IMG/VR virus record: IMGVR_UViG_3300020084_000003
Coordinates: 124,001-188,000 of that record
DNA: 64,000 nucleotides
Direction: 5' to 3' (one strand)
This document shows, in pieces, positions 1 through 64,000 of this stretch. A program made the position numbers and the translations under genes. Each line of letters opens with the position of its first letter. Within the stretch, counting starts at the first letter, position 1. The notes beneath the pieces are model-generated. The model was not told the origin of the DNA, made no database searches, and saw nothing but the letters and a program-made list of their open reading frames with translations.

Positions 1-2
1 GT

Positions 3-248
3 AAGATTAAACTGGTTCCTAGAAAAAGTATCAGTATTGACAATATGTTAATTTCTTCAACTTTCCCTATAAACTTTTTCAATATGTATATTGAATATAC
101 ACCATTTTTTATAGTGAACTTGATTGATGCTGAAAGAAGTATTATTAAAAGTCATTATATAAGATGCTACTTTTCTAATTGCGTAGTGCAGGGGAAAAAT
201 TTGGAGATGCTGGAATATGACAACTGCGAAATCATCACTGCCACTTGA
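3..248 (+). CDS. Partial (5'-truncated) member of the ~140-aa tandem paralog array
   Basis: The frame is open from the window start. It has the C-terminal 'YFSNCVV...YDNCEI' motif seen in the downstream paralogs. Confidence 0.6.
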   Translation, partial: KIKLVPRKSISIDNMLISSTFPINFFNMYIEYTPFFIVNLIDAERSIIKSHYIRCYFSNCVVQGKNLEMLEYDNCEIITAT

Positions 249-282
249 CATTACCCCTCTGTATGATAAAGTGTCATCAGGC

Positions 283-717
283 ATGGACCCATACCAAATT
301 GGTGAAGGCTACAGAGAAACCATCTTTCACAAAAAAGGTGGTTTGTTTTAACTTGAAAAAGAAATAGTGTTGTCTTGTGTAAGATGGCACATTGGAAAAA
401 TGTTTATAATAAGCATCGAAATAAATGGGTTTGTAAAAGAAAAGAACATATCTATACCTATGCCAGATGGCATGGAGCCTATTGTATTTGAGAACAAAGA
501 TTACAAAAATATCTATACACCTGAAAACTTTGTGTATGACAAGGAAGTGGTCATTAAAAATAGAAACCTTGTGAGTGGAGTGATTTTTCGATTCTCTAGA
601 AACTCCGGTTCTGAAATAATAACTGCGCCAATGATATATCAAGATTGCATTTATTATACAAGTCACAAATATATACCTTTAACAATTAATAGTATACAGG
701 AAAACGACAATGGATAG
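283..717 (+). pseudogene. Paralog-array member interrupted by an in-frame TAA at 349-351, or a shorter CDS 367-717
   Basis: ATG 283 is in frame with ORF 367-717. The full span is 144 codons, matching its siblings. A TTGACA promoter element lies at 245, and the C-terminus has 'YQDCIY'. Confidence 0.45.
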
Positions 718-1129
718 TATTGAAGAAGCTATTAAAGAAATATATAAAACGACCTCTTTGAAGTTTGAATATAATGGCATCCATTGTGCAATTCACAAGA
801 AGCTGTTTAATGCGGAACTTTATGTGAATTTGGATCAGGCCGAAGATACAGAAAAGAGAATAGGCAAATATATTGGCTTTGATTTTGAATACGATATAAA
901 CAAGCATTTTCTTCCCAATACGAACATACAAATTCAAAAGAAACCAAATTTTGGCCTTGTTTTTGTCAACGAAGTAAAGCCCATTGAAATAAACCTTACG
1001 CTTGTGAGAAAGGAAGTAGAATATAAAACGAACACGTTATATAAAGGATGTGTTTTCAAAAGATCACAATGTTTAAATCCTGCGCGGTCTATTTTTGATA
1101 ACTGTGAAGGGGTAGATGGTTTAGAATAA
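710..1129 (+). CDS. Hypothetical protein, tandem paralog array
   Basis: 139-aa ORF overlapping the upstream stop, with a 'YKGCVF...FDNCE' motif. Confidence 0.75.
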   Translation: MDSIEEAIKEIYKTTSLKFEYNGIHCAIHKKLFNAELYVNLDQAEDTEKRIGKYIGFDFEYDINKHFLPNTNIQIQKKPNFGLVFVNEVKPIEINLTLVRKEVEYKTNTLYKGCVFKRSQCLNPARSIFDNCEGVDGLE

Positions 1130-1149
1130 CAACTCAATAGGATATAGAT

Positions 1150-1587
1150 ATGGAAAACGAGGTTTCAAAACTTATAGGTCGTTTCTTGGAAATTTCAAAA
1201 AAGAAGAACGATGATTATGAAGAATATTCTACCAGTGTCAAATCAGACGTTGAACCCCAGATGGACATTGCTTTAGAATTTTGGTATGATTTTTGCGAAA
1301 TTGTCGTAACGATATATTGTCATGCGTCAGTTTATGATGCTGAAAAATTCATAGTAGAATTGCCTAGTGGTGAAACGCTGTATTACAACCATTACTCTAC
1401 AAATACGGTCAACATTAGAAACATTGACACGAACGGATATGATATTCTCTTCTTTGTTGTATTTGAAAAAGAATACGAAGAAAAACAAGCAAAAGAAAGG
1501 TTAAATATCAAATATAAAAACTGCGTTGTAAACAATTATATGCTCTCTGATAATTCAGTAGAAGGATGTGAATTTTATGAAAGGTGA
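1150..1587 (+). CDS. Hypothetical protein, tandem paralog array
   Basis: 145 aa with an AGGA RBS and a 'YKNCVV...EGCEF' motif. Confidence 0.75.
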   Translation: MENEVSKLIGRFLEISKKKNDDYEEYSTSVKSDVEPQMDIALEFWYDFCEIVVTIYCHASVYDAEKFIVELPSGETLYYNHYSTNTVNIRNIDTNGYDILFFVVFEKEYEEKQAKERLNIKYKNCVVNNYMLSDNSVEGCEFYER

Positions 1588-1978
1588 TAGTAAAAAACTG
1601 GTGGATATTTACACTAGGCAAATGCAAGGGCTTGATACATCTCCATATAGGATATTGGTTAATCAATCGAAATATTTGGACGTTTATTCTATGGGGGTCG
1701 AAGATATCACTATGGAAGAGTTTGGAATTTCCAATATAGACCATGAACAGTTTAATCTGAAAACCATAAAAGACTCATTTCAAAAACCTGAATTTCATAG
1801 CTTTGAAGTTGATAACTTGATTCTCATATACCCATTAAGATTGACATTTTTTGTGGGAACTATAGAATACCATTTGAATGTAAAACATAATAACTGCATA
1901 TTCAAATTAGGCCAGAAGAAATACTATGAAACTATTAACGAGCATAATTGTGTATGGTGTTTAGATGATGTTGGGTAA
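1577..1978 (+). CDS. Hypothetical protein, tandem paralog array
   Basis: 'HNNCIF...HNCVW' motif. The start is probably MKGDSKK. Confidence 0.7.
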   Translation: MKGDSKKLVDIYTRQMQGLDTSPYRILVNQSKYLDVYSMGVEDITMEEFGISNIDHEQFNLKTIKDSFQKPEFHSFEVDNLILIYPLRLTFFVGTIEYHLNVKHNNCIFKLGQKKYYETINEHNCVWCLDDVG

Positions 1979-2393
1979 AACTGAAAACAAGCTACTTGAA
2001 ATGTCAAAAATAAGTGGAAATGGAGTAACTATAAGCATTGATCCGTATAAAGTAAAAATCATGATTAGATATGATGAATTTTGGCAATTCGCAGATATTA
2101 TTAGCAGTATATTCGATCAGCAAATTTCCGAAGAAGATTTCGAATTCTGCAAAGTTGTATATGGTGGTGCAATTGCGCCTGATGCAAAATACTTCATAAA
2201 CTCCTCTAGTTTTGCACATTTTCAAAACATGAAATTGGAAAAGCCCATATTGATAAATGGTAGAATAAAATCCACTAATCTTTATATCATCAATATGGAT
2301 TACACCAATTGCGTATTTGAATGTGAAAAGCCAGTAACAAAAATATATAAAATTGCCAGAAGCGATAAAGACTGCATATGGAGCAAAACATGA
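1965..2393 (+). CDS. Hypothetical protein, tandem paralog array
   Basis: Shares 'FAHFxNM..KPI.I...INMDYTxCxFxC' with the next ORF. Confidence 0.75.
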   Translation: MMLGKTENKLLEMSKISGNGVTISIDPYKVKIMIRYDEFWQFADIISSIFDQQISEEDFEFCKVVYGGAIAPDAKYFINSSSFAHFQNMKLEKPILINGRIKSTNLYIINMDYTNCVFECEKPVTKIYKIARSDKDCIWSKT

Positions 2394-2794
2394 GCATTGA
2401 AGAGACAATATTGGAACATTCCAAACATTCTAGAATTTTTATATTACTCAATAGTTCAAAAAACTACGATGTGCTAGAATATAATTACAGCAATTTCGGT
2501 GAATTTCAGGCAGAGATTGAAACCCTATTCAATGTGGATATAGAGAAAGATGATTTTGAGATATACGTGGATGATCCAATTACAGATATGCAACTGTTTA
2601 GGTATAAACATCAATTCGCTCATTTCAAAAACATGCATTTTAAAAAGCCCATAGTAATACGAGCATCATATGCATATGGAGATATATACCACTATATAAA
2701 CATGGACTATACTAGTTGCATATTTGATTGCAGTGAAAAATTGGTTAATACTAGATCAAGGGTCAAAACGGATTGTATATATTTGGGTGATTAA
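2390..2794 (+). CDS. Hypothetical protein, tandem paralog array
   Basis: Clear paralog of 1965-2393, with an ATGA overlap. Confidence 0.75.
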   Translation: MSIEETILEHSKHSRIFILLNSSKNYDVLEYNYSNFGEFQAEIETLFNVDIEKDDFEIYVDDPITDMQLFRYKHQFAHFKNMHFKKPIVIRASYAYGDIYHYINMDYTSCIFDCSEKLVNTRSRVKTDCIYLGD

Positions 2795-2806
2795 AAGGGT
2801 ATTGAA

Positions 2807-3226
2807 ATGAAGAATGACATAAGCAAATTTATCGGCTATTATGTGAATATGGCTAAAAAAGGAGAATTTCTGGATGAGATTGTTGATTCAATTTCTGAAA
2901 TTAAAATAGAAGTCAATTCATATGTGGGTTCCCAACATGCTCGATATTTAGATATTGAAGTAATTACACCATACCATATAGGAAATGACCCAATTATGCT
3001 TTTACCATCGAATGAAATATTTCATTTATATCATGATTTGATCGTATTGAAAAACCTCGCATTTAACGATATCCGAATACATATAGAAACCGATACTCCA
3101 TTTCCTAAAAATACGATCAATGTAAATGACGCATATAGATATAAAATCGAAATGATTAATTGCGTTTGTCCCGATTATAAAAGGGACATATATGAATTTA
3201 AAAACTGTGAAATATTTTCATGCTAG
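2807..3226 (+). CDS. Hypothetical protein, tandem paralog array
   Basis: The N-terminus MKNDISKFIG resembles MENEVSKLIG of 1150. It has a 'INCVC...FKNCEIF' motif. Confidence 0.75.
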   Translation: MKNDISKFIGYYVNMAKKGEFLDEIVDSISEIKIEVNSYVGSQHARYLDIEVITPYHIGNDPIMLLPSNEIFHLYHDLIVLKNLAFNDIRIHIETDTPFPKNTINVNDAYRYKIEMINCVCPDYKRDIYEFKNCEIFSC

Positions 3227-3485
3227 TTTGAGACACAACTAGGCAAAAGAACAAACCGTGAACAAAAAATCAGCTTGACAAAAATCGTGATTCTAAGATA
3301 TTCTGGTGGTGGACCCGAATCGAAATATGAGAATCAAAAAGAGCCAAGAATATCATAGGATCGAAACATGCGTCAAGTAAAAATAAGAACGAGGTTTTTT
3401 CATTTTAGGGCTTGCATTGAGATTGATTCTTCCCTAGATATGAAATCACCGAAACGGCGAACCCGCCAGCAAAAGGACAGTTATC

Positions 3486-3674
3486 ATGACCTACGATCAA
3501 GCCAATGCCGCCGCCCGCGTCCTGCGTGAAGCTGGTCAATATGATGCAGCAGAACATATGGAGGTAGTCGCGGAAACTGCCCGTCGCCAGCATTTCCAAG
3601 ACATGGCACAGAAATGCTATGACGACCCGGATTTTGCACTAGCCTATGAAGAGGACATGCGAGAATTTAGATAG
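3486..3674 (+). CDS. Small hypothetical early protein
   Basis: Own promoter, AAGGA RBS, and a terminator AAAAAGCCCTTTGGGGCTTTTTT at 3676-3700. Confidence 0.75.
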   Translation: MTYDQANAAARVLREAGQYDAAEHMEVVAETARRQHFQDMAQKCYDDPDFALAYEEDMREFR

Positions 3675-4000
3675 GAAAAAAGCCCTTTGGGGCTTTTTTT
3701 AATGCGTCCTGAGAACAAAACGTGAACGTGAAAACACCCCTGTTTTTGGCCTCTGAGCGGCCTTTGATGTTTCCGGGTAGGGTGATGAGGCATGACGGCG
3801 CAACGGGCTTCTACGGGCAAAATAGAGCGTCTGGGAACGTGTCTGCATCGGAACATGAGTCTTAGGGTATCAACTCGGCAAAAGAACAAACCATGAACAA
3901 AAAAAGATTCAAAAAAATGCGTTTTCCCTATTGCGAATCGGAACGGGAACGCATATTCTTTAGTTATAGAGACAGACACACACCAACCCCGGAGGCTACC

Positions 4001-4234
4001 ATGACCGCTCGCATCCAACTCGACACCTTCAACGGTCGCGGCTCGCAGCATCACCTGAAAAATCCGAAGACCCCGGCAGAAGAAAAAGCCCTGATCGCGG
4101 GCGGCTCTAAAGTCCGGTTTCAATCCACCCCTATCTCGAAAAAAGAAGAGGCGGAAAATTTCATCGCCGCCCGTGCGAAACTCGCCCGCAACAGCAAGGC
4201 AAAAGTCACTCTGGAAAAAGCCCCTTGGGAATAA
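4001..4234 (+). CDS. Small basic protein, VxLxxxPW-tail family (MTARIQLDTFNGRGSQHHLK...VTLEKAPWE)
   Basis: GGAGG RBS at 3991. Close paralog of 7841-8071. Confidence 0.8.
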   Translation: MTARIQLDTFNGRGSQHHLKNPKTPAEEKALIAGGSKVRFQSTPISKKEEAENFIAARAKLARNSKAKVTLEKAPWE

Positions 4235-4485
4235 GGGGAACGGGCGGGGGAAACCCCGCCTTCCTTGTTTCACGTGAAACAATCTCGCAATGAAAAAAGT
4301 TGAAAAAGGGGATTGACCAAAATCAGCAAGGCATGATATTCTGAAATAGAATCAAAAATTTTTTAGATGATTCGCATGAAGATTCTATTTCAGAATATCA
4401 CCGAATCACGATATCCGTCAAGAGGAAAAATCGTTCACGTTTTGTTCTCTATGGGGAAAAAGAAAAAGCCCCGAAGGGCTTGATC

Positions 4486-4764
4486 TTATGCCGCGAGGGC
4501 TTTCATCAAAATGTCTTCAAGTTCGGTTTCTTCCGGTTCATCTTCATAGATGCGGTTTTCCATGAAGAGCGGACCTTGCCACTTGTCCAACATGAAATTG
4601 AATTGCTTGCGGACAAGGCGCATTTTCCACTGAGTCCGAACCGAAATGAATTCGTCCATATAGAAAGAGGTATCAAATTCCATGATTTCCGAAAAAGTCA
4701 TGGCGGCGATTTCCGCGCGGATGGCGACGAAAGCAGCGCGGGCGAGTTTTTTGGATGTAAACAT
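4486..4764 (-). CDS. Hypothetical early protein (MFTSKKLA...)
   Basis: AAAGGA RBS and terminator AAAAAGCCCCGAAGGGCTT. Confidence 0.7.
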   Translation of the reverse strand: MFTSKKLARAAFVAIRAEIAAMTFSEIMEFDTSFYMDEFISVRTQWKMRLVRKQFNFMLDKWQGPLFMENRIYEDEPEETELEDILMKALAA

Positions 4765-4991
4765 GGCTGATCCTTTCCAGATCAAGAGGGTTAAAGCTGG
4801 CCGGAACCTCGTTCCGTTAAGACATAGATAGACCATGATTCTGATTCCCGCAAGAGATATTTTCAACTATTTTTCAGTTATTTTGGGGATTGACGCATTG
4901 CAATATCCTATGATATTCTTCCCGCCAGACCGAATCACGTTCACGTTTTGTTCTCTATAGGGAAAAAGAAAAAGCCCCGAAGGGCTTGATC

Positions 4992-5114
4992 TTATTTTTC
5001 CCAAGGGGCTTTTGGCAGGCTGACCGGTTTTTTCGGGGTTTCCACTACCATCTGCGCGAGTTTGGCATCGGTGGAGTTGAGGGCAGTCACTTGGATCATC
5101 TTTTGAACGAACAT
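4992..5114 (-). CDS. 40-aa peptide, VxLxxxPW-tail family (MFVQKMIQVTAL...PVSLPKAPWEK); not in the ORF track
   Basis: Read by hand. It has an AAGGA RBS, an upstream promoter and a downstream terminator. Confidence 0.7.
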   Translation of the reverse strand: MFVQKMIQVTALNSTDAKLAQMVVETPKKPVSLPKAPWEK

Positions 5115-5488
5115 TTCCGGTCTTCCTTCTCTGGACGCGACCCCTTGCCGCGTTTCCTGATTCCTAGATAGGCCATGATGGCGAGTCGTGCAAGAGGAAA
5201 AATGAAAAAAGTTTGCCCGCCGTAGACCCCTCTATTTTGGCCTGTGACGGGCATTGACGTTTCCGGGTAGGGCGATGCCCCTGTGAGCCTTGCGGGGCTT
5301 CCTACCGCGCCACAGCGACTAGGACGACATACCCCGGACGATCCAGACGTATTTTGTGACGAAAGGAATTGTGCGGATAGTCGGCACGGAATTTCTCGAC
5401 AGTCCGCACAAATAGGTCAGGGAATTGAGTCGCCCATGATACCATCATTTCAACTGTGACAGATGCGAGTCTTGGCTTTTGCATTTTG

Positions 5489-5923
5489 TTATCCCCATTT
5501 ATCAAATAGATTTCGACATTCATTATGCCATTCTTTCACAGATTTATTATATTCCAAATCACCTTTTAGAAATTCAGCATATGAAATTGCATCCTTTTCT
5601 CGGAAGAAAAGGAAATGGGCGTTGTATCCATTAAGCCCGCCGATATTGTAATCTTTAAGTGATCCGCCAGAAGAATATTCTTCACCCGTATATTGTGAAA
5701 TATAGGTATATGCAAAAGAACCTTTTTTGGTAAATGTTTCATCTTCATATTCAACGCCATTAATTTCATTAAATGACGCAATTTTAGTGAAATGTCTTTT
5801 AGCCAAATACCCGCCTTGCGATACTTCCCAAATATCGGAACCAGTGAGCAAATGCATTTGCTCGACTGTTTCAATTGCGCCTTTAGGATATTCCCGCGCA
5901 GTTGTTCCTTTAAGTTTAATCAT
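5489..5923 (-). CDS. Hypothetical protein
   Basis: 144-aa ORF with an AAGGA RBS. Confidence 0.65.
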   Translation of the reverse strand: MIKLKGTTAREYPKGAIETVEQMHLLTGSDIWEVSQGGYLAKRHFTKIASFNEINGVEYEDETFTKKGSFAYTYISQYTGEEYSSGGSLKDYNIGGLNGYNAHFLFFREKDAISYAEFLKGDLEYNKSVKEWHNECRNLFDKWG

Positions 5924-5952
5924 GTCTTTATCCTTTCCCTATATGTGGCCCC

Positions 5953-6219
5953 TTATCGGGACCACTTGCGATTGATGTTCCACTTTTCCACGACGAGTCC
6001 CGTTTCCGTTTCATCCGTCACGATATACGCGACAGTTTTCTTGACGAGGGCGAAACGGGTTTCTTGATTTGGCCCGACAAAAACCAGATGTTTATAATCG
6101 CGAAATTTGTCCTCGGGGAACGCAGTTGCGTTCATATACTCGAAAGTTTTGCCGTGATCTTTTTCCACGAACATTCCGGCGATTTTGTCTTGCGAGATAT
6201 GAGCGGGGGCATAGGACAT
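5953..6219 (-). CDS. Hypothetical protein
   Basis: AGGAG RBS and own promoter. Confidence 0.7.
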   Translation of the reverse strand: MSYAPAHISQDKIAGMFVEKDHGKTFEYMNATAFPEDKFRDYKHLVFVGPNQETRFALVKKTVAYIVTDETETGLVVEKWNINRKWSR

Positions 6220-6337
6220 GGCGCAACTCCTTTTGGCGCGGTGGGTTTATCCTGTGATACATGATTCGCCTGTCCATGTCAAACCATTATTTCGCCTTGA
6301 CGCACGAAACCGTTGTGTGCTAGTCGTGGAAGTCTGA

Positions 6338-6571
6338 ATGGCAAGGAAAGGAATCATTGTGCTGCCCACATATTACGCAATTGATATTGTTACATCTCGC
6401 AAGGGCTTGCTAATGATGGCGCAGTTTCTTGGGCTTATGGCTTACGGAAATGATTTTGTGCAAGGCAATCGCATGATGACATATGACGCGCGAAACAAGG
6501 TTTTGAGCGTTACGATGACAAAACAAGACGCACTAAAACTGTCGGAAAAATTCAACTTTGAGTTCCAGTGA
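6338..6571 (+). CDS. Hypothetical protein, paralog of 13754-13972
   Basis: Shared PTYYA..IVT...GNRM..YD...DAL.LS..FNFEF. A parS site follows immediately. Confidence 0.75.
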   Translation: MARKGIIVLPTYYAIDIVTSRKGLLMMAQFLGLMAYGNDFVQGNRMMTYDARNKVLSVTMTKQDALKLSEKFNFEFQ

Positions 6572-6756
6572 TTTGTTTCACGTGAAACAATAGCCTTAGA
6601 GTCTTCTAGGCAAAAGAACAAAACGTGAACAAGATTAGGGCTTGACAGCATCATGATTCGATGATATTCTGGACTAGAGACTCGAATCTTCTGGTGATAA
6701 AAATCAGGTTTTACTTTTAGAATATCATATCGAATCGGGGTAAGTAAAGGGGCAAA

Positions 6757-7158
6757 TTATGCCCCCTGAGTCTTTCTTATTAGTTCGCCCATTTCATAGC
6801 TGAACCCGTGCGACCAACAAAAGCCTTCCCGGTCATACTTTGAATTAACATCATCCCCCGTGGCGTCAAACTGCCAGCGGATAACATCGCCCACACGGGC
6901 GTTAAGTTGGACGGCGAGGGCATGAACCCCGCGAATCCAATCATTATATCGGCGGGTTTCATCCTCAACCCGTTGCGCCTCATTGCTGGCGAGTTGCGCG
7001 ACAAGGTAAGAATAATCCTCGTCAAAAGCCTCGACCGAAGCCCAGACGTTCCAGCCGCGCGGGCGGCACCCGTAAACGTCTTTGTAAAGATCGGAGTAGC
7101 AATCATCCACGATCATGCAAACGGAACCAGCGGCGAATTCTTGGTCTTGAGCGAACAT
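6757..7158 (-). CDS. Hypothetical phage protein (YSDLYKDVYGCRPRG motif)
   Basis: AAGGA RBS before MFAQ. The motif is typical of a widespread phage hypothetical family. Confidence 0.7.
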   Translation of the reverse strand: MFAQDQEFAAGSVCMIVDDCYSDLYKDVYGCRPRGWNVWASVEAFDEDYSYLVAQLASNEAQRVEDETRRYNDWIRGVHALAVQLNARVGDVIRWQFDATGDDVNSKYDREGFCWSHGFSYEMGELIRKTQGA

Positions 7159-7412
7159 GGCGATCATCCTTTTTTGCACAGTTTTCCCTCGGAGCATCGC
7201 GCCCCGCAACACCTACGTAGCAGGGAATCACCCTGCTTGTCAAGCGTATATGCAAAGAAAAAATCGAATTATTTGGGGTTGACAGGCCGGGCGATTCTAC
7301 GATATTCTGAAATAGAGAGTCTATGCGAATCACTTGGAAGATTCGAGATTCTATTTCAGAATATCACACTCAGATTTCATGTAAAGATAAAAAAAGCCCC
7401 GAAGGGCTTAAT

Positions 7413-7586
7413 TTATGAAAACTCCCGGTCTACTATTTCCAGACGTTCCCAGACTTGCGCCCACGTGGAGTCGGCGGGAAGATCACACAGAAACATTTCC
7501 GCGTGGAACGTTGCATTGTTTGCAACGTCAATGGCTTCTTCCAGCGACAGTTCGGGGCGGGCTTGGACTTGGGCGAGGATGGACAT
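7413..7586 (-). CDS. 57-aa acidic hypothetical protein (MSILAQVQARPEL...)
   Basis: Read by hand. AAGGA RBS and a terminator at 7390-7409. Confidence 0.6.
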   Translation of the reverse strand: MSILAQVQARPELSLEEAIDVANNATFHAEMFLCDLPADSTWAQVWERLEIVDREFS

Positions 7587-7840
7587 TTTCAGTTTCCTTC
7601 AAACATGGTTGGTTCCGAGGACGTTCCCCGTGCCTCATACGTAGCTGATTCTTGTGTTTGTGTCAATATAGGAAAAGCATTATTTTAGTTTATTTTTGGG
7701 GTTGACGTAAAAAGTGAGTATGATATTCTGGACTAGACTCTTGATTCTCGCGTTCACGATTCGTTCTCATTGTGGGTTGTTCACGTTTTGTTCTGTTTCA
7801 CGTGAAACAAAAGCCCCCCGTTTCCGAGGGGCTTTTCCTT

Positions 7841-8071
7841 TTACCAAGGCATCGCGGGGAGGGAGACTTTCGCGGTTGACTTGCGGGCGAGGCGGGCGCG
7901 GGCGGCTTTCGCGTTTTCGATTTCTTCCGCTTTCGTGATCGGAGTATGTTGAAAGCGGACCTTGTTCCCGCCAGCGATCAGAGCGGCCTCTTCCGCTTTG
8001 CTTTTGGGGTTTTTCAGGTGGTGTTGGCTTCCGCGACCGTTGAAGGTATCCAGTTGAACCGCTGCGACCAT
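7841..8071 (-). CDS. Small basic protein, VxLxxxPW-tail family (...VSLPAMPW)
   Basis: Paralog of 4001-4234 in inverted orientation. Confidence 0.8.
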   Translation of the reverse strand: MVAAVQLDTFNGRGSQHHLKNPKSKAEEAALIAGGNKVRFQHTPITKAEEIENAKAARARLARKSTAKVSLPAMPW

Positions 8072-8619
8072 CTTTCCGTTCCTTCCGCTGTGGGCCTCTG
8101 CCCGTTTCCATACTTAAAGAATATGCACTCTTGATCCGATTCGCAACCCCCCAAATGCACTTTTTTGAATCTTTTTTGTTCATGATTTGTTCTCAGGTTT
8201 CGCGGCGAAACTGCGTTCACGTTTTGTTCTTTGGCCCTCTATTTTGCGCTGTGAGCGGCCTTGTGGGTTTTCGGGTGTGTGGGTATGGCAAAAGCCCGTA
8301 GGAACCACCTACGGGCTTCTACGGGCTTGTGAGAGGCATTATCGAAAACCTAGTGCCGCTGCGAAAAACTCCTTGAATAGATCGAAGAAGATTAGCAGAG
8401 GAAGGATTACCGCCATCAGCTTGATGATGAGATAAACCTTTAGTAGTGTGATGAATGCCCCCATCAGGTTGTTTTGAGGATGTAAAGAGCAGCCAGACCC
8501 AGAAATCCAAACGCTACGATGAACAACATATTGTTTTCCTTTCACTTTCCTAGCGGGTTTCACAGACACAACTTGCCAGCATCAAATTGGTTTCATGATG
8601 CTGGCAAGATTCTTCTAAG

Positions 8620-8745
8620 TCACTCGTCTTTCAACTGAAATTTCTTGTGAACCCCCGACTCGTATTGCTTGCGGGCGCTTTTGTTCTTGCGCGCGTTGCG
8701 GATTTGTTGCTTGGCGTTGTTCTTGTCGCGCTTTTGGTCTTTCAT
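8620..8745 (-). CDS. 41-aa highly basic peptide (MKDQKRDKNNAKQQIRNARK...)
   Basis: Read by hand. AAGGA RBS and an upstream promoter. Confidence 0.55.
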   Translation of the reverse strand: MKDQKRDKNNAKQQIRNARKNKSARKQYESGVHKKFQLKDE

Positions 8746-8962
8746 GATCCGGGTTTCCTTCTGTTTCCGGGTTTCTGTATCTTGAATGTATGGGGGGCCA
8801 GATGATTCGTCAATAGGAAAAAATAGGAAAGATTCTTTTTATTTGGGGTTGACAGTGTGGGGTGGGGATAATATTCTGAAATAGAATCCAGAATCATCGT
8901 TCACGATTCGTTCTCATGGGGTTTCGCTGCGAAACTGTTTCACGTGAAACAATGACATTGCC

Positions 8963-9154
8963 CTAAAGCAATGCCATAAGTTGAAACATGATGATGATAG
9001 CAGACAAACAAATAGTAAGAAGAAACGAACAAGTCAAAGCGTTAACTGTATCTTTAGCAATCGCGCAACGGATGCTAAGGTTAAGCAAAATCAACCCCAT
9101 CATGCAAAACGTAGCAGTAGCGCAAGAAGCGATGAAAAGAAGAAAGTGTTCCAT
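8963..9154 (-). CDS. Small two-TM membrane protein
   Basis: Hydrophobic 63-aa ORF flanked by two parS sites. Confidence 0.55.
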   Translation of the reverse strand: MEHFLLFIASCATATFCMMGLILLNLSIRCAIAKDTVNALTCSFLLTICLSAIIIMFQLMALL

Positions 9155-9218
9155 ACTATTTTCCTTTTGTTTCACGTGAAACATAGGGGCGGGATGATCC
9201 CGCCCCCTGTTGATTGCA

Positions 9219-9524
9219 TCAGGCTTGCACCGCTTCCGCTTGTGCAGCACGTTCGGCACGTTTCGCCGCGTTGCGTTCCATCGTGGCAACCCACGTCCGC
9301 GCACGGCCCGTCAGGGCAGGAACATGGCGCGGACGACCACGCTTGCCTTCAATCCGTTGTTCCTGAATCTCGACCAGACCAGCCTCGACCAGTTGCGCCG
9401 TCAGGTGACGCGAAGGGATGTTTTCAGCATCGCCCGCCTTGATCGCGACCAGCGCGGCAAGCTTGGCCTCTTTGCTGTTGAAGGTTGCCGGGCGACCACG
9501 GGCGGCTTTGATTTCTTTCGTCAT
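9219..9524 (-). CDS. AT-hook (RGRP) / winged-helix-like DNA-binding protein, copy 1
   Basis: Two RGRP motifs and the pattern 'PSRH...LVEAGLVE...RGRP..VPALTG'. Paralogs at 13167, 23299 and 25705. Confidence 0.75.
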   Translation of the reverse strand: MTKEIKAARGRPATFNSKEAKLAALVAIKAGDAENIPSRHLTAQLVEAGLVEIQEQRIEGKRGRPRHVPALTGRARTWVATMERNAAKRAERAAQAEAVQA

Positions 9525-11024
9525 GATGTAGTCCTTTCTTTGCTGTTGGGCGTCTTGCCCGTTTCCATGATTAAGAGATAGAGCATGATTCTGATTCGTG
9601 CAAGCACAAAATGCGATAGGAACGAAAATAGTTTTTGCATCTTCTCGGCAAAAGAACAAAACGTGAACGAATAGGTTTCGCGGCGAAACCACGACGCAAT
9701 GAGAACGAATCATGAACGGTGATTCTGGATTCTATTTCAGAATATCATACTCAGGTTTAGTGTCAACAAGAAAAAAAGCCCCGAAGGGCTTTTCCTCATT
9801 CCATGAAGTTTTCAAATTCTGTCCAGCTATATTCTTCCGCAACCCCATAGGTTTCTTGGAATTGCTTGAACTCACGTTCTGCCGCATCGTGCGAAAGATT
9901 GTAGTGGGTGAGCAGGAGGTTCATAATGTCTGCGGGCGAGAGCATGGCGGGTTCCTTTCCCTTGGCTATGATTAAGATATAGCATCAGATTGTGATTCGT
10001 GCAAGAGGTAAAATGACTTTTTTCAAATTATTTTTGGGGTTGACAGGATAGGGGAGGGGATGATATTCTGAAATAGAATCAAGAATCACCGTTCATGATT
10101 CGTTCTTATAGGTTTCGCCGCGAAACTGTTTCACGTGAAACAAAAGAAAGAGGGGGCGTTATGCCCCCTGTTTCCATCCTTCTGCGATTTTTTCTTGCAT
10201 ATCATCAAATGCGATATGTTTGGGGATAACGGTTTGCGTCATAGCTTTACCATCCCAATACAGAGTCGCAGTTACATCTTCGTGCCCGAAAGTGGACTCG
10301 TAGGTGATTTTGAGGTTGGAGTTGGTAATAGTAATCATGGCGGGGTTCCTTTCCTTTGCCGATTATTCTTTATAGCATTAGCGGCAGGTTGCGTCAACAG
10401 GAAAATGCGTCACCAGATAGATCAAATGAATCCTTTCACAATGTGCGGATTCTTTGAAATAGTGATTTGTTGCTTTGATGAAAGCAAACCGGAACGGGCG
10501 AAATGCCAGACGTTTATTGCGATAGACACGGGAACAGATAGGTTCCCAACGGAAACCGCGCAGAAACTTGTGGTTCCACTCGCAGGAACGATAGTAATGA
10601 GTCAAGTCGCGCATTGCCTTATCTCCTGCTAGGGTTTCCATCTATATTTATAGTTGCACGATTCGGGTGTCTATGTCAATATCTAAAAAATAATTGTGAC
10701 GCGAACATGACACTTGCAAACAACCTAAACGGGTGCTAAGGTTCTGGCAGTTGTAACGAAAGGAGCGAATCATGTTTGATATTGTCAAGAAAATAATTAC
10801 ATTCCCCGGAAAATTTGTCGATTGGTTTGAGGCGGAACGTGGAACTGGTGAAGGAAAAAATGGTTGGGTAGGTAAACCATCGCGGGACTAGGGAGGATGA
10901 AAGACTCCTCTTTTCCCTATTGACAGCATGGGGAGGGCATGATATTCTGAAATAGAATCTTGATTCTTGCGTTCATGATTCGTTCTTTTGCGGATAAAAG
11001 AAAAAGCCCCGAAGGGCTTTCCTG

Positions 11025-11213
11025 TTACCAAGGGGCTTTTGCCAGAGTGACTTTGACTTTCCGCTTTGCCGCTGCGCGTTTCTCTTGAGCCAGAGCGAAA
11101 GCCTTTTCATCTTTTGCGGTAATGGCAGGAGCGGCACAATTTCCGCAACGCTTCTCAAAATCGACCCGGTTCATGTTAGCGTGGGAATTGAAGTATTGAG
11201 CGGAGACTTGCAT
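11025..11213 (-). CDS. Small basic protein, VxLxxxPW-tail family (...KVTLAKAPW)
   Basis: Own promoter, RBS and terminator. Shared C-terminal motif. Confidence 0.75.
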   Translation of the reverse strand: MQVSAQYFNSHANMNRVDFEKRCGNCAAPAITAKDEKAFALAQEKRAAAKRKVKVTLAKAPW

Positions 11214-11318
11214 CGGGTTGCCCTTTCTTGGCTGGTGTAATTATAGAATATGCCTTGCCAGATGATTCGTCAACAGGAAAAATGAAGTTTTTTGAATCTT
11301 TTTTGTTCACGGTTTGTT

Positions 11319-11837
11319 CTATATATAACCATGTTCCCGTTCTGCTTCATTTCTAGCAACTATTGCATCATCCAATTCTTTGAATCTTCCTATATGTTTT
11401 CTTTTACCATTTCCATCTCTAATTCTGACAACATAAGCATTTTTGAAAAAGTATATATTTCTTTCTTTTAACTTATTAGGTTTAACTACATTTTTATAAT
11501 TAATACTTTGTGAAACATCTCTAAGATTTTTTATTCTATTATCTTTTTTATCTTTATTAATATGATCTATCTCACATTTAGGCCATTCGCCGTAAACAAA
11601 AGCCCACGCTAATCTATGTGCGGAACAAATAATTTCATTATCCGCATATCCCAAATATATGTAACCATTTTTGTTAGACCCTGCAATTTTACCAGAATAC
11701 TCATTATTCCAATTAAGTTTTCTTTTAGTATTATATGGACGATGGTGTTCTTTTCTTTCTTTCCAATAAAATAATCCAGTATCTTTATTATAAGAAACTA
11801 GTTCTTTCCATAATTCTAAATTAGAATCACTTTTCAT
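11319..11837 (-). mobile_element. Freestanding HNH homing endonuclease with a C-terminal AP2-like domain
   Basis: 'AHRLAW..VYGEWP..EIDHINKDKKDNRIKNLR' and 'HIGRFKELDDAIVARNEAE'. AT-rich relative to its flanks. Confidence 0.85.
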
Positions 11838-11883
11838 GCTATACTCCTTTTTATTCGGAGCATAGCATGAAAATATTAAATTG

Positions 11884-11976
11884 TCAATCCTTCCAAGGAT
11901 AGGGCGGGAGGCTGACGGGCTTGCTCGACTCTTTCTGCGAGGCAAGGGCTTGAGCGATTTTCTTTTGCTTGGACAT
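11884..11976 (-). CDS. 30-aa peptide, VxLxxxPW-tail family (MSKQKKIAQALASQKESSKPVSLPPYPWKD); not in the ORF track
   Basis: Read by hand. AAGGA RBS and an upstream promoter. Confidence 0.65.
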   Translation of the reverse strand: MSKQKKIAQALASQKESSKPVSLPPYPWKD

Positions 11977-12190
11977 TCGGGCTTTCCTTCTGCTTTCCCG
12001 TTTCCTTATCTAATAGATAGCCCATCCCAACATGATTCGCAAGAGGTATGATGCAGATTCTTTTTTTATTTTGTGCATTGACAGGTTGCGGGGTTGTGTG
12101 ATATTCTGCGCGACCAATTGACCAGATGATTCGTTGTTTCACGTGAAACATAAAGAAAAGGGCAGAGGTTTACCCCCTGCCCCTATGCCT

Positions 12191-12622
12191 TTACAATGCC
12201 CGCAGCCATTCCAGAACGTCGCCGGGAACCTCTTTCCGCAGCCATGCGCTGCCGTATGTGTAGGGCTTGCCGTTGTGCAGATAGGTTGCATCGTGCAAAA
12301 TATCGGCGGGCATTTGTTCCAGAATGTCTTGATATGCCCGCACCCCAGATTGTGCAATCCATGCCTCTTGCGCGGGTGATCCTGCCGTCAAGTCATTCAG
12401 ATGCCAATCTTTCCAGATTTGGTAAAGTTTGGCAATCTTACCAACAGTCCAGCCCGGCGCAGTTTCCGTGATGTTAAGCAGTTCATCACGGATTTGTCCA
12501 TAGGCAATGTTTCCGACATTGCCGCAAATCGACAGATTGTCGCCTTCTTTAATTCCAATTTCCACCACGACCGGGCGATGGTCGATTTTGCCGATAGTGA
12601 GTTTCTTGAACATTTTTCGCAT
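12191..12622 (-). CDS. Hypothetical phage protein (WHLNDLTAG...Y.YGSAWL motif)
   Basis: GAGG RBS and cassette promoter. Confidence 0.75.
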   Translation of the reverse strand: MRKMFKKLTIGKIDHRPVVVEIGIKEGDNLSICGNVGNIAYGQIRDELLNITETAPGWTVGKIAKLYQIWKDWHLNDLTAGSPAQEAWIAQSGVRAYQDILEQMPADILHDATYLHNGKPYTYGSAWLRKEVPGDVLEWLRAL

Positions 12623-12756
12623 CCTCTTGTTTGCGTGTGATTCTGTTATGCCATATCTCTTCCGAGTCGTCAATCATTTTCTTTCTATTGACACCCTGCC
12701 CCTTCCCATGATATTCTGCGCGGCCAGACGAATCAGTAAAAAGAAAAGTGTGGCAA

Positions 12757-12975
12757 TTATGCCACACTCAACTCCGTAATCTTGCAGGGAAATACTTCTT
12801 CCGTTGTCATGAAACCGCCGAAGTGAACCTCGATGCCGAACCAATGATTCGGATTCATTCCTTCCGGCAGAGGATCAATCTTGACCACGCGACCCGTTGA
12901 ACCTGCGGGGATCGGCTCGACCCCTTCAATGATGACCAGCGGAACGATGTTCTTGACGATGGAACCAACTTGCAT
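12757..12975 (-). CDS. Small beta-rich hypothetical protein
   Basis: AGGAG RBS and cassette promoter. Confidence 0.65.
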   Translation of the reverse strand: MQVGSIVKNIVPLVIIEGVEPIPAGSTGRVVKIDPLPEGMNPNHWFGIEVHFGGFMTTEEVFPCKITELSVA

Positions 12976-13166
12976 TTTGTTCTCCTGTTTCTGATGATTC
13001 TGTTATGCCATATCCATTCCGAGTCGTCAACATTTTTCTTTCTATTGACAGGTTGCGGGGTTGTGTGATATTCTCGCCCGCCCTGCCCCTGCCCGATTCG
13101 CATTGGAATGTTTCACGTGAAACAAAAGCAAGAGGGGCAAGGTTTCCCCTGCCCCTCTCTCTTGTC

Positions 13167-13457
13167 TTAGGCTTCCGCCTTGGCAGCGCGACGGGCCGCG
13201 TTGCGTTCCATAGTCGCAAGCCACGAACGGGCTTTGCCGGTCAGGGCAGGGACATGAGCGGGACGGCCACGCTTGCCAGTAGGTTCCGCCGTTTTCATCT
13301 CGACCCGGCCCATCTCGACCAGTTTCAGCAGCAGATGGCGCGAGGGGATGTTCTCAGCATCGCCCGTATGGATGGCGCGGAGTGCAGCCACGATGGCGTC
13401 ACGGTTGGCGAAAGTAGCGGGACGGCCACGGGCGGCTTTGGTTTCGGTGTTGGTCAT
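13167..13457 (-). CDS. AT-hook (RGRP) / winged-helix-like protein, copy 2
   Basis: Close paralog of 9219-9524. Confidence 0.75.
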   Translation of the reverse strand: MTNTETKAARGRPATFANRDAIVAALRAIHTGDAENIPSRHLLLKLVEMGRVEMKTAEPTGKRGRPAHVPALTGKARSWLATMERNAARRAAKAEA

Positions 13458-13753
13458 GAGGTAGTTCCTTTCTCGTTTGTGGGCGTCTTGCCCGTTTCCA
13501 TGAACTATAGATGCCACATGGATTCGATTCGTGCAAGAGGAAAAATGACTTCCAAGCGAAAAAAGTTGTAAGCCGTTGAAAGTAAACGGAAACTTTCTTT
13601 TCTTTATGAGAATCACCCCATGCGCGGGCGCGAGAGAATATCACAAGGAACGGGCATGGGTCAAGGGTAAAAATGATTTGGTGCAATTGAACTTTGGGGT
13701 TGTGCTTGCGTTGGGGATGTGTCAGAACTGACAGGACGCAACAACAGAAGGAA

Positions 13754-13972
13754 ATGAGATTGCATCCCACCTATTACGCTTTAGGTATCGTGACGGATGC
13801 GCGAGGACTTCAACGGATGGCAACTTTTCTTAATCTAACCAAATGCGGCAACACTTTTGCAAATGGTAACAGGATGCTACAATATGATAAAGAAAACAAT
13901 CTTTTGCTCTTGAACTCGACAAAAGATGATGCCTTGAGACTCAGCGCACGATTCAACTTTGAGTTTGAATGA
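13754..13972 (+). CDS. Hypothetical protein, paralog of 6338-6571
   Basis: Sequence similarity. Followed by a terminator and a parS site. Confidence 0.75.
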   Translation: MRLHPTYYALGIVTDARGLQRMATFLNLTKCGNTFANGNRMLQYDKENNLLLLNSTKDDALRLSARFNFEFE

Positions 13973-14173
13973 AAGAAAGAAAGAGGCAGGGGAAACCCTG
14001 CCTCTTTTGTTTCACGTGAAACAGTTTCGCAGCGAAACCACCGAATCACTTTTCACGTGAACGCGGGAGAATATCAAATAAATAACTATAGGTCAACAGG
14101 AAAGATTGAGTTGACAAACCGTTCTGGTTGTGCGAGTATTGGAATCAGAACTCAAACATGAAAGGAATCGAAA

Positions 14174-14377
14174 ATGATTGTTATCGTGGAACATATGGAT
14201 AAACAAAATCCTGATGGGCGCTATATGAAAGACGTTATCACCAATGCAAAAGCAGCGGAATCGTTCCTCGGGCAAGTCAATATGTCCAACAAAAACAAGG
14301 GCAAGGGCGAGGCTCAGGCGGGTGACGTGATCGGAAACTTGCGTATCGTGAAAATTTCCGAGAAAAATAAAGCTTGA
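14174..14377 (+). CDS. Small hypothetical protein
   Basis: TTGACA promoter and AAAGGA RBS. Confidence 0.65.
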   Translation: MIVIVEHMDKQNPDGRYMKDVITNAKAAESFLGQVNMSNKNKGKGEAQAGDVIGNLRIVKISEKNKA

Positions 14378-14430
14378 CGCGAATCAGGGATTAGGGCATG
14401 ATGGAATCACATCAACAAAGGAAACCAGCC

Positions 14431-14616
14431 ATGTTCTTGTCCCTGACCAAAATCCGTGAAGATGCAATGAAAATCATCAAGGAAAACAACATCACTTGCC
14501 CGGCAGAGGTTTACTTTGCCGTCATCAACGCGACTAACGGTGACGTGATTCAAAAGCGCGTCAACAAGGTAGTTGATAGCATCTGCCGCGAATTGAACAT
14601 CCCGCAAGAGTGGTAA
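14431..14616 (+). CDS. Small hypothetical protein
   Basis: Own promoter and AAGGA RBS. Confidence 0.65.
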   Translation: MFLSLTKIREDAMKIIKENNITCPAEVYFAVINATNGDVIQKRVNKVVDSICRELNIPQEW

Positions 14617-14958
14617 GACACCATCGCACAAGACCTCAGAAGCCCGCCTAGTGCGGGTTTCTTGCTTTTGTGGGTCTACCTACCAGAGCAGCATAACGCG
14701 GCTCACAGGGCAATTTTTAGGGGGTTGACACTACGGGCAGAGGTATGATATTCTCCGCGACTTTTTCCAATAGTGATTCGTATTTCGCTTTTCTTTCAAT
14801 ATAGATTAATGCGTCACAATATCTTTTTGAATATTTAATGTAAGCATCACATTCTTTAATTAAACGAATTAATTCTAATTCATCCATTTAATTCTCCTTT
14901 TCTCTCCTGATCTATTTATGAGAAAAGGAAAAGGGGCATTTCTGCCCCTTCCTGTTTC

Positions 14959-15330
14959 CTATGCGCTGATCTTTTCCAGCACTTCTTTTTGATTGGCAAT
15001 CGCCTTGTCCAGAGCATCATTGATGAACATGGCAACGGCAGGAACCTTGTCAGGTCCGCACAGCGTGACAGCCGCAAGCCCTTCGGCATCTTCACGGGTG
15101 AACATGGGGGCAAAGGTAATGCCCGTCACGTGCCCTTTCAAGACTTCGCGGCGACCATTCACGGCAGGGGCGAAATCGTAATCCATGCCCATGCCCGCGA
15201 CAGGATTCCACACAACCCAACCGTGCGAGACAATCGAGTTTTTGATTTTGCGGGCTTCACATTTTGCGATGAACTCGGCGGCATCCTTGGAAACCATATC
15301 GCGCAGAGCCTTGGCTTGTTCTTCGGTCAT
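14959..15330 (-). CDS. Hypothetical early protein
   Basis: Cassette promoter with AAAGGAACCC RBS. Confidence 0.7.
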   Translation of the reverse strand: MTEEQAKALRDMVSKDAAEFIAKCEARKIKNSIVSHGWVVWNPVAGMGMDYDFAPAVNGRREVLKGHVTGITFAPMFTREDAEGLAAVTLCGPDKVPAVAMFINDALDKAIANQKEVLEKISA

Positions 15331-15517
15331 TTCTGGGTTCCTTTCCCTTTGCTGATGATTCTTTATCTCACATCCCAAACGATTCGAAAAGCGAAAATTG
15401 ACATAGGGGCCAATTTTTTATAGTATTGACACTATACCCTCTCCTATGATATTCTTCCGCGCCCATATAGAGAGTGATTCGAAAAGGGTGTGACATTTCT
15501 GCCACACCCTCGGTAGG

Positions 15518-15781
15518 TTAGGCAAGTTTCCTTGCCAGCCTCTCTTGATATTGTTGCATCCGTTGTTCTGCGAACGTGATGCAGCCGACTCCCACCATAC
15601 CGAACTTTACCGCGTTGACTTGTGCGCGGATGTAGGTTGCATTAAGTTTCCGAAGAAACTTCGTGGCGGGGTCGTTGTTTGCCACTTCACCCCACAGAGA
15701 CGAGTCTTGGCTGACGTTCTCTTCATAGTAGTCGATGCGGGCGAACATTGCTTTGCAGAGGTCATTGAAGTTGCGGATCAT
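15518..15781 (-). CDS. Hypothetical early protein
   Basis: Same cassette leader as 14959. Confidence 0.7.
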   Translation of the reverse strand: MIRNFNDLCKAMFARIDYYEENVSQDSSLWGEVANNDPATKFLRKLNATYIRAQVNAVKFGMVGVGCITFAEQRMQQYQERLARKLA

Positions 15782-15955
15782 CTTTTGGGTTCCTTTCCCT
15801 TTGCTGATGATTCTTTATCTCATATCCCAAATGATTCGGAAAGCGAAAAATGACTGACAGAAACACTTTTTTCGAATCACCCAATGCAAAGGCGGCGCAG
15901 AATATCACACTCAGACTAGCAGTCAAGAAGAAAAAAGGGGATTGCTCCCCTTCCT

Positions 15956-16273
15956 TCACAGGTTCCACATTTCCAGAATTGCATGGGCTTGCTTTACCGC
16001 ATCCCGGTCAAGGTGCCATGATGGGACTCCACCTTCAAGATTCAGTCCCGTTCCCCGCACTGTTTTGAAAGTGTCCAGATTGTAACGGGAAACAAATTGC
16101 CCGAGGATCGTGTCACCAATTTTGTCAAACCGATAAAGAATGTCGTAAAACTCAACCATCGGTTCATCTTTTTCGTGGGTGAGTTGCATCTTATGGCCGT
16201 AGCAGTCGCCTTTTTCCACAACGCGCATGTTGAAGGCTTCACCGCTTTTGTTCTGGATAGTTGCGAGTTTCAT
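15956..16273 (-). CDS. Hypothetical phage protein
   Basis: Same cassette leader. 'VEFYD..Y....GQFVSRY' motif. Confidence 0.7.
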   Translation of the reverse strand: MKLATIQNKSGEAFNMRVVEKGDCYGHKMQLTHEKDEPMVEFYDILYRFDKIGDTILGQFVSRYNLDTFKTVRGTGLNLEGGVPSWHLDRDAVKQAHAILEMWNL

Positions 16274-16364
16274 CTGTTGGGTTCCTTTCCCTTTGCTGAT
16301 GATTCTTTATCGCATAGCAGAAACGATTCTGCAATAGTAAAAGGGGGCATTGCTGCCCCCTTTT

Positions 16365-16655
16365 TCATCCCATTGGAGTCATTGTCCTGATCCCGAAAAT
16401 GATTCCGTCGATGTAAGTTGCCATTTCCGACGCATTGACACGACGCGAGAGAGGGCCGAACGTGGACTCGCCCGTGGACTCTTCCATTTCCCGCAGGATA
16501 TAACCGCCATAAATGGGGGCATGATCCAGCTTGATGTGGCCCACGTTTCCGTCAAACGTGCCGTTTGCGTTGCGGGTATAGGGCGTTTCGGGACGGTTCA
16601 GAATCTTGTTCAGGCGGGTAACTTTCGCTTCCAGTTCTTTTTTAGTAACGCGCAT
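16365..16655 (-). CDS. Hypothetical early protein
   Basis: Same cassette leader. Confidence 0.7.
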   Translation of the reverse strand: MRVTKKELEAKVTRLNKILNRPETPYTRNANGTFDGNVGHIKLDHAPIYGGYILREMEESTGESTFGPLSRRVNASEMATYIDGIIFGIRTMTPMG

Positions 16656-16824
16656 TTGGGTTCCTTTCCCTTGCTGATGATTCTTTATCGCATATCCGAA
16701 AGCAGATTGCAAGAACTTTTTTGGGGTTGACGATACATCCCTTCCCATGATATTCTCCCGCTCCAACTGCCTAGATGATTCGTTGTTTCACGTGAAACAT
16801 AAAAGAAAAGAGGGGCAATGCCCC

Positions 16825-17079
16825 TCAATCCTCTTCCGGGTCAATTGAATAAGAAAGAACATCAATCAACTTTTGTCTTTCTTTATCATCACAAAGAAAC
16901 TCAACAAGGGCAGTTATCTTTGAGTATTTGGTATCATTGAAGATACCGAAATCAGATAAAAGGCTTTGAAACTTTTTAAGCATTAACTCTTCACAATGGT
17001 CAATTGCCTTTTCCCTTGTTTCAAACATTTTCCCGTCAATTTCATAAACGGTTTTAGTTGCAATCCGACGCATTTTCAT
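16825..17079 (-). CDS. Hypothetical protein
   Basis: Translationally coupled to the upstream ORF. Confidence 0.6.
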   Translation of the reverse strand: MKMRRIATKTVYEIDGKMFETREKAIDHCEELMLKKFQSLLSDFGIFNDTKYSKITALVEFLCDDKERQKLIDVLSYSIDPEED

Positions 17080-17354
17080 TTCCCTTTCAATTTGGCTTCA
17101 CGTGCAGCCCGCAATTCTTCCCGATATTCTTTCCCGTAAAGTTTATTGAATTTGCGATTATATTCCCGCATCATGGCGAAAAGTTCGCGTTCTTTTCGAT
17201 AGGCTTCCTGCCATTCCGGGGTGGCCTTGATGTGGGCGGGGGTCAGACCCATCGGGCCACGTTCATCACCGGACACGATGCGAAGGCGGATTGCGGCAGC
17301 ATCATGCGCCATATCAATCATGGCTTTCCCGGCTTTTGCTTTCAGATAGGTCAT
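17076..17354 (-). CDS. Hypothetical protein (GPMGLTP..IKATPEW motif)
   Basis: Cassette promoter and RBS. Confidence 0.7.
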   Translation of the reverse strand: MTYLKAKAGKAMIDMAHDAAAIRLRIVSGDERGPMGLTPAHIKATPEWQEAYRKERELFAMMREYNRKFNKLYGKEYREELRAAREAKLKGK

Positions 17355-17509
17355 GACAAGGTTCCTTTCCTCTTTTCCTGATTCCTTTATGCCATTTTGA
17401 AAATGATTCGTCAAGCACTTTTTTTAGATTGACAACCAATCCCATCCCATGATATTCTTGGCGGCTTTCCGAATCAGTAAAAGAAAAGGCGGGTTTCCCC
17501 GCCTCCCTC

Positions 17510-17911
17510 TCACCACCCTCCGATCCAATAAGGCTCATAATTTTCACCCTCAGACGGCGTTACCATATAAACCGACTCTGGCCCCTCTGCATCCTCGTAA
17601 ACCCGTTCCACGTGGCGCTTATAGGCTGCTACGCTAAGGGGCATTTCGCTGATATAGCTTGCCCGCGTCCCGTCGCAGTCACGCGATTCACGTATAACGA
17701 AAACAGTCCCGCGTTCTGTTTTCTTTTCTTCCATAGCATCGCGGATCAGTTGTTTCTCTTGAAGGGCATCCCAATGATTCCCGTAACGATTTTGATGGCC
17801 TTCGGCACCCACACCAAAAACACCATCAACATCATATTTTCCGCCATGTTTGCGGAAGTTTGCGCGAATTTTCAGAAAATCATATTTGCTCAGGTTGACT
17901 TTGGAGAACAT
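17510..17911 (-). CDS. Hypothetical protein
   Basis: Cassette leader with AAAGGAACCC. Confidence 0.7.
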   Translation of the reverse strand: MFSKVNLSKYDFLKIRANFRKHGGKYDVDGVFGVGAEGHQNRYGNHWDALQEKQLIRDAMEEKKTERGTVFVIRESRDCDGTRASYISEMPLSVAAYKRHVERVYEDAEGPESVYMVTPSEGENYEPYWIGGW

Positions 17912-18076
17912 GATTCGGGTTCCTTTCCCTTTGCTGGTATCCCTTTATCGCATATCCAAAAGAGGATTGCAACAAATATTTTCGAATCAGTTTGGGAAAA
18001 GGTGCGGGAGAATATCATAGAACCTACAGGCAGGCAATAGAAAAAAGGTGTGACATTTCTGCCACACCTTCTGATC

Positions 18077-18418
18077 TTATCGGAGGTAGTCGGGACCGGT
18101 CCACTTGATCCACGACAAATCCCCTTCTGCCAAGTTGCCCCGCGCTTGGTTGCGGGCAGGGGTTGCCCATCCGGCAGGCTTCAAAATATCGCCATATTTG
18201 AACTTCTTGTCGTCATGGCAGTTGACAATGAAGCAATGCACCGAATTGTCGAGAATCACCTTGATGTATTTTTTACCTTCCGTGTAAGTCAGGATTTCAC
18301 CCGACTCCATCTTGGCAACATGGCCCACGGCATAGCTGTTGCCTTCCGCAAGGCTTTTCGCGTTCCACTTTTTGTAGTCCGCGATAATGGCATCCAGAAG
18401 GCTTTTGACGTTCAGCAT
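18077..18418 (-). CDS. Conserved phage hypothetical protein (GKKYIKV...GDILKPAGWATPA..ARGN)
   Basis: Motif recognisable from widespread myophage hypothetical proteins. Confidence 0.7.
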   Translation of the reverse strand: MLNVKSLLDAIIADYKKWNAKSLAEGNSYAVGHVAKMESGEILTYTEGKKYIKVILDNSVHCFIVNCHDDKKFKYGDILKPAGWATPARNQARGNLAEGDLSWIKWTGPDYLR

Positions 18419-18478
18419 CTTTGCAATCCCTTGTTTTGTGTTTCTGTGATTCCTTTTTACAGGAACCACATTGACTTG

Positions 18479-18805
18479 TCAACCCCGCGTGACTTGGTAG
18501 CGTTTGCCGGGAACGGCATGTTCAACGCAAGTCGTGTTTTCATAGGGGTTGAATACGGCAACGAACGTGTTGCTGCCTTGCTGGATAATGTCATATTCCC
18601 ATTGATAACCGAGTCCATCGACCTCGCCAAGCCCCGAACCAATGTAACGAATATCTTCCGAATATTCCATAATGTCAGCAAAATGTTCCACATCATAGCA
18701 CTGCGCCGCGACAGGCTCAACCTCGATGATGCTGGACATATACCCATCAGCGAAAGCGGCAGACGTGGAAAGTATCAGGGCGGCGATGGTTGCAAATTTG
18801 GTCAT
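18479..18805 (-). CDS. Secreted/periplasmic acidic protein
   Basis: Signal peptide MTKFATIAALILSTSAAFA. Confidence 0.65.
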   Translation of the reverse strand: MTKFATIAALILSTSAAFADGYMSSIIEVEPVAAQCYDVEHFADIMEYSEDIRYIGSGLGEVDGLGYQWEYDIIQQGSNTFVAVFNPYENTTCVEHAVPGKRYQVTRG

Positions 18806-19751
18806 GGTTCTCGTTCCTTTCGGTTGTGTTTTGTTTCTCTGTGATTCTGTTATGCCATGAATGAAGATGATTCGCAAGCACTTTTTCAAAAATCTTTTTC
18901 CTTGACTTGATCTTGTGTTGTGTGATATTCTCTGCGAATTTTTCGAATCAAAAAAAGAGGGGGATTTCTCCCCCTTAGTTATTCGTTTACTTGCATTGCA
19001 ATTGCCCAGACACTTGCGCCTTCTTCAATGCTCATATCATGACGCTGACAAACTGCGGCAAGATTTGTTCCATCCGGTTGAATTTTCACAATTTCTTCCT
19101 TGATTTTCTCATACATGACTGCTTTGCCCATTATTCCCGTTCCCCTTCATCGTCAACCCGAACGTCCAGAAGTTGATTCCGATTGTCGCGGGCTGCAAGG
19201 CGTTGTTCGCGCCGTTGCTGGCGAACGCCATTGCGATCACGTTTCCGATCACGCGGGGTGAATTCTTCGTCGTCTTTTTCAAACCATTTCGCCATTTTGT
19301 TTCTCCTATGTCTGGCGCTTCGTTGTGATTCTGTTATAGCTGATTCGGTTCAGGTTGTCAAGAATAAGTTTTTTTCACCCATTCATCAAAATTGGTATCG
19401 AAACCCTCGAAAATACATTCCGAATTGACATAATTTTCAATCGTCCCATCATGAAACGAAACCGTGTAAATGGGTTCCAAATTGTCACCACCAACATCTT
19501 CCATCCGCATCCCCACTATATGGAAAGGTTTTCCGTTGTGGTTGGTGCAAGTATCTGCATAGAAAAGCTTTCTCAAATTAAGATTCGGCGTTCCCACGTC
19601 ATTCTCCTTTTGCTGTTGTGATTCCTTTATGCCATACCCATTCCGATTCGTCAATCAATTTCTTTCTATTGACACGATACAGTATGGTGTGATATTCTCT
19701 GCCGCCCAGACGAATCACAAAGAGTGTGACATTTCTGCCACACCCTTGTTT

Positions 19752-19985
19752 TCAGACTGCCTTGTAAGATTTCACTTGACGGGACCGGGTGAAAGATTCG
19801 CCTTCATGGATACTGTAGCCGATAAACTTGCGTTTCTGGCATTCACGCTTGGCGATAGCTTCCGAGAAGTCCATACGGTTGCGGGCGTCCAGAATAATCA
19901 CGGCACGATCCCCACAAGCAGGAATTGCCTTTGATGGTTTACCCGGAAAGGCAACAGACATTTGGTAAAATTGAGCGTAGCGCAT
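19752..19985 (-). CDS. Hypothetical protein
   Basis: Cassette promoter TTGACG-17-CATAAA at 20015-20043. Confidence 0.7.
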   Translation of the reverse strand: MRYAQFYQMSVAFPGKPSKAIPACGDRAVIILDARNRMDFSEAIAKRECQKRKFIGYSIHEGESFTRSRQVKSYKAV

Positions 19986-20105
19986 GAGAGGTTCCTTTCT
20001 CTTTTCCTGATTCCTTTATGCCATACCCATTCCGATTCGTCAAGAACAATTTTCATCTTGACACTATCGGTGTTGATATGATATTCTCTGCCGCTTTTGC
20101 GAATC

Positions 20106-20784
20106 AAAAAAAGTGGGGCAACCGTTCCAAACAGTTGCCCCGTTACGTCATATTATTAGCCCCTGACGCGGGGGATGCACAATGGTCGTCTGACCATTGC
20201 AAAACCTGTTTCATTTCAACAGGCTTGGCAATGGTGGCATATATTAGCCTATATGCCAGAGGCTTATTCACCTACCCAGATGTTGCCATTTATTTACACA
20301 AATAGCTCGCTGTTTTGACCTAATAGGATTTACGTTACAGCGCGGGATTTTCCCTTCAGGCCCGACGCAGCGGATTTTCCTGTAACTACCTACTAGAGCA
20401 GGATTTAGACTGCCGTGACAATCCCTTTTCTGTTATCGCGTCCCCTCTCTTCTATACGGGAAACGGCACGGAGTTTAATGGACTGACAGCACCCTGTCTG
20501 TATGATCCATTTTATTTTTCTATACTTTCTTTTTTTACATAAATTGGCCGCGCGTCCCGGCCTGCGCGAATGGAATTACATGGCTTTTCCTTCCCTGCTA
20601 TCCTGTCCATCTTTTTTTATCGGCTGGACATTTACCGCAATGATTAAACTTTCTCTATATGTATTTTTACACTCATAAATTAAGGTTAACTATTGGGGCG
20701 GATCACGCATGTTTCAATTCTCCCTAGTTGCATCTAGTTAACGCCATTTAGGTTCAGAGCCATCGGGTTCTTCCCGATCCCTAT
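20106..20784 (-). ncRNA. Putative large (~680 nt) structured non-coding RNA
   Basis: Promoter TTGACA (20814-20819)-17-TAGATT (20791-20796) and a terminator hairpin with U7 at 20106-20141. There is no minus-strand ORF of 60 aa or more. Many nested stems have G-U wobbles only on the minus strand. Confidence 0.7.
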
Positions 20785-20827
20785 GCAAAAAATCTACCAT
20801 GTGATTCTCTGCATGTCAACACCTATT

Positions 20828-21082
20828 TCAAAGTGTTGTAATTAGCCGCCCGAAGGAATTGCACCCTCCTATTCTTCCCCAAAAAGAACCTAACACGTTT
20901 GGGGCATGTTAGTTCGTCCACTAGGAAAGCGGCTTATTGCAACACTTTTTTTAAAGAGACAGGCTAGTTCAGCAAGTCCAAAGGTAACTATCTTAGGCGA
21001 TAATGTTTTTGACCTTTGTGGGTATGACTTCCTAAGTGAGCCACTTTTTTACCCTGTCTTGCTTCCCTTCCTGTCTCTCTAT
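20828..21082 (-). ncRNA. Putative ~250-nt two-domain ncRNA (long irregular hairpin plus a tRNA-like domain)
   Basis: Cassette promoter at 21089-21117 with no ORF. Closing stems are 20955-20963/21070-21078 and 20830-20849/20929-20948. T-arm-like GAGGG-TGCAATT-CCTTC at 20852-20868. Confidence 0.6.
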
Positions 21083-21572
21083 GCATTCTTTATGCCATGC
21101 TGCATTGCGATTCGCAACAGGAAAATGCACATCGGCAAAACTTTTTAGGGGTTGACTCATATAGGGTTGGTGTGATATTCTCCCGCACACGATTCGGGAT
21201 AGAAGAAAACCTGTGACATTTCTGCCACAGGTTTTTGTTGGTTTATTCTGTCAGTCTGCGTGAGCAACTTCCAGATTGGAATCCACGATCAAGAAAACGC
21301 TGCAATCGGGATTTTCTTCATCGAATTGGTCCCAAGCCTTTTCATAGCTTTCCGCCTCGACTTCTTCATAGCGGCGCTCTTCTTCTTCATTGAAGTATCC
21401 GAAAAGAAACTTTTGCATGTTCACTCCTTTGCTTGTGTGATTCTCTTATGCCATATCATGAGATGATTCGCAAGTGAAAAGATACTCTTGACATTATTTC
21501 TTATGGATGATATTCTTCCGCGCACGATTCGGGATAGAAGAAAACCTGTGACATTTCTGCCACAGGTCTATT

Positions 21573-21815
21573 TCAGATTGCGATTGCTTTTGCAAGATGT
21601 TTGATGTAGTCCACCACATCACCATTGAGAAAATCAATCTTGACAAGCATTGATTTCAGATGCCGTTGTTCTTCACTGTTGGTCATTTTCATGGCGTCTA
21701 GAATCATCCCAATAAGAATATAATTGACTCCACTTGGACCTTCGACTTCTATAATTTCGTCCGTCTGGATTCCTTTTTCTTCAATGAAAGTGTCCAGCCA
21801 TTTGTTGAAGGTCAT
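21573..21815 (-). CDS. Hypothetical phage protein
   Basis: AGGAG RBS and cassette promoter. Confidence 0.7.
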   Translation of the reverse strand: MTFNKWLDTFIEEKGIQTDEIIEVEGPSGVNYILIGMILDAMKMTNSEEQRHLKSMLVKIDFLNGDVVDYIKHLAKAIAI

Positions 21816-21972
21816 CTGCTTTCTCCTTTGCTTGTGTGATTCTCTTATGCCATATTCATTTCCGATTCGCAAGTGAAAAGTTGCGCTTGACATTATTTCT
21901 TCTGGATGATATTCTCACGCGCACGATTCGAATCGAAAAAGAGGTGTGACATTTCTGCCACACCTACTTCTT

Positions 21973-22344
21973 TCATTTTTTGCGCTTTTGATTATACTTG
22001 ACCCGCGCACCGCGATCAAGCCACTCTTGCGGAGTCCAGACTCCTAGTTCGGAATAATCCTCTCCTTCCGCCAGAGGACGCAATTCTGCCGTTTTATAGG
22101 CTGCGCCCATTTCGGTTGCGCCATTGTAGTTTTCCGACAGGGTTGCATAAAGCCCATGATCCGCTTCCCCATCCGTATAGACGTTCTGCCACGCATAGGA
22201 ACGCGCACGATGCGAGGGAATGAAGCCATTCGGAATGACGCATTCCATGAACGAATAAGGGCAATCATCCTTGCCCATTTCGATGCGGGCACTAGGCCAG
22301 TTGCCGTCATTTCCGTTGCCCATCCGAAGAAGAAACTGAGCCAT
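21973..22344 (-). CDS. Hypothetical protein
   Basis: AGGAG RBS and cassette promoter. Confidence 0.7.
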   Translation of the reverse strand: MAQFLLRMGNGNDGNWPSARIEMGKDDCPYSFMECVIPNGFIPSHRARSYAWQNVYTDGEADHGLYATLSENYNGATEMGAAYKTAELRPLAEGEDYSELGVWTPQEWLDRGARVKYNQKRKK

Positions 22345-22715
22345 GCTAAACTCCTTTTGCTGGCGTTTCGTATGATTCTGTTATGCCATGCCAGAAACGA
22401 TTCGTCAACAGCAAAATTAAATTGAAAGAATGTTTTTTCGAATCACCCTTTCAAAACGCGCGGCAGAATATCATGGCGGCTGCGCTAGGTCAACAAGAAA
22501 AAACCGTGACATTTCTGCCACGGCTTGATTACTTCTGAACAATCTCTATTCCTTTGTCTCTCATATTCTCAATTATTGAACCCATGCCATAAGTCAATCC
22601 TGATAGCCATTTCATAGCCTTTTCTGGGTCTTTGGTCGTTTGCACTGGCATATCATTGCAGATGGAAACATAATCGTCACCATCTTTTTCAATTATATAT
22701 CTTCCGGTTGGTATC

Positions 22716-23072
22716 TCAATATCCATTATTTTTATTTTTTGCATAATCATAGTCCTCTATATTTTTGTGACTATCAAGCAAATTAGGATGCGTCGTCACT
22801 AGGGTTTTTCTTTCTTTATCATAAACCAAAGGGATAATTCCATCAATATTACTAAGGATTAACGCATAGACTGACAAACGGTTGCTTTGTTTCGCACGAA
22901 AAGATGCCACTACAGCAACATTGTGCCCATTGAAGCTGACGTTCTGTCTCTTGCCCGTGTGAATGGCTTTTACAATCGCGTTATAGCCATCGTTGTTGAT
23001 AGTGAGGCCATAGCGTTCTTTGAGCCGATTCTTGAAGTGATTTTTCTGACAATTTGCTTTGTTGGGTCGCAT
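22716..23072 (-). CDS. Hypothetical protein with an H-F-x-x-R-x-x-E-R motif (possible RelE-like fold)
   Basis: HFKNRLKERYG...LVTT. The fold assignment is inference. Confidence 0.5.
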   Translation of the reverse strand: MRPNKANCQKNHFKNRLKERYGLTINNDGYNAIVKAIHTGKRQNVSFNGHNVAVVASFRAKQSNRLSVYALILSNIDGIIPLVYDKERKTLVTTHPNLLDSHKNIEDYDYAKNKNNGY

Positions 23073-23298
23073 GAAGTCCTGCCTTTCTTTGTTGACTTTT
23101 GTTGTTGCATCCAAGATAGGCAATTTGGTCACACAGTTCAACAGGAAAGAGATTCGCCATATTATTTCGATCTATTGCCATTGACATTGTTATTGATTCG
23201 CGATATTCTCTGCACCCTGACGAATCACAAATGAATAGGTGTGACATTTCTGCCACACCTATTTTTCTTAAAAGAAAAGGGCCGACTGGCCCTTGACT

Positions 23299-23706
23299 TT
23301 ATTCTTCGGGGTTGGACGAAACGTCAGCGAAATCTTCCGATTCGGCTTCGGCAGCGGCAGCAGCTTGCGCGGCCTTTTCCTCTGCCTTGGCGCGGTTGCG
23401 TTCGATCAGCTTGACCCACGAATTGCCCTTGCCAGTCAGCGACGGGACCAGAGCGGGACGGCCACGGCCACGGGTTTCGCCTTCCGCCAGCGTGGCAGCT
23501 TCCAGCTTGACCATGCCCTCTTCAACCAGTTGCTTGACGATGAAGCGCGACGGCATCTTGTCAGCGTTGCTATCGCGGATTGCGACCAGAAGATCAAACT
23601 TGCTGTCGCGATCAGCCAGCGTGGGCTTGCGGCCATTGTTGGCGCGACCATCGGTTTTGACTTCGGCTTGAGCGGCGACTTCGTTGGTTTCAACTTGAGC
23701 GTTCAT
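23299..23706 (-). CDS. AT-hook / winged-helix-like protein, copy 3
   Basis: PSRF..KQLVEEGMV...RGRGRP..VPSLTGKG. GC-rich codon usage. Confidence 0.75.
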   Translation of the reverse strand: MNAQVETNEVAAQAEVKTDGRANNGRKPTLADRDSKFDLLVAIRDSNADKMPSRFIVKQLVEEGMVKLEAATLAEGETRGRGRPALVPSLTGKGNSWVKLIERNRAKAEEKAAQAAAAAEAESEDFADVSSNPEE

Positions 23707-24635
23707 GATGTAGTTCCTTTCTTTCTGGGTTGCGGCGTCATTGCCTGTCTCTTTCGATGATTAAGATATAGACGATGATTCTGATTCGCACAAGAGGAAA
23801 AATGCAGATCAGCAAACTTTTTTTCGAATCGGTCCAGATGAAAAGCGCGGGAGAATATCACTGGATAGATTCATTGTCAACAGCTATTTTTGTTTCACGT
23901 GGAACAATGTCAAACAAAAAAGGTGTGACATTTCAGCCACACCTTCCAGTAGTTATAATCTGATATGTTTTTCTTTCAAAAATTACTTCAATCCCGCATT
24001 GCTGCACCGCCAATAGTTTTAAAGAAAGAAAAGTTAGAAGTATCCCTAGAAAAATAGTTTTTGCCCAAAAATTCATTTTGCATTTTGTCCCTTTCAAATG
24101 AAGAAAAATAACACCCATAAAAAATAACCTGAAATAATTACTGTTACTATCCCCACAATAACAGCAATTAATCCCATATAAAATGTTAAAGTGTGAAATC
24201 TAACACCCATGAAATAAATGCCACCAAATATCAAATATAGTGACAAAACAAATGCCACCCCTATTAGAATAAAATAAAAGATGGCAAATGTTTCTATCAT
24301 TTCATATTCTTTCCACAGAAGTTATTTCTAACCCATGATTCGTCAGTATGTTATACACCATTCTCTCACAGGTTGCAACCTCTTTCCATAGAAAGCGCCA
24401 CTCTTGAAGATGCTTCACACGAAGCACATCCTCAACAGCAACGTCTAGATCACGTGGGTTGTTCTTGCTATAACAACAGAAAACATTCATCTTTGGTTCC
24501 CTTTCATAGCTGATGATTCCATTCTAATCTATTTAGAATCAGAAGTCAACTCTTGACAATGAAAGTGGTTAATGATATTCTCTCAAACTGATTCGCCATA
24601 GAAGAAAGGTGTGACATTTCTGCCACACCCCATTT

Positions 24636-25046
24636 TCAGCTAAGAAATTCCCTCTTGACATAATTTTCCAGTTTCCAGTTCCCCTGAATCTGTTCAATGT
24701 CAGGGAAATTGCTATCCCTTGGACGGTGCGGGTCGTCTTTCCCGATTTGAATGACGACACTATAATCACCTTCAACCCCACCATATGCCTTGTAAGCGTC
24801 AATCAAAAGGCTAGTGGTCAAGGTTTCGTCGTCGGCATAGCCGCAACAATCAAGTGCGGATTTGCGTGTCTTAGGGTTGAAATAGACCGTGCCGACCTCG
24901 ATCAGAAAAATATTATCGGGTCCGCCCATTTCCGATTCCGATACAACATCGACAATATCAGCATAATCATCATCCGGGTTGTTCATGCGCCAGAAATAGC
25001 CGCCATTTTCCAGATTCATATCACCGTTGTAATTCCATTTCGCCAT
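24636..25046 (-). CDS. Acidic hypothetical protein
   Basis: AGGAG RBS and cassette promoter. Confidence 0.7.
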   Translation of the reverse strand: MAKWNYNGDMNLENGGYFWRMNNPDDDYADIVDVVSESEMGGPDNIFLIEVGTVYFNPKTRKSALDCCGYADDETLTTSLLIDAYKAYGGVEGDYSVVIQIGKDDPHRPRDSNFPDIEQIQGNWKLENYVKREFLS

Positions 25047-25315
25047 TGTGATTCTCCTATCTGGCGTTGCTGTTGATTCTTTATGCCACATCTCAAACCG
25101 ATTCGCAAGGACTTTTTTAGAAAACTTTTCGCTTGACACATACAGGGTGGGTGTGATATTCTCCGAGACCGATTCGCAATATTGAAATAGGGTGTGACAT
25201 TTCTGCCACACCCCATTGTTTCATTTATCCAAAACCCATTTTCCGTTGACTTTTGTATACCATTTTCCTTTGGTATATTTTTTCGTTGTATTTGTCAGTT
25301 CGCAATGATAAATCA

Positions 25316-25606
25316 TCAGAATTGGACTCCGAACTCGATTTCGATTGCTTGCTCAATGGAGCGTTTCAGGTTGTAGGATTGGAAAGCCCATCCTGCACCA
25401 TAGCGTTTCCCGCGATACTTGTTGCAATAGGCCGGGCGATACCACTTGCCATCCTTGCCCGTGAACATGAATACGGGGATGTAATAGCGCGGGTTGCCGT
25501 TCACGTCACTGTCAAGGCGGATTGCCGAGTCAACGATTCCTTTCACCATTTCGCGGTGTTCTTCGGTGGCGGTAACTTCACGTTGAACTTGAGCGGCGGT
25601 GTTCAT
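25316..25606 (-). CDS. Hypothetical protein (DVNGNPRY...YRGKRYGAGW.FQSYN)
   Basis: AGGAG RBS and cassette promoter. Confidence 0.7.
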   Translation of the reverse strand: MNTAAQVQREVTATEEHREMVKGIVDSAIRLDSDVNGNPRYYIPVFMFTGKDGKWYRPAYCNKYRGKRYGAGWAFQSYNLKRSIEQAIEIEFGVQF

Positions 25607-25704
25607 CTGGTTTCTCCTTTGCTGGTGTGATTCCTTTATGCCATAGTGAAAACGATTCGTCAATAGCAAAAAAGAAAAAGGTGGCTGTTACGCCACCTTC
25701 TCAT

Positions 25705-25911
25705 TCACCCATTATCCGAAACGAATTGCTGGCCCTTGGGCGTCAGGACGATTTCAGCCAGACCCATTTCGATCAGCTTTTGCTGATAATAGGCAGTTTC
25801 GCCGTTGATTTTTTTCAGCGAATTGGCGATAGCAGCTTTGTCGCTGTTGCCCTTGCCCCATTTCGACGGACGGCCACGGCCACGTTTCACTTCTTCGGTC
25901 ATTGTCTTCAT
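25705..25911 (-). CDS. AT-hook / winged-helix-like protein, short copy 4
   Basis: KRGRGRP...KLIEMGLAE..LTPKG. Confidence 0.65.
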   Translation of the reverse strand: MKTMTEEVKRGRGRPSKWGKGNSDKAAIANSLKKINGETAYYQQKLIEMGLAEIVLTPKGQQFVSDNG

Positions 25912-26848
25912 CCTTTCTTGGTTGCTCTCTATGTTCTTGTTATCGCATGTCCAGAATGATTCGTCAACAGCTTTCTTCTACTAGGACAGAAAAAGTTTCA
26001 CCGATTCGTGAGGGCGCGGGAGAATATCAGATTGACAATGATGTGTCAACAAAAAAAGTGTGGCATTTCTGCCACACTTGCCTGTTCCTCAATGATTTAT
26101 TTGCTAGTATCCCATTTGCTTATTTTTATCGGATTGCCAAGAGTCACCGGCATTGGGATGCCCTCGGTTATCCTCTTGCTCTTGCTGCCTTGTATCACTA
26201 TCATTGAAGTTTTCGTTCATTCGATCTAGAGAACCAATTTTCTGGTCTTCTCTTTTATTTTTATTATCCATTTCATACCTCATGTTTGTTACTACTATCA
26301 TAACAATAATATAACTCATGAGGCACTAAATGGTTCCCTAGTCTATAGAGTAAATTGTCGAATATTGCAAAGCAAGAGGAATATATTTTTCAGGATAACC
26401 CTTTTCCTTTAGAAGATTGATATAATCTTGCTCGGTATAGTCTGATTTGATCTTTACGGGAAACCCATAAGCCCAACCACTAGGCGGATCAATTAGAACA
26501 TATTTCACCCTACCAGACCCACCGCTTGCAGTTGGTTTTCAATATCTTCCATTGTGAAAGCAATGTCTGCAATCACAAAGTCAGTCCCGTGACGGGTGAT
26601 TAGACCCATATCAACAAGGAAATCTTTCTGCTCATCTGTGAGGCTAATTTCTTCCCCATCTTCTTTCAGCATATACATGACTATCTCCTTTCGGTTTCAT
26701 TACATCCCTTACTGATAAGTCCCTTATAGCCGATTCTCTTCTCTGATGCAAGAGAAACTTTCTGTTGACTCCTACAACCTTCCATGATATTCTATGGTCG
26801 TTTTCGAATCAGAAAGAAAGGTGTGGCAGAAATGCCACACCTATTTCT

Positions 26849-27448
26849 TTAGATATAGTCAATCCTTCCATTTTCGTTGAAAGTCCATTCATTAATCTCT
26901 GCCAATTCTTTGAAGGATTCTTCGCTGGTTTGATCCTCATAATCATTTTGCAGTTGTTTGTAAAGCCATGCCGACAAGTCTTTCAATACTTGGCGGAATA
27001 CATCTTCTGCATCGCAGCCCGCATCAAGCCAACCATGATTGCGGCGTTCATCTTCCATATCAACGGAATAACCGTGATAATCGGAATAGGTGAATTTTGC
27101 AGAAAGCGAATAGAAGCATTTGCGCTGCATTGCGGAAAGTTCCTTTGCAATGCGATGCAGTTCTTCATCTTGCGGCGCATATTCTTTGATCTTTTTCACC
27201 ATTTCTTTGCGGAAATAGTAATAGCCAGAAAATGCCGCATAGCTTCCCTGATGATAGAAACCGGAGAATTGAACATCTTTCGACTTTACTTTAAAGCCGA
27301 GAATTTCGCAGATTTGCAGGAAGTCATCATATACACCATCCCACCAGTCATGATTGCAGGCATAGCGCGAGATAGCTTCTTGTTTGGCAGTGTCCGAAAG
27401 TTCCGAGAAGTCATAGACAGTCTTTTCAACCAGTGCAGTGATAGCCAT
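26849..27448 (-). CDS. Acidic phage/plasmid protein (TVYxFxELSDxAKxxA...DWWDxVYDDF family)
   Basis: The N-terminal motif resembles a family often labelled 'antitoxin of toxin-antitoxin stability system'. Its function is unproven. Confidence 0.6.
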   Translation of the reverse strand: MAITALVEKTVYDFSELSDTAKQEAISRYACNHDWWDGVYDDFLQICEILGFKVKSKDVQFSGFYHQGSYAAFSGYYYFRKEMVKKIKEYAPQDEELHRIAKELSAMQRKCFYSLSAKFTYSDYHGYSVDMEDERRNHGWLDAGCDAEDVFRQVLKDLSAWLYKQLQNDYEDQTSEESFKELAEINEWTFNENGRIDYI

Positions 27449-27591
27449 TCTCTTTGATCCTTCTGTTTCTGTTTCCGTTACATCTCTTATAGCCAATGCC
27501 GATGTGATTCGCAAGCACTTTCTTGGAAAACTTCGAGGTTGACAGGGTGATAGGATGATGATATTCTATAGAACAAAACGAATCGGAGACT

Positions 27592-28197
27592 ATGATGTTT
27601 AATGAAATTGATATAAAGTTATTAAAACGATTAATAACTTATGATTATAATACAGGTAAAGCTTTTTGGAAAAAAAGAGACAAAGAATATTTTTATTATG
27701 ACAACAGAACTTTAAACACATGGAATTCAAAATTTGCAGGCACAGAAATTAAAAGCTTAAAAGATGGTTACTATGTTTTTAGACATGAAATAAATGGTGT
27801 TAAATATAGAATAAAATTGCATAGAGTCATATTCGCATATCATCACGGTTATTGGCCTAACGACTTATTAGATCATAAAGATGGAAACAAAATTAATAAT
27901 AAGATAGACAATATAATTCTTTCAAATAAATCTGAAAATGCAAAAAATAGCAAACCAAAAAGCGGCAGTGGATATAAAAATATAACATGGGAACCTAGAA
28001 TAAATAGATGGTCAATTAGATTTAGAGTTTCGGCTGGACATAATATATCAGGTGGTAGCTATAAAAACATAGAAGACGCAGTTAAAGCAAGAAATGAATT
28101 ATTCTTAATATATAATCATCCTCCCGCCAGAGACAATCCAAATTGGGAATATATAAGAGAAAAAGAGGGGAATCAACCCCTCAATTCACCAATTTGA
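27592..28197 (+). mobile_element. Freestanding HNH homing endonuclease with an AP2-like domain
   Basis: 'LHRVIFAYHHGYWP..LLDHKDGNKINNKIDN' and 'GSYKNIEDAVKARN'. AT-rich, opposite strand to its neighbours. Confidence 0.85.
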
Positions 28198-28531
28198 AAA
28201 TAACTTTACCATGTTGCAGAAGTTGTTCGACTACATCATAGCGATAGGTGTCAGGATAATGCCAAAAAGCACCTACAATTTCGCATTCCCCTTCATCGTT
28301 AACATCCATTGACTCGGCAATGCAAATATCGGATGAAAGTCCGACAAACGGGTTTCCTTCACCGGCATCAAAGGGATGATAGCTGCCATTGGCAAAGTAA
28401 TGTTCGAAACCTTCGATCAGGATAAGAATGTCATCCTTTTCCTCTGCCAACTCTTCCATTTCCTCACGAAAATCCTCATGCAACGTGATTTCCAGATCGC
28501 CATTTTCCAGCACCGATGCGTAGAGTTCCAT
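28181..28531 (-). CDS. Highly acidic hypothetical protein (possible DNA mimic)
   Basis: 116 aa, very rich in D/E, with a cassette promoter. Confidence 0.65.
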   Translation of the reverse strand: MELYASVLENGDLEITLHEDFREEMEELAEEKDDILILIEGFEHYFANGSYHPFDAGEGNPFVGLSSDICIAESMDVNDEGECEIVGAFWHYPDTYRYDVVEQLLQHGKVIFKLVN

Positions 28532-28584
28532 TTGGTTTCCCTTTCTGTTTCGATGATTCTTTATCGCATGTCAGAAATGATTCG

Positions 28585-28842
28585 TCAAGCCACCAGTTCA
28601 TCACGTTGCGAGATTTCGCAGCCATGTGCATCTGCATGGGCGATAGCTTCTGCACAAGTATCAAAAACAGGGAATTTCCATGCACAAAGTTCGCCTGCGG
28701 CATTGCGATGTGCGCGGCAACCCATAACATCAGACGTAGTTGCAGGGACTTCTTTGCCCAACACAGTCGGAATTGAGCCAACATAGCCCCAACGCTGAGA
28801 AGGGAATTGAATGATGTGAAGGCCAGCTTTTCCACCGAACAT
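28585..28842 (-). CDS. Hypothetical protein
   Basis: AGGAG RBS. Confidence 0.65.
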   Translation of the reverse strand: MFGGKAGLHIIQFPSQRWGYVGSIPTVLGKEVPATTSDVMGCRAHRNAAGELCAWKFPVFDTCAEAIAHADAHGCEISQRDELVA

Positions 28843-29250
28843 ATTTGTCTCCTTTGGTTTCTCTATGATTCGTTTGTAGCGTATTGAAAACGATTCGTCA
28901 AGCGAGATTCATGCTAACCCGATAAACAGCATAAAAAGATTTTTTCGGAATAATGGAATTTTGCAAAAAGTTCTCCGCAGACTTTTTTTCACAAAAGAAT
29001 GCAGCATCATTCCAATTTTCAGTAAAATAGGCTGCACCGGAATCATAATATGCAAGATATTTACCGTTACCATTAGAAACTACAAACAAATCGTCCATCA
29101 CATTCCCCTTTGCTGTTTCCTTCTTCTAACAGATTCGTTTTGAAAGTGCAAGAGAAAAGATTCCTTGACACCCTATACCAATCCATGATATTCTCTATGC
29201 CTTCCAGACGAATCAATAAGGGTGTGACATTTCTGCCACACCCATTTCTT

Positions 29251-29607
29251 TCAAACAATCTGCCAGACGTGGAAGGCATTATCGCGCAGATTGCGCTCAA
29301 ACCCATAACCATTATCGGTTGCACATGCTTCCCAGAAGTCAAGTTCACGAGAAGAAATATCTTCCGGGTTGACTGCAAGGAGGTATTTGTCAGCAGCAGC
29401 GACAATGGCAGCGGATGCACGATCATAGCCACCACCAGTTGCGCGGGCAGTCTCCATCTTGCGACCAAGCCAATGCACATAGGCCGTCACGCTCAAGCCG
29501 CTCTTGCTGGTATGGGTGATGATGCGGGCGACATATTCACCATTGGATTGAATGGCATAAACCGAACCACCGAGTGCGTTGGACAGTTTTTCGTAGACGT
29601 TCATCAT
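29251..29607 (-). CDS. Hypothetical phage protein (A.GGGYDR.SAA motif)
   Basis: AGGAG RBS and cassette promoter. Confidence 0.7.
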   Translation of the reverse strand: MMNVYEKLSNALGGSVYAIQSNGEYVARIITHTSKSGLSVTAYVHWLGRKMETARATGGGYDRASAAIVAAADKYLLAVNPEDISSRELDFWEACATDNGYGFERNLRDNAFHVWQIV

Positions 29608-29759
29608 TTTTCTCCTGTGCTGGTGTGATTCTCTTATGCCATAGTGAAAACGATTCTGCAAGCGAAAAGATTCCTTGACACCTTATGCCAATCCATGATA
29701 TTCTTTGGCCGTTTCCGAATCAGAAAGAGAAGGTGTGACATTTCTGCCACACCCTTTCC

Positions 29760-30125
29760 TTATCGTGCTGCAACAAAAGTGACGTTGCGCGGGGCATCAT
29801 CAATGTCATAATAACGGGTATCAACTGCCCGATAACGAATTCCGAACTTTCCTTTTGCGAAAGAAACTCCACCTTGAACCCCAAAAAAGCCCATAAAATC
29901 TTTCATGGCTTGGCGAGTCGTGGTGGTCATATAGCGGCAATGGTCAAGCGAAACCTTGATTGCACGGGGATCAGACTCAAGCTCAAACTGAGCAATTTCG
30001 GACCCATGCAGACGGCAGGAAAAGACATTGCCGCCCATGTATTCAATCGTGCGATTGTGACCAACTTTGACTTCACGACCAACCGCTTGAATTTCATCCA
30101 GCGAGATTTCTTTCATCTGAGCCAA
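29760..30125 (-). CDS. Hypothetical phage protein (LHG..IA...TxTT motif)
   Basis: AGGAG RBS and cassette promoter. Confidence 0.65.
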   Translation of the reverse strand: MAQMKEISLDEIQAVGREVKVGHNRTIEYMGGNVFSCRLHGSEIAQFELESDPRAIKVSLDHCRYMTTTTRQAMKDFMGFFGVQGGVSFAKGKFGIRYRAVDTRYYDIDDAPRNVTFVAAR

Positions 30126-30406
30126 GGTCTTATCTCCTATTTGGTGTTTCGTTGTGATTCTGTTTTAGCCTAGCCGAAGCGATTCGTCAAGCTAGAAATT
30201 CACGCACCACCGTTTTCATATCTTCAAATTTTTCAGACTGAGCTTGGAAATTGTAGCCATTAAGACTCGCAGTCCATTTGCCATGACGATTCTTGTAAAG
30301 AACCCCGATCATATCCAGATCATTATTTGCATTTTTCCAGATTGCATAGGTGCTGGCCCCATTTTCACGGGGTTGATTGTGCGAAGAAAAACTGATCTTT
30401 TTCATA

Positions 30407-30688
30407 TTAACCCTCCACAGGAATTTCAATGGAAAGAATGGTATCTTCGGGATACAATTCTTTGAAGATTTTAATGCAATCTTCAACCGTTCCATAAATG
30501 GTAGCAGTCCATTCTTTACAGTCTACATTTGCTGCAAAGAAAGTGAAAGACGAAACTGCAACGTTGTCATCATATTGGCGAACAATATGAAAACCTTTAT
30601 CTTCATTTACCATTTTATCAATGGCAGTTGAAGTCGTTTGAACCAAGAAAATGTCACAAGTGTCTTCATTGACTACAACGTATTTCAT
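30407..30688 (-). CDS. Hypothetical protein
   Basis: Cassette promoter and RBS. Confidence 0.6.
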   Translation of the reverse strand: MKYVVVNEDTCDIFLVQTTSTAIDKMVNEDKGFHIVRQYDDNVAVSSFTFFAANVDCKEWTATIYGTVEDCIKIFKELYPEDTILSIEIPVEG

Positions 30689-31445
30689 CTGATTCCCTTT
30701 CCGTTTCTGTTGTCCTCTTATGCCATCCTCAAAACGATTCGTCAAGAACTATTTTCGAATCACCAAATCTGAAAAAGCGCGGGAGAATATCATAACCTTG
30801 CAACGCAGTCAATAAAAAAGTGGTCGCTAATCATAGCGACCACCCTTGATTTTTGCCTTGTCACGCGAACGCTGCGCTTTAGCAGATTTCGTTTGCGCCC
30901 CTTGCTTTCGCACGATCAGGTGTTGCACGAAAGGGTTGCGGGGTTTGGGAAGCGATTTCTTAGCCATGACAGTCTCCGTTGTTTCGATGACTAAGATATA
31001 GATGATTCGCTTCTTATTGTCAACTACCGAATTCGTGCAACATAATAATCAATGCAACCTTGATAGTCCATCACTTCACCACTACATTCTTGCTTGGCGT
31101 ATTGCAGACGATCACCATCAGTGTAGGGCGGGACACGATCACATGCGGCAATGAAAAGAACCAGAAGACCCACGATCACGAAAGCTTTGTTCATTCTTGT
31201 TCATCCTTCTTGTTGAAGATAAAATGTTTGATGGCGAAAAGAACTCCGACAGCAAATGCTGCCATAATCAGAATAATATTATTCACCACATTCACCTTTC
31301 CATGCCCATGATTTATCTACACAAATTTCTGCATAGCCACGCTCTACTGCATCTTTTTCATACATATCCTTTGCAAGCCAAAATCCAAACAATGCTGTGC
31401 CAGCAACGAATGCAATGATGCAAATAAGATCAATGAAATCACTCA

Positions 31446-31718
31446 TCAATTTTCACCATTAATGATAGCGACCCAAGCCCCCACAGCAACAGCGATGGTC
31501 CAAAAAACAATTGCAACACAAAATGCAAGACCCATTGCAATGTGACCAAAAGTTCCAAATGTCAGGATGATGACATTGACCAGTGCGAAACTTGCAAATG
31601 GCATGAAAAGTTTGATTGGCTTTTCTTTATTATAAATCACACAGAACATGCGATATACGCCAAAGATATAAAGGATAGTCAGGATAATGAGTGCAGCAAT
31701 AACATACCATTCCATCAC
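31446..31718 (-). CDS. Small multi-TM membrane protein
   Basis: Three hydrophobic segments. Confidence 0.6.
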   Translation of the reverse strand: MMEWYVIAALIILTILYIFGVYRMFCVIYNKEKPIKLFMPFASFALVNVIILTFGTFGHIAMGLAFCVAIVFWTIAVAVGAWVAIINGEN

Positions 31719-32892
31719 TCATCTCCTTCTTCAATTGGTGCAAAATTAACTTCGTCGTATTCGTTCCAGAACCAACGAACCTTGTAACGATCAGCGATTC
31801 GTGTTGCCAATTTTTCAATCTTTTCAATGCTATCTACATCGTAGTCAACCAGATTTTCAAACTCATCTAGTGCATTCCAAGCGCATGACATTTCTTTTTC
31901 ACTCCTTTGTTTCAAAAACACTCATCTTCGGAAGCATATGCAACGACAGCATCATGACCCGCAACTTGTGCAAACTCGCAATGCGTCACATCCTTCATAG
32001 ACTTCATATACATCCTTCCACTCTTCCTGTCAAGCATTAAACAGTGGACGTTATCAGATTTCATTGGCCTCATGATTCTACCCGGAACATAAAGATTCCA
32101 ATTAAGTTTGGTAGAACCAAATGGATTAAAAGTAAAGTCAATCATAATCAATCTTATAGTCAATAATATAATACTTGGAAGAACCATTGGGACTCGGATC
32201 AATGACACGACCAGATTTAATGTCAGACTCCATGTCTTTCTTGACTCGCTCAAGAGAACTCATGGGATATGCAAGTTCAAGAGTAGTCTTGATTCCTTCA
32301 AGAATTCCAGAAACAAACTCGACGTTATAGCGAATCGTGAAGCGATCAGTCATCATAGACTCCTCTGTTGATGTTGGAATCATAATGACACATGAGTCGT
32401 CATTGGTCAAGAAGAATCTTTTCCTTGACTTCATGATGGGACTCTGATATTCTATGGGATTTTTTAAAAAACTACGACGCGAAGCGGAGAAACGAGCGAA
32501 GCGAGTTTTCATGATTCTTATAACAAATTACGATTCTATAGAATCATATAATTAAAAAACACGATTCTCATAGAGTCAAAAACGAAGCGAAGCGAAGTTT
32601 TTGACCTGACTCTTCATAGTTATCTATCTTTTATTATATCCACTTTTTCAATTTTGTCAAGATAGAAAATGAATTATGGTCAAAGAAAAGAATTATTTCC
32701 TCTTTTGTTCTATTGGTGAAGAATATTATTCTTCTTGACAGACATAACAGAGAATGATATTCTTCCTTGTTCACCATAAAAAGAAAAGGTGATTCGGAAT
32801 TTCCGAATCACCTTTGCTCATGCAAAAATCAAAATGATAATAAGCACGACTACTACTAGAGGAATACCATACATTATTTTCTCCTTTATTGT

Positions 32893-34053
32893 TTACTTAA
32901 CAAAACCCTCCATCCATGCTTGCAGTTCCTCTTGACGAGAATCTTGATTCAGAAATTTGCGAAGATGATTGTTAAATACCTCCGTCAAATCCTTGTTGTC
33001 AAATCGTGCAAAAGCAAACTGACGCATAACTGAATCCTTGTCACCATTTACCGCATAATCTTTCTTTGAAGAATACTTGGTAACTGCTTCATAGGTGTAT
33101 GCATCAACTGCATGAAACGCAGCATACTTTAGTTTGAAAAATTCTTTCTCCGTTTCGTCAACAATAGCTTTGTCAGCATCATTGAGAAGCGGAATGAAAT
33201 CATCCAGTGTCCCATCCAGAATCATTTCCCAGATATGACGTTTCTTGGTGACAGCATCCTTTGCACGATGTTTGGTCACATAATCTTCTGCCTTTACTTT
33301 ATAGTATTCATTACCAAAAGTAATGACAGCGCCCTCTGTCCCTTTCAGAACACGAATTGTTTCCAAAAACTCATCCATGTTGTGCGGGGATTGAAGAAGC
33401 GGAACACGGTCATGGTCATGCAGCCAATTGTTATTATTATGAATGTTCAGATATTCACCAGTATGATTATCTCGCAATGCAAGCAAAATCAAACGTGGTT
33501 TTTCATAAAAAACCACATGAGGATTGTTCGGGCCGACATATTCAAAAATGGGAGTATGACCCAATTCCAAATGAAATCGCACCTGATCGTATCTTTTAGA
33601 ATTATCATCGTAAAAATCTTTTCCGAAAACGTCAGGAAAATCCTTGCGAAGATTGTTGATAGTATCAGACTCACCCTTGCGAGTGGCCCAACGAATTTCT
33701 CCGTTTAGTGTTTGTTCAATCATGAAAGGACGAACCATAGAACCATCCTCTTTCACCATGATCTTATGGTCACGGCTCATGTCAATCACATTCGCCTGAG
33801 TTTCCTCTAGCTGATTGACATTGAAAAATTTGTGAAAAGGACGAGACACGATACGGCCCTCTTTGTCGAAGAGTAGCCCACGGCACTCACGACGCATTTC
33901 CCAACCTGCATGTTTTTTTGAAAAAGTCTCACCAGTATCCACAACATAGTCGATCCAAGTGTAGTCACCTTTATCAGCGACAATGATTTCATCGAACCCT
34001 TTGATATGGGGCAGAACATCGTCAATGGTATGGATGGTCGGAAACTGATACAT
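32893..34053 (-). CDS. rnlA: T4 Rnl1-family RNA ligase
   Basis: 'RECRGLLFD', 'SRPFHKFFN', motif I 'KEDGS', 'FEYVGPNN', 'EGAV', 'YKVK'. Confidence 0.9.
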   Translation of the reverse strand: MYQFPTIHTIDDVLPHIKGFDEIIVADKGDYTWIDYVVDTGETFSKKHAGWEMRRECRGLLFDKEGRIVSRPFHKFFNVNQLEETQANVIDMSRDHKIMVKEDGSMVRPFMIEQTLNGEIRWATRKGESDTINNLRKDFPDVFGKDFYDDNSKRYDQVRFHLELGHTPIFEYVGPNNPHVVFYEKPRLILLALRDNHTGEYLNIHNNNNWLHDHDRVPLLQSPHNMDEFLETIRVLKGTEGAVITFGNEYYKVKAEDYVTKHRAKDAVTKKRHIWEMILDGTLDDFIPLLNDADKAIVDETEKEFFKLKYAAFHAVDAYTYEAVTKYSSKKDYAVNGDKDSVMRQFAFARFDNKDLTEVFNNHLRKFLNQDSRQEELQAWMEGFVK

Positions 34054-34149
34054 TACAAACTCCTATTGCTTCGTTAGCTACTTCATAGCAGAACGAATCA
34101 TCTCTGTCAACATGAAAAAAGGGGCAACTTAATGCCCCTTTTCTTTAGA

Positions 34150-35340
34150 TCAATCCCACATCATTCGTTCACTGACGGGGGCAACATATGGCGAAATCTT
34201 GATAAAGACCTTGTTAACAGGGTCAGCATAGATCATGGTGCCATCATCTTCAAGTTTCTGGAAATTCTCAGACTTGGCATAGATTGAACTTGCTTGTTCA
34301 ATAAACTTATGCACAATCTTGCGAGTCTCTAGCGGAAGCTTGTTGACTTCTTTTGCATAAGGTGCTTGGTCAGAGACTTTGTATTCGGTATCAACTTCGC
34401 CCGTTTCATCACCATCTTCGTCACGCTTATACTTGAAGTAATTGTGGATATGGAAACCATAATCACCAAGATCACGAATGCGAGTATTCGTATGGCAAGG
34501 CAGTTCAAGGTTAAGCTGCTTGATGAAAATAGAAACATCATAAGTGCGCCAAGACACGTTGTCAAAGTCAGAAATGTTCAGACCTTCAATGGTATCTTTG
34601 AAAGAATTACCAAAGCGATGATATTCCTCAATGATAGCAGAAACCGAGTCAAAGCTAAGAAGAGGATTCATCTTGTGATAAATCTTGAATTCATTGATGA
34701 ATGATTCTGGTGCGGAACAATCTTTCAGGAATTCTTCTGCGGCTTCCTCTTCAACACCACGATAGCTATACTTGTAAAGAATGCGACCGGGACGCGAATG
34801 GAAATAGTCATTGACCTTGCGAGGCTCATTGACAGTCAGAATGAAAAGACGTTTCTCAGCAGACATGACACCATCAAACAGAGTCAGAAGAGAATTTTGT
34901 TGGTCATTTTCTTCAAACATCTTTTCAAATTCGTCAAGAATGTTGATGACAGGGAATTTCAGTTCATTCATGAAATCAACATAACCGCCACTGCGAACGA
35001 CATGCGGGGTCGAAATGATAACAGGAAAACCATCACCCAGAGCCATTTCTGCTACACGCTTTGCAAGAAGAGTCTTGCCCGAACCTTTGTCACCAGATAG
35101 AAGAACACCAGTAGGACGATTGCGCTGCTTGAATGAAGTCATGATTCGTTCAGCGCGGCGGTTGGTAGAACCATACAGCTTATGCGTAATAGTGAAATCA
35201 TCCGTTTGTTCAAGGAAAATGTTTCCGAACATATCTAGATGAGTCTGATATACTCCAACCGGAAGTTTCTGATGAATGGTAAAACGCTTGTCGTCACCAA
35301 TGCGATAAGTCCCGCCACTCTCAATAATAACCTTAGCCAT
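34150..35340 (-). CDS. AAA+ ATPase
   Basis: Walker A GDKGSGKT, Walker B LDEFEK, arginine finger SRPGR. Confidence 0.85.
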   Translation of the reverse strand: MAKVIIESGGTYRIGDDKRFTIHQKLPVGVYQTHLDMFGNIFLEQTDDFTITHKLYGSTNRRAERIMTSFKQRNRPTGVLLSGDKGSGKTLLAKRVAEMALGDGFPVIISTPHVVRSGGYVDFMNELKFPVINILDEFEKMFEENDQQNSLLTLFDGVMSAEKRLFILTVNEPRKVNDYFHSRPGRILYKYSYRGVEEEAAEEFLKDCSAPESFINEFKIYHKMNPLLSFDSVSAIIEEYHRFGNSFKDTIEGLNISDFDNVSWRTYDVSIFIKQLNLELPCHTNTRIRDLGDYGFHIHNYFKYKRDEDGDETGEVDTEYKVSDQAPYAKEVNKLPLETRKIVHKFIEQASSIYAKSENFQKLEDDGTMIYADPVNKVFIKISPYVAPVSERMMWD

Positions 35341-35719
35341 AATATACTTTTCCTTTTTGTTAAATTACTTCATAACCACGATCTTCAAGAGAAAAACGAA
35401 GAGCATTCTCGCAACCTTCGTCACCCTCAATATGACAAACAATTCCGTTCCCATCAAAACGAGTTCCGTAACGTGTCGCATTATAAATTTCTGCAATCTT
35501 GTTCACAGTGCGCTGAACCGCTTCAAAATGATGTTCACCAGCATTCACAATCATTGTTCATCCTTTCTCACAAGATAACCTTTTCGTGCCCAACGTAGAA
35601 TGTCAAAACCATCACCAGCTTGTTCATTCTCTGTCTGCCAACGTTCTAGCACATCGTCAATCTTCTTGTCAAGGTCTTTTTTCAGTTGGTCGCGAGAAAC
35701 AATGTGCTTTGGAGTCTTG

Positions 35720-36244
35720 TCAACCATCTTCCACACTCCCCCAATTATTGATCCAAAATTTGAAATGAGGCTGAACTTTTGCATTTTCGGGAACATCCTC
35801 CATATAATCAGCATACATGTTTTCCAAAACATATTCAGGAATAACCTTGCCGGGACGAGATGCAAGACGCTTCTTCCAGACTTCCATCTCTTCATCCGTC
35901 TTCGGTTTCTCAAAGAAAATGTAGGTGACAATATATCCCGCATCAACAAATGGTGCAATATCACGATCACGAACATGCGAATAAAGATTGGTCTTGTCCA
36001 TCACCAAATATTCAGGCTTGTATTTCAATGCATCCTGAACATGCTGCTTGTATAGTTTGTCAATCTCTTTGCCGTAAGTCTTGAATGCAAGATTGTAGTC
36101 ACAATTGTTTTGCTTGGCAAACCATTCAACAATATTGTCACGGGAAAGAACCTTTCCTTCCATGACAGTTCTTACAAGATGCTTGTTAAAATAAGTGGAC
36201 TTCCCAGACGCGGGAAGTCCAATCAATACATGTAGTTGTTTCAT
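35720..36244 (-). CDS. P-loop kinase (polynucleotide-kinase-like, AAA_33)
   Basis: 'LIGLPASGKST', 'SRD', 'DKTNL...R'. Confidence 0.8.
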   Translation of the reverse strand: MKQLHVLIGLPASGKSTYFNKHLVRTVMEGKVLSRDNIVEWFAKQNNCDYNLAFKTYGKEIDKLYKQHVQDALKYKPEYLVMDKTNLYSHVRDRDIAPFVDAGYIVTYIFFEKPKTDEEMEVWKKRLASRPGKVIPEYVLENMYADYMEDVPENAKVQPHFKFWINNWGSVEDG

Positions 36245-36702
36245 TTATCTTTTTCCAAAATCTGTTTCAATTCCCAATACCGCTTCTGATATTTGACCAT
36301 CCGCTCAATATCCTTGTCACGCATTCCTTTCAGACGGCGAAGATCAGAGTTATGAGTCAAGTCAGCCATCTTCACACGAATGGCATCAAAGTTTGTTTTC
36401 AGATTCTCATAATACTCATCTTCTGTCTGACCGGGCATCTTGGTCATGTCACTGACACCCTCAATGATCCGATCTGTGAAACCAATATCACGCATCTCAG
36501 CAAACGTCAAGTTGGAATCTTCAACAGCGTCATGAAGAAGGGCAATGCACTGCAACTCTTCATCGTCACTGTCCAAAATATTCATGACAGCCAGAGGATG
36601 CATTGCATAAGGATTGCCACCACGATCAAACTGCCCGCTGTGAGCGTTTACCATTGTGTGCAGAGCCTTTTCGAGCAGTTCGCCTTTTTTCATCTTCAAC
36701 AA
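36241..36702 (-). CDS. HD-domain RelA/SpoT-type hydrolase (small alarmone hydrolase-like)
   Basis: 'AHSGQ.DRGG.PY..HP..V', 'ALLHDAVED', 'VKMADLTHN'. Confidence 0.85.
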   Translation of the reverse strand: MLKMKKGELLEKALHTMVNAHSGQFDRGGNPYAMHPLAVMNILDSDDEELQCIALLHDAVEDSNLTFAEMRDIGFTDRIIEGVSDMTKMPGQTEDEYYENLKTNFDAIRVKMADLTHNSDLRRLKGMRDKDIERMVKYQKRYWELKQILEKDK

Positions 36703-36843
36703 CCTCTCCTAGTTCCCATATGAAAGCAAACGGATTGCTCTTCTCATAGTGATATCTACTACCCCAGAACCACAATGTCAAGTATAAAATCTCTCCGGGG
36801 CGAAAGATAATATGCAACCGCCCCGGAATGGTATAATTGATTT

Positions 36844-37173
36844 TCAATTGAAAAACTTTTTCAGAGAATCAGGAATGTCAACATCAGCCTTGCCCAGATT
36901 TTCATTCTCTTCTGCGTCACGCGCCTGTTCCAGCATGTTGACAATGGCATGGCTCATCTGAGATGCCTGAATGCACTCGCTAACACCACGGGTTGCAGCA
37001 TCAAGCAAAACAATGGTCGGAAGCGAAATGCCTTTCGGCGTATCAGCCTCATCAGCAACAGCCATCAGAAACTTTTCATAAGTCCCAAGCATGGCTTGAA
37101 GTTCAGGATAGCCAGCACAAGACTTGCGAATACCCACCATCTGTTCTTTCACTTTTGAACGAAAATCTTCCAT
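36844..37173 (-). CDS. Hypothetical protein
   Basis: ORF within the operon, with an RBS. Confidence 0.6.
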   Translation of the reverse strand: MEDFRSKVKEQMVGIRKSCAGYPELQAMLGTYEKFLMAVADEADTPKGISLPTIVLLDAATRGVSECIQASQMSHAIVNMLEQARDAEENENLGKADVDIPDSLKKFFN

Positions 37174-37175
37174 AG

Positions 37176-37580
37176 TTATACCCTTTCTTCAATTTGTTTC
37201 AAATACTCAAGAACCATGTTCACCGATTCCCGATTCGCTTCCATCTCCCACTCACGCTCAAGATAGGGGATGTGTTTCATCTTGTCAAGCTTTGCTCCAA
37301 GACCATCCCGAAGGTGTTGCTTGATATGCACACACTCATGAAACATCGTCTTCACAATGTCTCCAAGACCACGATTCCCTTCTAGCACAATCAAATAATC
37401 TGTCAATGATTCGTCAATCAACATTCCGTTCAAACCATCAGCCATGTCATCAATCAAAATGACAACAGAAATGTCAGCATGTTCAATGCCAAGATATTTG
37501 AAAGCAAACTCAGCACTGGACCGAATCTGTTCAACACGACCCTCTTCCAGACCATAATCATTGCTGATGGTAAGTTTCAT
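37176..37580 (-). CDS. Zinc metallopeptidase-like protein
   Basis: HECVH motif with a downstream 'WEMEA'. Confidence 0.75.
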   Translation of the reverse strand: MKLTISNDYGLEEGRVEQIRSSAEFAFKYLGIEHADISVVILIDDMADGLNGMLIDESLTDYLIVLEGNRGLGDIVKTMFHECVHIKQHLRDGLGAKLDKMKHIPYLEREWEMEANRESVNMVLEYLKQIEERV

Positions 37581-39524
37581 GCGTTAACTCCATAAATTTC
37601 TTTTGCACAAGCAAGGCGATGCTCTTGGCTAGAACTACCACCAATACAATTCTTCATTGCCGATTCACGTGGATCAGCAAAAATCATGAAAAACACCGAA
37701 ACCGAAAGAATCGCCAATACAATAATAACCAATACTTTATCATCCGAATCCATAGTTATTTCCTTTTCTTGACCAGAGATACATCCATGTATGTCGGTTT
37801 ATAGTCAGTCCCATGCTCACGAATGAGAAGGTTGAAACCGTCGATCTTCAAAACATCAAACCATGCCGCATCCGGTTGTTTGTTGAATGCTACAACATCA
37901 CCTACATGAATCTTCATGACAATCTCCTATGTGTTTCGCTTCGTTCCTTATAGAGTGATTCCATCTCCCTGTCAACACAACAATGATCTTGACTTCTCTC
38001 TCCCCCAAATGATATTCTCCCACGCCCCGCGAATCAAAAACGGCGTCTGTTAAGACGCCGTTGATTTTCTTCCAGTAATATAAATACCTCTTGTCGTTTG
38101 ACTTTCTCTAACTTCAAATCCATAGTTGTTATCAGTAATAATTGTATTTTTATTCAATTCTTCATAAATTTTATGAAATGATTGTCGAAACTTATTGTCA
38201 CCCATAATATGATATGCAAGAAGCGCATAAAGATCACGAGCCTCTGTCAAAGTCATTTCCAATTTGAAAGTCGGCTCACCAACCATTTCAATCTTTGCCA
38301 TTTTTGTTCCTTTCGTTTTCAATTCGCTCAACCAATTCATTGAATTCATCTTCGGTCAAATCTTCAACCGCTTCCATGAACTCCAAAATAACAGGATCAA
38401 AATCATCTTCCATCACTTATCCTTTTGCAACAAAATATTCAGTTTGATGTTGATATGGTATGCATATTGGATGATCCAAAAACATGCTGCCAAAATCGAA
38501 TACTGCCATGAAACAATAAACGAAAGAACAACAAAAACCCAAAAAGATATTTCAAAAATGGCAACCAAATTATTGTCAACCTTTACCTCGTCCATCATTC
38601 ACCCCCTCGGAAAAACATTATTATAATTCTTGGCCTGAACCATCACAGCAAGCATCGCTTTAGACATTCATACAACTCCTATACGCGGTTTCATTACAAC
38701 CCTTATAGAGTGATTCGTATCCCATGTCAACAACATTCTTCGGATTGACACAACCCCAACACTATGATATTCTCCCAAACCCCGATTCGAAAAAGAGGCC
38801 GCAATGGGCCTCAATCTTCAACCTGTTCTTCATTCTTCTTAATAGAAATAGTAATGGTATTTTCATCAGGCATATAACCATAAGAAACCTTTACTACTTG
38901 GTAAACCTCTGGATACCACGGATGAGTCCCCATAACAACTTCTTCACCAATGCGAGGAATATGAGGAAGAGAATCATATGTTCCCTTATATACTTCCTCG
39001 TCAACATCATAATAACTAATTCGCATATGTGTCTCCTATAACACGGTTTCATTACATCCCTTCTATACCGATTCTCATTCCATGTCAACAACAAAATTCA
39101 GCTTGACACAGACCCCTCAATGTGATATTCTCCCCGCCCCGTAACCCCCTGATTCGAAACCATAATTTAAAATGGTGTGAAAAACGGCCATTTTATGCGA
39201 TTTTATAGTGCAGATATACAGCTATTTGAAGATTCGTTGATTTCATTGAATAAAATATTGAATGAAATCAACGAGTAATGTTTAAATTATACCTTTTCTC
39301 GCAGAGTGCCAAGAGCGGCAATATTTGCTTCCAGATTAATATTTAATTGGGAAACACGGCGAACCTGCTCACGGGGAATGAACTCTTCCGTATAAGAACC
39401 ATCATCCTCTTTATGGAAAAGAATAACACTCTCATTATTGTAATAAAGTGAATGAACATCATAAAAGGTGTCATTAACGCCATTGGTATAATAGATTTTA
39501 TATGTGAACATATCTTATTCTCCT

Positions 39525-39749
39525 TTAAGCAAACCTGATCTTAATATCATCGCCACTGTAATAAACTGCACGACAATTACCTTCCAGTTGTTCAAGGAAA
39601 TCATCTTCTGTGAAATTAACATTAATTCGCTCTGGTGTGAATACGACAACATGACCAGCTTCGTCGCGAACCCATAGATCACCATCACTATCCAAAAGAG
39701 CTACAATAAAATCACTTTCCGGGGTTTTTTCTGTTACTACTTTAAGCAT
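39525..39749 (-). CDS. Hypothetical protein, paralog of 52119-52343
   Basis: Shared 'A.LD.D.dLW...Y.GD.i.i.F'. Confidence 0.6.
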   Translation of the reverse strand: MLKVVTEKTPESDFIVALLDSDGDLWVRDEAGHVVVFTPERINVNFTEDDFLEQLEGNCRAVYYSGDDIKIRFA

Positions 39750-41075
39750 ATCTTATTCTCCTTTTTTATGGCGAATGATCGTGGGCTTCACTTCTTCTGG
39801 TTCAAAGTATTCTTTCAGGGCATTTGCCATCTTGATTGCATCTTCTTTATTAATGGAAATGCAATTATTTCGAACCCCATCACTGGTATGGGTTGATATA
39901 AACAAATCCCCGCCAAAATCTTCTAATACAATTGGATCACTATTATCATATTCTATTTTATAGATTTGTTCCATCATTCGCTCCTTTTTCCACGACAACG
40001 ATCTTTAAATGCGGGGTCTTCTTCGAATCTTTTCTTTAGCTTCTCTAATATCTCTTTACTGATCTTTATTCTTTCTTCTTCGCTCATGTCATCCATATAT
40101 CACCTGTCTTGTCCCTTGTCAACTCTTATCTTGCTTCTCTGCCTTCAACAAGACAAAACAGCTTTTTTTCGAGCTTTTTTTATTTCGTGGAAATTTTTGT
40201 TTTCTTCTACTTTTTTTCTTCGTGTTTGTGGCATTAATGTTACAGTGTGATTTTAATGTCACATCTCGAAAATTTTCTTCTAATTTTTTAGATTGGATAT
40301 TCACTTGTCTTGGTTTCTATCATTTCCTTGACTGTTGTTATTTTAAACAGTTTCTTCCATTCCTCTCCCAATACATCTAGATAGATTTCTGCACTATCTT
40401 TTGTATCGAATAGCAAAGCATCTTTATATAGATTGCTACACCGGCGAGTTTTTCCTTTAAATACCACAGGGCGAATAGCGAAGAATGTAATCAGTGATTT
40501 ATTGTATTGTGAATCATACCACAAAACATATTTTCCATCAAGATTTTCTGAGTAGTGGAAATCAATTTTTCTTTTCATCTTTGTTTCCTTTTTCTTCTTC
40601 ACTGAGTTGGATTTTTTATTTCTCTCAGTTTCGAGATTGCTTCTTCTAGTTTGTAGTAAACATCTGCATGAAAGTATGATTTGAATGAACTATCATATCC
40701 CCATGCGTCTAGTCTTAGATCATCCAGAGTTTCAATTACTTCTTCGATTTTATCCTTATCATTCATAGCGTGATTATCCTACAGTTTTTGACTTCTCCAT
40801 CAATAATTCTTTCGCCCCATTGCATCATTTCTTTTTGATATGATGCGAAGATTTCTTCTTCACCTACAACATAACTTTGATAATTTGCGATAGTTAAGAA
40901 TCCTTCGACAATCCTTGCTTTTTGCAATTCTATTTCATAGCTTTGACTATTGACTGATTGCAATGCATTCGCCACTTGTTTTGCAGTAACACGAATGTCC
41001 ATATGGTCATGCCAATAATCTTCCCAGATATGTCTCAGGTCCAGATGATTTAGATATTCCATTCTCTTTATCCTT

Positions 41076-41480
41076 TCACTCGCTGAAAATATTATTATTC
41101 ACAAAATTCAAAAAATTATCAAAGCTGAAACTAGTCTCTGCTGGTTTTTTATCGGGGTTTCTATTGGCAACTATGTCGTGATAGTGTTGAGCGTTTTGCA
41201 GAAAATGAATATCGAAAGCGACTTCTGCATGAGATTGGCAAATGGCTCTTTGGACATTTCTGCTGGAAACAGAACTGCCTTCCAAATCTTCATGGTAATG
41301 TTCATCAGCAATCATATGGCCCACAACACATTTTGTATCATTTTGCCCGCGATATTTACAGGTTGGTTTGTCTTCATCATTTTCTGGAATATATACAGAA
41401 AAGGTTGGAGCCGCTTTGATCTTGTCAAAAGAATTTTTGAGCAATTCAACAAGTTTGGGATCAATTTCACTTAGTGTCAT
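41076..41480 (-). CDS. Conserved phage hypothetical protein (CxYR...KCxVG...Q..HD)
   Basis: Motif pattern. Confidence 0.65.
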   Translation of the reverse strand: MTLSEIDPKLVELLKNSFDKIKAAPTFSVYIPENDEDKPTCKYRGQNDTKCVVGHMIADEHYHEDLEGSSVSSRNVQRAICQSHAEVAFDIHFLQNAQHYHDIVANRNPDKKPAETSFSFDNFLNFVNNNIFSE

Positions 41481-42043
41481 GGTTCATTATCCTTTTCAAA
41501 ATGTTTTGCTTTATATTCTTCCATCCATTTTGCTGCTGACGCCGCCTGTGCTTTCCATTTTGGAAGCCATTCATTCCACATATCTTCCTTGCCTTCCCAT
41601 TTTTCATTAATGGTAGGATTATAGTTTTTTAGATTTTCAATAATGGCGTCAATCTGATTGTCGCTATCATATGTTCCTTCTGCTGCACTGAAAATCTGGT
41701 GGCCCATTGAATTTCCCAAACCTTTAATTGTAGAAATTCCCACGACGCTCTCTGCCCAACATTGATAGCATGAACAAGGAAAAGATGTGCAATCTCCAAA
41801 ATGGCCTGATTTCAACGCTGCTTTAAATTCTTCAATTTCTTCTTTTGAAATGTCAGTATCAAGTGCCTTATAAAATTTTTCTTGTGCTTCTTGCGGGTCA
41901 ATTCTAAAACGAATGGGGTCACGATGATATTGCGCGGCAGTCCACAAACGATCATAGCTAATAAGATTTTCAATTATATTATCTTCACCCTCTTCAAATT
42001 CTATATAAGAATCTAGCGGGTTGTGCTTCCAAATTATTTTCAT
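41477..42043 (-). CDS. Hypothetical protein with an HxGDCxxxPCSCxxC putative Zn motif
   Basis: Cys/His cluster. Confidence 0.65.
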   Translation of the reverse strand: MKIIWKHNPLDSYIEFEEGEDNIIENLISYDRLWTAAQYHRDPIRFRIDPQEAQEKFYKALDTDISKEEIEEFKAALKSGHFGDCTSFPCSCYQCWAESVVGISTIKGLGNSMGHQIFSAAEGTYDSDNQIDAIIENLKNYNPTINEKWEGKEDMWNEWLPKWKAQAASAAKWMEEYKAKHFEKDNEP

Positions 42044-42905
42044 TCGATATCCAATTCTTCCTCTGACATGGGCCAGCCTTTGCCTATTTCACAATCAAAA
42101 TCCACAACATATGGATATATTCTAAGTTTATGATCTGCGTCCACAATCACACCTTTTGTCAATCTTTTCAGATTCATTCCATTTTGGTCTTCAATATCTG
42201 GTCCGACATAGCAGACTTTATCACCAATTTTCATGTTTTACTCCTTCAATACGGATTACTGTCTCCTGTCCATGATTCTATCATCCTTGACACTAGTGCA
42301 TCATAGCGCCAATGTCAAGGCAGTTTCTTCTCTGGCATTGTCAATGTTTCCTCGGCAATGGCAAGCAGGTCTATTGAAGTTTGCGTTGCATTTCTCAAAT
42401 TTTGCTTCGTCATTGGGGGCAAGGTGCTATCTGAACGATAGCAATTTATCTGAAAATTCGTCAGGTTCACCACTCCCGTTCTCAATATCTTTCTAGCCAC
42501 ATCATGATTCGTTTCAACTCCAAATTTGAAAAAATCTTTGATGCAAACTTGAAAGTTCCCTGCACTGGATTGTGCAGGGAATGACAGGGCAAATATCAAT
42601 AATAAAGATTTTAACATGGTTCACACAAAGTAAAGATAGCCGCCAGCATAGCAAATATAAGCATCTTTAGAAGGCTTATCATCTTCATACATATGTTGAT
42701 CGAAATGATCTTCCTGATAAAGAATAAGGTTTGGCTTATTGTCAAAATCAGTTTGGGCAGTATCGTTGCCCTGATATAATCCATATTCACCTTCCCAAAG
42801 GTCACAGATTTCATTGAATTTATCAGAGTAATCGTGACCTAGCTTTGCCAGTTCTTCGATGATTTTATTTGCATAATTCTTTGTATAAGTTTCATAATCC
42901 ATAAT

Positions 42906-43709
42906 TCAATCCTTTTTCCTTGCCAGCAAAGCATCATTTAGCATTTGAATGGTTTCTTCAATGAAAGAACGGATTCGATCAAGCTCTTTTTCCCATTTTC
43001 CCCGAACAAATTTTTCAGTGTCTCCGTCATATGGGAAATTATATGCTTCCGAAATTGCTGCGTAATATTCCTCGTCACTCATACCTTCCTTGCGATACTT
43101 AACAAAACGTTCTTCAAAATCGTCAATGCGACGTTCAAAGTCATAATCTGGTGAATCATAGTAGGTATCACAATGCAATGCAGGATGGCTAAAATAATAC
43201 CTCATATATTCGTAATATTCCATAGCAAACCGTAGCCATTCATCTGACATGAAGTCAACTACACCATCTTTCCAAATAATTGAATATTTTTTTGAAAAAT
43301 TAGAATAGGGTGAGATATGGTTTAGTTTCTTTTTTTCTACCCAATAGACTACTTCCGGCATAGATGCCTTTTCTTCTTTGGTATATAGCCCCTCCACCAT
43401 CGAGTCGAAAACTGGATACTTGAACCTATCTTTATATTCATCAGGAACATCCAAATCTTTAGATTTGTCTTCAATTTCTTTATACCCGTAGAAAAGAGAC
43501 TCATTGCTCACATATTTCTTGGGATATGGGCGAGTAGTAATTTTCCTGAAACGAATGGCTTCTTTAAATTCTTCAAGATCACGAATACCATTACCAATGA
43601 CATTGAACAGTTGATCCGCAACCTTCATTTCAGAAATTGTAACGGAATTTGAAGTATAAATGATAGGATATAGGTTCATGCTGTTGTTAATATACTGCTT
43701 AGGCGTCAT
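42906..43709 (-). CDS. Hypothetical protein
   Basis: Long ORF with an AGGAG RBS before MKFMT. Confidence 0.7.
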   Translation of the reverse strand: MTPKQYINNSMNLYPIIYTSNSVTISEMKVADQLFNVIGNGIRDLEEFKEAIRFRKITTRPYPKKYVSNESLFYGYKEIEDKSKDLDVPDEYKDRFKYPVFDSMVEGLYTKEEKASMPEVVYWVEKKKLNHISPYSNFSKKYSIIWKDGVVDFMSDEWLRFAMEYYEYMRYYFSHPALHCDTYYDSPDYDFERRIDDFEERFVKYRKEGMSDEEYYAAISEAYNFPYDGDTEKFVRGKWEKELDRIRSFIEETIQMLNDALLARKKD

Positions 43710-43790
43710 GAATTTCATGTTTTGATTCTCCTTCAATGGACTATGCCTTGACAGTATAGGAATCACTTCCACCTGTCAAGGCATAATAAC

Positions 43791-44144
43791 TCACTCGCCC
43801 GCGATTGCTTCGTCAAGTTTGGTATTGATTAGCGTTCGGACCTTACCAAAAACCTCTTGATTTTCTGGCGAAGTAATAACCATTTCACCGACCTCGGAGG
43901 CGGCAATCATATAAAGAGTGTCTTTGTTAGGGACTAGAATTGATAAAAATCCTGCTAAGGCGGCAACATACATGAACTTTACACCATACACTTTTTGTGG
44001 TTTTTCCTCCACACTATTATATAAAGCTGCGACAGCATTATAAATTACTAGTATTGTGGCAAGACCAATAGCAATTACGAGCAAGAATTGTGAAAATCCA
44101 GACGAAATGCTTGCAAGATAAAGAAACCAAGATAGCGTATTCAT
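43791..44144 (-). CDS. Membrane protein (phage 'PxKxTxYxIAASE' family)
   Basis: Two TM segments plus the motif. Confidence 0.7.
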   Translation of the reverse strand: MNTLSWFLYLASISSGFSQFLLVIAIGLATILVIYNAVAALYNSVEEKPQKVYGVKFMYVAALAGFLSILVPNKDTLYMIAASEVGEMVITSPENQEVFGKVRTLINTKLDEAIAGE

Positions 44145-44297
44145 AATTTATCCTTTCTGATAGTTTTTAAAATCTACAATTCCCTTGCGAACTCACTTAA
44201 TTTTCTTCGACATTTTTTTCTCCTGTCCCATATAGGCCAAAATTTTCTTCGACTTTTTTAGCAGCTACCAAAACGATATGAAACAAAATCGCCCATG

Positions 44298-44729
44298 TCA
44301 TTTCCACTTTTTATCTAGAGGTTTCAAACCACATTCCTCTGGACCATACTTTTTTTCAAAAAAGTCGTCCTTATGTTTTTGTGGCATGTTTAGAATTTTC
44401 CACGCTTTGATAAATCTAAATTTAGAAATAAGAGAAATAATTTCTTTTCTCAAGTTGTTTCTACCAAAACTCCATCCCTCTCCCCACTCAAATTCCTTCA
44501 TGTCGGGCCAGTGAATAAAACGAATGTTATCTGGAACATCGTCTTCCATTTTCATTTCATCATCTAGCCAATGAGTAGGGCCAAACTGAGGCATTTGTGA
44601 CCATCCTACCGGATAATGCGTATCGCCTTCATTAGCAGTAAAATATGCATCAGAGGCCATACGCCCACTATGTGAAACAATGTATCGTCCTGTTTTCTCT
44701 GGAAAGTCATCAATCCTGCGCCAAGGCAT
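44298..44729 (-). CDS. DUF551-like protein
   Basis: 'W......P...G.Y.V...PTHW' pattern. Confidence 0.55.
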   Translation of the reverse strand: MPWRRIDDFPEKTGRYIVSHSGRMASDAYFTANEGDTHYPVGWSQMPQFGPTHWLDDEMKMEDDVPDNIRFIHWPDMKEFEWGEGWSFGRNNLRKEIISLISKFRFIKAWKILNMPQKHKDDFFEKKYGPEECGLKPLDKKWK

Positions 44730-45627
44730 GTTGTTCTCCTTCTAGTTGTTGTGCCATTTTTGGACACGAAGTCCTTTTTCATTCAAGCCAAGAGTAGTGA
44801 AAACAGATTTCTTGTGAACAGTCCATAACATTCCCGGCACATAACTACGCTGACATTCAATTCCTTTGAACGTCGCTTTGTTAACCTTTGTCACAAGAAT
44901 ATGTGCGCCATGACCACCACGACCACGGACGCAGGGAACAAATATCATGCTCCCTACGCCCACAGGATGATTTTCACCACCAAGAACAATATTCATTTCA
45001 GGAGCATTCATCAAATATCCCCTTCCACTTGTTTCACAAACCGTTTACCATATTCAACCCAAACATCAAGGGGCAGATTTTTCAAATACATGACCATGAA
45101 AGACTCGTTCACGAAAATGTTCCGGTCCACATCGTCATACTGCATGACCCAATATCCACCTTCTCTGCCGGTCACTTTCCACATGTCAAAATGCGGATTG
45201 TCAACGGCCTTTTTGATTTTGCCAACAGTGACAGTCATGGCTACCTCTCTTGTGTTTCTATTCCACCTTGATAGCTGATTCGCCATCATCTGTCAACAGA
45301 GAATAGTCACGCGGGTTCAAATAGTCTGCTAGTTCATCTGTGTTGTTTTCTACAAGAATTCGGTTGGTTTCGTCCAGAATGTGATTGAACCACTCCGAAG
45401 AGATGCAACGAATGGTCTTTTCACCACCCTCAATAAAATGAAAGATATAGTTGATATCATTATCTTCAATTTTCTCAATGTCTTCATATTTCGTGCTAAA
45501 GATAGCGTTGCAGAACTGAATCATCTTCTCTTTATCTGTCATTTTGATATTGCCTTTCGTTCATAGGTGAAGCATTGATTGGTAGCACACTCACCAATCA
45601 ATGTCAATCTCTTATTCACCCGCAGGA

Positions 45628-46740
45628 TTATACGTCCCTTTCCTTGCCCCAGAAATAAGTAATAACTGGAAACCGCAATTTGCCTTCTTTAGTGATATCT
45701 GGAAATCTAACAGTAGCTTCACCAGAGATATACTTTTCTTTATTCTCTAGTCTCTCTTTATTTTGTGCAAACGTTCCTCTAATACCACTTTCTTGAACAA
45801 CACCATTCTTACGTCTAATAAGTGCAGATTTTGCACAACCAGCCCAATTACCTAGACCTTCAATCAGGTCCAATACTTCGACTTCTTCATCAATAAACTG
45901 CTTATGTTTAAGAAGAGATTTAGAACGATTTGATTCGTAATAACTGTCAGGATTGCGATACATCGCACCCTCATATCCGTTTTCTAGACATTTAGCCAGA
46001 TATTCCATTGCTTCTTCGTGATTGTTTACTATAGCAGTATCAACTTCACGAATATGTTCATATTGACCGTATACATTTTCTTTTAGAAATTCAATACGCT
46101 CCTTAACAGTCATAGGCTCTGGTGTGATAACGTCATACACATAAAAGAAAACGTTTTCCCGTGTTTCAAGTAAATCTGCATCAGTGATCTTTTTTGATTT
46201 TCGGATCATGCTCATTAGGCGTTCAAAATCATTTTTTAAATCATGGTTGTATAGTTCCCCATCCAGAATGTAATCTGGAAACTTCTCTTGAAAACTTTCA
46301 ATATCTTCAAGAATATGAGGACATGATACATGACGCTTACCTTTACGGGTCTGCAATGTAATGAAATCGACTCCCAATGCCCGTGATCCATCAAATTTTG
46401 GCTGTGCAATATAAGGAAAATTTGTAGTCTTTTTGGGATCATATTTTTCGGCAAGCATACATTCAACATATGAAGAGCCGTCTGAAATTGTATCTTCACT
46501 TTCATGATATTTACCCTGTGAAAGCTGATATTTGTATTGTGCTTCCACTTCTGCCAATACTTGCTCTTTAACAGATGTTGCGTTGGCTTTACCTACATTT
46601 TTAGGAGTTGGATATACCCAACCAGATTCGACACTCTTTCCATCCTTTAGACCAGATACGGTGCGATATTTTTCATCGTCATATTCCATGTGCCAGACAC
46701 GGGTTTTACCTGTCCTATCTTTCTTATAAAGCTTTTTCAT
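45628..46740 (-). CDS. lig: ATP-dependent DNA ligase
   Basis: Motif I 'QPKFDGSR', 'LDGELY', 'YVYDV', 'GYEGAM', 'LLKHK', 'LRFP'. Confidence 0.9.
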   Translation of the reverse strand: MKKLYKKDRTGKTRVWHMEYDDEKYRTVSGLKDGKSVESGWVYPTPKNVGKANATSVKEQVLAEVEAQYKYQLSQGKYHESEDTISDGSSYVECMLAEKYDPKKTTNFPYIAQPKFDGSRALGVDFITLQTRKGKRHVSCPHILEDIESFQEKFPDYILDGELYNHDLKNDFERLMSMIRKSKKITDADLLETRENVFFYVYDVITPEPMTVKERIEFLKENVYGQYEHIREVDTAIVNNHEEAMEYLAKCLENGYEGAMYRNPDSYYESNRSKSLLKHKQFIDEEVEVLDLIEGLGNWAGCAKSALIRRKNGVVQESGIRGTFAQNKERLENKEKYISGEATVRFPDITKEGKLRFPVITYFWGKERDV

Positions 46741-48008
46741 TATATACCTTTCACTGTAATATTTTTAGCATTGAATATCTCATGGCTGAATACATTTTGA
46801 ATAACATCATTCGAATTCACAGAAACTTTCAAATATTTAAATTCGACATTTGTATACTCAGGTTTTGAGGCAATCAACTCTCTTGTTTGCTGAATTGCAT
46901 CTGTCAGCCTAACATACACTGTAGCCCGCCCCTGATATGGCACCATGTCATTTTTATCAGAGTCGTAATAATTTTCTCTATTCCTATACAAAACTTTAAC
47001 ATCTTCTGCTTTGATGTAGAAATTATCAGTTACAATATAACCATCAATATCAACAGTTTTTGCCTTTAAATTAGTCTTATCTATAAAACTGTATGCCTGT
47101 TCCAGTTTGTTGTAATTGTGTGCATCAACACCCTTTTTTGTAATTTCAACAGATGGATGAATGCTTCCAGATAAATAGTATTTGGTGAGTTTTCCATCTT
47201 TAATATAAATTTTTGTATCAGAACCCATTTGAGCATAATGTATTTCTTCGTTTCTAAAACTTTTTCTGTGGATCAACCAATGCTCATAATCAACCATCTC
47301 TTTAAAGTATTTGTGAACTTTGGAATCTTCTTCATAATTAGCAGCAGAAAAGTCTGTCTCAGACAATACCTTGATTATGTTATCAAAGTTGAAGTCAATG
47401 CCTTCTGAATTGATACTAATTGTTCTTCCATAGAAACCACCTATCTGCATTTCCAAATCTTCCCAAGATTTAGGCAGGCCAGCATTGGCTATAGTTACGC
47501 CAATCTTTAGCATCTCGCCTTTGGACAAATGATAACCACGATGTGCGTATTTTTTTGTTCTGATAAGTGAGGCGTAGGGGAAATTGGTAGCCGTATTGAA
47601 GTTTAGATTGCGGCTTGCAACATCTTCAAAAAATTGTGGATGATAATGAAACTCCTTTGTGTCATAGTCATATGCTGCCATACAAACCGTGAAGTCAAAT
47701 GTTTCGAAAATCTTCTCTGGTGTGGCAAACTCGTCAAATACGATAAGTTGAATTATCAAGCGATTGCCATCATCAGTTTTGACCTGACTGGTTTTAAACG
47801 TAATTGATCGTTCTGTTTCAGACACAACCTGACAGCCTAATTCTTGAATCAGAAAATTGATTATTGATGCAATATCCTCTTTTTTCTTTGGATATAGGTC
47901 ATAATCTGCGACTTCTGTATTAGTCACGTGAGACAGTATCGCCCCACCAGCTAGAAAACAACCTTCCACTTCTATCAAAAGTGGCTTTTTAAGTTTCTTA
48001 TAAATCAT
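46740..48008 (-). CDS. Pol-beta-superfamily nucleotidyltransferase (CCA/poly(A)-polymerase-head-like)
   Basis: 'LAGGAI...ADYDLY' and 'FDFTVCMAAYD'. Confidence 0.7.
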   Translation of the reverse strand: MIYKKLKKPLLIEVEGCFLAGGAILSHVTNTEVADYDLYPKKKEDIASIINFLIQELGCQVVSETERSITFKTSQVKTDDGNRLIIQLIVFDEFATPEKIFETFDFTVCMAAYDYDTKEFHYHPQFFEDVASRNLNFNTATNFPYASLIRTKKYAHRGYHLSKGEMLKIGVTIANAGLPKSWEDLEMQIGGFYGRTISINSEGIDFNFDNIIKVLSETDFSAANYEEDSKVHKYFKEMVDYEHWLIHRKSFRNEEIHYAQMGSDTKIYIKDGKLTKYYLSGSIHPSVEITKKGVDAHNYNKLEQAYSFIDKTNLKAKTVDIDGYIVTDNFYIKAEDVKVLYRNRENYYDSDKNDMVPYQGRATVYVRLTDAIQQTRELIASKPEYTNVEFKYLKVSVNSNDVIQNVFSHEIFNAKNITVKGI

Positions 48009-48166
48009 AATATACCCTCAAATAAAAAAATCCCACATTACCTTTTCGGGGGGATAATGTGGGACTAAAATAAGTTTATATGCTAGTTCGTTTTTTATTT
48101 TTCAGGAGAGAAAATATATGACTTACATACCATATAAACGTGCCAAACAGCTAATAGTTCCCAATA

Positions 48167-48409
48167 TTATGCAAATCTTTTATTGAAACCTTCGGTTCCA
48201 AAGTAATCATCTTGCTCTAGTTCTTCAATAATGGCAACCAGATAGTCTTCAAAGAAATCGTTAAATTCCTCTTCGTTATTGTTGGCCCATCTTAGGAAGG
48301 CGTCAGGTTCACCGTCCCATAGTTCTTCCATGTGATTTTCAAATAGAATGATGAAATCTTCTTCGTTTTCATTGGCCCATTCTAGGAATTCTTCTGAGTA
48401 TAGATTCAT
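48167..48409 (-). CDS. Extremely acidic small protein with an internal repeat (possible DNA mimic)
   Basis: FLEWANENEEDF / FLRWANNNEEEF. Confidence 0.65.
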   Translation of the reverse strand: MNLYSEEFLEWANENEEDFIILFENHMEELWDGEPDAFLRWANNNEEEFNDFFEDYLVAIIEELEQDDYFGTEGFNKRFA

Positions 48410-48424
48410 GTTAGATACCTCGTA

Positions 48425-48868
48425 TTATAGAATATAAACAACTGGTGTGAAGTGTTTTGATTCGGATTCGATGATTTGTGAAATAACTTTCCACTCCCCT
48501 CCACCAAGGCCAGCACCAATAGCAGGCATTGCCACATGGCTTACACCATGAAACTCACACATTTCATCGACTTTCTTAATGCACTGAGCGATCCATTCAT
48601 AATTTACATAACGATGCCCATCACGACCAAAGCCATGCTGAGTAATGGCGTTTGCAATGACCTTCTCGTTTTCTTTAACAAATACAACCTCGCCGCCAAC
48701 ATCACCATGCGCTTCACAGTAACGGTTGTATTTTTTATAAGCGTTGGGATATTTTTCCCTAATGATTTTAGCAACGCCGCTACCCATGACGCCGCGATCA
48801 TTACAACCATGCATAATTACCTTATGATTTGTCGTGAACAAATCTCCTTTAACATATTCAATTTTCAT
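48425..48868 (-). CDS. Macro domain (ADP-ribose-binding/hydrolase) protein
   Basis: 'GDLF..HGCN..GVMGSGVA', 'MPAIGAGLGGGEW'. Confidence 0.9.
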   Translation of the reverse strand: MKIEYVKGDLFTTNHKVIMHGCNDRGVMGSGVAKIIREKYPNAYKKYNRYCEAHGDVGGEVVFVKENEKVIANAITQHGFGRDGHRYVNYEWIAQCIKKVDEMCEFHGVSHVAMPAIGAGLGGGEWKVISQIIESESKHFTPVVYIL

Positions 48869-49161
48869 TATTAATCTCCGTATATGAAATGTCTTCCAGA
48901 ACTCTATACCATGTGATTCGCTCTATGTCAACCTTATAAATTATCTCACCTTGACCAATTACACCATGTTTCTCGTTTTCATTCACTACAAGAGTATGAT
49001 GATCCGAATGTCGTTTTGTAATGAAAAGATGATCGTATTCCTTGTTGTTTATTCTTTTATTAATATAATCGACATACTTTTCAGTTCTGATTTTATTTTG
49101 TTTAATGTCACCATTACGCATGTAAAAGGTGAATATCATGTAATCTTTAACTGACATATAT

Positions 49162-49701
49162 TCATCCTTTCATTATATCTGCTCTAATTGATTTCTCGAC
49201 CAATGCTGTAGGATCATTTTCATCTGGAACCAATATAGCAATAACACTTGTCAAAACATAATCATCTTGGCGTTCAATGTTTCCGGTTGTCACAAGAATA
49301 TTTCTCATACCAATTACCTTACCACGACGCTTAATGAGATTGTCGCCCTTTACACGGGCAGCAGTGATATTTCTATAATCCCAATGTTCATTCTTTTGTC
49401 CACGTGTTGCAGTCACATAACGATATTCAGAGCCGCGAGATGTTTTAACTTTAACCCACATATGGGGCTTAACATTATCCCATACCACATCGCTGACCTG
49501 TTCTTTATTTACTTTTTTCTTCTCTCGCTCTGCTCTCATGCGATCAATTTCTTCCTGCCGTTCTTCTGCCAAAACGTCAGGGTTTTCTCTGGAAAATGCA
49601 TCTAGAGCATTTTTGGCTTCCATGTAAAATTTATGTGCGCCAAATGCAACATCACGAAGATGTTGCAATCTTTGCCTCTTTGTCATAACAACTTCATTCA
49701 T
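49162..49701 (-). CDS. Hypothetical protein
   Basis: 179-aa ORF within the operon. Confidence 0.6.
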   Translation of the reverse strand: MNEVVMTKRQRLQHLRDVAFGAHKFYMEAKNALDAFSRENPDVLAEERQEEIDRMRAEREKKKVNKEQVSDVVWDNVKPHMWVKVKTSRGSEYRYVTATRGQKNEHWDYRNITAARVKGDNLIKRRGKVIGMRNILVTTGNIERQDDYVLTSVIAILVPDENDPTALVEKSIRADIMKG

Positions 49702-50414
49702 GGATGCCTGCCACTTTATTTTGTTTCAGTGAATCAATTTTTGCTTGCATTTCATGAATTTGTTCCCAAAGAAGAACAACAGCCGCGCTAAGTGCATACA
49801 CCCCGGAATCTCCCGGTGTAATATCAATAGGTTTGGTAGGGATAACATGCTGCTTTCCATTAGCATCTACCATAGCAATAGATGTGATGAATTGGGTTTT
49901 TGAAATAAGTCGCCCTGATAGCAAAGAGCTTTCGTCCACATCTACTTTATTAGTATTCATTGTCATCTCCTATTAGTTTTTCCTGATCTTCCATAATGGA
50001 ATGCTGTTTGCTGGAAGGTTTTGTTTGGATGGGTTTCTTATTGCGTTTATTTTTAAAAATGTTTGAAGTATAGTTAATATATGTCATCACACCAAAACCA
50101 AATAGCAGAGCAAGTGTCGAAACAACTGCCATACTACCGTCTAGTGCGCTTCCACCCATGAACAACACCAACCAATTTACACCATATGCAATCGGAAAAG
50201 CCACAATAGCAAACAATCCTACAATGGCAAAAATTGCCAGCATGGCTTTTCCAGTTTCTTTAAAAGACGCAATAAGAATAGGGTCCATACCATTTACTCC
50301 TGTTTCATACCTAGACGATCAGCAATTTTTACAACTTCATTTAGATTAAGTTTTGCCCCGCCTAGCCATTCGCGCATCATACGCATATAGTTTGAATAAT
50401 CAAGGTCTTTCATA

Positions 50415-50750
50415 TCACGCACTCCTTTGTTTAATATAACTGTTCAGCAGACCTTCGATGTTACTCTTGCCGATAGGATTTTGAGAATGGACATAATACT
50501 CGAATTCATCAGGAATAAATTCTTGATCCTCATCCATGTCTTTCTCTACAATCCATTTGGCGATATCATAGCCAGTTTTACTTTCTTCTCCCAAATCGTG
50601 GTCAAAAGAGATAAATTCTGGGCAACCAAGAGATTCCATGATTTCCACCGCTTCTTCAAAATTACGGACAATAAGAATCATCTCTCCGTTTTTGAGCGCG
50701 GCAAGACGTTCATCATCAATAAACAGTCGATACTTGTAGCGGTCACTCAT
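50415..50750 (-). CDS. Cyclic-phosphate-processing receiver-domain protein
   Basis: 'LFIDDER', 'ISFDHDLGE', 'TGYD', 'VHSQNPIG'. Confidence 0.8.
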   Translation of the reverse strand: MSDRYKYRLFIDDERLAALKNGEMILIVRNFEEAVEIMESLGCPEFISFDHDLGEESKTGYDIAKWIVEKDMDEDQEFIPDEFEYYVHSQNPIGKSNIEGLLNSYIKQRSA

Positions 50751-53700
50751 GTTTAGCTCCTATAAAAAAATGCTTCATGAACATCGCGATCATCGAAAAA
50801 TGACAGATCAAGAAGCTTTGTTTCCTTGCTTGTCATCCTCATCACATACGATTCTTCGCCCTGTCCATGAACAAATATAGCAGTGTTTTTACCATTGTCA
50901 AGTGCAATCAATTCACGGTCTTCTTCGTTAGAAACGCAGGTATTGCAGAAAGTTTTGATGAAAACAGGAATATAAAAGTTACCATCTGGCGATTCATAAC
51001 CTAATGGTTCCTCCCCTGTTGTTACATCTTTAGTCCATCCGATAAATCTAAACCCCTCTATTAGTGGCATTGTTCCAAAATAATGCATTTCACTATCAAT
51101 TAGGTTTATATCATCATTACCGTATAAATTCATAATCATATTTCTATTCCTTACTTAACTTCTCCTTATGAACAAACTATAACACATCTATAAGCAGTGT
51201 CAATAGGCAACTAGTCGCTTAGGTAACTTTTAGACTACTTGACAGCACGAATCAAAAAGGGCCATGCGGCCCCTTTCATTTTCGAATCGAGTCGATATAA
51301 AAATCGCTGAATGATCCATCGCTATTGATGTTTCGACACACGTTGATATTGTGTTTAAATGTTCTAGGGTTGTGTTCAAATCCTCGGTATGTCACCGACA
51401 TTTCTGCCTGCATGATGTTGCAGTCTCTAGAATTTACCACAAAATTGATGTAGTCAGCAGTCACAAGAAACGACAATATGATGCCGAATACAGATGAAAT
51501 CTTGAACTTACTGATAAGCCTTTCGTTGGCAACATCAAAGTAAATATCATAAAGATTTGCAGCAAAATAAACAGCAAAAACAAATGCAATACCAAAAAGT
51601 GAAGCACCTAGAACGCTGGCCCCCGCATATGTGAGGCCAAGTAGGCTCGAAAGGTAAATAATCATGATGCCCTCTTATTAAATTACAATAAGAGTTTTTG
51701 CTTCGGTGTTGGAAACAACCGCATATTTGGTGTCTTTTAGTTGTTCCTTGAGCCAAGCATCGAATTGCTTGTTGTGAACATTTTCAGCCATTTCACGCAT
51801 GTAGTCGATAGCACCATATACTGCAACCATGAAATCTACATCGTCCATCTTACCAGATTCTACCGAAGTGATAGGCTTATTTTTATAAAAAGCACGGACA
51901 ATTTGAAGCGAACGCATCCGTGAGCGGAAGCTGCGAGTAATAATTTGACCGTTAGAAACTTCAATAGCTTTATTAGCCAGCTTTTGAGTTTCTTTTAGGT
52001 TAGTAATAAATTCAGGGGTTTCTTCACGTTGAGTTTTGACTACACGATGTGCCATTATATATCTCCTTCATAATTAATTCGTATGACCCTTTATAGGGTG
52101 ATTCGATGCGCTTGTCAATCAGAAAGTAATTTGTAGTGTATCGCCGTCATAGAATTTCTTCTTAGCATTTAATGAATAATCTTCAAACTCAACTTGAGTT
52201 ACAGGGTTGACTTCATAACCACCAGCTTCATATGGAGAAATAACAAAGCAGTCAACACCATCACTAAACCACAATTCATCGTGTTCATCCAAAAATGCTC
52301 TTACTCTTTCAGAATCTTTTTCTTTGTAATCAAATTTCATCATATTGTATGTCCTTCTATCCTTTATAAGTTATTTTATAGTAAATGTCGTAATTTCCAT
52401 CATTTTTAGTGCATATACAACCATCTGGTTTTATGCCTTCTATTTCTATCTTGCACCTTTCAAGATCAACATTATCATCCCATTTGGCTCTCGCCCAATG
52501 CAATAAGTCTTCAATGTTTGATATGGCGCATTCTGGAACGAAAATGCATTTATCTGTGTCCTTGGGAATTGTTGTAGTCATATTGTCTCCTGCAAAATAT
52601 GTAACCCATATAACTAATTATCTTGCAATATGACAAAATTATGACAGCAGTGTTTACTCAATGACGCATTATTGTGCAGAATGAAAACTAGAGAAATGTT
52701 AATGCAAGTGCCGCAAATAGAAAAACAAAAACTAAACCTAGCAATGGCTTGACCAATCCCCACTTGCTATCTTTTTTAACTAACTGGTCAAGCCACCAAT
52801 ACATTTCTTCTCTGTCGATTATTCCATTTTCGTGCGCTTCTCTAATGGCTCTGGCCTGACGCATTTTGAAACCAAGTTGATAGCTTTCTTTACTCATCTT
52901 TGATCCTCACTACACCATCGACAATTTCAGATTTTTCGTCACGCTTGAAAGCATCCATACAGCTTCCCACCTGTGAAGGTGATAGATGAATTGCCATAGA
53001 AATAAGACCGCCTACTAAATATGCCAATGCATTATAGTCGGGCGAATTGATTTTGTATTTCTTTTTCTTGGAGCCGTCTTTCAAGACTATATGTTTTTCG
53101 GTTATTTCTAAAACAACGCCAAAGTTAGGAATGATATCTCCAACAATCATATTAGAAAGTGCAACACGACCAAATTTAAGAACAGGGCTTTCCCTTTTTT
53201 CAACGGCAGGCTTTTCAATTTTATCTTCTGGAAGAGGATAATCCATTAGTAATATCTCCTACAATGAACTTTAACAAATTTCTGGTAAATGTTTTTATGG
53301 ACTTGCTCTAAGGTTTTGAAACCAATCCAAATCAAAGTAAATAAGTATATTGCGAAATATACGACACTATAATTGATGAATACTAGATTCCATCCAGTCA
53401 TAACAAATACGACGAAAACCCATGCAACTGACAGTGTTGAAACCATCAGCAACAATGCTATGAAAAACCAAAATCCAACGTCATACAAAAAATCTGGCAT
53501 TATATAACTCCTAGCAAACTGGATCACCCCAAACTGGCATGAAACAATAAGTTTGCAGCCAATCGCCTCTTGGCCCGAAATCAAATTCGAGCAATCCCAT
53601 TTCTACTAGCTTCCAAGCAGGCTTATTCATTCCGCATTTTGGAAACATTCTAAATGGGTAATACTCTTCTTCGAAACAAGTTCTTGCAACCTTATTTTGT

Positions 53701-54201
53701 TGTTTAGTCAACTTATTCATGGGATATAGCAGAATCCACTAGCAGTGACCGTTTTCCTGTAAAACCCTTCTAGGCCATCTTCCAGAAAATCATAGTTGTC
53801 ATAAATCAAAATTTGAGTTTTGTTTAGAGCAAGCTGTCTATACGAGGTAGCGCCCATGATATGATTTCCATCTTCATCTTGACCCCGAATGAAGCAGCTT
53901 TCAATGTCTTCATTGCTAGGGCTACTCAAGCAAATATACTGACCAATTGCCATATCGGTGCCTTCTGGGTTGCCAATTAGGACTGTCTCATCAATTACAT
54001 TGTAATCAACTCGGTATAACCTAGCTTCACCATTTTCAGTGGTTTGGTCGATAATAATACAATATTCCGAAATAATATCGTTTGCCATAGTAGAAATAGG
54101 CATAAGTGCAATAGCAGTTGCCAGAAAACCAGTTTTGAACATTTCTAATACTCCCATGTATGATGTGTGTGTTGTGTAGATATCATGATTCTCTTTGTAT
54201 G

Positions 54202-54546
54202 TCAATCACTATTATCTGGAATGCTCATAATGAAATCATGCGTTGGCATTTTTCTATAAACTTCTACCGTATCCGCTAGTAGCTTCTCAATGCCGTTAAT
54301 AATCATTGAACCAAATTCGGTTTCCCCATAAGATTTTTCATTGCAGATATATCTAGAACCTGAGTTGCTATAAAAGATATAGTTTCCATTTTTATATTTG
54401 ACAGAGATAATGCCCGCATTCAATCGCCAAGACTCTTCTTCTTTCCAAGTTGCAAATACTTTAAAAATTGGGTGTCCTTTTTCCTGTTCTACTTTAACTA
54501 GAAGCCAAGCATCAGGTATACTATCATTTGGTAGAACGTCTGACAT
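54202..54546 (-). CDS. Conserved phage hypothetical protein, tandem paralog of 54557-54877
   Basis: 'PDAW.LVKV...KVF..W...W.LN.GI...SGS.Y.C...YG'. Confidence 0.7.
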   Translation of the reverse strand: MSDVLPNDSIPDAWLLVKVEQEKGHPIFKVFATWKEEESWRLNAGIISVKYKNGNYIFYSNSGSRYICNEKSYGETEFGSMIINGIEKLLADTVEVYRKMPTHDFIMSIPDNSD

Positions 54547-54556
54547 ATTATTCTCC

Positions 54557-54877
54557 TTAAATTGACATTATGAAATCATGATCCATTTCTAGGTAGGGAG
54601 TATACACATTTGGATTTTGTATTTGCAACTTTATAAGTTCTCTTGAACCAGCAACAGTCATGCCATAATTTTCTTCTTTGCAGAAATATTTCATACCTCT
54701 TTTGCACAAAAATTTATACGTCCCATCATGATAGCTAACAGACTTTACTTCTGTGCTTATTTCAATATCACCTTCACCAGTATACTCTCCCTTGACGAAG
54801 AACATTATTTTGTAGAACTCACCATTCTTATTTTTTACTTTAATTAAAATCCAGTTCTCATGTTCACTTCCACTCAT
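54557..54877 (-). CDS. Paralog of 54202-54546
   Basis: Shared 'W.LIKV...Y.F......Y.C....YG.T..GS...HDFIMSI'. Confidence 0.7.
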   Translation of the reverse strand: MSGSEHENWILIKVKNKNGEFYKIMFFVKGEYTGEGDIEISTEVKSVSYHDGTYKFLCKRGMKYFCKEENYGMTVAGSRELIKLQIQNPNVYTPYLEMDHDFIMSI

Positions 54878-55349
54878 TTTTCTTCTTTTCTACCTCTTGT
54901 TCATTGCCGACAAATTCAATCTTGGCGCACGTCTTGTTTTTGATGTGATGATACATCATCAGCAAACCATTGTCTTCTTCTTTTCCGCGCTCAATTTGCC
55001 GTAGTCTATATGAAGTGCTTTCTTTAAGCTTCGAAACTCCTGCGGCAGTGGCAACTAATATACAAAGAATAAAAATCAGCGCCCAGAAAAATAGTCCGGT
55101 AAAAACTACCTCTGGAATGATAGCACCGATTGACATGAGATAAATTCCATAGAAAAGACTGCCAAACATATAGATAATAACTCCGGCGATAAGCAGGCAA
55201 ATTAGTCCAATGAAGGCCAAAGATATAATAGCCTGCAAAAATTTCCATTTGTAAACGCAAGTGTCTGTGAGTTGTGAATCTTTAACGTCAAGCAACGATG
55301 TGATAAAACGATAGTGCCACGAATTTCTGTTAATGGTAGTTGTTTGCAT
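54864..55349 (-). CDS. Membrane protein (SWHY...C.Y...K.K.C family)
   Basis: Two TM segments. Confidence 0.65.
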   Translation of the reverse strand: MQTTTINRNSWHYRFITSLLDVKDSQLTDTCVYKWKFLQAIISLAFIGLICLLIAGVIIYMFGSLFYGIYLMSIGAIIPEVVFTGLFFWALIFILCILVATAAGVSKLKESTSYRLRQIERGKEEDNGLLMMYHHIKNKTCAKIEFVGNEQEVEKKKNEWK

Positions 55350-56582
55350 AATACTATCTCCCCTTCATCATGTTTGAAAGCTTGCCCAGAATCCCGCCAG
55401 TAGCCTTGCCACCAAGTCGCATTATAATTCTTCTAGGAATAGCACCTTTTCTTTTAGAAGTCAGTGCTTGAACATCACCTAGCAGCTTCGCTATGGTGTA
55501 AAGAACCCCTCTTGCAGAGGAAATAGTCACTTTTCTGTTTCGTCTTGCCATCATCCCATCTCCTTTATCTGATAGTTTGTTCCCGTTTTACCATAGTTGA
55601 TAACATCTTGGTAGCATAGGACAACACATTCTGCCACTGTTTCACCATAATTGTCAAAGGTATAATGTTTGGCTGGATCATTCTCCAAACAAGGCCAGAA
55701 TGTCATTTTGACATGACAATATTTTTCATTAATTTCAACATGCATGTCATATTTAAAAAACGCATGACTCACTAAAGTCATGGCAGCAGATATATCTCCG
55801 CTATATCCAGCTTCTATCAATTCTCTATTAGTCATGATTCTCTTTCCTATGGTTGTTTGGTCCTTTCTATCACAAGAATGCACACCTGTCAACTACATTC
55901 GAAAAGGCCGGGGAATTTTGCCCCGGCCCTCTCACATATTTTTTTCTAAGTATTCTATTCTGTTCTCTAATTTTCTGACTACTATTTTTAAATCTTCTAT
56001 GTCTTTCTTATTTTTCTCTGATCTATTTCTTGCATTGTTAAATTCATTTCTAAGATCACCAAAGAATTCGTTTAAACCCTTGAACATTTTTCTCTCCTAT
56101 ATCTATATGTGGGCCAATACTTATATAACTCACATATAGATATAAAGTTCAACTATTTGTCCAACATCTCCACATAAGAAAGAACAGGAAACTTGTTGTC
56201 ATATCTGAAAACTCTACCATCAGGAAGAAGACAGTTTTTGTAAGATTCAATCCCTTTATCACTACGCACCTGATAACTCTCATTGCATTGAATGAAGAGA
56301 TTTTCATAATATTGTATGCCAAAGTAAAGCACTAAGACACTAGCCAGTGGAAGCAGAGCATGTTTCCACCGGTTTTTTCTAAACAATGCACCAAAGGCAT
56401 AGTAAACGAATGCGAACATTGCAACTAGCGCGAAACCAGCCAGAAAAGAATGAACCAGCGCCATTACAAAAGGCGAAGCCATTGATTGAAAGGTTAGAAC
56501 GTTGACAATTTCCATCTAGACTCCTCCTAAAGATAAGACACAGGCCACATATAGATCAATATGCGGCCTGTGTCAAGTCTTT

Positions 56583-57137
56583 TTATTTTTCGTTAAAAAG
56601 AGGAATCCTTTCTGCTACCATCTGAACTAGAGAATCAATATGAACAGGGGCATAGTTAGTCATTTCAACACTAATATTGATATATTGTGGTTCATCAATA
56701 TTATGTTGATGAATATGTCCATGAACGTTCACCATTCTAATTTTCTTTCTGTGATTGTAACAAGAAAATGGATGCATTGCAAGGTGTGAGCAGATAAAGT
56801 TAAACTCATCAAACCTGCGAATAACATCAGTCTTTTCGAAAAGACGCATTAGACGGTGTGCGTCATCATCATGGTTTCCCCAAAGAAGCCTCTTGTGACC
56901 ATTTAGTTGATTGTGAATCTTTTCATAATCATCAGAAGGACCAAAGAAAACATCTCCAAGATGGTAAATCTTATCTTGAGGCTTAACCGAAGCATTCCAG
57001 TTTTCAATCATTGTGTTATTCATATCTTCTACAGAAGAGAAACCGGGCCTGATTAGGTTTCCAACTTCATCTGTAAAATTTAAAATATTTGCATGATTGA
57101 AGTGCGTATCTGAAATAAACCAAATATCTCTACTCAT
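56583..57137 (-). CDS. Calcineurin-like metallophosphoesterase
   Basis: 'SDTHF.H', 'HLGD', 'GNHD', 'HGHIH'. Confidence 0.9.
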   Translation of the reverse strand: MSRDIWFISDTHFNHANILNFTDEVGNLIRPGFSSVEDMNNTMIENWNASVKPQDKIYHLGDVFFGPSDDYEKIHNQLNGHKRLLWGNHDDDAHRLMRLFEKTDVIRRFDEFNFICSHLAMHPFSCYNHRKKIRMVNVHGHIHQHNIDEPQYINISVEMTNYAPVHIDSLVQMVAERIPLFNEK

Positions 57138-57146
57138 AATATCCTC

Positions 57147-58247
57147 TTACATATAAATTGTTACTTTTTCAGATGCACGTGTAATAGCTGTGTATAACCA
57201 TCTCCACCACATATCTCTGAACACTTCCGATTCGTCAATGATATAAACACTATCCCATTGTGAACCTTGGCTTTTGTGAGCAGTGAGACAGTAACCATAG
57301 GTCATTTGCTGTCTTCCCAATTTCATCTTCCAATGTTCAGGCTCTTTACTTCCATCAAACAGGTATCTCAAAGGTCTAATTTTAAGGTTAGACTTCTCGT
57401 CGTTATCTTTGGATGATACTACCATATTGAAATAATTCAAGGCAGGGTTCTTATCCGTCACTTCCATAACTTCATACATCTCACCATTCAACATACCAAT
57501 GTCGTTTTCATTTTTCAAACAAATAACACGCTCTGTAGCAAGAGGAATGTTACCTTTGTAACCGAAATGCTCTCTGAAAACTCCATTCATATGAACTCTG
57601 GTGGAATTCTTACCGCTAATCATTTGATCCGATGCAAAAACATCAGCCTTTCGAAGCTTATTGGTTACAGATGATTCGCCGTATTCTCCATACTCTAGCA
57701 TGTCTTGGTTCCTAATTCTAGATGCCATGTAGATGATAGGATTTTCGGATGCTTGTCTATGAATTTCTGTTAACATCGAATCAGGTTCTCCCGATGTAAA
57801 AAAGCCAGAACCATCAACTGGTGGTAACTGAGCAGGATCACCCAAAACCAAAATAGGGACTCCAAATGAAAGCAAGTCTTCTCCCATTTTGTTGTTTACC
57901 ATCGAACATTCGTCAATAATAATCAATTTTGCATCCGCGATGGTCGATTTTCTGTTAAGCTTAAATGTTACTTCACCTGTTTTTTCATTCACGATTGGGA
58001 TATATATCATGGAATGAATAGTAGAAGCATCATCACAGCCATTTTTCTGCATAACCAGCGCGGCTTTTCCCGTGTATGCGCCATATGCCACATAGCCACT
58101 AATGAATTGTCTAAAATATTTTGCAATAGTTGTCTTGCCTGTTCCAGCATAACCTGCTAGGTAATAGAATGGTTTCGTTTTAGATTCTTCTTTGAACCAG
58201 CGTTCAACGTCTTTCAGGGCGGCGTCTTGTTGTTTACCTAATTCCAT
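57147..58247 (-). CDS. SF1B DNA helicase (Dda/RecD-like)
   Basis: 'GYAGTGKTT', 'IIDECSM', 'GDPAQLPPV', 'HRQ', 'TAHKSQGSQW', 'YTAITRA'. Confidence 0.9.
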   Translation of the reverse strand: MELGKQQDAALKDVERWFKEESKTKPFYYLAGYAGTGKTTIAKYFRQFISGYVAYGAYTGKAALVMQKNGCDDASTIHSMIYIPIVNEKTGEVTFKLNRKSTIADAKLIIIDECSMVNNKMGEDLLSFGVPILVLGDPAQLPPVDGSGFFTSGEPDSMLTEIHRQASENPIIYMASRIRNQDMLEYGEYGESSVTNKLRKADVFASDQMISGKNSTRVHMNGVFREHFGYKGNIPLATERVICLKNENDIGMLNGEMYEVMEVTDKNPALNYFNMVVSSKDNDEKSNLKIRPLRYLFDGSKEPEHWKMKLGRQQMTYGYCLTAHKSQGSQWDSVYIIDESEVFRDMWWRWLYTAITRASEKVTIYM

Positions 58248-58320
58248 TATTATTCCTTCTTTCATAATTATTTCTGGCTGAGATTTGAGTCTCAGCCAGA
58301 ATTTAGTTTTTGTTTGAAAA

Positions 58321-59715
58321 TTAGCTGTTTGTAATTTTCTTCACCCAATCTTGGGCAGTAGAGCGTGGAATACCTTCACTTTTTGCCCAACGTGTAATTG
58401 AACCGAAATCAGCAACACCGTCCAATATTTCTTTGGATGTATAGGATGAACCATTTCTTTTGAATACTAGACCTTCGGAAACATCATCATTTTCTGTAGC
58501 ATCATCCTTCTCGTCAGAAATTTCAAAAACTTCATATTCGATCATAAGATCAATCATTTCATTAAATTCTGACTCACTCATATGTTCCATGTAGTATGTG
58601 TCGCCACCATTTGTGACGGCTTCTGTATTATCTACGTAGAATGAGAAAGAAGGCGTTTTGAATACAACATCCCAGAAATCAACATCATCATGTTCTAGAT
58701 CATCAGAAAGAGCAATCAGACGATAACCATGTTTGGCAAAATCTTTTTCGCTTATATTGACAACCACATCCATACTTGCTTTATATTCGTCCGCTTCGTA
58801 TTCAGTTTCAACATTCAATCCTTTGAACGTATTTTTTACGTATTGATGCACACCTACATCATCATTTTCGCCATCAACTACATTATCGTTTTCTTCATAT
58901 TCTCTATCCCAACCACTATAATCTTCAAAATACTGGTCGTTTTCTGTGCTGGCAGCGGGTTTGTTAGGATCGACATAGATAGATGTAGTTTCTACATCTT
59001 TAATTGAACCAACTTCAACTTCTGACAGAACTTCATAGCGGCAGACGCGCATTTTAGTTTCATTATAATCGGGCGGAACCGCAACAACATCTTTAGGATT
59101 TACCTTACATACGATTGTGCGGCTATCGGCGGGCCTTGCATAAGAATTCAAATAAATTGAAGCTGCAACATGAAGACCACGGGAGCAAGTAATATTATTA
59201 TTTGCATCAACGCTTTCACGCGGGACTTCAACAATTTTACCTACGCTATTGTCCATTGTGCCAGAGTAGATATCTTTCCAATCTTTACGAATTCGTTTAA
59301 AGGCAAGGAAATGACCATCTTCTGTGAAAGGTGAACCATTCTTTTCCAAGAATGTGAATAGACGCTCACGCGAATCTTGAGATGGATTTAGCATCACGTT
59401 TTCCATGAAGTGAACCCAAGGAGTAACGTCAAACCCATCGTCAAATAGTTGAACAAGACGTTCTGCTAGATAAGTGTGAATTTTGGTGCCCTTGTAATAA
59501 ACTGAATTGCCTTTGATAGTAACGTTTCCTTCTGAAAGGCGGGTCAGTTCTTCTTTAACATTAACAATACTTTCGATGAAAGATTCGTCATGCTCTTTTC
59601 CACGTAGATGCTCTTTTAGCTCATCAAATTTTCTGAATGTGGAAGGAATATTATACAGCCTACCCTTATAAAACAGGGTAATGCTGTTGTTTGTTAGTGT
59701 GAAATTTAAACGCAT
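58321..59715 (-). CDS. rIIB: RIIB-like protein
   Basis: 'NPS...LF.FL...TEDGHFLAFK', 'CSRGLHV', 'KVNPKDVVAVP.DY...KMRVCRYEV'. Downstream of rIIA. Confidence 0.9.
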   Translation of the reverse strand: MRLNFTLTNNSITLFYKGRLYNIPSTFRKFDELKEHLRGKEHDESFIESIVNVKEELTRLSEGNVTIKGNSVYYKGTKIHTYLAERLVQLFDDGFDVTPWVHFMENVMLNPSQDSRERLFTFLEKNGSPFTEDGHFLAFKRIRKDWKDIYSGTMDNSVGKIVEVPRESVDANNNITCSRGLHVAASIYLNSYARPADSRTIVCKVNPKDVVAVPPDYNETKMRVCRYEVLSEVEVGSIKDVETTSIYVDPNKPAASTENDQYFEDYSGWDREYEENDNVVDGENDDVGVHQYVKNTFKGLNVETEYEADEYKASMDVVVNISEKDFAKHGYRLIALSDDLEHDDVDFWDVVFKTPSFSFYVDNTEAVTNGGDTYYMEHMSESEFNEMIDLMIEYEVFEISDEKDDATENDDVSEGLVFKRNGSSYTSKEILDGVADFGSITRWAKSEGIPRSTAQDWVKKITNS

Positions 59716-59721
59716 TATATG

Positions 59722-62220
59722 TTACCTTTCAATTGTATCCATAATTTTTACATAATCAATAATATCTGACACATCTTTTTCATCCAAAGTTGAGTAACGA
59801 TATGATGAAACATGGGCAAGCATGGGGTAGTTGTCAAACAATTGTTCTATCATTATCTTCAACATTCTAATATCGCCTGATATATTGAATTTAGAAATGT
59901 CTTTGGTATTTGGGTCTAGAGCATCTTTCAATGCATCTGAGTAACCTTCTGGAATCTTATTGACGATTCCTCTAGCAAATGATACAAACTTTCTATCTTC
60001 ATAGCTTGGACTATAGCATGAGCGAGACTGTAAGTCAAACACTTTTTCGCACATTTTTCTATAAAGAGATTTTCCTGCTTCTAACACATTCAACTTATCC
60101 TTGTAGTTTTCATGTATCGTATATTCTCTGCATGATTTAGGTATCTCAAACTCATGAGAATTAGCAGAAATTTTATCTGCGAGAGTGATTCTTTCACACT
60201 CCTGAATAAAAGCATCCCATTCAAAATCCTCAGATTCTATGGATATTGAATTTTCATAATACTCAAGAAAATTCTTTGCATAACTTTGAGCAATTATGAT
60301 AACTGGCCTTTTATATATTTTAGAAATATATTGCGCTAGTAGGCTACCAACGTCATTATAATGATGATATACATATATTCCTGTTTTCTTGGTATCCATA
60401 AACTTAGGAATAACAATAAAATCTGTATCTTTGTTGTGAAGATGACAACTTGCGTATTGTTTCCAAGGACCAGAATTTATATCTTTTACATACTCTATAT
60501 CATCAGGATTTATCAGTCTTCCAACTCTTTCTACATCATATGCACCATTAATATCATATGCAGTCACTTTATAATTGGAAATTTTTTCAATCAAAGTTTT
60601 ATTCTTTGAAGGACTACGATAAACCCTTTTCTTGGGAACCGCAATTGACATTAAATCAATTACTTCATACTCGACGCCTTCTACCAGATACTCATCTAGC
60701 AAGTCAAAGAACCTGATCTTTGTAAGGGGATCGCGACCGTAGAATTCTACAATAAATGGATCGCCCTTTACCATATCATGAACAGATGGGTCATAATCAA
60801 TAGTAGATGTGTCATAATGATTTTCAATTTCATCTACATCACATTTCAAAAATGAAATGATGTTTCTCATTTTGATTGTATCTGAATTTACTGATTTATA
60901 ACCCTCGCGCCCGCGATAGCGGTCCACAACAAAAATGCGAATTTTGTTGTAGTTCATACCTATATTGAATTTGTCTGAAAACTGTGCATCTGGCATAATC
61001 TTGTTGCCCTTTGCATCGTTTAGTCTAGCATATGCAAATTCATTCAACGGGTTCTTCATATTAAAGGCATAAGGAGTTTTAATGTCTTTACCTTTATACT
61101 TAGCCCATTCTTTACCAGATGATGGGTTATAATAGTTTCTACTGTAGGTTGGGTATGTTATAGAAAACCATTGTGAAAAGATATGTCTTTCCTCATCCGT
61201 GAACATATCTTCATTTCTGTTGAAATACGTATCGGAATCACTTATGAGTTTGAAAGCCTCATATCTTGTGGGGCAACGATCAATGACGGATTCAATTGTT
61301 GTCTTGATCTTTTCGCGATAAGAATTCAATTCCTTCAAAATTGTAGGAATTGTTGGCTCTTTGCGGCCATAGGACAGGGCTTCCCTAGAGACAGATACCT
61401 CTAGACTGCCCACGGGAACTTCAAAAATATTGAGTGTTTGGGATCGACAAAGATCAATGAATTCTACTGTCAAATCGCCAGAATCAAATATTTCGTTTTG
61501 AATTGCTTCTCTGATAACTTTAGCATCTACTGGATAGATTACGCATCCCATTTTCACATAAAGACCATTATACATATATTCCGAATAATCTTTAGGCCAT
61601 TCGAAATCTTCATCATCTTTTACCAAAGGCTTGACATTAAATCCTAGTGAAACCCTCTTGGCAGCTTCACGGAATGAATTAACATCATGTTTTGCAACCG
61701 GGAAAGATACTTCTACCCCATTTTCTTCGTCAACAATTTCTGAGTGAAGATGCACAATAGTTGGAATACGATCTTCATTCATCAATGCAGTGTAATAGTT
61801 CTTCGCACCGTTATACACAGAAATTACTGAAAATGTGTCGGTATAGGCGAATGGTGACTTTGACCCTAGACCAAAGCTGCCTACCTGAGTATTTGTGTCT
61901 TCTTTTGTAGATTTGAATACGGTAGTATATAGACCCATAACATCTGCATGAGAAAGACCAACACCGTAGTCTCTTACTCGGAAAGTAGGATCGAACATTG
62001 AAGGAAATGTTACTTCAAATGGTTTATCTGGGCAACCAGCAGCAATGTGACTGTCCAGTGCGTTAGACCAAATCTCTCTTGTGATAGATTGAACTTTATC
62101 AGCATACAAGCCTGAAATCAAGGTTTGAAATGCCTTACTATTTGCAACAATAGTAAAGGCATTTGTATCACCGGAAGAATTAATAGTTACGTCATTCTTA
62201 GCATGTTTAGTAGTAATCAT
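59722..62220 (-). CDS. rIIA: RIIA-like protein (N-terminal HATPase)
   Basis: 'LYADK..ITREIWSNALDSH', 'VRDYGVGL', 'GSFGLGSKSPFAY'. Confidence 0.9.
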   Translation of the reverse strand: MITTKHAKNDVTINSSGDTNAFTIVANSKAFQTLISGLYADKVQSITREIWSNALDSHIAAGCPDKPFEVTFPSMFDPTFRVRDYGVGLSHADVMGLYTTVFKSTKEDTNTQVGSFGLGSKSPFAYTDTFSVISVYNGAKNYYTALMNEDRIPTIVHLHSEIVDEENGVEVSFPVAKHDVNSFREAAKRVSLGFNVKPLVKDDEDFEWPKDYSEYMYNGLYVKMGCVIYPVDAKVIREAIQNEIFDSGDLTVEFIDLCRSQTLNIFEVPVGSLEVSVSREALSYGRKEPTIPTILKELNSYREKIKTTIESVIDRCPTRYEAFKLISDSDTYFNRNEDMFTDEERHIFSQWFSITYPTYSRNYYNPSSGKEWAKYKGKDIKTPYAFNMKNPLNEFAYARLNDAKGNKIMPDAQFSDKFNIGMNYNKIRIFVVDRYRGREGYKSVNSDTIKMRNIISFLKCDVDEIENHYDTSTIDYDPSVHDMVKGDPFIVEFYGRDPLTKIRFFDLLDEYLVEGVEYEVIDLMSIAVPKKRVYRSPSKNKTLIEKISNYKVTAYDINGAYDVERVGRLINPDDIEYVKDINSGPWKQYASCHLHNKDTDFIVIPKFMDTKKTGIYVYHHYNDVGSLLAQYISKIYKRPVIIIAQSYAKNFLEYYENSISIESEDFEWDAFIQECERITLADKISANSHEFEIPKSCREYTIHENYKDKLNVLEAGKSLYRKMCEKVFDLQSRSCYSPSYEDRKFVSFARGIVNKIPEGYSDALKDALDPNTKDISKFNISGDIRMLKIMIEQLFDNYPMLAHVSSYRYSTLDEKDVSDIIDYVKIMDTIER

Positions 62221-62229
62221 AATATATCC

Positions 62230-62901
62230 TTATTCCGTGTTTTGGTTCCTCATTGGGCTACACACCGCATCCAGCATATCTGGATACCAATCGCCTCTAC
62301 GCATCAATGTTTTAATTCTAATACCATAGCTGTAAACCTGACATTCGTTAACACCCGGTGCAACTACAGCGGCAACTCTGTCAGGATAGAAGAAATATCC
62401 TCTGGTAAAAAGAGAATAAACTTGGTGAAATGCAGTCGGTCTTACCCTAAAGTAAACTGAGTTTGCTTCCGAACATGGAATGGTTTCACATCCGCGAACC
62501 GAATAAACATCGTCTTCTGGGTTTACCTCTTCCGCATTGGTCAGATATATAACCTCATACTGCTGCGTTGTCAAGAACAAAGTTGCCTGATATGAGAAAA
62601 ACAAAACCATAGGAATAAGATAAAGTGAAGCAACTGTGGCGAGGATCACCAGACCTGCCCTCATACGGGAAAATCTACCATCACCTTTGTATAGGGTCCA
62701 TTTCCAAATTTTAATTTCTCTTTTGTAAACTAGTTTATTCCAAATCCACATGTAACGATCAGAAAACCAGCGCCATACACGAAAGATTCTGCGCCCAATG
62801 GGGACCATGATTTTTTGCCAAATCCATGTCAGACCTAGCATATACTGTGCCAGCCATTTAAGGACTCGGGCAGGCCAAGGTTCTTTAAGATATTCGCTCA
62901 T
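62230..62901 (-). CDS. Membrane-anchored hypothetical protein
   Basis: Trp-rich amphipathic N-terminus, one TM segment and a Cys-containing C-terminal domain. Confidence 0.7.
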   Translation of the reverse strand: MSEYLKEPWPARVLKWLAQYMLGLTWIWQKIMVPIGRRIFRVWRWFSDRYMWIWNKLVYKREIKIWKWTLYKGDGRFSRMRAGLVILATVASLYLIPMVLFFSYQATLFLTTQQYEVIYLTNAEEVNPEDDVYSVRGCETIPCSEANSVYFRVRPTAFHQVYSLFTRGYFFYPDRVAAVVAPGVNECQVYSYGIRIKTLMRRGDWYPDMLDAVCSPMRNQNTE

Positions 62902-62939
62902 GGGACAAACCTTTCATAAATGGGATGGGAAGTCCCGCA

Positions 62940-64000
62940 TTATAGAATGCGGAACTTTTTGTTTTCATAAATGAACTCAAGTCTACCTGAATTGCCATCA
63001 AGAATGAAATCAGTAACTTGCGGCTCAAGCTGTGAAATAATGAAGCCGGGAAGACCACGCGCACCTGTTCTAGCATCATAATTTTCTTCACAGAATTTTT
63101 CAATGCAAGCATCACTAACCACAACATCAACATTGGAATGTTTGTAAGAATTCGCAACGTCAACCAGTTCACGCTTAACAATCTTTTCAATTGAATCAAG
63201 TTCAAGACGGTTAAAGCAAATGATGTTCTGACGGCCATTGAAACGGTTTAGGAATTCTGGACGATATTGCTCATCCAAATCAACCTTAGCCAATTTCTCA
63301 GCATCATCAAAGGACAGGTCCATATTAAGGAAATGAGGCTGACCGATGTTTGTTGTCATAATGATAATAGATTCCGAGAAATCTGCAACACGACCAACGT
63401 TATCAGTAAGACGCCCATCATCCAGAATTTGAAGGAAAAGGTTGAACACATCTGGGTGCGCCTTTTCAATCTCATCGAACAGGATGATTCGGTTTCTATT
63501 CTTTCGCATCTCATTTGTCAAGATGCCACCAGCTTCAAAGCCCTCGTAACCCGGAGGCGCACCAATTAGTTTAGAAACTGCATGACGCTCCATGTATTCC
63601 GACATATCAAAGCGCAGCAAAGCCTTAGCATCACCCTGTAGGGCTTCTGCAATTCTTTTAGCAACTTCTGTCTTGCCAACACCTGACGGACCCATGAACA
63701 GGAAACTGGCCTGCGGCTTGTTTTTATTCCGACGCCCAACACGTGACACTTTAATTGCGTTGGATGATTTCACCAGAACATGATCCTGACCGAAAACATG
63801 ACTTTTAAGAATTGTTTCAAGATTACGTAGAATCTCTTTTTCATCTTCGTCAAGTTTGTTTGCAGCAATACCAGTAATACGTGAAAATTCCTTTACGACT
63901 TCATCACGGGTAAGCATTAGATCAGCATTCATAATTTCAGTTAGTTCATCAAATTCTTTCTTTGATTTGATTACTTCTTCCTTTGCTACTTCTAGCATCT
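62940..64000 (-). CDS. ClpA/ClpB-family AAA+ chaperone, C-terminal part (gene continues beyond the window)
   Basis: 'GPSGVGKTE', 'DMSEYMERHAVSKLIGAPPGY', 'FDEIEKAHPDV', 'RPEFLNR', 'GARGL'. Confidence 0.9.
   Translation of the reverse strand, partial: MLEVAKEEVIKSKKEFDELTEIMNADLMLTRDEVVKEFSRITGIAANKLDEDEKEILRNLETILKSHVFGQDHVLVKSSNAIKVSRVGRRNKNKPQASFLFMGPSGVGKTEVAKRIAEALQGDAKALLRFDMSEYMERHAVSKLIGAPPGYEGFEAGGILTNEMRKNRNRIILFDEIEKAHPDVFNLFLQILDDGRLTDNVGRVADFSESIIIMTTNIGQPHFLNMDLSFDDAEKLAKVDLDEQYRPEFLNRFNGRQNIICFNRLELDSIEKIVKRELVDVANSYKHSNVDVVVSDACIEKFCEENYDARTGARGLPGFIISQLEPQVTDFILDGNSGRLEFIYENKKFRIL

What the first reader, a model, noticed from the sequence alone, without database searches (positions are those of the whole stretch)
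3276..39131. More than 40 strong 'empty' sigma70 promoters with an almost invariant TGATATTCT -10
Seen: nearly every cassette carries TTGAC-N17/18-TATTCT with an extended TG. It usually points away from the gene and runs into a hairpin within about 30-90 nt, with no ORF. The spacer sequence varies freely while the -35, -10 and spacing are conserved, which indicates selection on promoter function. Inference: these may be RNA polymerase sinks, sources of short RNAs, supercoiling activators of the divergent gene promoter, or motors for transcription-driven genome entry.
Basis: partly seen in the sequence, partly recalled or inferred. Interest (0 to 1): 0.7.

Follow-up and report, generated by a model that had tools for sequence, protein, structure and literature searches.

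The report
Flipped strong promoters between phage cassettes
A lake T4-like phage separates its small mobile genes with a conserved two-promoter linker, and in this genome the stronger promoter is mostly turned round, so it fires into the neighbouring gene's terminator and makes no protein, yet it stays perfectly conserved.

Summary
TTGAC-N16-18-TATTCT occurs 45 times (0.27 expected). All 45 copies in the 285-kb genome lie at window 3275-39131, and 40 carry TGATATTCT. Only the -35, the spacing and a 9-10 bp extended -10 are conserved; spacers are unrelated. Decayed copies are almost absent.

The genome is a T4-like phage from lake metagenomes, and the region is its hyperplastic cassette region. 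Genes and their gene-proximal promoter (P_B) lie on the - strand. 34 of the 45 strong promoters (P_A) lie on +, and by my hand classification about 36 have no gene to drive.

New context:
- Wastewater relatives carry the same promoter, but there mostly co-oriented with genes, as terminator, P_A, P_B, gene. This resembles the PeSL cassettes of T4-type phages.
- Orthologous genes have P_A in tandem in a relative and flipped here.
- Spacing between P_A and P_B falls in steps of about 10 bp.
- Each P_A carries a TGATTCG box, the best GcrA motif (14-fold enriched), at positions typical of GcrA-activated promoters. This suggests an alphaproteobacterial host.

How flipped copies act is inferred: probably through RNA polymerase occupancy (insulation, or interference with P_B). 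No transcript data exist. I rate it a new variant of a known kind.

The parts
3275..39131 (.). Whole array: 45 exact P_A promoters (34 on +, 11 on -) plus 3 real variants with a weaker -35. It lies in the cassette (hyperplastic) region of a T4-like phage.
   Evidence: Phage identity.
19669..19698 (+). Typical flipped ('empty') P_A: TTGACA, 18-nt spacer, TG-extended TATTCT. About 27 copies have this arrangement.
   Evidence: It points away from gene 19358-19597 (-) and towards the 3' end of gene 19752-19985 (-).
19627..19654 (-). P_B, the gene-proximal promoter back-to-back with the P_A at 19669. It has a TTGACG -35 running into a GAATC box, 17 nt, then a TGG-extended CATAAA. The gap between the two -35 elements is 14 bp.
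   Evidence: P_B-type motifs lie only on the gene strand (15/15 here, 16/16 and 10/10 in relatives).
19711..19717 (+). CGAATCA (= TGATTCG on the other strand). This box travels with P_A. It starts 13 nt after the -10, about +6 to +10 if transcription starts 7 nt after the -10.
   Evidence: Motif and allowed positions from PMC4647560 and PMC9976885.
19722..19745 (.). Terminator hairpin of gene 19752-19985 (-), which the flipped P_A runs into. It belongs to the GTGTGACATTTCTGCCACAC family (14 copies).
   Evidence: It is more stable on the gene strand (G.U) than on the P_A strand (A.C).
22465..22493 (-). Tandem (PeSL-like) P_A. The order is terminator 22501-22526, P_A, TGATTCG at 22436-22445, P_B at 22381-22408, then gene 21973-22344 (-).
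   Evidence: The other tandem copies are 9739, 13635, 15899, 23852, 26021 and 30784 (all -).
22381..22408 (-). P_B downstream of the tandem P_A. Its -35 starts 56 nt after the P_A -10.
27539..27567 (+). P_A back-to-back with the promoter of gene 26849-27448 (-). It directly drives an inserted HNH endonuclease gene at 27595-28197 (+).
   Evidence: The orthologous gene in the relative also has a flipped copy but no HNH gene.
4313..4421 (.). Face-to-face pair of P_A copies (4313-4342 on +, 4392-4421 on -) with 49 nt between the two -10 elements and no ORF between them. It lies between convergent genes. Similar pairs occur at 3275/3347, 6642/6719 and 7279/7358.
11245..11273 (-). Gene-proximal promoter with a P_B-type -35 (TTGACGAATC) and the TATTCT -10. 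It drives gene 11025-11213 (-).
   Evidence: Similar hybrids at 3931-3959 (+) and 8118-8146 (-).
14068..14096 (-). Mirror-image flipped copy. It is back-to-back (14-bp gap) with the promoter of the + strand gene 14174-14377 and faces the terminator of the + strand gene 13754-13972.
   Evidence: It shows that the arrangement is defined locally, not by genome strand.
12078..12107 (+). P_A whose 30-nt core is identical to the copy at 13045-13074, while both flanks are unrelated.
   Evidence: flank identity 9/40 and 14/40.
6719..6748 (-). Variant P_A with a TTTACT -35. It is the partner of the copy at 6642 (+).
   Evidence: Other variants at 7358-7385 (-) and 18009-18037 (-).
15426..15455 (+). Flipped P_A upstream of gene 14959-15330 (-). 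The orthologue in the relative has the same cartridge in tandem orientation.
8849..8955 (+). Left-block type of P_A, followed by a conserved stretch of about 80 nt: GAAATAGAATC, a GTTCACGATTCGTTCT repeat, a GTTTCGC-N-GCGAAAC hairpin and the TGTTTCACGTGAAACA palindrome.
32735..32815 (+). P_A facing the 14-bp hairpin (32785-32815) that terminates the RNA ligase gene 32893-34053 (-).

Best explanation
What it is (shown). P_A is a promoter of the housekeeping-sigma type: TTGAC(A), 16-18 nt, TGATATTCT, usually followed by a GC-rich start region. A TGATTCG-type box lies 8-21 nt after the -10. P_A is one half of a conserved linker that separates small mobile gene cassettes in the hyperplastic region of a T4-like phage. 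The linker reads: terminator hairpin of the previous cassette, P_A cartridge, gene-proximal promoter P_B (which carries its own GAATC boxes), a conserved leader with ribosome-binding site, then the gene.

P_B always points at the gene. The P_A cartridge occurs in either orientation, and its distance to P_B changes in steps of about 10 bp. In tandem orientation it is an ordinary strong cassette promoter. This is 9 of 45 copies here, but most copies in a wastewater relative. In flipped orientation (by my count about 36 of 45 here) it is back-to-back with P_B. There it fires into the previous cassette's terminator hairpin, or into another P_A, and can make at most an RNA of roughly 50-130 nt with no ORF.

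How it works (inferred).
- The flipped copies act through RNA polymerase binding and firing, not through their product.
- Flipping uncouples a gene from the strong promoter and leaves it under P_B alone.
- Polymerase sitting at or leaving P_A head-on to the previous gene blocks read-through, so each cassette is insulated.
- Polymerase at P_A also competes or interacts with P_B at a fixed helical phase. By my recollection this resembles lambda PR acting on PRM, about 82 bp away.
- The conserved linker also supplies homology for cassette shuffling.
- The TGATTCG boxes suggest that both promoters use the host's GcrA-sigma70 holoenzyme on GANTC-methylated DNA. That implies an alphaproteobacterial host and a possible methylation-based timer.
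For: Promoter anatomy and selection:
- 45 copies against 0.27 expected.
- Information is confined to the -35, the spacing and the extended -10. Spacers are unrelated.
- 45 perfect copies against 4 with one mismatch. Among flipped copies the ratio is 34 to 0.

Phage and region:
- rIIA, rIIB, Dda, DNA and RNA ligases; gp23.
- Cassettes are ORFans of higher GC than the rest of the genome.

Gene strand. P_B is strictly on the gene strand in three genomes.

Relatives:
- 29 copies in 40 kb, 21 of them co-oriented with genes; and 13 copies in 9.3 kb, 7 co-oriented.
- The same linker is read directly.
- Cassette order is shuffled between genomes.
- An orthologous gene has a tandem cartridge in one genome and a flipped one in the other.

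Phasing:
- Back-to-back gaps of 13-14 bp (20 cases), 23-24 (7) and 34-36 (8).
- Tandem distances of 36-38, 46-47, 56-58 and 68 nt.

Dead end: the first hairpin spans a median of 25-55 nt after the -10, and P_A copies face one another in four pairs.

GcrA boxes:
- TGATTCG occurs 52 times against 3.8 in shuffles, at 8 times the density of the rest of the genome. The relative has 72 copies.
- The boxes lie near -28 and -20 and in the early transcribed region from about +2 to +18. These fit or border the published windows of -30, -20 and +5 to +30 (PMC4647560; PMC9976885).

Four lake samples show the same fixed arrangement.
Against: - No transcription start, termination or polymerase occupancy data exist. 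No RNA run was listed and no cultured relative shares the linker.
- The hairpins are optimised for the gene strand. Flipped P_A may therefore read through and make antisense RNA instead of a dead-end RNA.
- Phasing could partly reflect linker length changing by whole A/T-tract units rather than selection on promoter interplay.
- Gaps of 24 and 35 bp would weaken simple steric interference.
- Neither insulation nor interference explains the face-to-face pairs well.
- The host is unknown, and the phage encodes no CcrM-type or N6_Mtase-type methylase and no GcrA. The GcrA reading rests on motif identity and position alone.
Confidence: 0.45

Rival explanations
1. Flipped copies have no function of their own. 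The cartridge or the cassettes invert and recombine often, so each copy spends time in the gene-driving orientation. Selection there, or exchange with active copies, keeps the consensus intact.
For: Both orientations occur at orthologous genes. Cassettes are heavily shuffled. Identical 30-nt cores sit in unrelated flanks. Many cartridges carry a T-run upstream (54 of 87), and fewer carry an A-run after the box (27 of 87), so either orientation can keep the neighbours' terminator tail and A-tract.
Against: Flipped copies here are more perfect (34 perfect, 0 with one mismatch) than co-oriented ones (11 to 4 here, 20 to 10 in the relative). Spacers are saturated with change while the -35 and -10 are intact. 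Assembled contigs from eight samples show no real orientation polymorphism: the joints are repeat artefacts, and one search shows none. Contigs do drop rare variants, so this test has low power.
Confidence: 0.2
2. The product matters. Flipped P_A makes short RNAs, or longer antisense RNAs if the hairpin leaks. These pair with the 3' end of the convergent mRNA and control its stability, as lambda OOP RNA does for cII or as convergent type I antitoxin RNAs do. Alternatively they act as decoys for an RNA-binding host factor.
For: P_A faces the 3' end of a gene across a shared hairpin in about 27 cases. The hairpin is weaker on the P_A strand, which allows read-through into antisense. Left-block copies are followed by a conserved stretch of about 80 nt.
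Against: Outside the left block the transcribed leader is not conserved apart from the box and an A-run. If termination works, overlap with the mRNA is only the self-paired hairpin. No Rfam family matches. The helical phasing with P_B is not explained.
Confidence: 0.12
3. RNA polymerase sink. Dozens of near-perfect promoters, multiplied by genome replication, draw the host sigma70 (or GcrA-sigma70) holoenzyme away from host promoters. Pointing them at terminators makes them harmless to the phage.
For: Perfect consensus is kept whatever the orientation. There are 45-48 sites in 36 kb. The TGATTCG boxes would attract GcrA-bound holoenzyme.
Against: A promoter that fires and terminates within about 60 nt recycles polymerase instead of holding it. 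Relatives keep most copies productive. The fixed position and phase relative to P_B are unnecessary for a sink.
Confidence: 0.1
4. Supercoiling pump. Divergent firing of P_A leaves negative supercoils behind it and so opens the weak -10 of P_B.
For: The two promoters are back-to-back with a weak -10 in P_B. The P_A start region is GC-rich.
Against: Transcripts are cut short by a hairpin at 25-55 nt. By my own knowledge of the ilvY-ilvC work, such coupling grows with transcript length. The tandem copies show the same phasing, which this model does not predict.
Confidence: 0.07
5. Not a promoter. The bipartite motif is bound by a phage protein or recombinase (a cassette recombination site), or it drives transcription-powered genome entry.
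For: The -10 region is invariant over 9-10 bp, more than sigma70 needs. The sites mark cassette boundaries.
Against: TTGAC at 17 +/- 1 bp from a TG-extended TAnnnT with A at -11 and T at -7 is the sigma70 geometry. Copies with RBS and ATG right after them exist (27539, 11245). In relatives the motif sits where gene promoters sit. The Pfam models tried found no sigma70_r2, AsiA, GcrA or two methylase families; recombinases were not searched. For entry: the sites form an internal cluster, point both ways, and are absent from the other 250 kb.
Confidence: 0.05

Closest known systems
PeSLs (promoter-early stem-loops) of T4-type phages (Arbiol et al. 2010, PMC2839356; Comeau et al. 2014, PMC4122927)
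   Same: Both are intergenic composites of a near-consensus sigma70-type early promoter and a terminator stem-loop. Both are repeated through the hyperplastic regions of T4-like phages, flank ORFan cassettes, and are associated with shuffling between relatives. G/C runs occur in some spacers.
   Different: PeSL promoters are described as ending in the Shine-Dalgarno sequence and start codon of the downstream gene. Here about 80% point the other way. The linker holds two promoters at phased spacing. The -10 is an invariant TGATATTCT. TGATTCG boxes are built in. Mini-circles were not testable.
GcrA/CcrM-dependent sigma70 promoters of Caulobacter (Haakonsen et al. 2015, PMC4647560; Wu et al. 2023, PMC9976885)
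   Same: The most enriched 7-mer is TGATTCG, the published best GcrA motif. The boxes lie near -28 and -20 and in the early transcribed region, mostly inside the published windows.
   Different: These promoters are in a phage genome. Methylation, the host and GcrA dependence are unknown. The phage encodes neither GcrA nor a CcrM-type methylase.
Lambda PR/PRM back-to-back promoters (my own knowledge; not found in the paper library)
   Same: A strong promoter sits back-to-back with a weak one. Start sites are about 82 bp apart in lambda and about 84 bp for the 14-bp gap class here. In lambda, polymerase at PR hinders PRM.
   Different: No repressor operators have been identified here. The strong promoter has no gene. 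Gap classes of 24 and 35 bp also exist.
Lambda OOP RNA and convergent type I antitoxin RNAs (my own knowledge)
   Same: A short transcript comes from a strong promoter that is convergent with the 3' end of a gene and shares a terminator with it.
   Different: Overlap with the mRNA is little more than the hairpin. There are dozens of copies with unrelated leaders.
Invertible promoter switches (fimS, Bacteroides invertons; my own knowledge)
   Same: A promoter segment is found in both orientations relative to the gene it can drive.
   Different: There are no long inverted repeats and no invertase was seen. No mixed orientations appear in a population. Differences are seen only between diverged phages.

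Membership tests
Bacterial housekeeping-sigma (sigma70-type) promoter | -35 TTGACA-like hexamer, 17 +/- 1 nt spacer, and -10 TAnnnT with A at -11 and T at -7 | tested here: met
   45/45 by construction. In addition, A after TTGAC in 28/45, and spacers of 16, 17 or 18 nt in 3, 19 and 23 sites.
Bacterial housekeeping-sigma (sigma70-type) promoter | Extended -10 TG at -15/-14 | tested here: met
   T in 41/45 and G in 43/45, neither required by the search.
Bacterial housekeeping-sigma (sigma70-type) promoter | Transcription start and polymerase occupancy at the site | not testable with these tools
   No RNA run was listed for this DNA. The DNA runs are metagenome contigs.
PeSL regulatory cassette | Lies in intergenic spaces of a hyperplastic region of a T4-like phage | tested here: met
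   rIIA, rIIB, Dda, ligases and gp23 identify the phage. The region holds ORFan cassettes of deviant GC.
PeSL regulatory cassette | Composite of a sigma70-like early promoter and a stem-loop terminator | tested here: met
PeSL regulatory cassette | Promoter co-oriented with the downstream gene, ending in its Shine-Dalgarno sequence and start codon | tested here: not met
   Met by only about 9 of 45 copies here, though by 21 of 29 in the relative. P_B fills that role in every linker.
PeSL regulatory cassette | Associated with insertion, deletion and exchange of ORFs between related phages | tested here: met
   About a dozen cassette genes are shared with the relative, in scrambled order. Identical promoter cores sit in unrelated flanks.
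PeSL regulatory cassette | Mini-circle formation by recombination between copies | not testable with these tools
   This needs inverse PCR or long reads from infected cells. The contig joints proved to be repeat artefacts.
GcrA-activated methylated promoter | YGAKTCK box centred near -30, near -20, or at +5 to +30 | tested here: met
   TGATTCG is enriched 14-fold. Boxes lie at -30 to -26 in P_B and at -22 to -18 in several P_A spacers. They also start 8-9, 12-13 or 20-21 nt after the -10. The nearest class (about +2 to +6) lies at the edge of the window.
GcrA-activated methylated promoter | N6-adenine methylation of the GANTC site, and a host with CcrM and GcrA | not testable with these tools
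   The host is unknown. The phage itself lacks the N6_N4_Mtase, N6_Mtase and GcrA families.
Invertible promoter switch (inverton) | Inverted repeats flanking the segment, and both orientations present within one population | tested here: not met
   Only T-run and A-run flanks were found, and not in all copies. In one search one contig of depth 39 spans the stretch in one sample, and the shorter contigs of three others match it with no strand-change joints. This is a low-power test.
Integron cassette array | attC-type recombination sites and an integron integrase | not tested
   I saw no attC-like imperfect palindrome at the boundaries while reading the linkers, and no integrase among the proteins scanned. 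No dedicated search was run.

The most novel reading that the evidence does not exclude
A T4-like phase that lacks MotA and AsiA times and insulates its accessory genes in two ways. First, it uses arrays of deliberately dead-end, near-perfect promoters that can be set in either orientation. Second, it uses the host's epigenetic GcrA/CcrM system: TGATTCG boxes are built into both promoters of every linker. Promoter activity would then follow the methylation state of injected versus replicated phage DNA. Flipped promoters would act as polymerase roadblocks or competitors rather than as sources of RNA.
Probability: 0.25. Interest if true: 0.8.

Novelty: new variant of a known kind. Interest (0 to 1): 0.6.

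Why it matters
Conserved promoter-terminator cassettes are the proposed engine of gene shuffling in T4-type phages. They have been described only as ordinary promoters pointing at genes. Here the strongest promoter of the linker is kept perfect while pointing at nothing, and it sits at a fixed helical phase to the real gene promoter. This points to a use of promoters as DNA-bound regulatory parts (insulators, competitors or timers). The TGATTCG boxes would, if confirmed, be a case of a lytic phage wiring its early programme to a host cell-cycle methylation reader. They would also assign an uncultured phage group to alphaproteobacterial hosts. The parts are short and modular, so the ideas can be tested with reporters.

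Tried and rejected
- RNA evidence: no RNA run was listed.
- Population variants: the joints and loose ends all trace to other copies of the repeats outside the laid 6-kb stretch, so I reject them as evidence of recombination. One search shows a fixed arrangement.
- Cultured relatives: megablast and blastn of the window and of a relative's linker against 50,697 phage records found nothing.
- IMG/VR scans:
  - The bare promoter pattern returned only single, chance-level hits.
  - Two longer patterns found none, or only single hits.
  - Flanks of distant ATPase relatives hold no copies.
- Rfam: no family in the window or in the ORF-free stretch.
- Phage-encoded factors: no AsiA, sigma70 region 2, GcrA, N6_N4 or N6 methylase. 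The AsiA control rang nowhere, so that negative is weak.
- tRNAs: none.
- Ideas considered and dropped:
  - R-loop origin: the start regions are C-rich on the non-template strand, which disfavours R-loops (my own knowledge).
  - Integron-like array: no attC-like sites or integrase were seen.
  - Alternative -10 registers (GATATT, ATATTC): these give wrong spacing or lose A at -11.

Full report
1. THE OBSERVATION

The pattern TTGAC-N16-19-TATTCT matches 45 times in the window, against 0.27 expected from shuffles. TGATATTCT matches 44 times against 1.34. The window is positions 124,001-188,000 of a single 284,776-bp virus record. All 45 matches in that record fall at window 3275-39131.

After TTGAC, TATTCT is the only recurring -10 hexamer: 45 occurrences, all in this region. 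The next most frequent hexamers occur 8 times or fewer and lie elsewhere.

I aligned the sites on the -10:
- The base before TATTCT is A in 45/45 sites, and the two before it are TG in 41 and 43 sites. None of this was required by the search.
- Spacers are 16, 17 or 18 nt in 3, 19 and 23 sites.
- A T-rich tract lies just upstream of the -35.
- No other position carries information.

Spacers share 29% identity on average, which is about random. They are, however, enriched in G3 or C3 runs (20/45 against 9.9 expected).

Relaxing the pattern adds only four one-mismatch sites. Three are real, with TTTAC or TTGCC as the -35. The two-mismatch class is near chance (17 seen, 12.4 expected). The family is therefore sharply peaked on the consensus.

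2. WHAT GENOME AND REGION THIS IS

The flanks encode rIIA, rIIB, a Dda-like helicase, DNA ligase and RNA ligase. The genome encodes a gp23 major capsid protein. Its closest cultured relatives are Stenotrophomonas phage DLP6, Sinorhizobium phages phiN3 and phiM12, and Methylophilales phage Melnitz, at about 69-71% identity. It is a T4-like phage assembled from lake-water metagenomes.

The promoter-rich stretch is a cassette region. It holds small ORFs, mostly without known families, at 42-50% GC. The rest of the genome is about 36-38% GC.

This region has its own regulatory vocabulary. All of the repeated motifs listed below are confined to it. The rest of the genome instead repeats a different terminator of the GGACC-TTGC-GGTCC type.

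3. GENE ORIENTATION AND CLASSES

A JGI contig identical to window 11973-32344 carries gene calls. Together with RBS and codon-position GC, these put almost all cassette genes on the - strand.

Each gene or small operon is preceded by a second, less uniform promoter that I call P_B. Typical examples read TTGACGAATCG, about 10 nt, then TGGCATAA or TGCGATAA, then GAATCA. This is a TTGACG -35 running into a GAATC box, a 17-nt spacer and a TG-extended -10. P_B motifs lie only on the gene strand: 15/15 here, and 16/16 and 10/10 in two relatives.

The strong promoter, P_A, lies 34 times on + and 11 times on -.

I classified the 45 sites by reading the sequence, so the counts are approximate. A cruder automatic pass agrees in outline.
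- About 27 are back-to-back with a P_B and face the hairpin at the 3' end of the next gene.
- Six exact copies, with two variant partners, form four face-to-face pairs with no ORF between them.
- Three are other dead ends.
- Seven lie in tandem: terminator, P_A, P_B, gene.
- Two drive a gene directly (27539 drives an HNH endonuclease gene; 11245 drives a 62-aa gene).

One flipped copy on the - strand (14068) is paired with a + strand gene. The arrangement is therefore defined locally, not by genome strand.

4. WHAT THE FLIPPED COPIES RUN INTO

The first strong hairpin begins a median of 25 nt and ends 55 nt after the -10. If transcription starts about 7 nt after the -10, this gives an RNA of roughly 50-60 nt. 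Left-block and face-to-face copies would give longer RNAs, up to about 130 nt.

These hairpins are first of all the terminators of the convergent genes:
- A strict scan calls most of them on the gene strand only.
- In the 14-copy family GTGTGACATTTCTGCCACAC, a G.U pair on the gene strand becomes an A.C mismatch on the P_A strand. This costs about 5 kcal/mol.

Termination of P_A transcripts is therefore likely but may be partial.

5. RELATIVES CHANGE THE PICTURE

A cassette protein (26849-27448, - strand) has homologues of 60-75% identity in other metagenomes. I fetched their contigs from wastewater and other samples. They hold the same promoter at the same density: 29 exact copies in 40 kb of one contig and 13 in 9.3 kb of another.

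In those contigs most copies point the same way as the genes (21 of 29, and 7 of 13). Read directly, the linker is: terminator hairpin, T-run, P_A, GC-rich start, TGATTCG, A-run, P_B, a conserved leader with ribosome-binding site, ATG.

Further comparisons:
- About a dozen cassette genes are shared with the window, but in scrambled order.
- For one shared gene the cartridge is in tandem in the relative and flipped in the window, between the same landmarks.
- For another shared gene it is flipped in both.
- Two window copies have identical 30-nt cores in unrelated flanks.
- Both genomes place the cassette region right after a tandem array of paralogous genes of about 125-145 aa.

6. EVIDENCE THAT FLIPPED COPIES ARE MAINTAINED

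- Flipped copies in the window are 34 perfect to 0 with one mismatch.
- Co-oriented copies are 11 to 4 in the window and 20 to 10 in the relative.
- Spacers and flanks have diverged to randomness.
- In the best-covered lake sample one contig spans the 6-kb stretch tested. The shorter contigs of three other samples match it, with no joints or strand changes.

This looks like purifying selection on the bipartite site in the flipped state, not a recent accident.

7. PHASING

Where P_A is back-to-back with a P_B-type -35, the gap between the two -35 hexamers is 13-14 bp in 20 cases, 23-24 bp in 7 and 34-36 bp in 8. Five cases fall outside these classes.

In tandem linkers the distance from the P_A -10 to the P_B -35 clusters at 36-38, 46-47, 56-58 and 68 nt.

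The two promoters therefore keep a fixed helical phase. The sequence between them consists of phased T and A runs.

8. TGATTCG BOXES

GANTC sites are 3-4 times denser in the region than elsewhere. The enrichment is specific:
- TGATTCG occurs 52 times against 3.8 in shuffles, at 8 times the density of the rest of the genome.
- CGATTCG occurs 31 times, at 16 times the density of the rest.
- The relative has 72 and 27 copies.

TGATTCG is the published consensus for the Caulobacter sigma70 cofactor GcrA at methylated GANTC (PMC4647560). Published box positions are -30 +/- 2, -20 +/- 1 and +5 to +30 (PMC9976885).

Here the boxes lie:
- at -30 to -26 in P_B;
- at -22 to -18 in several P_A spacers;
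- starting 8-9, 12-13 or 20-21 nt after the P_A -10, about +2 to +18 if transcription starts 7 nt after the -10. The nearest class is at the edge of the published window.

The downstream box moves with P_A when the cartridge is flipped, so it belongs to the promoter.

The phage encodes no GcrA, no CcrM-type or N6 methylase, no sigma70 region 2 and no AsiA that the models could find. I infer an alphaproteobacterial host whose GcrA-bound holoenzyme is used by both promoters. This is an inference from motif identity and position only.

9. MECHANISM

Shown:
- a promoter-type site under selection;
- its place in a two-promoter linker;
- its two orientations;
- its dead-end context;
- the phasing;
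- the built-in boxes.

Inferred: flipped copies work through polymerase binding and firing. Flipping removes the strong promoter from the gene and leaves P_B in charge. Polymerase at P_A faces read-through from the previous cassette and should block it. It also sits at a fixed phase next to P_B, with start sites about 84, 94 or 105 bp apart. By my own knowledge this recalls lambda PR hindering PRM at 82 bp.

This reading explains three things: why the RNA need not be long or conserved, why the consensus must be perfect, and why position and phase are fixed. It explains the face-to-face pairs poorly.

Rivals:
- a by-product of frequent inversion;
- functional short or antisense RNAs;
- a polymerase sink;
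- a supercoiling pump;
- a non-promoter binding site, or an entry motor.

They are listed with their evidence in the Rival explanations section. None can be excluded without transcript data, but the last two are the weakest.

10. COMPARISON WITH WHAT IS KNOWN

The closest described system is the PeSL of T4-type phages: a strong early promoter plus stem-loop, repeated in hyperplastic regions and mediating shuffling (PMC2839356; PMC4122927).

This array shares the location, the composition and the link to shuffling. It differs in four ways:
- The defining co-orientation with the downstream gene is not met by about 80% of copies.
- The linker has two phased promoters.
- The -10 is invariant over 9-10 bp.
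- GcrA-type boxes are built in.

I file it as a new variant of that kind, not as a plain member.

11. LIMITS

There is no transcriptome, no host and no cultured relative. Class counts rest on my reading of the sequence plus a crude automatic pass. The phasing statistics use a simple pattern for P_B. Contig-based population data cannot see rare variants.

Noticed in passing
window 3248-11305 (16 copies); also L008, L028, L029: The motif GTTCA(C/T)G-N-TT-N-GTTCT has GTTC repeated one helical turn apart. It is confined to the left block of the cassette region. The same motif occurs in tandem arrays next to the same terminator hairpin in unrelated IMG/VR contigs. It looks like an operator or iteron shared among freshwater phages.
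   Followed up: partly
window 4268, 6576, 7796, 8938, 9170, 10129, 12137, 13111, 14010, 16786: A perfect palindrome built on TTTCACGTGAAA (usually TGTTTCACGTGAAACA) occurs ten times and only in this region, mostly between P_A and the next terminator. A variant (TGTTTCATGTGAAACA) is present in the relative.
   Followed up: partly
window 15490-29735 (14 copies); L008-L030: The terminator hairpin GTGTGACATTTCTGCCACAC is reused 14 times here. The exact 20-mer also occurs once each in 23 otherwise unrelated viral contigs, far more than I would expect by chance. A single terminator sequence seems to circulate widely.
   Followed up: partly
window 277-3226 (+ strand); L164 5900-10615: A tandem array of paralogous genes of about 125-145 aa (6 here, about 12 in the relative) has no Pfam match. 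In both phages it lies directly next to the cassette region. It is co-oriented with the cassettes in the relative but opposite to them here.
   Followed up: partly
window 27595-28197 (+) and 11319-11837 (-): There are two low-GC HNH endonuclease genes. The one at 27595 sits exactly between a flipped P_A and the terminator it would otherwise hit, so it uses the 'empty' promoter. The relative lacks an HNH gene at that site but has several elsewhere.
   Followed up: partly
window 20150-21070: About 0.9 kb on the gene strand has no ORF of 50 aa or more. It lies between a P_B-like promoter (about 21075-21115, - strand) and a terminator hairpin (20115-20141). There is no Rfam match even at E = 1. 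It could be a non-coding RNA gene or a decayed cassette.
   Followed up: partly
window, - strand upstream of many cassette genes (e.g. 15331-15360, 16274-16300); L157 10815-10839: A near-identical leader (GAATCA, then tcagcaaagggaaaggaacc, then ATG) precedes unrelated genes in three genomes. P_B plus this leader form a second conserved block that could serve as recombination homology.
   Followed up: partly
whole genome outside window 3000-40000: The core genome repeats a different terminator type: GGNCC stems with a TTGC or TTGT loop, with the top 12-mers occurring 9-12 times. It has no recurring promoter word. The cassette region therefore uses a foreign regulatory grammar.
   Followed up: no
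window 12170-12184, 12693-12707, 13075-13095, 13130-13159: CCCTGCCCC / GGGGCAGGG runs recur in a P_A spacer, in a start region and in the arms of nearby terminators. They recall the GGGG...CCCC motif discussed for PeSL recombination.
   Followed up: no

What the first reader, a model, noticed from the sequence alone, without database searches (positions are those of the whole stretch)
3240..30850. Phage early region built as an array of host-regulator binding sites (candidate DNA decoy/sponge system)
Seen: the spacers between about 50 tiny genes are assembled from a small kit of repeated motifs. These are 16 GTTC-N7-GTTC boxes, 11 parS palindromes, 5 GTTTCGCNGCGAAAC palindromes, about 16 GTGACATTTCTGCCAC elements, more than 40 gene-less promoters, and GANTC sites throughout. 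Motifs are often fused end to end, e.g. LexA 7779-7793 + parS 7794-7809, and LexA 10091 / palindrome 10112 / parS 10127. They are also zoned: LexA 3.2-11.3 kb, parS mainly 4.3-16.8 kb, GTGAC element 12.7-29.8 kb. Established: these match the alphaproteobacterial LexA box, chromosomal ParB parS and the CcrM/GcrA site. Inference: the non-coding DNA itself recruits or titrates host LexA, ParB, GcrA and RNA polymerase on entry, before any phage protein is made, and the zoning may follow injection order.
Basis: partly seen in the sequence, partly recalled or inferred. Interest (0 to 1): 0.92.

Follow-up and report, generated by a model that had tools for sequence, protein, structure and literature searches.

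The report
Repeated promoter-terminator cassettes carrying host parS
About 36 kb of a 285-kb T4-like freshwater phage is built from some 60 tiny genes, each in the same control cassette (terminator, backward-facing strong promoter, forward promoter with methylation sites); a third of the cassettes also hold perfect copies of the bacterial segregation site parS and LexA-type boxes, placed like control sites rather than a protein sponge.

Summary
The motifs are real and far above chance: 10 exact parS plus 1 near-exact, 16 tight GTTC-N7-GTTC boxes, 5 GTTTCGC-N-GCGAAAC palindromes, 15 GTGAC elements and 42 consensus promoters. GANTC is about 3-fold enriched in non-coding DNA.

They are not loose binding sites. 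They are parts of one ~150-bp cassette, read here on the gene (-) strand:
- gene stop, then a GAAA-loop intrinsic terminator (the GTGAC element)
- optional parS, palindrome and GTTC box
- TGATTCG
- a strong sigma70-type promoter (P1) pointing backwards
- a 14, 24 or 35 bp A/T spacer
- a forward promoter (P2), RBS and the next gene

Thirty-four of 42 P1 face the 3' end of a convergent gene. Related phages with 71-74% identical RNA ligase keep the reversed P1 but lack parS and boxes in the DNA sampled.

The window comes from a 285-kb T4-like phage. It encodes a GapR homologue and probably infects an alphaproteobacterium.

Best reading: a PeSL-like hyperplastic region of insulated expression cassettes. 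parS, LexA-type and GcrA-type sites act as cis-regulatory sites. Decoy function, injection-order zoning and "gene-less" promoters are not supported. Whether host ParB is recruited remains open, and that question is still interesting.

The parts
3240..39131 (.). Hyperplastic array of about 60 mini-gene cassettes. It covers the finding's 3240-30850 and continues to 39.1 kb.
   Evidence: Gene calls, feature map, ORFans plus two HNH endonucleases. GC is 42-50% here against 35-39% in the core.
3275..39131 (+). 33 P1 promoters on the + strand (TTGACA-N16/17-TGATATTCT, G+C-rich discriminator, TGATTCG 9-23 nt after the -10). 31 of them face the 3' end of a - strand gene.
   Evidence: Starts: 3275, 4313, 4890, 6642, 7279, 8849, 10040, 10920, 12078, 12688, 13045, 14725, 15426, 16727, 17429, 18902, 19669, 20058, 21152, 21488, 21887, 23181, 24553, 25133, 26765, 27539, 29165, 29675, 32425, 32735, 37989, 38745, 39103.
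3347..30812 (-). 9 P1 promoters on the - strand. My gene calls show 6 upstream of a co-directional gene; a seventh, at 11245, drives an uncalled 62-aa ORF.
   Evidence: Positions: 3347, 4392, 11245, 13635, 14068, 22465, 23852, 26021, 30784. The promoter at 11245 drives an uncalled 62-aa ORF at 11025-11213.
12639..30747 (-). P2 sense promoters: TTGACGAATC(G)-N~12-(A)TGGCATAA-NN-GAATCA, followed by an AAGGAG-type RBS and ATG.
   Evidence: Regions upstream of - strand genes. Repeat families D1-D3, D8 and D9. Gap from P1 -35 to P2 -35: 13-14 bp in 15 cases, 22-24 in 5, 34-36 in 6.
15486..29754 (-). GTGAC element, i.e. intrinsic terminator hairpins GGTGTGGCA-GAAA-TGTCACACC plus a U tract (15 copies).
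   Evidence: Cores at 15490, 18050, 19726, 21213, 21548, 21946, 22506, 23241, 23925, 24611, 25194, 26060, 26823, 29224, 29735. Called as - strand terminators. dG is -14 to -17 on the - strand and -6 to -11.5 on the + strand.
12158..20141 (-). Other GAAA/GNRA-loop terminators of the same design with different stems.
   Evidence: Examples: 12158-12184, 12746-12769, 13130-13159, 13980-14007, 14929-14952, 16810-16826, 17484-17507, 18958-18975, 20115-20141.
4266..23906 (.). 11 parS palindromes (10 exact 16-mers, 1 with one mismatch).
   Evidence: Positions: 4266, 6574, 7794, 8936, 9168, 10127, 12135, 13109, 14008, 16784, 23891. The flanks are unrelated between copies, and 9 of 11 lie 2-15 bp from a G+C-rich terminator hairpin.
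8197..14038 (.). 5 palindromes GTTTCGC-N-GCGAAAC. Three of them abut parS directly.
   Evidence: Positions: 8197, 8921, 9675, 10112, 14024. The composite with parS occurs in no other IMG/VR contig.
3249..11319 (.). 16 GTTC-N7-GTTC boxes with consensus GTTCAYGNTTYGTTC.
   Evidence: Three position classes relative to promoters: 11 bp upstream of a -35 (3249, 4433, 6616); 31-32 bp upstream (3884, 8178, 11305); 20-23 nt downstream of a -10 (4939, 7752, 8899, 9703, 10091, 10971).
21419..21572 (-). One complete example cassette between two genes: terminator, TGATTCG-type site, reversed P1, 14-bp spacer, P2, RBS.
   Evidence: Read base by base.
11319..11837 (-). HNH homing endonuclease gene inside the array.
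   Evidence: PF13392, E = 3e-15; phrog_99.
27595..28197 (+). Second HNH endonuclease gene, driven by a sense-oriented P1 at 27539.

Best explanation
The region is the hyperplastic (ORFan) region of a 285-kb T4-like phage of a probable alphaproteobacterium. It is assembled from self-contained expression cassettes.

Shown:
- Each mini-gene ends in a GAAA-loop intrinsic terminator.
- After the terminator comes a near-consensus extended -10 sigma70 promoter (P1) that points back at that terminator.
- Directly back-to-back with P1, at 14, 24 or 35 bp between the -35 hexamers, sits the forward promoter (P2) of the next gene.
- Both promoters carry TGATTCG-type GANTC sites. The sites of P1 and of the core promoters lie where GcrA-dependent promoters carry them (downstream of the start, or near -20); those of P2 lie at about -30 and +1.

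Inferred:
- P1 and P2 are host-RNA-polymerase promoters tuned by CcrM methylation and GcrA.
- P1 fires head-on into the preceding cassette. This stops read-through and gives antisense control.
- By the twin-domain effect, P1 transcription puts positive supercoils at the terminator and negative supercoils on P2. Each ORFan is then expressed only from its own promoter.
- The phage's own GapR homologue, from a family that binds overtwisted DNA, fits such a design.
- The repeated modules are also substrates for cassette shuffling, as in PeSLs.
- The GTTC boxes, the 15-bp palindrome and parS are sequence-specific protein-binding sites added to the leftmost third of the cassettes. They sit at fixed positions next to promoters and terminators. 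They most likely act in cis as operators or roadblocks for LexA- and ParB-type proteins, host or phage. They are unlikely to act as a sponge.
For: Cassette anatomy.

Orientation: 34 of 42 P1 face the 3' end of a convergent gene.

Conservation: the same cassette with reversed P1 is found in syntenic relatives L154, L156 and L158, with antisense-to-sense ratios of 5-6:1, 3-4:0 and 2:0.

Promoter signature: the -35, TG and -10 are invariant while the spacers vary but keep constant length.

GANTC: TGATTCG occurs 49 times against 3.6 expected in 3.2-31 kb. 72% of non-coding GANTC sites are YGAKTCK against 25% expected. GcrA's consensus is TGATTCG, and its sites lie near -20 and from +2 to +30 (PMC4647560). 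Core-region promoters carry GANTC at about -20.

Terminators: strand-specific.

parS: the 16-mer is exact while the flanks are unrelated.

Phage identity: T4-like genes. GapR homologue with E = 2e-19. GapR recognises overtwisted DNA, and positive supercoils concentrate between convergent genes (PMC8360656).

Precedent: PeSLs (PMC4122927).

Distribution: cassettes are confined to this part of the 285-kb genome.
Against: - No transcript data exist, so P1 activity and its insulating or supercoiling role are inferred from sequence alone.
- Most terminators lack a U tract in the P1 direction, so the fate of P1 transcripts is unknown.
- Perfect canonical parS is not needed for a mere roadblock.
- No ParB, LexA, GcrA or CcrM gene turned up in the ~130 kb of the genome with Pfam labels. 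Host proteins would therefore have to bind, and this is untested.
- Gene calls in 3-31 kb come from my own simple caller. An independent caller confirms them only for 0-11 kb.
Confidence: 0.5

Rival explanations
1. The spacers are a DNA decoy or sponge that titrates host LexA, ParB, GcrA and RNA polymerase as the DNA enters, zoned by injection order.
For: - Exact host-type parS in 10 copies, 16 LexA-type boxes, GcrA-optimal GANTC sites and 34 strong promoters without a downstream gene.
- Sites abut each other.
- The motifs are confined to this region of the genome.
- After replication to hundreds of copies, the site number could matter.
Against: - Sites hold fixed positions relative to promoters and terminators.
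- The GTGAC element is a terminator.
- Reversed P1 is conserved in relatives that lack parS and boxes in the DNA sampled.
- A single entering genome offers 11-16 sites against hundreds of repressor or ParB molecules (general knowledge).
- T4-type headful packaging gives no fixed leading end (established for T4; T4-type structural genes).
- Zoning fits local duplication.
Confidence: 0.1
2. The parS array hijacks the host ParABS/SMC machinery. Host ParB clamps load on phage DNA to position, compact or partition the 285-kb genome, for example during a carrier or deferred-lysis state. This can coexist with the cassette explanation.
For: - The 16-mer is conserved exactly while its flanks differ, which points to selection for ParB-grade recognition.
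- Eleven sites lie within 20 kb, like a chromosomal parS cluster.
- No phage parAB was seen in the 130 kb sampled.
- Other phage contigs (L046, L085) also carry 5 canonical parS each, between terS and terL.
- A mobile element is known to hijack a helper plasmid's parABS (PMC10954446, abstract).
Against: - The syntenic relatives sampled (~30 kb) have no parS.
- The phage looks strictly lytic and T4-like. No integrase or plasmid replication genes were seen.
- 54% of the genome was not examined.
Confidence: 0.2
3. The P1 units are genes for small antisense RNAs, like lambda oop. Their 5' parts (box, palindromes) fold as RNA hairpins, and they pair with the 3' end of the convergent mRNA.
For: - P1 is followed within 25-60 nt by a hairpin.
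- The unit at 14068 (- strand) ends in a proper terminator at 13980-14007.
- The palindromes can fold.
Against: - The parS and pal15 RNA hairpins are weak, at -3.9 and -3.4 kcal/mol.
- They show no compensatory variation, only exact sequence.
- The GTGAC hairpin carries an A.C mismatch on the P1 strand, and most hairpins lack a U tract in that direction.
- No Rfam family matches.
Confidence: 0.12
4. The accessory motifs have no function of their own. They are passengers copied along with cassettes by duplication and recombination.
For: - Zoning is present, and neighbouring cassettes are the most alike (93-97% for some pairs).
- Two assemblies break inside a repeat at about 4483.
Against: - Most cassette copies are only 60-80% identical, yet the 16-mer parS is exact in 10 copies with sharp borders.
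- The central base of the 15-bp palindrome is the only free position.
Confidence: 0.08

Closest known systems
PeSLs (promoter-early stem-loop cassettes) of T4-type phages (Arbiol et al. 2010, PMC2839356; Comeau et al. 2014, PMC4122927)
   Same: Repeated composite of a stem-loop terminator and a near-consensus sigma70 promoter. It flanks ORFans in the hyperplastic regions of T4-like genomes, with homing endonucleases nearby.
   Different: Here the strongest promoter points backwards, at the terminator. A second, forward promoter stands back-to-back with it at helically phased spacing. Both carry GANTC (TGATTCG) sites. A subset also holds parS, LexA-type and palindromic sites. Recombinational shuffling was not shown here.
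GcrA/CcrM-dependent sigma70 promoters of Caulobacter (Haakonsen et al. 2015, PMC4647560)
   Same: The TGATTCG / YGAKTCK context, with sites near -20 or between +2 and +30 of sigma70 promoters.
   Different: These are phage promoters, and neither methylation nor GcrA dependence has been tested. The P2 sites lie at about -30 and +1.
Host transcription-factor sites in alphaproteobacterial phages (CtrA boxes; PMC9437464)
   Same: A phage carrying binding sites for a host cell-cycle or stress regulator in order to time its own genes.
   Different: No CtrA boxes are present here (0 observed against 1.0 expected). The sites are of parS, LexA and GcrA type.
KorB-OB regulon of plasmid RK2, and parS-mediated plasmid stabilisation (from memory, not checked here)
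   Same: A ParB-family protein binding a dozen 13-16-bp palindromes placed next to promoters across a replicon. A host-type parS that makes foreign DNA a client of the host's ParB.
   Different: No ParB-family gene was found in the phage DNA examined. The sites are the chromosomal consensus, not a private operator.
Lambda oop RNA and promoter pO (from memory)
   Same: A short transcription unit pointing into the 3' end of a convergent gene.
   Different: It is repeated about 34 times here, and most units have no evident terminator in that direction.

Membership tests
PeSL regulatory cassettes of T4-type phages | Lies in a hyperplastic region of a T4-like genome, between small ORFan genes | tested here: met
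   T4-type core genes. 50 genes of median 92 aa, almost none with a family match, plus 2 HNH endonucleases.
PeSL regulatory cassettes of T4-type phages | Composite of a stem-loop terminator and a near-consensus sigma70 early promoter, repeated many times | tested here: met
PeSL regulatory cassettes of T4-type phages | The promoter drives the gene downstream of the stem-loop (co-directional) | tested here: not met
   P2 does drive the downstream gene. The consensus promoter P1 is reversed in 34 of 42 copies.
PeSL regulatory cassettes of T4-type phages | Marks the borders of indels or replacements between closely related phages | tested here: inconclusive
   The available relatives are too distant (71-74% RNA ligase identity). 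Other samples hold the identical phage.
Chromosomal-type parS centromere | 16-bp palindrome matching TGTTNCACGTGAAACA | tested here: met
   10 exact copies and 1 one-mismatch copy.
Chromosomal-type parS centromere | Bound by ParB, which nucleates a partition complex | not testable with these tools
   Needs EMSA or ChIP.
Chromosomal-type parS centromere | Cognate parA/parB on the same replicon | tested here: inconclusive
   None found among 40 window proteins, nor in Pfam labels for contig ~95-124 kb and 188-225 kb. 54% of the genome was not seen.
Alphaproteobacterial LexA (SOS) box | Direct repeat GTTC-N7-GTTC | tested here: met
   17 copies against 1.9 expected. Motif as given in PMC12700426.
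Alphaproteobacterial LexA (SOS) box | Operator position overlapping or just downstream of a promoter | tested here: inconclusive
   Six boxes start 20-23 nt after a -10. Six others lie 11 or 31-32 bp upstream of a -35, which is more like an activator site.
Alphaproteobacterial LexA (SOS) box | Binding by host LexA | not testable with these tools
   The host is unknown. The same 11-bp unit forms tandem arrays of 6-13 overlapping boxes in other phage contigs (L001, L023, L024). That leaves another binding protein possible.
GcrA/CcrM-type methylated promoter | GANTC in the YGAKTCK context | tested here: met
   137 of 190 non-coding sites, including 54 exact TGATTCG.
GcrA/CcrM-type methylated promoter | Site near -20 or between +2 and +30 of a sigma70 promoter | tested here: met
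   P1 sites lie 9-23 nt after the -10. Core promoters carry the site at about -20. P2 sites lie at about -30 and +1.
GcrA/CcrM-type methylated promoter | Methylation-dependent activation by GcrA | not testable with these tools
   Needs in vitro transcription or reporter assays.
DNA decoy / sponge for host regulators | Sites placed without regard to transcription units, in numbers that can compete with the host's own sites | tested here: not met
   Positions are quantised relative to promoters and terminators. There are only 11-16 sites per genome.

The most novel reading that the evidence does not exclude
A lytic T4-like jumbo phage has written the host's own cell-cycle grammar into its early region: chromosomal parS, LexA-type boxes and GcrA-optimal methylation sites. 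Host ParB clamps, LexA and GcrA then assemble on phage DNA. ParB loading at 11 sites would make the phage genome a client of the host segregation and condensin system, or would sabotage that system once the genome is replicated. The backward promoters would act as a built-in supercoiling and insulation device served by a phage GapR.
Probability: 0.2. Interest if true: 0.85.

Novelty: new variant of a known kind. Interest (0 to 1): 0.6.

Why it matters
Hyperplastic regions of T4-like phages hold most of their unknown genes, and how those genes are controlled and shuffled is poorly understood.

This array shows a more elaborate cassette than the described PeSLs. It has a conserved antisense promoter, phase-locked to the sense promoter, and methylation sites of the type used by the alphaproteobacterial cell-cycle factor GcrA.

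If host ParB and LexA do bind, this would be a clear case of a lytic phage wiring host segregation and SOS proteins into its early programme. Two unrelated phage contigs also carry clusters of canonical parS, so host-type centromere sites in phages may be an overlooked theme.

All of this can be tested with synthetic DNA in laboratory alphaproteobacteria, even though the phage itself is uncultured.

Tried and rejected
- Megablast of 20-kb pieces against GenBank phages: no match.
- tRNA scan: none.
- Rfam at gathering threshold and at E <= 1: nothing relevant, so no known RNA family.
- Relatives in IMG/VR through the RNA ligase: only the source contig.
parS is common in 'viral' contigs, so this was uninformative for this phage.
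- Metagenome scan for GATATTCT-N28-58-parS: too loose. Only the source scaffold showed the full P1-to-parS arrangement.
- Genome scan for the GTGAC 20-mer to find the host: 5 scattered MAG contigs from Alphaproteobacteria, Sphingomonadales, Burkholderiales, WOR-3 and an unclassified bacterium. No host call is possible.
- The cultured distant relative Ruegeria phage RpAliso: none of the motifs, and GANTC is depleted.
- CtrA and DnaA boxes: not enriched.
- Sigma54 promoter, CRP-like operator or CRISPR-repeat mimic as readings of the GTGAC element: considered and dropped in favour of a terminator, on strand asymmetry and U tracts.
- Replication-origin reading of the 3-11 kb zone: the genes converge on it rather than diverge, and there are no DnaA boxes. 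Not pursued.
- Walk along the contig for ParB, LexA, GcrA or CcrM genes: none in about 130 kb, but a GapR homologue was found.

Full report
SOURCE AND IDENTITY. The window is bases 124,004-188,003 of IMG/VR contig IMGVR_UViG_3300020084_000003, which is 284,776 bp long. The same phage, 100% identical, is in JGI sample 3300020083 and two Logan assemblies.

It is a T4-like jumbo phage. Inside the window are rIIA, rIIB, a Dda-type helicase, DNA ligase and RNA ligase 1. In the flanks are gp23-type capsid, T4 portal, sheath, tube, gp32, gp59, UvsX, a gp41-type helicase, a late-transcription coactivator, and ribonucleotide reductase, thymidylate synthase and NAD-salvage genes.

No GenBank phage is close at the DNA level. 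The nearest rIIA sequences, at about 50% identity over the N-terminal part, belong to phages of Rhodobacterales. About 18.7 kb left of the window the phage encodes a GapR homologue (PF10073, E = 2e-19). GapR is described as an alphaproteobacterial nucleoid protein (abstracts of PMC13408042 and PMC8360656). Together with the GANTC data below, an alphaproteobacterial host is likely but not proven.

parS occurs 10 times exactly and once with one mismatch, against 0.07 expected. GTTC-N7-GTTC occurs 17 times against 1.9 expected, and 16 copies share GTTCAYGNTTYGTTC. The 15-bp palindrome occurs 5 times. The GTGAC element occurs 15 times at up to one mismatch, against 0.05 expected. A promoter of the form TTGACA-N16/17-(TG)ATATTCT occurs 42 times.

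GANTC is enriched only in the non-coding DNA of 3.2-40 kb, at about 12 per kb against 3.7 expected.

Strict versions of the cassette occur nowhere else in the 285-kb genome.

ANATOMY. From about 9 kb rightwards nearly all genes lie on the - strand. An independent gene caller agrees for 0-11 kb. Read on that strand, almost every intergenic spacer has the same order:
- the stop codon
- a hairpin with a GAAA loop, followed by a U tract
- optionally parS, the 15-bp palindrome and a GTTC box
- a TGATTCG-type GANTC site
- a G+C-rich stretch
- the reverse complement of the consensus promoter, here called P1
- an A/T-rich spacer
- a second promoter in the gene's direction, here called P2: TTGACGAATC, about 12 bases, TGGCATAA, two bases, GAATCA
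- an AAGGAG-type ribosome site and ATG

The GTGAC element is the commonest hairpin of this design. The terminator scan calls it, and its variants, on the - strand. It is 5-6 kcal/mol more stable there, because a G.U pair becomes an A.C mismatch on the other strand. It is therefore an intrinsic terminator, not a regulator site.

THE 'GENE-LESS' PROMOTERS. Thirty-four of 42 P1 copies face the 3' end of a convergent gene, and 8 face the start of a co-directional gene. P1 has the signature of a working promoter. The -35, TG and -10 are invariant, while the spacers differ in sequence but not in length. It also drives real genes in a few places, for example the HNH gene at 27595.

The gap between the -35 hexamers of P1 and P2 falls into three classes: 13-14 bp (15 cases), 22-24 bp (5 cases) and 34-36 bp (6 cases). 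These are steps of one helical turn. This argues that the two promoters are coupled on one face of the DNA.

Three syntenic contigs from other samples have RNA ligases 71-74% identical to this phage's. They carry the same cassette, again with P1 reversed relative to the genes in 10-12 of 11-13 copies. The reversed promoter is therefore a conserved feature of this phage clade.

GANTC. In the non-coding DNA of 3.2-40 kb, 72% of GANTC sites have the YGAKTCK context, against 25% expected and 27% in coding DNA. Fifty-four sites are exactly TGATTCG. In 3.2-31 kb there are 49 TGATTCG against 3.6 expected.

Haakonsen et al. report TGATTCG/YGAKTCK as the GcrA-preferred methylation site. They place such sites in GcrA-regulated promoters near -20 and from +2 to +30 (PMC4647560). 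P1 carries its site 9-23 nt after the -10. Sense promoters in the conserved core of the window carry one at about -20. P2 carries two, at about -30 and +1.

The GANTC sites are therefore promoter parts, most simply for methylation- and GcrA-tuned transcription by the host polymerase.

parS, PALINDROME AND GTTC BOXES. All three are discrete elements. The parS 16-mer is exact in ten copies whose flanks are unrelated. The palindrome varies only at its centre. As RNA hairpins they would be weak, at -3.9 and -3.4 kcal/mol. Protein recognition of DNA is therefore the better reading.

Their positions are not free. Nine of 11 parS lie 2-15 bp from the promoter-side foot of a terminator hairpin. GTTC boxes lie 11 bp or 31-32 bp upstream of a -35, or start 20-23 nt after a -10. 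This looks like operators, activator sites or roadblocks.

They are accessory. The roughly 30 kb sampled from relatives has cassettes but no parS or tight boxes. The palindrome+parS composite is unique to this contig in IMG/VR.

Whether the binding proteins are host LexA and ParB is open. No ParB, LexA, GcrA or methyltransferase gene was seen among 40 window proteins, nor in the Pfam labels for about 66 kb of flanks. More than half of the genome was not examined. The 11-bp GTTCACGTTTT unit also forms tandem arrays of 6-13 overlapping boxes in other phage contigs. This keeps a non-LexA binder possible.

MECHANISM, WITH SHOWN AND INFERRED STEPS SEPARATED. Three things are shown: the cassette, its strand logic, and its conservation. 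The rest is inferred.

P1 fires head-on into the preceding cassette. This blocks read-through and gives antisense control of the upstream ORFan. By the twin-domain effect it also places positive supercoils at the terminator and negative supercoils over P2.

Positive supercoils are known to concentrate between convergent genes, and GapR recognises overtwisted DNA (PMC8360656). The phage carries a GapR homologue. I put this specific role of P1 at roughly one in three. I put the cassette reading as a whole near 0.9.

The repeats also resemble PeSLs, which mediate cassette shuffling in T4-type phages (PMC4122927). Here neighbouring cassettes are the most alike, and two assemblies break inside a repeat. 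Shuffling itself was not shown.

THE DECOY IDEA. Several points argue against it:
- Three of the five motif classes have ordinary jobs in transcription units.
- The remaining sites are positioned like cis-regulatory sites.
- A single entering genome offers few sites.
- T4-type packaging gives permuted ends, so injection-order zoning is unlikely (established for T4, not tested here).

One point remains in its favour. After replication, hundreds of genome copies would carry thousands of parS and LexA-type sites. Late titration of ParB or LexA therefore cannot be excluded.

VERDICT. The array is a new variant of the PeSL kind, with two unusual features worth testing: the conserved, phase-locked antisense promoter, and the array of perfect host-type parS in a lytic T4-like phage.

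Noticed in passing
L046:2657-3444 and L085:10535-11462 (IMG/VR contigs 3300037189_030872 and 3300032247_000416): Two other phage contigs each carry five exact canonical parS sites. They lie in the ~1.7 kb between an Sf6-type small terminase gene and the large terminase gene (the first L085 site falls within the terL ORF), with a portal gene next to it. Host-type parS clusters in phages may be more common than assumed.
   Followed up: partly
L001-L025 and L146-L150 (e.g. L024:5531-5550, L150): The exact 20-mer core of the GTGAC terminator occurs once each in 23 other viral contigs of 29-53% GC and in 5 MAG contigs. One of these is a 70%-GC Sphingomonadales contig, where the 20-mer sits just upstream of a gene start. 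Stem extensions differ, but the core is invariant. Why a terminator core is shared so widely is unexplained.
   Followed up: partly
L023:12449-12609, L024:5420-5510, L001:74-164: Tandem arrays of the 11-bp unit GTTCACGTTTT, giving 6-13 overlapping GTTC-N7-GTTC boxes, lie directly next to the GTGAC-type hairpin in unrelated low-GC phage contigs. They look like iterons or a multi-site operator.
   Followed up: no
L325:19884-20144 (source contig about 105.1-105.4 kb, ~18.7 kb left of the window): The phage encodes an 86-aa GapR homologue (PF10073, E = 2e-19). GapR is a nucleoid protein of Alphaproteobacteria that recognises overtwisted DNA.
   Followed up: partly
window 3275-3376, 4313-4421, 6642-6748, 7279-7385: Four face-to-face pairs of P1-type promoters, with only 43-50 bp between their -10 elements. 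The arrangement is like the convergent switch promoters of some temperate phages. They occur in the zone where gene orientation is mixed.
   Followed up: no
window 4432-4489 and 4938-4995; contig ends of L152 and L153 at window ~4483: A 58-bp box-plus-terminator module is duplicated at 98% identity. Two independent assemblies of the same phage break exactly there.
   Followed up: partly
window 4000-30000 versus 34000-64000: The cassette array has 42-50% G+C, against 35-39% in the conserved core and 32% in the + strand gene block at 1-3.2 kb.
   Followed up: no
window 710-3226 and L151:7103-12517: A run of about a dozen + strand genes of similar size (105-160 aa) at 32% G+C abuts the array. Only one pair (1965-2393 and 2390-2794) is detectably paralogous, at 31% identity.
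   Followed up: partly
L024:5150-5330: Several palindromes resembling Fur boxes (GATAATGATAATCATTATC type, recalled from memory) lie upstream of the GTTC repeat array in another phage contig.
   Followed up: no
window 48425-48868, 50415-50750; L322:4567-5370: The core region encodes a macro-domain protein, a cyclic-phosphate-processing receiver (cREC_REC) protein and, just right of the window, a Thg1-family protein. It also encodes two RNA ligases, so there is a large RNA-repair gene set.
   Followed up: no

What the first reader, a model, noticed from the sequence alone, without database searches (positions are those of the whole stretch)
3249..11319. Sixteen alphaproteobacterial LexA boxes in 8 kb, many not positioned as operators
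Seen: the boxes often come in pairs (7752+7779, 8178+8215, 9654+9703). Many lie beside terminators or just downstream of the gene-less promoters rather than over gene promoters. Five have GANTC in the spacer (GTTC-A(C/T)GATTC-GTTC, either orientation). I saw none beyond 11.3 kb. Inference: either LexA titration that de-represses host recombination and repair for phage use, or coupling of early transcription to host SOS status and methylation.
Basis: partly seen in the sequence, partly recalled or inferred. Interest (0 to 1): 0.75.

Follow-up and report, generated by a model that had tools for sequence, protein, structure and literature searches.

The report
LexA-type operators wired into phage early promoters
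A 285-kb T4-like lake phage carries 16 perfect copies of the site that alphaproteobacterial LexA (the DNA-damage repressor) binds, each at a fixed distance from a strong early promoter, so part of its early programme probably reads the host's SOS state.

Summary
The window has 17 GTTC-N7-GTTC matches (1.9 expected). Sixteen share GTTCAYGNTTYGTTC, all lie at 3249-11319, and none occurs elsewhere in the 284,776-bp genome. There are no one-mismatch copies, and all 16 are intergenic.

The genome is a freshwater T4-like phage with no integrase and no LexA gene. The boxes sit in the first 8 kb of a 36-kb early region of tiny genes separated by promoter/terminator cassettes, similar to PeSLs.

The boxes are not loosely placed:
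- Six start 19-22 nt after the -10 of strong "class I" promoters that face the 3' end of a convergent gene. Five of these hold the GATTC.
- Three end 11 nt before a -35.
- Three end 31-32 nt before the -35 of three paralogous genes.

Related contigs (41-88% protein identity) keep the same boxes and spacings.

Operators I collected upstream of imuA, recA and lexA in alphaproteobacterial genomes give TGTTCT-N5-TGTTCT. The phage boxes fit this except for A at position 5.

Best reading (about 0.5): these are host-LexA operators that gate antisense and paralogue promoters. Titration is not excluded, but the geometry does not require it. Binding, host identity and transcription are all untested.

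The parts
3249..3263 (-). Box GTTCACGGTTTGTTC, class A. It ends 11 nt before the -35 of class-I promoter 3275-3304(+), centre about -55. It lies just after the last gene of the 140-aa paralogue array.
3713..3727 (-). Box GTTCACGTTTTGTTC, secondary. It lies 12 nt after the terminator (3678-3700) of gene 3486-3674(+).
3884..3898 (-). Box GTTCATGGTTTGTTC, class C. It is followed by an A-tract/GATTC/A-tract and ends 32 nt before the -35 of promoter 3931-3959(+), which drives paralogue gene 4001-4234. Centre about -75.
4433..4447 (+). Box GTTCACGTTTTGTTC, class A. It ends 11 nt before the -35 of class-I promoter 4392-4421(-). It lies between that promoter and the terminator (4466-4481) of gene 4486-4764(-).
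4939..4953 (+). Box GTTCACGTTTTGTTC, class B. It starts 19 nt after the -10 of class-I promoter 4890-4919(+), which faces the terminator of gene 4992-5114(-).
6616..6630 (-). Box GTTCACGTTTTGTTC, class A. It ends 11 nt before the -35 of class-I promoter 6642-6670(+). It follows the palindrome at 6575 and the stop of gene 6338-6571(+).
7612..7626 (+). Seventeenth, loose GTTC-N7-GTTC match (GTTCCGAGGACGTTC). It is probably chance, but it lies about +21 from a sense promoter (about 7647-7675, - strand) of gene 7413-7586.
   Evidence: 0.24 chance matches expected in the 8.6-kb region
7752..7766 (+). Box GTTCACGATTCGTTC (holds GANTC), class B. It starts 22 nt after the -10 of class-I promoter 7702-7729(+), which faces the terminator of gene 7841-8071(-).
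7779..7793 (+). Box GTTCACGTTTTGTTC, second box of the pair (+49 from the -10 end). It is followed directly by the palindrome GTTTCACGTGAAAC and the terminator.
8178..8192 (+). Box GTTCATGATTTGTTC, class C. In the - direction the order is box, A-tract/GATTC/A-tract, promoter 8118-8146(-) and paralogue gene 7841-8071(-). Centre about -77.
8215..8229 (+). Box GTTCACGTTTTGTTC, upstream partner of 8178. The two are separated by hairpin GGTTTCGCGGCGAAAC.
8899..8913 (+). Box GTTCACGATTCGTTC (GANTC), class B. It starts 21 nt after the -10 of class-I promoter 8849-8877(+), which faces the 3' end of operon 9524->8963(-).
9654..9668 (-). Box GTTCACGTTTTGTTC, second box downstream of promoter 9739-9766(-) (+70 from the -10 end). 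It lies about 45 nt upstream of the proximal promoter of the wHTH gene 9219-9524(-).
9703..9717 (-). Box GTTCATGATTCGTTC (GANTC), class B. It starts 21 nt after the -10 of class-I promoter 9739-9766(-). This is the one class-B case that runs in the same direction as the gene.
10091..10105 (+). Box GTTCATGATTCGTTC (GANTC), class B. It starts 21 nt after the -10 of class-I promoter 10040-10069(+), which faces the terminator of gene 10159-10338(-).
10971..10985 (+). Box GTTCATGATTCGTTC (GANTC), class B. It starts 22 nt after the -10 of class-I promoter 10920-10948(+), which faces the terminator (11001-11022) of paralogue gene 11025-11213(-).
11305..11319 (+). Box GTTCACGGTTTGTTC, class C. It ends 31 nt before the -35 of promoter 11245-11273(-), which drives paralogue gene 11025-11213(-). 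It abuts the stop codon of HNH gene 11319-11837(-).
3275..11273 (.). The 13 class-I promoters (TTGAC-N16-19-(TG)ATATTCT) of the box sub-region: 3275-3304+, 3347-3376-, 4313-4342+, 4392-4421-, 4890-4919+, 6642-6670+, 7279-7308+, 7702-7729+, 8849-8877+, 9739-9766-, 10040-10069+, 10920-10948+, 11245-11273-. Ten of them have a box at a fixed distance.
4001..4234 (+). The 77-aa 'DTFNGRGSQHH...KAPW' protein. Paralogues are at 7841-8071(-), 11025-11213(-) and the short 4992-5114(-). This is the gene family most tightly bracketed by boxes: class C upstream and class B downstream.
9219..9524 (-). The 101-aa predicted winged-helix DNA-binding protein, with paralogues at 13167-13457(-) and 23299-23706(-). 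It is a candidate phage-encoded binder for the boxes or for the palindromes.

Best explanation
The 16 boxes are protein-binding operators built into the promoter/terminator cassettes of the phage's hyperplastic immediate-early region. The protein that binds them is most likely the LexA repressor of an alphaproteobacterial host.

Shown:
- The motif is a direct repeat of (T)YGTTC with an 11-bp period, and it is kept perfectly in all 16 copies.
- It occupies three fixed positions relative to promoters. Class B boxes start 19-22 nt after the -10 of a strong sigma-70-type 'class I' promoter, which puts the box centre at about +21 to +24. Class A boxes end 11 nt before a -35 (centre about -55). Class C boxes end 31-32 nt before a -35 (centre about -75).
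- Related phage fragments keep both the motif and these spacings.

Inferred:
- While LexA is intact it sits at +21 to +24 and blocks the class-I promoters. Five of these six promoters point into the 3' end of a convergent gene and have no gene of their own.
- LexA also occupies the upstream sites of three further class-I promoters and of three paralogous 62-77-aa genes.
- When LexA falls, the antisense promoters fire and the upstream sites empty. LexA could fall because the host is in SOS when infected, or because phage-induced breakdown of host DNA activates RecA. Either way, expression of this 8-kb module flips.
- The GATTC inside five of the six +21 to +24 boxes would let CcrM methylation modulate occupancy.
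- The direction of each effect (repression or activation) is not established.
For: Non-randomness:
- 16 perfect sites, 0 one-mismatch sites, none elsewhere in 285 kb.
- All 16 are intergenic (P about 6e-6).

Geometry:
- Box start to -10 end is 19, 21, 21, 21, 22, 22 nt in this phage, and 16, 21, 21 nt in relative L358.
- Box end to -35 is 11, 11, 11 nt here, 11 nt in L360 and 10 nt in L046.
- The longer spacing is 31-32 nt here and 31 nt in L358 and L360.

Relatives:
- L358, L359 and L360 share up to 12 small genes at 41-88% amino-acid identity, in shuffled order.
- They carry 7, 4 and 5 boxes against fewer than 0.4 expected.
- GTTC and TT at positions 9-10 are invariant in 48 of 48 boxes, while positions 5-8 vary.

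Match to LexA:
- imuA upstream regions have a GAAC-N7-GAAC box in 28 of 30 alphaproteobacterial genomes, with consensus GAACAAAAnnnGAAC. One of them is GTTCATGTTTTGTTC.
- Host sites have T before each GTTC and T after the second one, as the phage boxes do.
- The commonest phage variant scores in the top 2.5% of random spacers and at the 41st percentile of host sites.
- The exact 15-mer lies upstream of an imuA-like gene, an S24-peptidase gene and dnaE in alphaproteobacterial genomes.

No phage LexA:
- PF01726 and PF00717 are not found in the phage genome.

Alphaproteobacterial host signals:
- GANTC is enriched threefold across the early region.
- A GANTC lies within 35 nt downstream of 43 of 45 class-I promoters, against a 21% background.
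- The best rIIA hits are phages of Rhodobacteraceae.

Precedent:
- Host regulators are co-opted by virulent phages, for example CtrA boxes and phi29/Spo0A (PMC9437464).
Against: - No binding, transcript or host data exist. No RNA run holds the phage, and the complex prediction was not folded.
- Position 5 is A in 16 of 16 boxes here and in 35 of 48 across relatives. It is A in only 2 of 73 host operators, where T dominates.
- The AYG-type box is only about twofold enriched over a reversed control in 401 alphaproteobacterial genomes (52 against about 23), and no genome has more than 3. The spacer is therefore constrained by something other than generic LexA preference.
- The phage encodes at least 3 winged-helix paralogues and a box-bracketed 77-aa family, either of which could be the real binder.
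- A box centred at +23 is further downstream than classical LexA operators.
- Cultured T4-like phages of alphaproteobacteria (Cr30, phiM12, Atu_ph07) show no such cluster.
Confidence: 0.5

Rival explanations
1. A phage-encoded DNA-binding protein, not host LexA, recognises the boxes. Candidates are the 101-aa winged-helix family (9219-9524 and two paralogues) and the 77-aa family that the boxes bracket. This would be an early auto- or cross-regulatory circuit, possibly a LexA mimic like GIL01 gp6.
For: - The invariant A-Y-G at positions 5-7 is not what host LexA operators prefer.
- TTCACG(T) is shared between 11 of the boxes and the 14-bp palindrome GTTTCACGTGAAAC, which has 10 copies in the same sub-region.
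- Atlas structure matches suggest a winged-helix fold for the 101-aa protein, with TM 0.6-0.75 to MarR/PadR families.
- The 77-aa genes carry boxes on both sides, the classic layout of autoregulation.
Against: - No LexA DNA-binding domain is detected in the phage.
- None of the small proteins of the region is encoded in the other box-rich viral contigs, including L046, except for genuine close relatives.
- The same motif, including its flanking T positions, is the operator of imuA, recA and lexA in bacteria.
- The structural hints are weak: model pLDDT 0.62 for the 101-aa protein and AF2 pLDDT 57 for the 77-aa family.
Confidence: 0.17
2. The array is mainly a LexA sink. As the genome replicates, 16 high-affinity sites per copy titrate LexA and de-repress the host SOS regulon, or LexA-controlled prophages and defences. 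Position relative to promoters would be incidental.
For: - Site density is high: 16 in 8 kb here.
- Tandem 11-bp-phased runs of 6-8 GTTC half-sites lie after terminators in the related-grammar contig L046, and L119 has similar runs.
- Several boxes (3713, 7779, 8215, 9654) have no obvious promoter role.
Against: - Twelve of the 16 boxes sit at three quantised distances from promoters, in a fixed orientation, and relatives conserve this. A pure decoy needs neither.
- The boxes are confined to one sub-module rather than spread over the genome.
- The usefulness of host SOS genes to a T4-like phage that probably shuts the host off is doubtful (general knowledge, not tested).
Confidence: 0.12
3. 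The boxes are bound by another host regulator that reads direct repeats with an 11-bp period, for example an OmpR/PhoB-family response regulator. The match to LexA would be coincidental.
For: - The half-site TTYGTTC repeated at 11 bp, and phased tandem arrays, are typical of winged-helix response regulators (general knowledge).
- Position 5 disagrees with LexA operators.
Against: - No known alphaproteobacterial regulator with this half-site was identified.
- The motif equals the experimentally defined GTTC-N7-GTTC SOS box (PMC3323433, PMC9578287).
- It also equals the imuA/recA/lexA upstream sites found here.
Confidence: 0.08
4. No protein reads the boxes. They are conserved stretches of the repeated promoter/terminator cassettes, kept identical by recombination between cassettes (PeSL-type shuffling and gene conversion), or they act in the short class-I transcripts as RNA.
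For: - The region is a mosaic of repeated modules.
- Contigs from other samples join different cassettes at the repeats (joints 8954->9169, 9184->6569, 9670->10940, 10152->6573).
- Gene order is shuffled in L358.
- Class-B boxes lie inside the predicted short transcripts, and their first half can pair with an upstream GAAUC.
Against: - Flanks differ completely between classes A, B and C while the 15-mer stays perfect.
- Across relatives the variable positions are those of the spacer, and the GTTC/TT positions never change. That is the footprint of base-specific recognition.
- Boxes occur in both transcribed and untranscribed positions and orientations.
- Only 1 of 6 class-B transcripts folds better than shuffles at z < -2.5.
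Confidence: 0.08

Closest known systems
Alphaproteobacterial SOS box (LexA operator GTTC-N7-GTTC; Rhodobacter sphaeroides, Rhizobium, Caulobacter crescentus)
   Same: - The same direct repeat and spacing.
- The same extended features as in the imuA/recA/lexA upstream sites collected here: T before each GTTC, T-rich positions 8-11, and T after the second GTTC.
   Different: - A-Y-G at positions 5-7, where host sites have T at position 5.
- 16 copies in 8 kb of a virulent-type phage.
- Fixed positions at about +23, -55 and -75, rather than overlapping the -35/-10.
- Five boxes have an embedded GANTC.
LexA-controlled switches of temperate phages and other mobile elements (CTXphi, GIL01, coliphage 186 and others; reviewed by Fornelos 2016, cited in PMC9437464)
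   Same: Host LexA sites on a phage genome couple phage transcription to the SOS state, and the phage does not encode LexA itself.
   Different: - Those elements are temperate and use one or a few operators at a lysis/lysogeny switch.
- This is a T4-like genome with no integrase.
- Its sites are spread over about a dozen promoter cassettes of an early hyperplastic region, mostly on antisense promoters.
Co-option of host master regulators by virulent phages: CtrA boxes in phages of Alphaproteobacteria ('lytic deferment', PMC9437464) and Spo0A sites in phi29
   Same: Multiple promoter-associated sites for a host global regulator in a lytic phage, inferred to adjust the lytic programme to host physiology.
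   Different: - The regulator differs: LexA and DNA damage, rather than the cell cycle or sporulation.
- The architecture differs: convergent promoters.
PeSL cassettes (promoter-early stem-loop) of T4-type phages (PMC2839356, PMC4122927)
   Same: - Small ORFan early genes in a hyperplastic region, each separated by a conserved composite terminator/promoter motif.
- Evidence of cassette shuffling at the repeats.
   Different: - The most conserved promoter usually points against the genes (35 of 45 on the opposite strand).
- The cassettes carry GANTC sites.
- In one sub-region they carry LexA-type boxes. No such operator content is described for PeSLs in the two papers read.
GIL01 gp6, a phage-encoded LexA-like DNA-binding protein (PMC6182141)
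   Same: It would resemble the rival reading, in which a small phage winged-helix protein reads LexA-like sites.
   Different: No LexA_DNA_bind homologue is detected in this phage. The winged-helix candidates are only structure-level hints.

Membership tests
Alphaproteobacterial LexA operator (SOS box) | Direct repeat GTTC-N7-GTTC | tested here: met
   All 16 sites match exactly.
Alphaproteobacterial LexA operator (SOS box) | Extended consensus of genuine operators, derived here from 73 imuA/recA/lexA upstream sites: T at position 0, T-rich positions 8-11, T at position 16 | tested here: met
   Across 48 phage boxes, position 0 is a pyrimidine in 48 of 48, positions 9-10 are TT in 48 of 48, position 11 is T or C only, and position 16 is T in 35 of 48.
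Alphaproteobacterial LexA operator (SOS box) | T (never A) after the first GTTC (position 5) | tested here: not met
   Position 5 is A in 16 of 16 boxes here and in 35 of 48 with relatives. It is A in 2 of 73 host sites. This is a preference seen in my sample, not a published defining rule. The exact phage 15-mer does occur upstream of imuA-like, S24-peptidase and dnaE genes.
Alphaproteobacterial LexA operator (SOS box) | Bound by LexA and released on RecA-mediated cleavage | not testable with these tools
   The complex-prediction job was not folded and gives no evidence. This needs EMSA or footprinting.
Alphaproteobacterial LexA operator (SOS box) | The organism that provides the protein has this LexA type | not testable with these tools
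   The host is unknown (lake-water metagenome). The indirect alphaproteobacterial signals are GANTC enrichment and rIIA relatives.
Alphaproteobacterial LexA operator (SOS box) | Placed where binding can affect a promoter | tested here: met
   Twelve of the 16 lie at fixed distances from predicted promoters (about +23, -55 and -75), and relatives conserve the spacings. The promoters are predicted, not mapped.
PeSL-type regulatory cassettes of T4-like phages | Conserved composite terminator + early-promoter motif between small genes of a hyperplastic region | tested here: met
   45 near-identical promoters and recurrent stem-loops lie between tiny genes.
PeSL-type regulatory cassettes of T4-like phages | The promoter drives the downstream gene (same direction) | tested here: not met
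   35 of 45 class-I promoters lie on the strand opposite to the genes. A second, weaker promoter type (TTGAC/TTGCAC-GAATC...) serves the genes.
PeSL-type regulatory cassettes of T4-like phages | Recombination between cassettes shuffles genes among relatives | tested here: met
   Joints between non-adjacent cassettes appear in contigs from other samples, and gene order is shuffled in L358. The joint evidence comes from low-depth contigs.
Virulent phage co-opting a host global regulator (phi29/Spo0A, CtrA-box phages) | Several promoter-associated sites for a host regulator in a phage with no lysogeny module and no copy of the regulator | tested here: met
   No integrase and no LexA are found, and there are 16 sites. 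That the regulator actually binds is not tested.
Phage-encoded LexA homologue (GIL01 gp6 type) | A phage gene with a LexA DNA-binding domain | tested here: not met
   PF01726 has no match at E <= 1 in the whole genome.

The most novel reading that the evidence does not exclude
A virulent jumbo T4-like phage uses host LexA, together with CcrM methylation of a GANTC built into the operator, as a switch on convergent 'gene-less' promoters. While LexA is intact, the antisense promoters of an immediate-early module are blocked and a box-bracketed paralogue family is expressed. Once LexA is cleaved, antisense transcription shuts that module off. Cleavage could come from prior host damage or from phage-triggered breakdown of host DNA. 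In this reading the SOS repressor serves as a damage sensor or an infection clock for a lytic phage.
Probability: 0.3. Interest if true: 0.8.

Novelty: new variant of a known kind. Interest (0 to 1): 0.68.

Why it matters
LexA sites on mobile elements are so far known mainly as lysis/lysogeny triggers of temperate phages. If LexA really binds here, three things follow:
- An obligately lytic, T4-like phage would be shown to read the host's DNA-damage state, and possibly its methylation state, across a dozen early promoter cassettes.
- The widespread 'gene-less' antisense promoters of such hyperplastic regions would gain a regulatory function.
- Metagenomic phages of this kind would gain a sequence marker of alphaproteobacterial hosts.

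The same motif recurs in many uncultured viral contigs, as 30-bp-spaced or 11-bp-phased arrays, so the phenomenon is probably broader than this one genome.

Tried and rejected
- **tRNA or known RNA families in the region:** none.
- **Close relatives in the cultured-phage collection:** none by DNA. The DNA polymerase is only 41% identical to those of cyanomyophages.
- **Pattern GATATTCTGAAATAGAATC in viral contigs:** 9 chance hits with no boxes.
- **The search for related loci with the 101-aa protein:** no relatives. The first attempt failed on wrong coordinates.
- **Complex prediction (LexA dimer + box DNA):** returned 'not folded'. This is no evidence either way.
- **RNA evidence:** no RNA run holds the phage.
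- **Read laying:** gave only low-depth fragments. Variation in the one divergent relative (X12) was too sparse to test box conservation.
- **AF2 model of the 77-aa family:** pLDDT 57, unusable for fold search.
- **Papers with lists of experimental operators:** da Rocha 2008, Erill 2004 and Galhardo 2005 are not held. I derived host sites from genomes instead.
- **A host lineage whose LexA regulon uses the phage's AYG spacer:** none stood out among 401 genomes.
- **Phage GcrA or CcrM:** no GcrA, and only a sub-threshold methyltransferase hit that is really PhoH.
- **sRNA-seed idea for class-B boxes:** not supported by folding.
- **Cultured alphaproteobacterial T4-like phages as models:** no box cluster in Cr30, phiM12 or Atu_ph07.

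Full report
**1. Observation**

GTTC-N7-GTTC occurs 17 times in the window against 1.86 expected, and 0 of 100 shuffles reach 17.
- Sixteen matches share GTTCA[CT]G[GTA]TT[TC]GTTC, and all lie at 3249-11319. The 17th (7612) has an unrelated spacer.
- The window is bases 124001-188000 of a single 284,776-bp contig. That genome has only 7 more loose matches and none of the tight form.
- Allowing mismatches gives 16 perfect sites, 0 with one mismatch and 2 with two mismatches (2.5 expected). There are no decayed copies.
- All 16 are intergenic although 53% of the span is coding (P about 6e-6).

**2. What the genome is**

The genome is an IMG/VR virus record that CheckV rates 100% complete.
- It is T4-like. 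It has rIIA/rIIB, a gp43-type DNA polymerase (41% identical to those of cyanomyophages), RNase H, a baseplate wedge protein, tail fibres and PhoH.
- It has no integrase, no LexA DNA-binding or S24 domain, and no GcrA.
- It comes from lake-water metagenomes. Six runs hold the region almost completely.
- The best rIIA hits are phages of Rhodobacteraceae, at about 50% identity.

**3. The region**

Forty-five near-identical strong promoters, TTGAC-N16-19-(TG)ATATTCT, occur in the genome. I call these class I. All lie at window 3275-39131.
- GANTC is threefold enriched over this 36-kb region, at about 8 per kb against about 2.5 per kb.
- 43 of 45 class-I promoters have a GANTC within 35 nt downstream, against a 21% background.
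- ORFs supported by a ribosome-binding site and by homology show that nearly all genes from 4.4 kb onwards are tiny and lie on the - strand. Yet 35 of 45 class-I promoters are on the + strand.
- A typical class-I promoter sits between the terminator of one gene and the separate, weaker promoter of the next gene (TTGAC/TTGCAC-GAATC...). It fires towards the terminator.
- This layout resembles the PeSL terminator/promoter cassettes of T4-type hyperplastic regions (PMC2839356, PMC4122927). The difference is that here the conserved promoter is mostly antisense.
- Contigs from other samples join non-adjacent cassettes at the repeats, and a relative has the same genes in a different order. The cassettes therefore shuffle.

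**4. Where the boxes sit**

I take the transcription start as 7 nt after TATTCT. The boxes fall into classes.

| Class | Boxes | Position | Context |
|---|---|---|---|
| B | 4939, 7752, 8899, 9703, 10091, 10971 | Start 19-22 nt after the -10; centre +21 to +24; read as GTTC...GTTC in the direction of transcription | Five of the six promoters face the 3' end of a convergent gene. Five of the six boxes hold the embedded GATTC |
| A | 3249, 4433, 6616 | End 11 nt before the -35 of a class-I promoter; centre about -55 | |
| C | 3884, 8178, 11305 | End 31-32 nt before a -35, separated from it by an A-tract/GATTC/A-tract; centre about -75 | Upstream of three paralogous genes (4001+, 8071-, 11213-) |
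| Second or terminator-adjacent | 3713, 7779, 8215, 9654 | Second boxes or next to terminators | |

- Classes A and C are both read as GAAC...GAAC towards the promoter. They differ by about two helical turns.
- Ten of the 13 class-I promoters in the sub-region have a box at one of these positions.
- The 32 class-I promoters beyond 11.3 kb have none.

**5. Relatives**

- Many contigs hold several copies, as arrays spaced about 30 bp apart (L034, L036, L059, L073, L106, L113) or as 11-bp-phased runs of GTTC (L046, L119).
- About 25 of these contigs share T4-like proteins with this phage.
- A syntenic set of AT-rich contigs keeps one box between a stop codon and a terminator.
- L046 shares the whole grammar: the class-I promoter, GANTC, the palindrome GTTTCACGTGAAAC, and face-to-face promoters flanked by boxes.
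- Homologues of the 77-aa protein led to three contigs from other samples, L358, L359 and L360.
- L358 shares at least 12 of the small genes at 41-88% identity.
- The three contigs carry 7, 4 and 5 boxes against fewer than 0.4 expected, and the same spacings of 21, 10-11 and 31 nt.
- In 48 boxes from five sources, GTTC is fixed by the search. TT at positions 9-10 is also invariant. Position 0 is always a pyrimidine, position 11 is T or C, position 7 is G in 42 and position 16 is T in 35. Positions 5-8 vary.
- Boxes are also gained and lost. The L358 orthologue of the 77-aa gene lacks its class-C box.

**6. Is it the LexA operator?**

The literature gives GTTC-N7-GTTC as the alphaproteobacterial SOS box (PMC3323433, PMC9578287). 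The papers listing experimental sites were not available, so I collected upstream regions from alphaproteobacterial genomes reached through the genome search.
- lexA: mostly GTTCTAGTTTGGTTC.
- recA: for example GTTCTATTTTTGTTC.
- imuA: a box in 28 of 30 genomes, with consensus GAACAAAAnnnGAAC. One of them is GTTCATGTTTTGTTC.
- With flanks, the host half-site is T-GTTC-T repeated at 11 bp.
- The phage boxes agree at position 0, positions 9-11 and position 16.
- The main phage variant scores in the top 2.5% of random spacers and at the 41st percentile of host sites. The GATTC variants score at about the 14th percentile.
- The exact 15-mer lies upstream of an imuA-like gene, an S24-peptidase gene and dnaE in alphaproteobacterial genomes.

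The disagreement is at position 5.
- It is A in all 16 phage boxes but in only 2 of 73 host sites.
- The AYG form is only about twofold enriched over a reversed control in 401 genomes, with at most 3 per genome.
- The spacer is therefore constrained beyond generic LexA preference. Possible causes are a host-specific LexA, a second factor (TTCACGT is shared with the palindrome), or concerted evolution of the cassettes.

One genome in these samples (G045) is flagged unpublished. It entered only the tallies. No site sequence from it was used.

**7. Mechanism proposed**

Shown:
- The motif, its perfection, its fixed geometry and its conservation in relatives.
- The absence of a phage LexA.

Inferred:
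- Host LexA occupies the boxes.
- At +21 to +24 it blocks the class-I promoters that would otherwise transcribe into the 3' ends of convergent early genes.
- At -55 and -75 it modulates three more class-I promoters and the three paralogue promoters.
- Loss of LexA flips the module. LexA could be lost through SOS in the host, or through RecA activation once phage nucleases attack host DNA.
- The GATTC inside the promoter-proximal boxes offers a route for CcrM methylation to tune occupancy.
- The sign of each effect is unknown.

**8. Rivals**

- **A phage winged-helix or 77-aa protein as the true binder.** The 101-aa protein matches MarR/PadR folds at TM 0.6-0.75, from a low-confidence model. 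No such protein co-occurs with boxes outside close relatives.
- **A pure LexA sink.** This is not excluded, and phased arrays in other contigs favour high avidity. However, it does not explain the fixed geometry.
- **Another regulator that reads direct repeats.**
- **Cassette homology or RNA function with no DNA-binding protein.** Folding gives little support, and the substitution pattern argues for base-specific recognition.

**9. Comparison and novelty**

- LexA operators on temperate elements are known, and so is co-option of CtrA or Spo0A by lytic phages (PMC9437464).
- PeSL cassettes are known.
- I did not find a description of an array of LexA-type operators at fixed positions on mostly antisense early promoters of a T4-like phage, with an embedded GANTC, in the library.
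- Cultured T4-like phages of alphaproteobacteria (Cr30, phiM12, Atu_ph07) have no such cluster. HTVC008M has only a few scattered T-rich boxes.
- I therefore rate it a new variant of a known kind, conditional on LexA binding.

Noticed in passing
window 3275-39131: There are 45 near-identical strong promoters, TTGAC-N16-19-(TG)ATATTCT, and they occur nowhere else in the 285-kb genome. 35 of them lie on the + strand although almost all genes there are on the - strand. Most would therefore make only short transcripts that run into the terminator of the convergent gene.
   Followed up: partly
window 4000-40000: GANTC (the CcrM site) is about threefold enriched over the whole early region. 43 of 45 class-I promoters have one 6-27 nt after the -10. 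The genes' own promoters carry one directly after the -35 (TTGAC-GAATC). No phage GcrA or CcrM was found.
   Followed up: partly
window 4267, 6575, 7795, 8937, 9169, 10128, 12136, 13110, 14009, 16785: There are ten copies of the perfect 14-bp palindrome GTTTCACGTGAAAC, all within 12.5 kb and mostly just after gene ends. It is also present in L046, L358, L359 and L360. In the lake metagenomes, read depth spikes and many foreign contigs break exactly at these sites.
   Followed up: partly
window 8197, 8921, 9675, 10112, 14024: The hairpin GGTTTCGCnGCGAAAC occurs five times, usually between a box and the palindrome. Only the loop base varies.
   Followed up: no
window 3275/3376, 4313/4421, 6642/~6720, 7279/7385: Pairs of class-I promoters face each other, with predicted starts only about 30-45 nt apart. 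The transcripts would overlap head-on. The same arrangement, flanked by boxes, is found in L046 at 7434/7543.
   Followed up: no
window 3735-3830, 5225-5310, 8232-8340: There are three copies of an element of about 60-100 nt (consensus CCCTCTATTTTGGCCTGTGAGCGGCCTTTGA.GTTTCCGGGTAGGG) in non-coding stretches. Two of them lie next to a box. It could be a small RNA.
   Followed up: partly
window 710-3226 (+): Six tandem genes of 136-145 aa sit in a 32-36% GC block directly upstream of the first box. By size and N-terminal similarity they look like paralogues. They have no Pfam or PHROG match.
   Followed up: no
window 9219-9524, 13167-13457, 23299-23706 (all -): There are three paralogues (42-67% identity) of a protein of about 100 aa, with RGRP motifs and a predicted winged-helix fold. 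A 72%-identical homologue is in L358.
   Followed up: partly
window 7612-7626: The one loose GTTC-N7-GTTC of the region (GTTCCGAGGACGTTC) lies about +21 from a predicted sense promoter of gene 7413-7586. This is the same distance as the class-B boxes, but in the opposite orientation.
   Followed up: no
window 8954-9169, 9184-6569, 9670-10940, 10152-6573 (joints in runs X9, X12): Contigs from other lake and groundwater samples join non-adjacent cassettes at the repeated elements. Relatives therefore carry different sets and orders of these small genes.
   Followed up: partly
window 11319-11837 (-), 27595-28197 (+): HNH endonuclease genes are inserted in the early region. The first one ends exactly at box 11305-11319.
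   Followed up: no
L046 5621-5711 and 9543-9632; L119 472-541 and 629-752: These contigs hold tandem runs of 6-8 GTTC half-sites at an exact 11-bp period. In L046 they lie directly after terminators.
   Followed up: partly
L180 7736, L189 4826: The exact phage 15-mer lies 110-240 bp upstream of the housekeeping dnaE gene in two different Hyphomicrobiales genera (Lichenihabitans, Kaistia). This suggests a conserved LexA operator on dnaE.
   Followed up: no

What the first reader, a model, noticed from the sequence alone, without database searches (positions are those of the whole stretch)
4001..11976. Five small basic proteins sharing a C-terminal (K/P)V(S/T)LxxxPW motif
Seen: 4001-4234 (KVTLEKAPWE), 4992-5114 (PVSLPKAPWEK), 7841-8071 (KVSLPAMPW), 11025-11213 (KVTLAKAPW) and 11884-11976 (PVSLPPYPWKD). 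Lengths range from 30 to 77 aa and the bodies are mostly unrelated. Two are below the ORF-track cutoff, and each has its own promoter. Inference: a short linear docking motif that targets or saturates one host protein, amplified by gene dosage.
Basis: partly seen in the sequence, partly recalled or inferred. Interest (0 to 1): 0.68.

Follow-up and report, generated by a model that had tools for sequence, protein, structure and literature searches.

The report
Small phage proteins sharing a tail motif
A 285-kb freshwater phage encodes five small, basic, separately promoted early proteins that all end in the same short peptide (K/P-V/I-S/T-L-x4-W); related phages keep this peptide under protein-level selection, so it is probably a docking handle, but its partner is unknown.

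Summary
The pattern V[ST]L...PW occurs five times in the six-frame translation of the 64-kb window. All five hits lie 0-2 residues before a stop codon and between 4.0 and 12.0 kb; shuffles give 0.07 hits. Each ORF has a 17-nt-spaced sigma-70-like promoter and a Shine-Dalgarno site, and four have an intrinsic terminator.

The five bodies are not mostly unrelated. A, C and D belong to one ~77-aa family. B and E belong to a ~30-40-aa family that keeps only a short helix, a basic linker and the motif.

Homologues exist only in metagenomes. Three related phage contig groups each carry two or three members. Motif codons vary synonymously, and dN/dS between A and C is about 0.14. There is no match in Pfam, PHROGs, NCBIfam or PDB. 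AlphaFold gives two helices and an extended tail (pLDDT 64).

Best reading: a C-terminal short linear motif that docks these early proteins on one shared partner. The closest functional parallel is the clamp-binding tails of T4 gp43/gp55/gp33. The partner was not identified; a test against a Caulobacter beta clamp gave no answer.

Repeats flanking these genes (GTTC-N7-GTTC boxes, GANTC enrichment) point to an alphaproteobacterial host.

The parts
4001..4234 (+). Gene A, 77 aa, long family; tail ...KAKVTLEKAPWE
   Evidence: ORF. 74% identical to C. Identical to database protein P0012. dN/dS versus C about 0.14.
3931..3959 (+). Promoter-like site of A: TTGCGA, 17 nt, TATTCT. GGAGG at 3991-3995, 5 nt before the ATG.
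   Evidence: Read. The same hexamers and spacing occur upstream of paralogue C.
4242..4261 (+). Intrinsic terminator-like hairpin of A, 8 nt after the stop
4992..5114 (-). Gene B, 40 aa, short family; tail ...KKPVSLPKAPWEK
   Evidence: ORF. The 5'UTR hairpin, Shine-Dalgarno site and tail are shared with short ORFs L122:3760-3861 and L125:2610-2701. A B-like ORF is in L121:3962-4099.
5175..5203 (-). Promoter-like site of B: TTGCAC, 17 nt, TATCTA
   Evidence: Read.
4972..4987 (-). Terminator hairpin of B (GCCCTTCGGGGC followed by a T run), 5 nt after the stop
7841..8071 (-). Gene C, 76 aa, long family; tail ...TAKVSLPAMPW
   Evidence: ORF. 15 further homologues at 68-86% identity in metagenomes. 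AlphaFold2 gives helices 25-38 and 47-64 and an extended tail.
8118..8146 (-). Promoter-like site of C: TTGCGA, 17 nt, TATTCT
   Evidence: Read.
7814..7831 (-). Terminator hairpin of C, 10 nt after the stop; T-rich on both sides
11025..11213 (-). Gene D, 62 aa, diverged and shortened member of the long family; tail ...KRKVKVTLAKAPW
   Evidence: Aligns with P0019 and L122:3223-3456 over the N-terminal FN motif and the C-terminal 33 residues. The orthologue in L121 is 76% identical but has lost the tail.
11245..11273 (-). Promoter-like site of D: TTGACG, 17 nt, TATTCT
11001..11022 (-). Terminator hairpin of D, 3 nt after the stop
11884..11976 (-). Gene E, 30 aa, short family; tail ...SKPVSLPPYPWKD. 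Its last codons overlap the -35 hexamer of the next gene.
12014..12042 (-). Promoter-like site of E: TTGCGA, 17 nt, TATCTA
   Evidence: Read. The same promoter sequence precedes the B-like gene of L121.
11319..11837 (-). AT-rich HNH_3 homing-endonuclease gene inserted between E and D. Not part of the family, but it sets E's present C-terminus.
   Evidence: Pfam HNH_3, E=3.9e-15. Promoter TTGACA at 11887-11882.
3884..3898 (-). GTTC-N7-GTTC box about 75 nt upstream of A's inferred transcription start. Equivalent boxes lie upstream of C (8178-8192, 8215-8229) and D (11305-11319).

Best explanation
A-E are real, translated early genes of a T4-related jumbo phage. Together they form one family of small, basic, largely disordered proteins.

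Their common functional unit is the C-terminal module. It consists of a short Ala-rich helix, a Lys/Arg linker and the peptide [KP]-[VI]-[ST]-L-x4-[WF], with Pro at -1 or -2 relative to the aromatic residue.

I infer that this peptide is a short linear docking motif. The V-x-L part would lie as an extended strand in a hydrophobic groove, and the Trp would fill a neighbouring pocket. This would tether every family member to the same partner.

The long forms (A, C, D) would bring a second, N-terminal binding surface (FNGRGSQHHLKNPK...). The short forms (B, E) would act mainly as occupants of the site.

The partner is not identified. My ranking of candidates is inference only:
1. A nucleic-acid machine: a sliding clamp (phage or host) or RNA polymerase.
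2. A chaperone or protease substrate site.
3. Nucleic acid itself.

What is shown: the genes, the family, the motif, its conservation, the selection on it and the expression signals. What is inferred: docking, and the identity and origin of the partner.
For: The motif is far above chance: 5 hits against 0.07 in shuffles.

Selection acts on the protein. Between A and C, pS is 0.70, pN is 0.24 and dN/dS is about 0.14. Within the motif, the V, S/T and L codons differ between copies.

The motif is conserved in related phages on two scaffolds. L122 has three members, L125-127 have two and L121 has two with the Trp. In 25 tails, V/I is present in 25, L in 23 and W/F in 25 at a fixed L+5 spacing.

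The short family keeps only the helix, linker and motif, and also keeps its 5'UTR and Shine-Dalgarno site across phages.

The number of residues after the Trp varies from 0 to 5, so the peptide is read, not the free carboxylate.

The AlphaFold2 model has low confidence, with two helices and an extended tail. That fits a disordered protein that folds on binding.

Promoters, Shine-Dalgarno sites and terminators flank each gene.

There is a precedent in the same phage family. T4 gp43, gp55 and gp33 share an interchangeable short C-terminal clamp-binding epitope joined by an unstructured linker (PMC2988020).
Against: No partner was found. The only complex tried, C residues 40-76 with two copies of the Caulobacter beta clamp, scored 0.23 against a mark of 0.32, which is no verdict.

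There are no expression or proteomic data; the source is a metagenome.

The D orthologue of L121 lost the tail, and P0018 ends in GNGFN, so the motif can be dispensed with.

A, B and D share 13 identical bases across K-A-P-W, and the Pro before Trp is always CCT. Some nucleotide-level constraint or recent gene conversion is therefore not excluded.

No larger protein in the ~94 kb of the contig that could be read carries the motif.
Confidence: 0.45

Rival explanations
1. The tail is an address tag read by the phage's own machinery, not a host-directed handle. It could be a packaging signal that loads small basic proteins into the prohead, as the capsid-targeting sequence does for T4 internal proteins. 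Or it could be a degron that times the removal of early proteins.
For: T-even internal proteins are diverse small basic proteins that share only a short terminal targeting peptide (PMC3012670). The pattern here is similar: varied bodies and one shared terminal peptide. The phage encodes a Clp/Hsp100-type AAA+ protein next to rIIA.
Against: The genes have sigma-70-type early promoters and no T4-type late promoter TATAAATA nearby. The motif is C-terminal, with no protease-site signature. The phage Clp-like protein has no N-domain, and I found no ClpA/ClpC-type ClpP-docking loop in its sequence, so it looks like a disaggregase and not a protease partner (my reading).
Confidence: 0.15
2. The basic proteins bind nucleic acid directly, either phage or host DNA or ribosomal or messenger RNA. 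The tail would be part of that contact, with the Trp stacking on a base and the lysines on the backbone. The GTTC-N7-GTTC boxes or the 16-bp palindrome next to the genes could be their sites.
For: Net charge is +7 in about 76 residues, with Lys/Arg clusters just before the motif. The predicted structure is disordered. Boxes and palindromes are highly over-represented around these genes, and the boxes sit at a fixed -74/-75 upstream of A, C and D. The same elements occur in the related contigs that carry the family.
Against: No known DNA- or RNA-binding domain was detected. A strict V-[ST]-L...P-W hydrophobic pattern is more typical of protein-protein contacts. Boxes also flank genes without the motif. 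The box position may only reflect duplication of whole cassettes.
Confidence: 0.15
3. The tail acts in cis as a nascent peptide. A Pro/Trp-rich sequence just before the stop slows or arrests the ribosome. Because the terminator stem starts only 3-10 nt after the stop, the ribosome would change terminator folding or mRNA fate.
For: Pro-rich tails end at or near the stop. The Pro before Trp is CCT in 10 of 10 PW tails, although neighbouring early genes use CCT for 4 of 32 prolines. Terminator stems begin 3-10 nt after the stops of A-D.
Against: The distance from the Trp to the stop varies from 0 to 5 residues. Neighbouring genes without the motif have equally close terminators. The genes look monocistronic, so there is no obvious downstream gene to regulate. 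CCT-TGG is also the only Pro-Trp pair (3 of 3) in long ORFs elsewhere in the window.
Confidence: 0.1
4. The shared tail has no function of its own. It is carried along because promoter-gene-terminator cassettes in this region duplicate and recombine through their repeated flanks. B and E would then be decaying 3' fragments of the long gene.
For: The region is built of repeated promoter, terminator, palindrome and box modules. A, B and D share 13 identical bases over K-A-P-W. The D orthologue in L121 lost the tail.
Against: Synonymous sites between A and C are near saturation while the motif residues are kept. The short ORFs keep start codon, Shine-Dalgarno site, 5'UTR hairpin and the distinctive K-P-V-S-L-P signature in three separate phage lineages, with different codons.
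Confidence: 0.1

Closest known systems
Sliding-clamp-binding C-terminal epitope of T4 gp43, gp55 and gp33
   Same: It occurs in a T4-family phage. It is a short hydrophobic C-terminal peptide on a flexible linker, shared by otherwise unrelated proteins, some of them small (gp33 is 112 aa) and made early or in the middle period (PMC2988020). From memory, the T4 and RB69 epitopes also begin with Ser/Thr-Leu.
   Different: The T4 epitopes are hydrophobic and acidic; these tails are hydrophobic and basic and end in Pro-Trp. No clamp or polymerase of this phage could be read, so sharing of the motif with the polymerase is untested. There are five copies here, and two are little more than the tail.
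Capsid-targeting sequence of T-even internal proteins (IPI, IPII, IPIII and their polymorphic relatives)
   Same: These are diverse small basic proteins of a T4-type phage that share only a short terminal peptide (PMC3012670).
   Different: From memory, the T4 signal is N-terminal and is removed by the prohead protease. Here the peptide is C-terminal, and the genes have early-type promoters and no late promoter.
Bacterial beta-clamp-binding motif (QL[SD]LF / QLxLxL), used also by phage inhibitors of DnaN
   Same: Both have a hydrophobic residue, then Ser, then Leu core (V-S-L-P compared with L-S-L-P of Hda-type motifs; from memory). Both are often located at a protein terminus.
   Different: The leading Gln is replaced by Lys or Pro. 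Positions 5-6 are not hydrophobic. An extra Pro-Trp lies four to five residues on. The docking test gave no verdict.
SSB C-terminal tip (...D-D-D-I-P-F) as a hub-binding peptide
   Same: Both are terminal hydrophobic-Pro-aromatic tripeptides. Some homologues here end exactly in L-P-F. Both sit on a disordered tail.
   Different: From memory, SSB tips are acidic and use the free carboxylate of the last Phe. These tails are basic and tolerate 0-5 residues after the aromatic residue.
Proline-rich antimicrobial peptides of the oncocin/pyrrhocoricin type (K-P-x-Y-L-P-R-P), which bind DnaK and the ribosome
   Same: From memory, both are basic and Pro-rich with a central Leu-Pro: K-P-V-S-L-P-K-A-P compared with K-P-P-Y-L-P-R-P.
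   Different: The resemblance covers a few residues only. Those are secreted insect peptides with no terminal Trp. Nothing was tested.

Membership tests
Any curated protein family (Pfam-A, PHROGs v4, NCBIfam, PDB sequences) | Significant profile or sequence match | tested here: not met
   No Pfam family at E<=0.1. Only chance-level PHROG matches, best E=0.0044 and not shared between members. NCBIfam matches are far below the cut-offs. The profile of 22 sequences finds nothing in PDB at E<=10.
Bacterial beta-clamp-binding motif | Gln at position 1 of the penta- or hexapeptide | tested here: not met
   The position before V/I is K in 20, P in 4 and R in 1 of 25 tails.
Bacterial beta-clamp-binding motif | Hydrophobic residues at positions 2 and 4, with Ser or Asp between them | tested here: met
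   V/I in 25 of 25, S/T in 23 of 25 and L in 23 of 25 tails.
Bacterial beta-clamp-binding motif | Phe at position 5, or Leu at position 6 | tested here: not met
   Position 5 is P, A, D, V or L. Position 6 is mostly K.
Bacterial beta-clamp-binding motif | Docks in the clamp's hydrophobic pocket | tested here: inconclusive
   C residues 40-76 with two copies of DPO3B_CAUVC scored 0.22 and 0.23 against a mark of 0.32. The tool's verdict was 'no answer'.
T4-type clamp (gp45) epitope | The same C-terminal peptide is present on the phage's DNA polymerase and late-transcription factors | not testable with these tools
   Polymerase, clamp and gp55/gp33 homologues lie outside the ~94 kb of the contig that could be read (window).
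T4-type clamp (gp45) epitope | Hydrophobic and acidic composition | tested here: not met
   The tails are flanked by Lys/Arg. Acidic residues occur only after the Trp. The T4 composition is taken from PMC2988020.
T-even internal proteins | N-terminal capsid-targeting sequence and late expression | tested here: not met
   The shared peptide is C-terminal. There is no TATAAATA near the genes. The promoters are sigma-70-like.
SSB-type C-terminal tip | Acidic run followed by Pro-Phe at the very C-terminus | tested here: not met
   The preceding residues are basic, and 0-5 residues follow the aromatic residue.

The most novel reading that the evidence does not exclude
The [VI]-[ST]-L-x4-W tail is a previously undescribed hub-docking peptide of a lineage of freshwater T4-related jumbo phages that probably infect alphaproteobacteria. 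Several early proteins, including 30-aa mini-proteins that are little more than the peptide, would use it to occupy or re-purpose one central machine of the infected cell, such as a clamp, RNA polymerase or a chaperone. This would be a basic counterpart of the T4 clamp epitope, used for host takeover.
Probability: 0.3. Interest if true: 0.65.

Novelty: new variant of a known kind. Interest (0 to 1): 0.5.

Why it matters
Small early phage proteins are where most unknown host-takeover mechanisms are found, and they are usually impossible to group. This study defines a family by a nine-residue peptide that is under selection and sits on two scaffolds. That gives a concrete experimental handle: a wild-type versus Trp-to-Ala peptide pull-down could find the cellular or phage hub it addresses. 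If the hub is a conserved bacterial machine, the 30-aa forms would be natural minimal ligands for it. The surrounding regulatory repeats also allow a host prediction for an uncultured 285-kb phage.

Tried and rejected
- Near-identity DNA search of 3800-12200 against GenBank phages: no match.
- tblastn of C against the same collection at E<=1: no match.
- Scans for relatives of the long family in IMG/VR, JGI metagenomes and GTDB genomes found only this phage's own contigs.
- A motif-coding DNA pattern found only gene A in IMG/VR.
- The 16-bp palindrome as a probe for relatives returned about 120 unrelated contigs without the family.
- A word-indexed search with B found only itself.
- Rfam and tRNA scans of the window were empty.
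- Complex prediction, C residues 40-76 with the Caulobacter beta-clamp dimer: no verdict at 0.23 against a mark of 0.32, so it counts neither for nor against.
- I walked 30 kb to the right of the window, up to contig position 216 kb, to find the phage's polymerase or clamp and check their C-termini. That stretch holds a Clp/Hsp100-like ATPase, Thg1, an RNA ligase, NAD-salvage genes, class Ib ribonucleotide reductase, thymidylate synthase, DHFR and lysis-like genes. It holds no replisome gene and no further motif ORF.
- I considered a degron for the phage Clp-like ATPase and set it aside: the protein has no N-domain, and I saw no ClpP-docking loop.
- I did not run a fold search on the AlphaFold model because its confidence is too low to be meaningful.

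Full report
SOURCE

The window is positions 124,001-188,000 of a 284,776-bp viral contig from a Lake Tanganyika metagenome (IMGVR_UViG_3300020084_000003 = Ga0194110_10000009). The right half encodes rIIA, rIIB, a Dda-like helicase, DNA and RNA ligases and phosphoesterases. The phage is therefore a T4-related jumbo phage. GenBank phages hold nothing close. The best rIIA matches are about 50% identical over the N-terminal part and come from phages of Ruegeria, Rhodobacter and Phaeobacter.

THE OBSERVATION

All five ORFs exist as described. The pattern V[ST]L...PW occurs exactly five times in the six-frame translation of the 64 kb. Every hit is 0-2 residues before a stop and lies between 4.0 and 12.0 kb. 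Shuffles that keep local composition give 0.07 hits per window and 0.01 near a stop. About 1 Mb of unrelated viral DNA gave one strict hit.

The proteins are basic, with net charge +3 to +7.

Each gene is preceded by a promoter-like pair of hexamers with a 17-nt spacer:
- A and C: TTGCGA...TATTCT
- D: TTGACG...TATTCT
- B: TTGCAC...TATCTA
- E: TTGCGA...TATCTA

Each also has a Shine-Dalgarno-like purine run. A-D are followed within 3-10 nt by a GC-rich hairpin and a T run. The start at 4001, not the longer ORF from 3893, is the right one for A. The promoter lies inside the longer ORF, and the homologues begin at the corresponding Met.

THE FIVE ARE ONE FAMILY WITH TWO FORMS

A and C are 74% identical. 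D aligns with more distant homologues (P0019, L122:3223-3456) at the N-terminal F-N motif and over the last 33 residues. It has lost the middle of the protein.

B and E share a short Ala/Ile-rich helix, a basic linker and the signature K-P-V-S-L-P. So do short ORFs that gene callers missed in related contigs: L122:3760-3861, L125:2610-2701 and L121:3962-4099. B shares its 5'UTR hairpin and ribosome-binding site with the L122 and L125 copies. What is shared across all members is the C-terminal module of helix, linker and motif.

CONSERVATION AND SELECTION

The long form has 15 further homologues at 68-86% identity and a few down to about 35%. All come from metagenome assemblies. It has none in IMG/VR other than this phage, and none in GTDB genomes.

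Three related contig groups carry several members each:
- L122 has three.
- L125, L126 and L127 have two.
- L121 has three.

Aligned on the aromatic residue, 25 tails give K/P (-8), V/I (-7; 25 of 25), S/T (-6; 23), L (-5; 23), P (-1; 22) and W/F (0; 25). Where Pro is not at -1 it is at -2 (P-A-W, I-P-E-W), and the Leu-to-Trp spacing stays the same. Zero to five residues follow the Trp.

Between A and C the synonymous sites are near saturation (pS 0.70) while pN is 0.24, so dN/dS is about 0.14. Other pairs give 0.14-0.46. Inside the motif the Val, Ser/Thr and Leu codons differ from copy to copy. The selection is therefore on the peptide.

Two exceptions show the tail can be lost. The D orthologue of L121 stops at ...KITLG, and P0018 ends in ...GNGFN.

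WHAT KIND OF PROTEIN

No family in Pfam, PHROGs or NCBIfam and no PDB sequence matches. AlphaFold2 with a 22-row alignment gives a mean pLDDT of 64, two helices (25-38, 47-64) and an extended tail.

A conserved hydrophobic pattern at the end of a flexible basic tail, present on two scaffolds, is what a short linear docking motif looks like. That is my best explanation (confidence 0.45).

The closest functional precedent in the same phage family is the short C-terminal epitope shared by T4 DNA polymerase, gp55 and gp33. It binds the sliding clamp, sits on an unstructured linker and is interchangeable between these proteins (PMC2988020). The T4 epitope is acidic, while this one is basic and ends in Pro-Trp.

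The second precedent is the capsid-targeting sequence shared by otherwise diverse T-even internal proteins (PMC3012670). From memory, that signal is N-terminal. The genes here carry early-type promoters, with no T4 late promoter nearby.

THE PARTNER

The partner is not identified. I tried one complex, the last 37 residues of C with a dimer of the Caulobacter beta clamp. It scored below the mark, which the tool treats as no answer.

I could not reach the phage's own clamp or polymerase. Thirty kilobases to the right of the window hold metabolic and lysis-like genes only, and no further motif ORF.

The phage's Clp/Hsp100-like ATPase lacks an N-domain, and I saw no ClpP-docking loop in it. A phage-specific degron reading therefore has little support.

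RIVALS

- An address tag for packaging or timed degradation (0.15).
- Direct nucleic-acid binding (0.15).
- A nascent-peptide effect on the adjacent terminator (0.10). This reading is suggested by the invariant CCT-TGG codon pair, found in 10 of 10 PW tails while neighbouring early genes use CCT for 4 of 32 prolines. The variable distance from the Trp to the stop argues against it.
- A functionless passenger of cassette duplication (0.10). The preservation of the short ORFs in three lineages with different codons argues against it.

CONTEXT WORTH RECORDING

The early region is built from repeated modules.

A 16-bp perfect palindrome, TGTTTCACGTGAAACA, occurs ten times, against none expected. 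In L122 it appears as TGCTTCACGTGAAGCA, changed symmetrically on both arms.

A box GTTCA[CT]G[ATG]TT[TC]GTTC occurs 16 times between 3.2 and 11.4 kb. The pattern GTTC-N7-GTTC gives 17 hits against 1.9 expected. GTTC-N7-GTTC is the SOS-box consensus listed for Caulobacter crescentus (PMC9578287).

GANTC is twofold enriched between 3.2 and 32 kb, mostly as CGAATC directly after the -35 hexamers. From memory, GANTC is the target of the alphaproteobacterial CcrM methylase.

Together with the rIIA relatives, these features suggest an alphaproteobacterial host.

About two dozen very strong promoter-like sites (TTGAC-N19-TATTCT, usually with TG before the second hexamer) lie almost all on the + strand, opposite to the genes. 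Each is followed after 20-110 nt by the two-way terminator of the upstream gene. They would produce short antisense RNAs. In six cases the GTTC-N7-GTTC box lies 20-23 nt after the -10 hexamer. I did not pursue this further.

VERDICT

It is one family of small early proteins defined by a selected C-terminal peptide, conserved in a small lineage of uncultured phages. The docking-motif reading is reasonable but unproven, and 'host protein' and 'dosage' remain guesses. Novelty: a new variant of a known kind, namely shared terminal peptides on small T4-family proteins. Interest: moderate.

Noticed in passing
window 3249-11319 (16 copies; e.g. 4433-4447, 7752-7766, 7779-7793, 10091-10105): The box GTTCA[CT]G[ATG]TT[TC]GTTC is a GTTC-N7-GTTC direct repeat with 17 hits against 1.9 expected. 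It matches the SOS-box (LexA) consensus listed for Caulobacter (PMC9578287). It lies about 75 nt upstream of the inferred starts of A, C and D, and 20-23 nt after the -10 hexamer of six opposite-strand promoters. It is also present in related contigs L121 and L122.
   Followed up: partly
window 3275-38018, e.g. 4890-4919, 10040-10069, 12078-12107, 29675-29704: There are about 24 near-consensus promoters TTGAC-N19-TATTCT (25 matches against 2.1 expected), and 21 are on the + strand, opposite to the coding strand. Each fires into the two-way terminator of the neighbouring gene after 20-110 nt. They would make short antisense RNAs, and they sit back to back with the weaker gene-strand promoters. 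At 3275/3376 and 4313/4421 two such promoters face each other within an inverted repeat.
   Followed up: partly
window 4266-4281, 6574-6589, 7794-7809, 8936-8951, 9168-9183, 10127-10142, 12135-12150, 13109-13124, 14008-14023, 16784-16799: A perfect 16-bp palindrome, TGTTTCACGTGAAACA, occurs ten times (0 expected), usually just after a terminator. In L122 it reads TGCTTCACGTGAAGCA, changed symmetrically on both arms. This suits either a dimeric binding site or a hairpin.
   Followed up: partly
window 3200-32000: GANTC is about twofold over-represented (119 against 52.6 +/- 7.2, and 107 against 55.5 +/- 7.3), mostly as CGAATC/GATTCG next to -35 hexamers. From memory, GANTC is the CcrM methylation site of alphaproteobacteria. 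This is a lead to the host and to methylation-dependent promoter control.
   Followed up: partly
motif codons of A-E, and of L122, L125 and L128: The Pro before the Trp is CCT in 10 of 10 PW tails, although the other motif codons vary and neighbouring early genes use CCT for only 4 of 32 prolines. The two P-F tails use CCC-TTC. This is unexplained.
   Followed up: partly
window 11319-11837 (-): An AT-rich HNH_3 homing-endonuclease gene with its own promoter is inserted directly after E. Its -35 hexamer overlaps E's last two codons and stop. A second HNH_3 gene splits the ribonucleotide reductase genes at L132:3230-3763.
   Followed up: partly
window 62940-63998 (-), complete in L132:17470-19533: A phage-encoded 687-aa Clp/Hsp100-type double AAA+ protein. 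It has no N-domain. Its first Walker A motif lacks the Lys (GPSGVGST). It has a coiled-coil insert, and I saw no ClpP-docking loop. It looks like a ClpB-like remodeller.
   Followed up: partly
window 710-3226 (+): A head-to-tail row of six ORFs of 136-145 aa in a 32% GC stretch, next to the 46% GC early region. They look like paralogues, but I did not compare them.
   Followed up: no
window 9219-9524 (-) and 13167-13616 (-): Two paralogous small basic proteins with R-G-R-P (AT-hook-like) motifs. They share 70-81% DNA identity over about 175 bp (repeat families D3, D13, D18) and have a homologue in L121.
   Followed up: no
L132 and L133 (contig 186-216 kb): To the right of the window lie Thg1-like, RNA ligase, NAMPT and NMNAT/Nudix (NAD salvage), nucleoside deoxyribosyltransferase, class Ib ribonucleotide reductase with NrdI, thymidylate synthase and DHFR genes, followed by lysis-like genes.
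   Followed up: no
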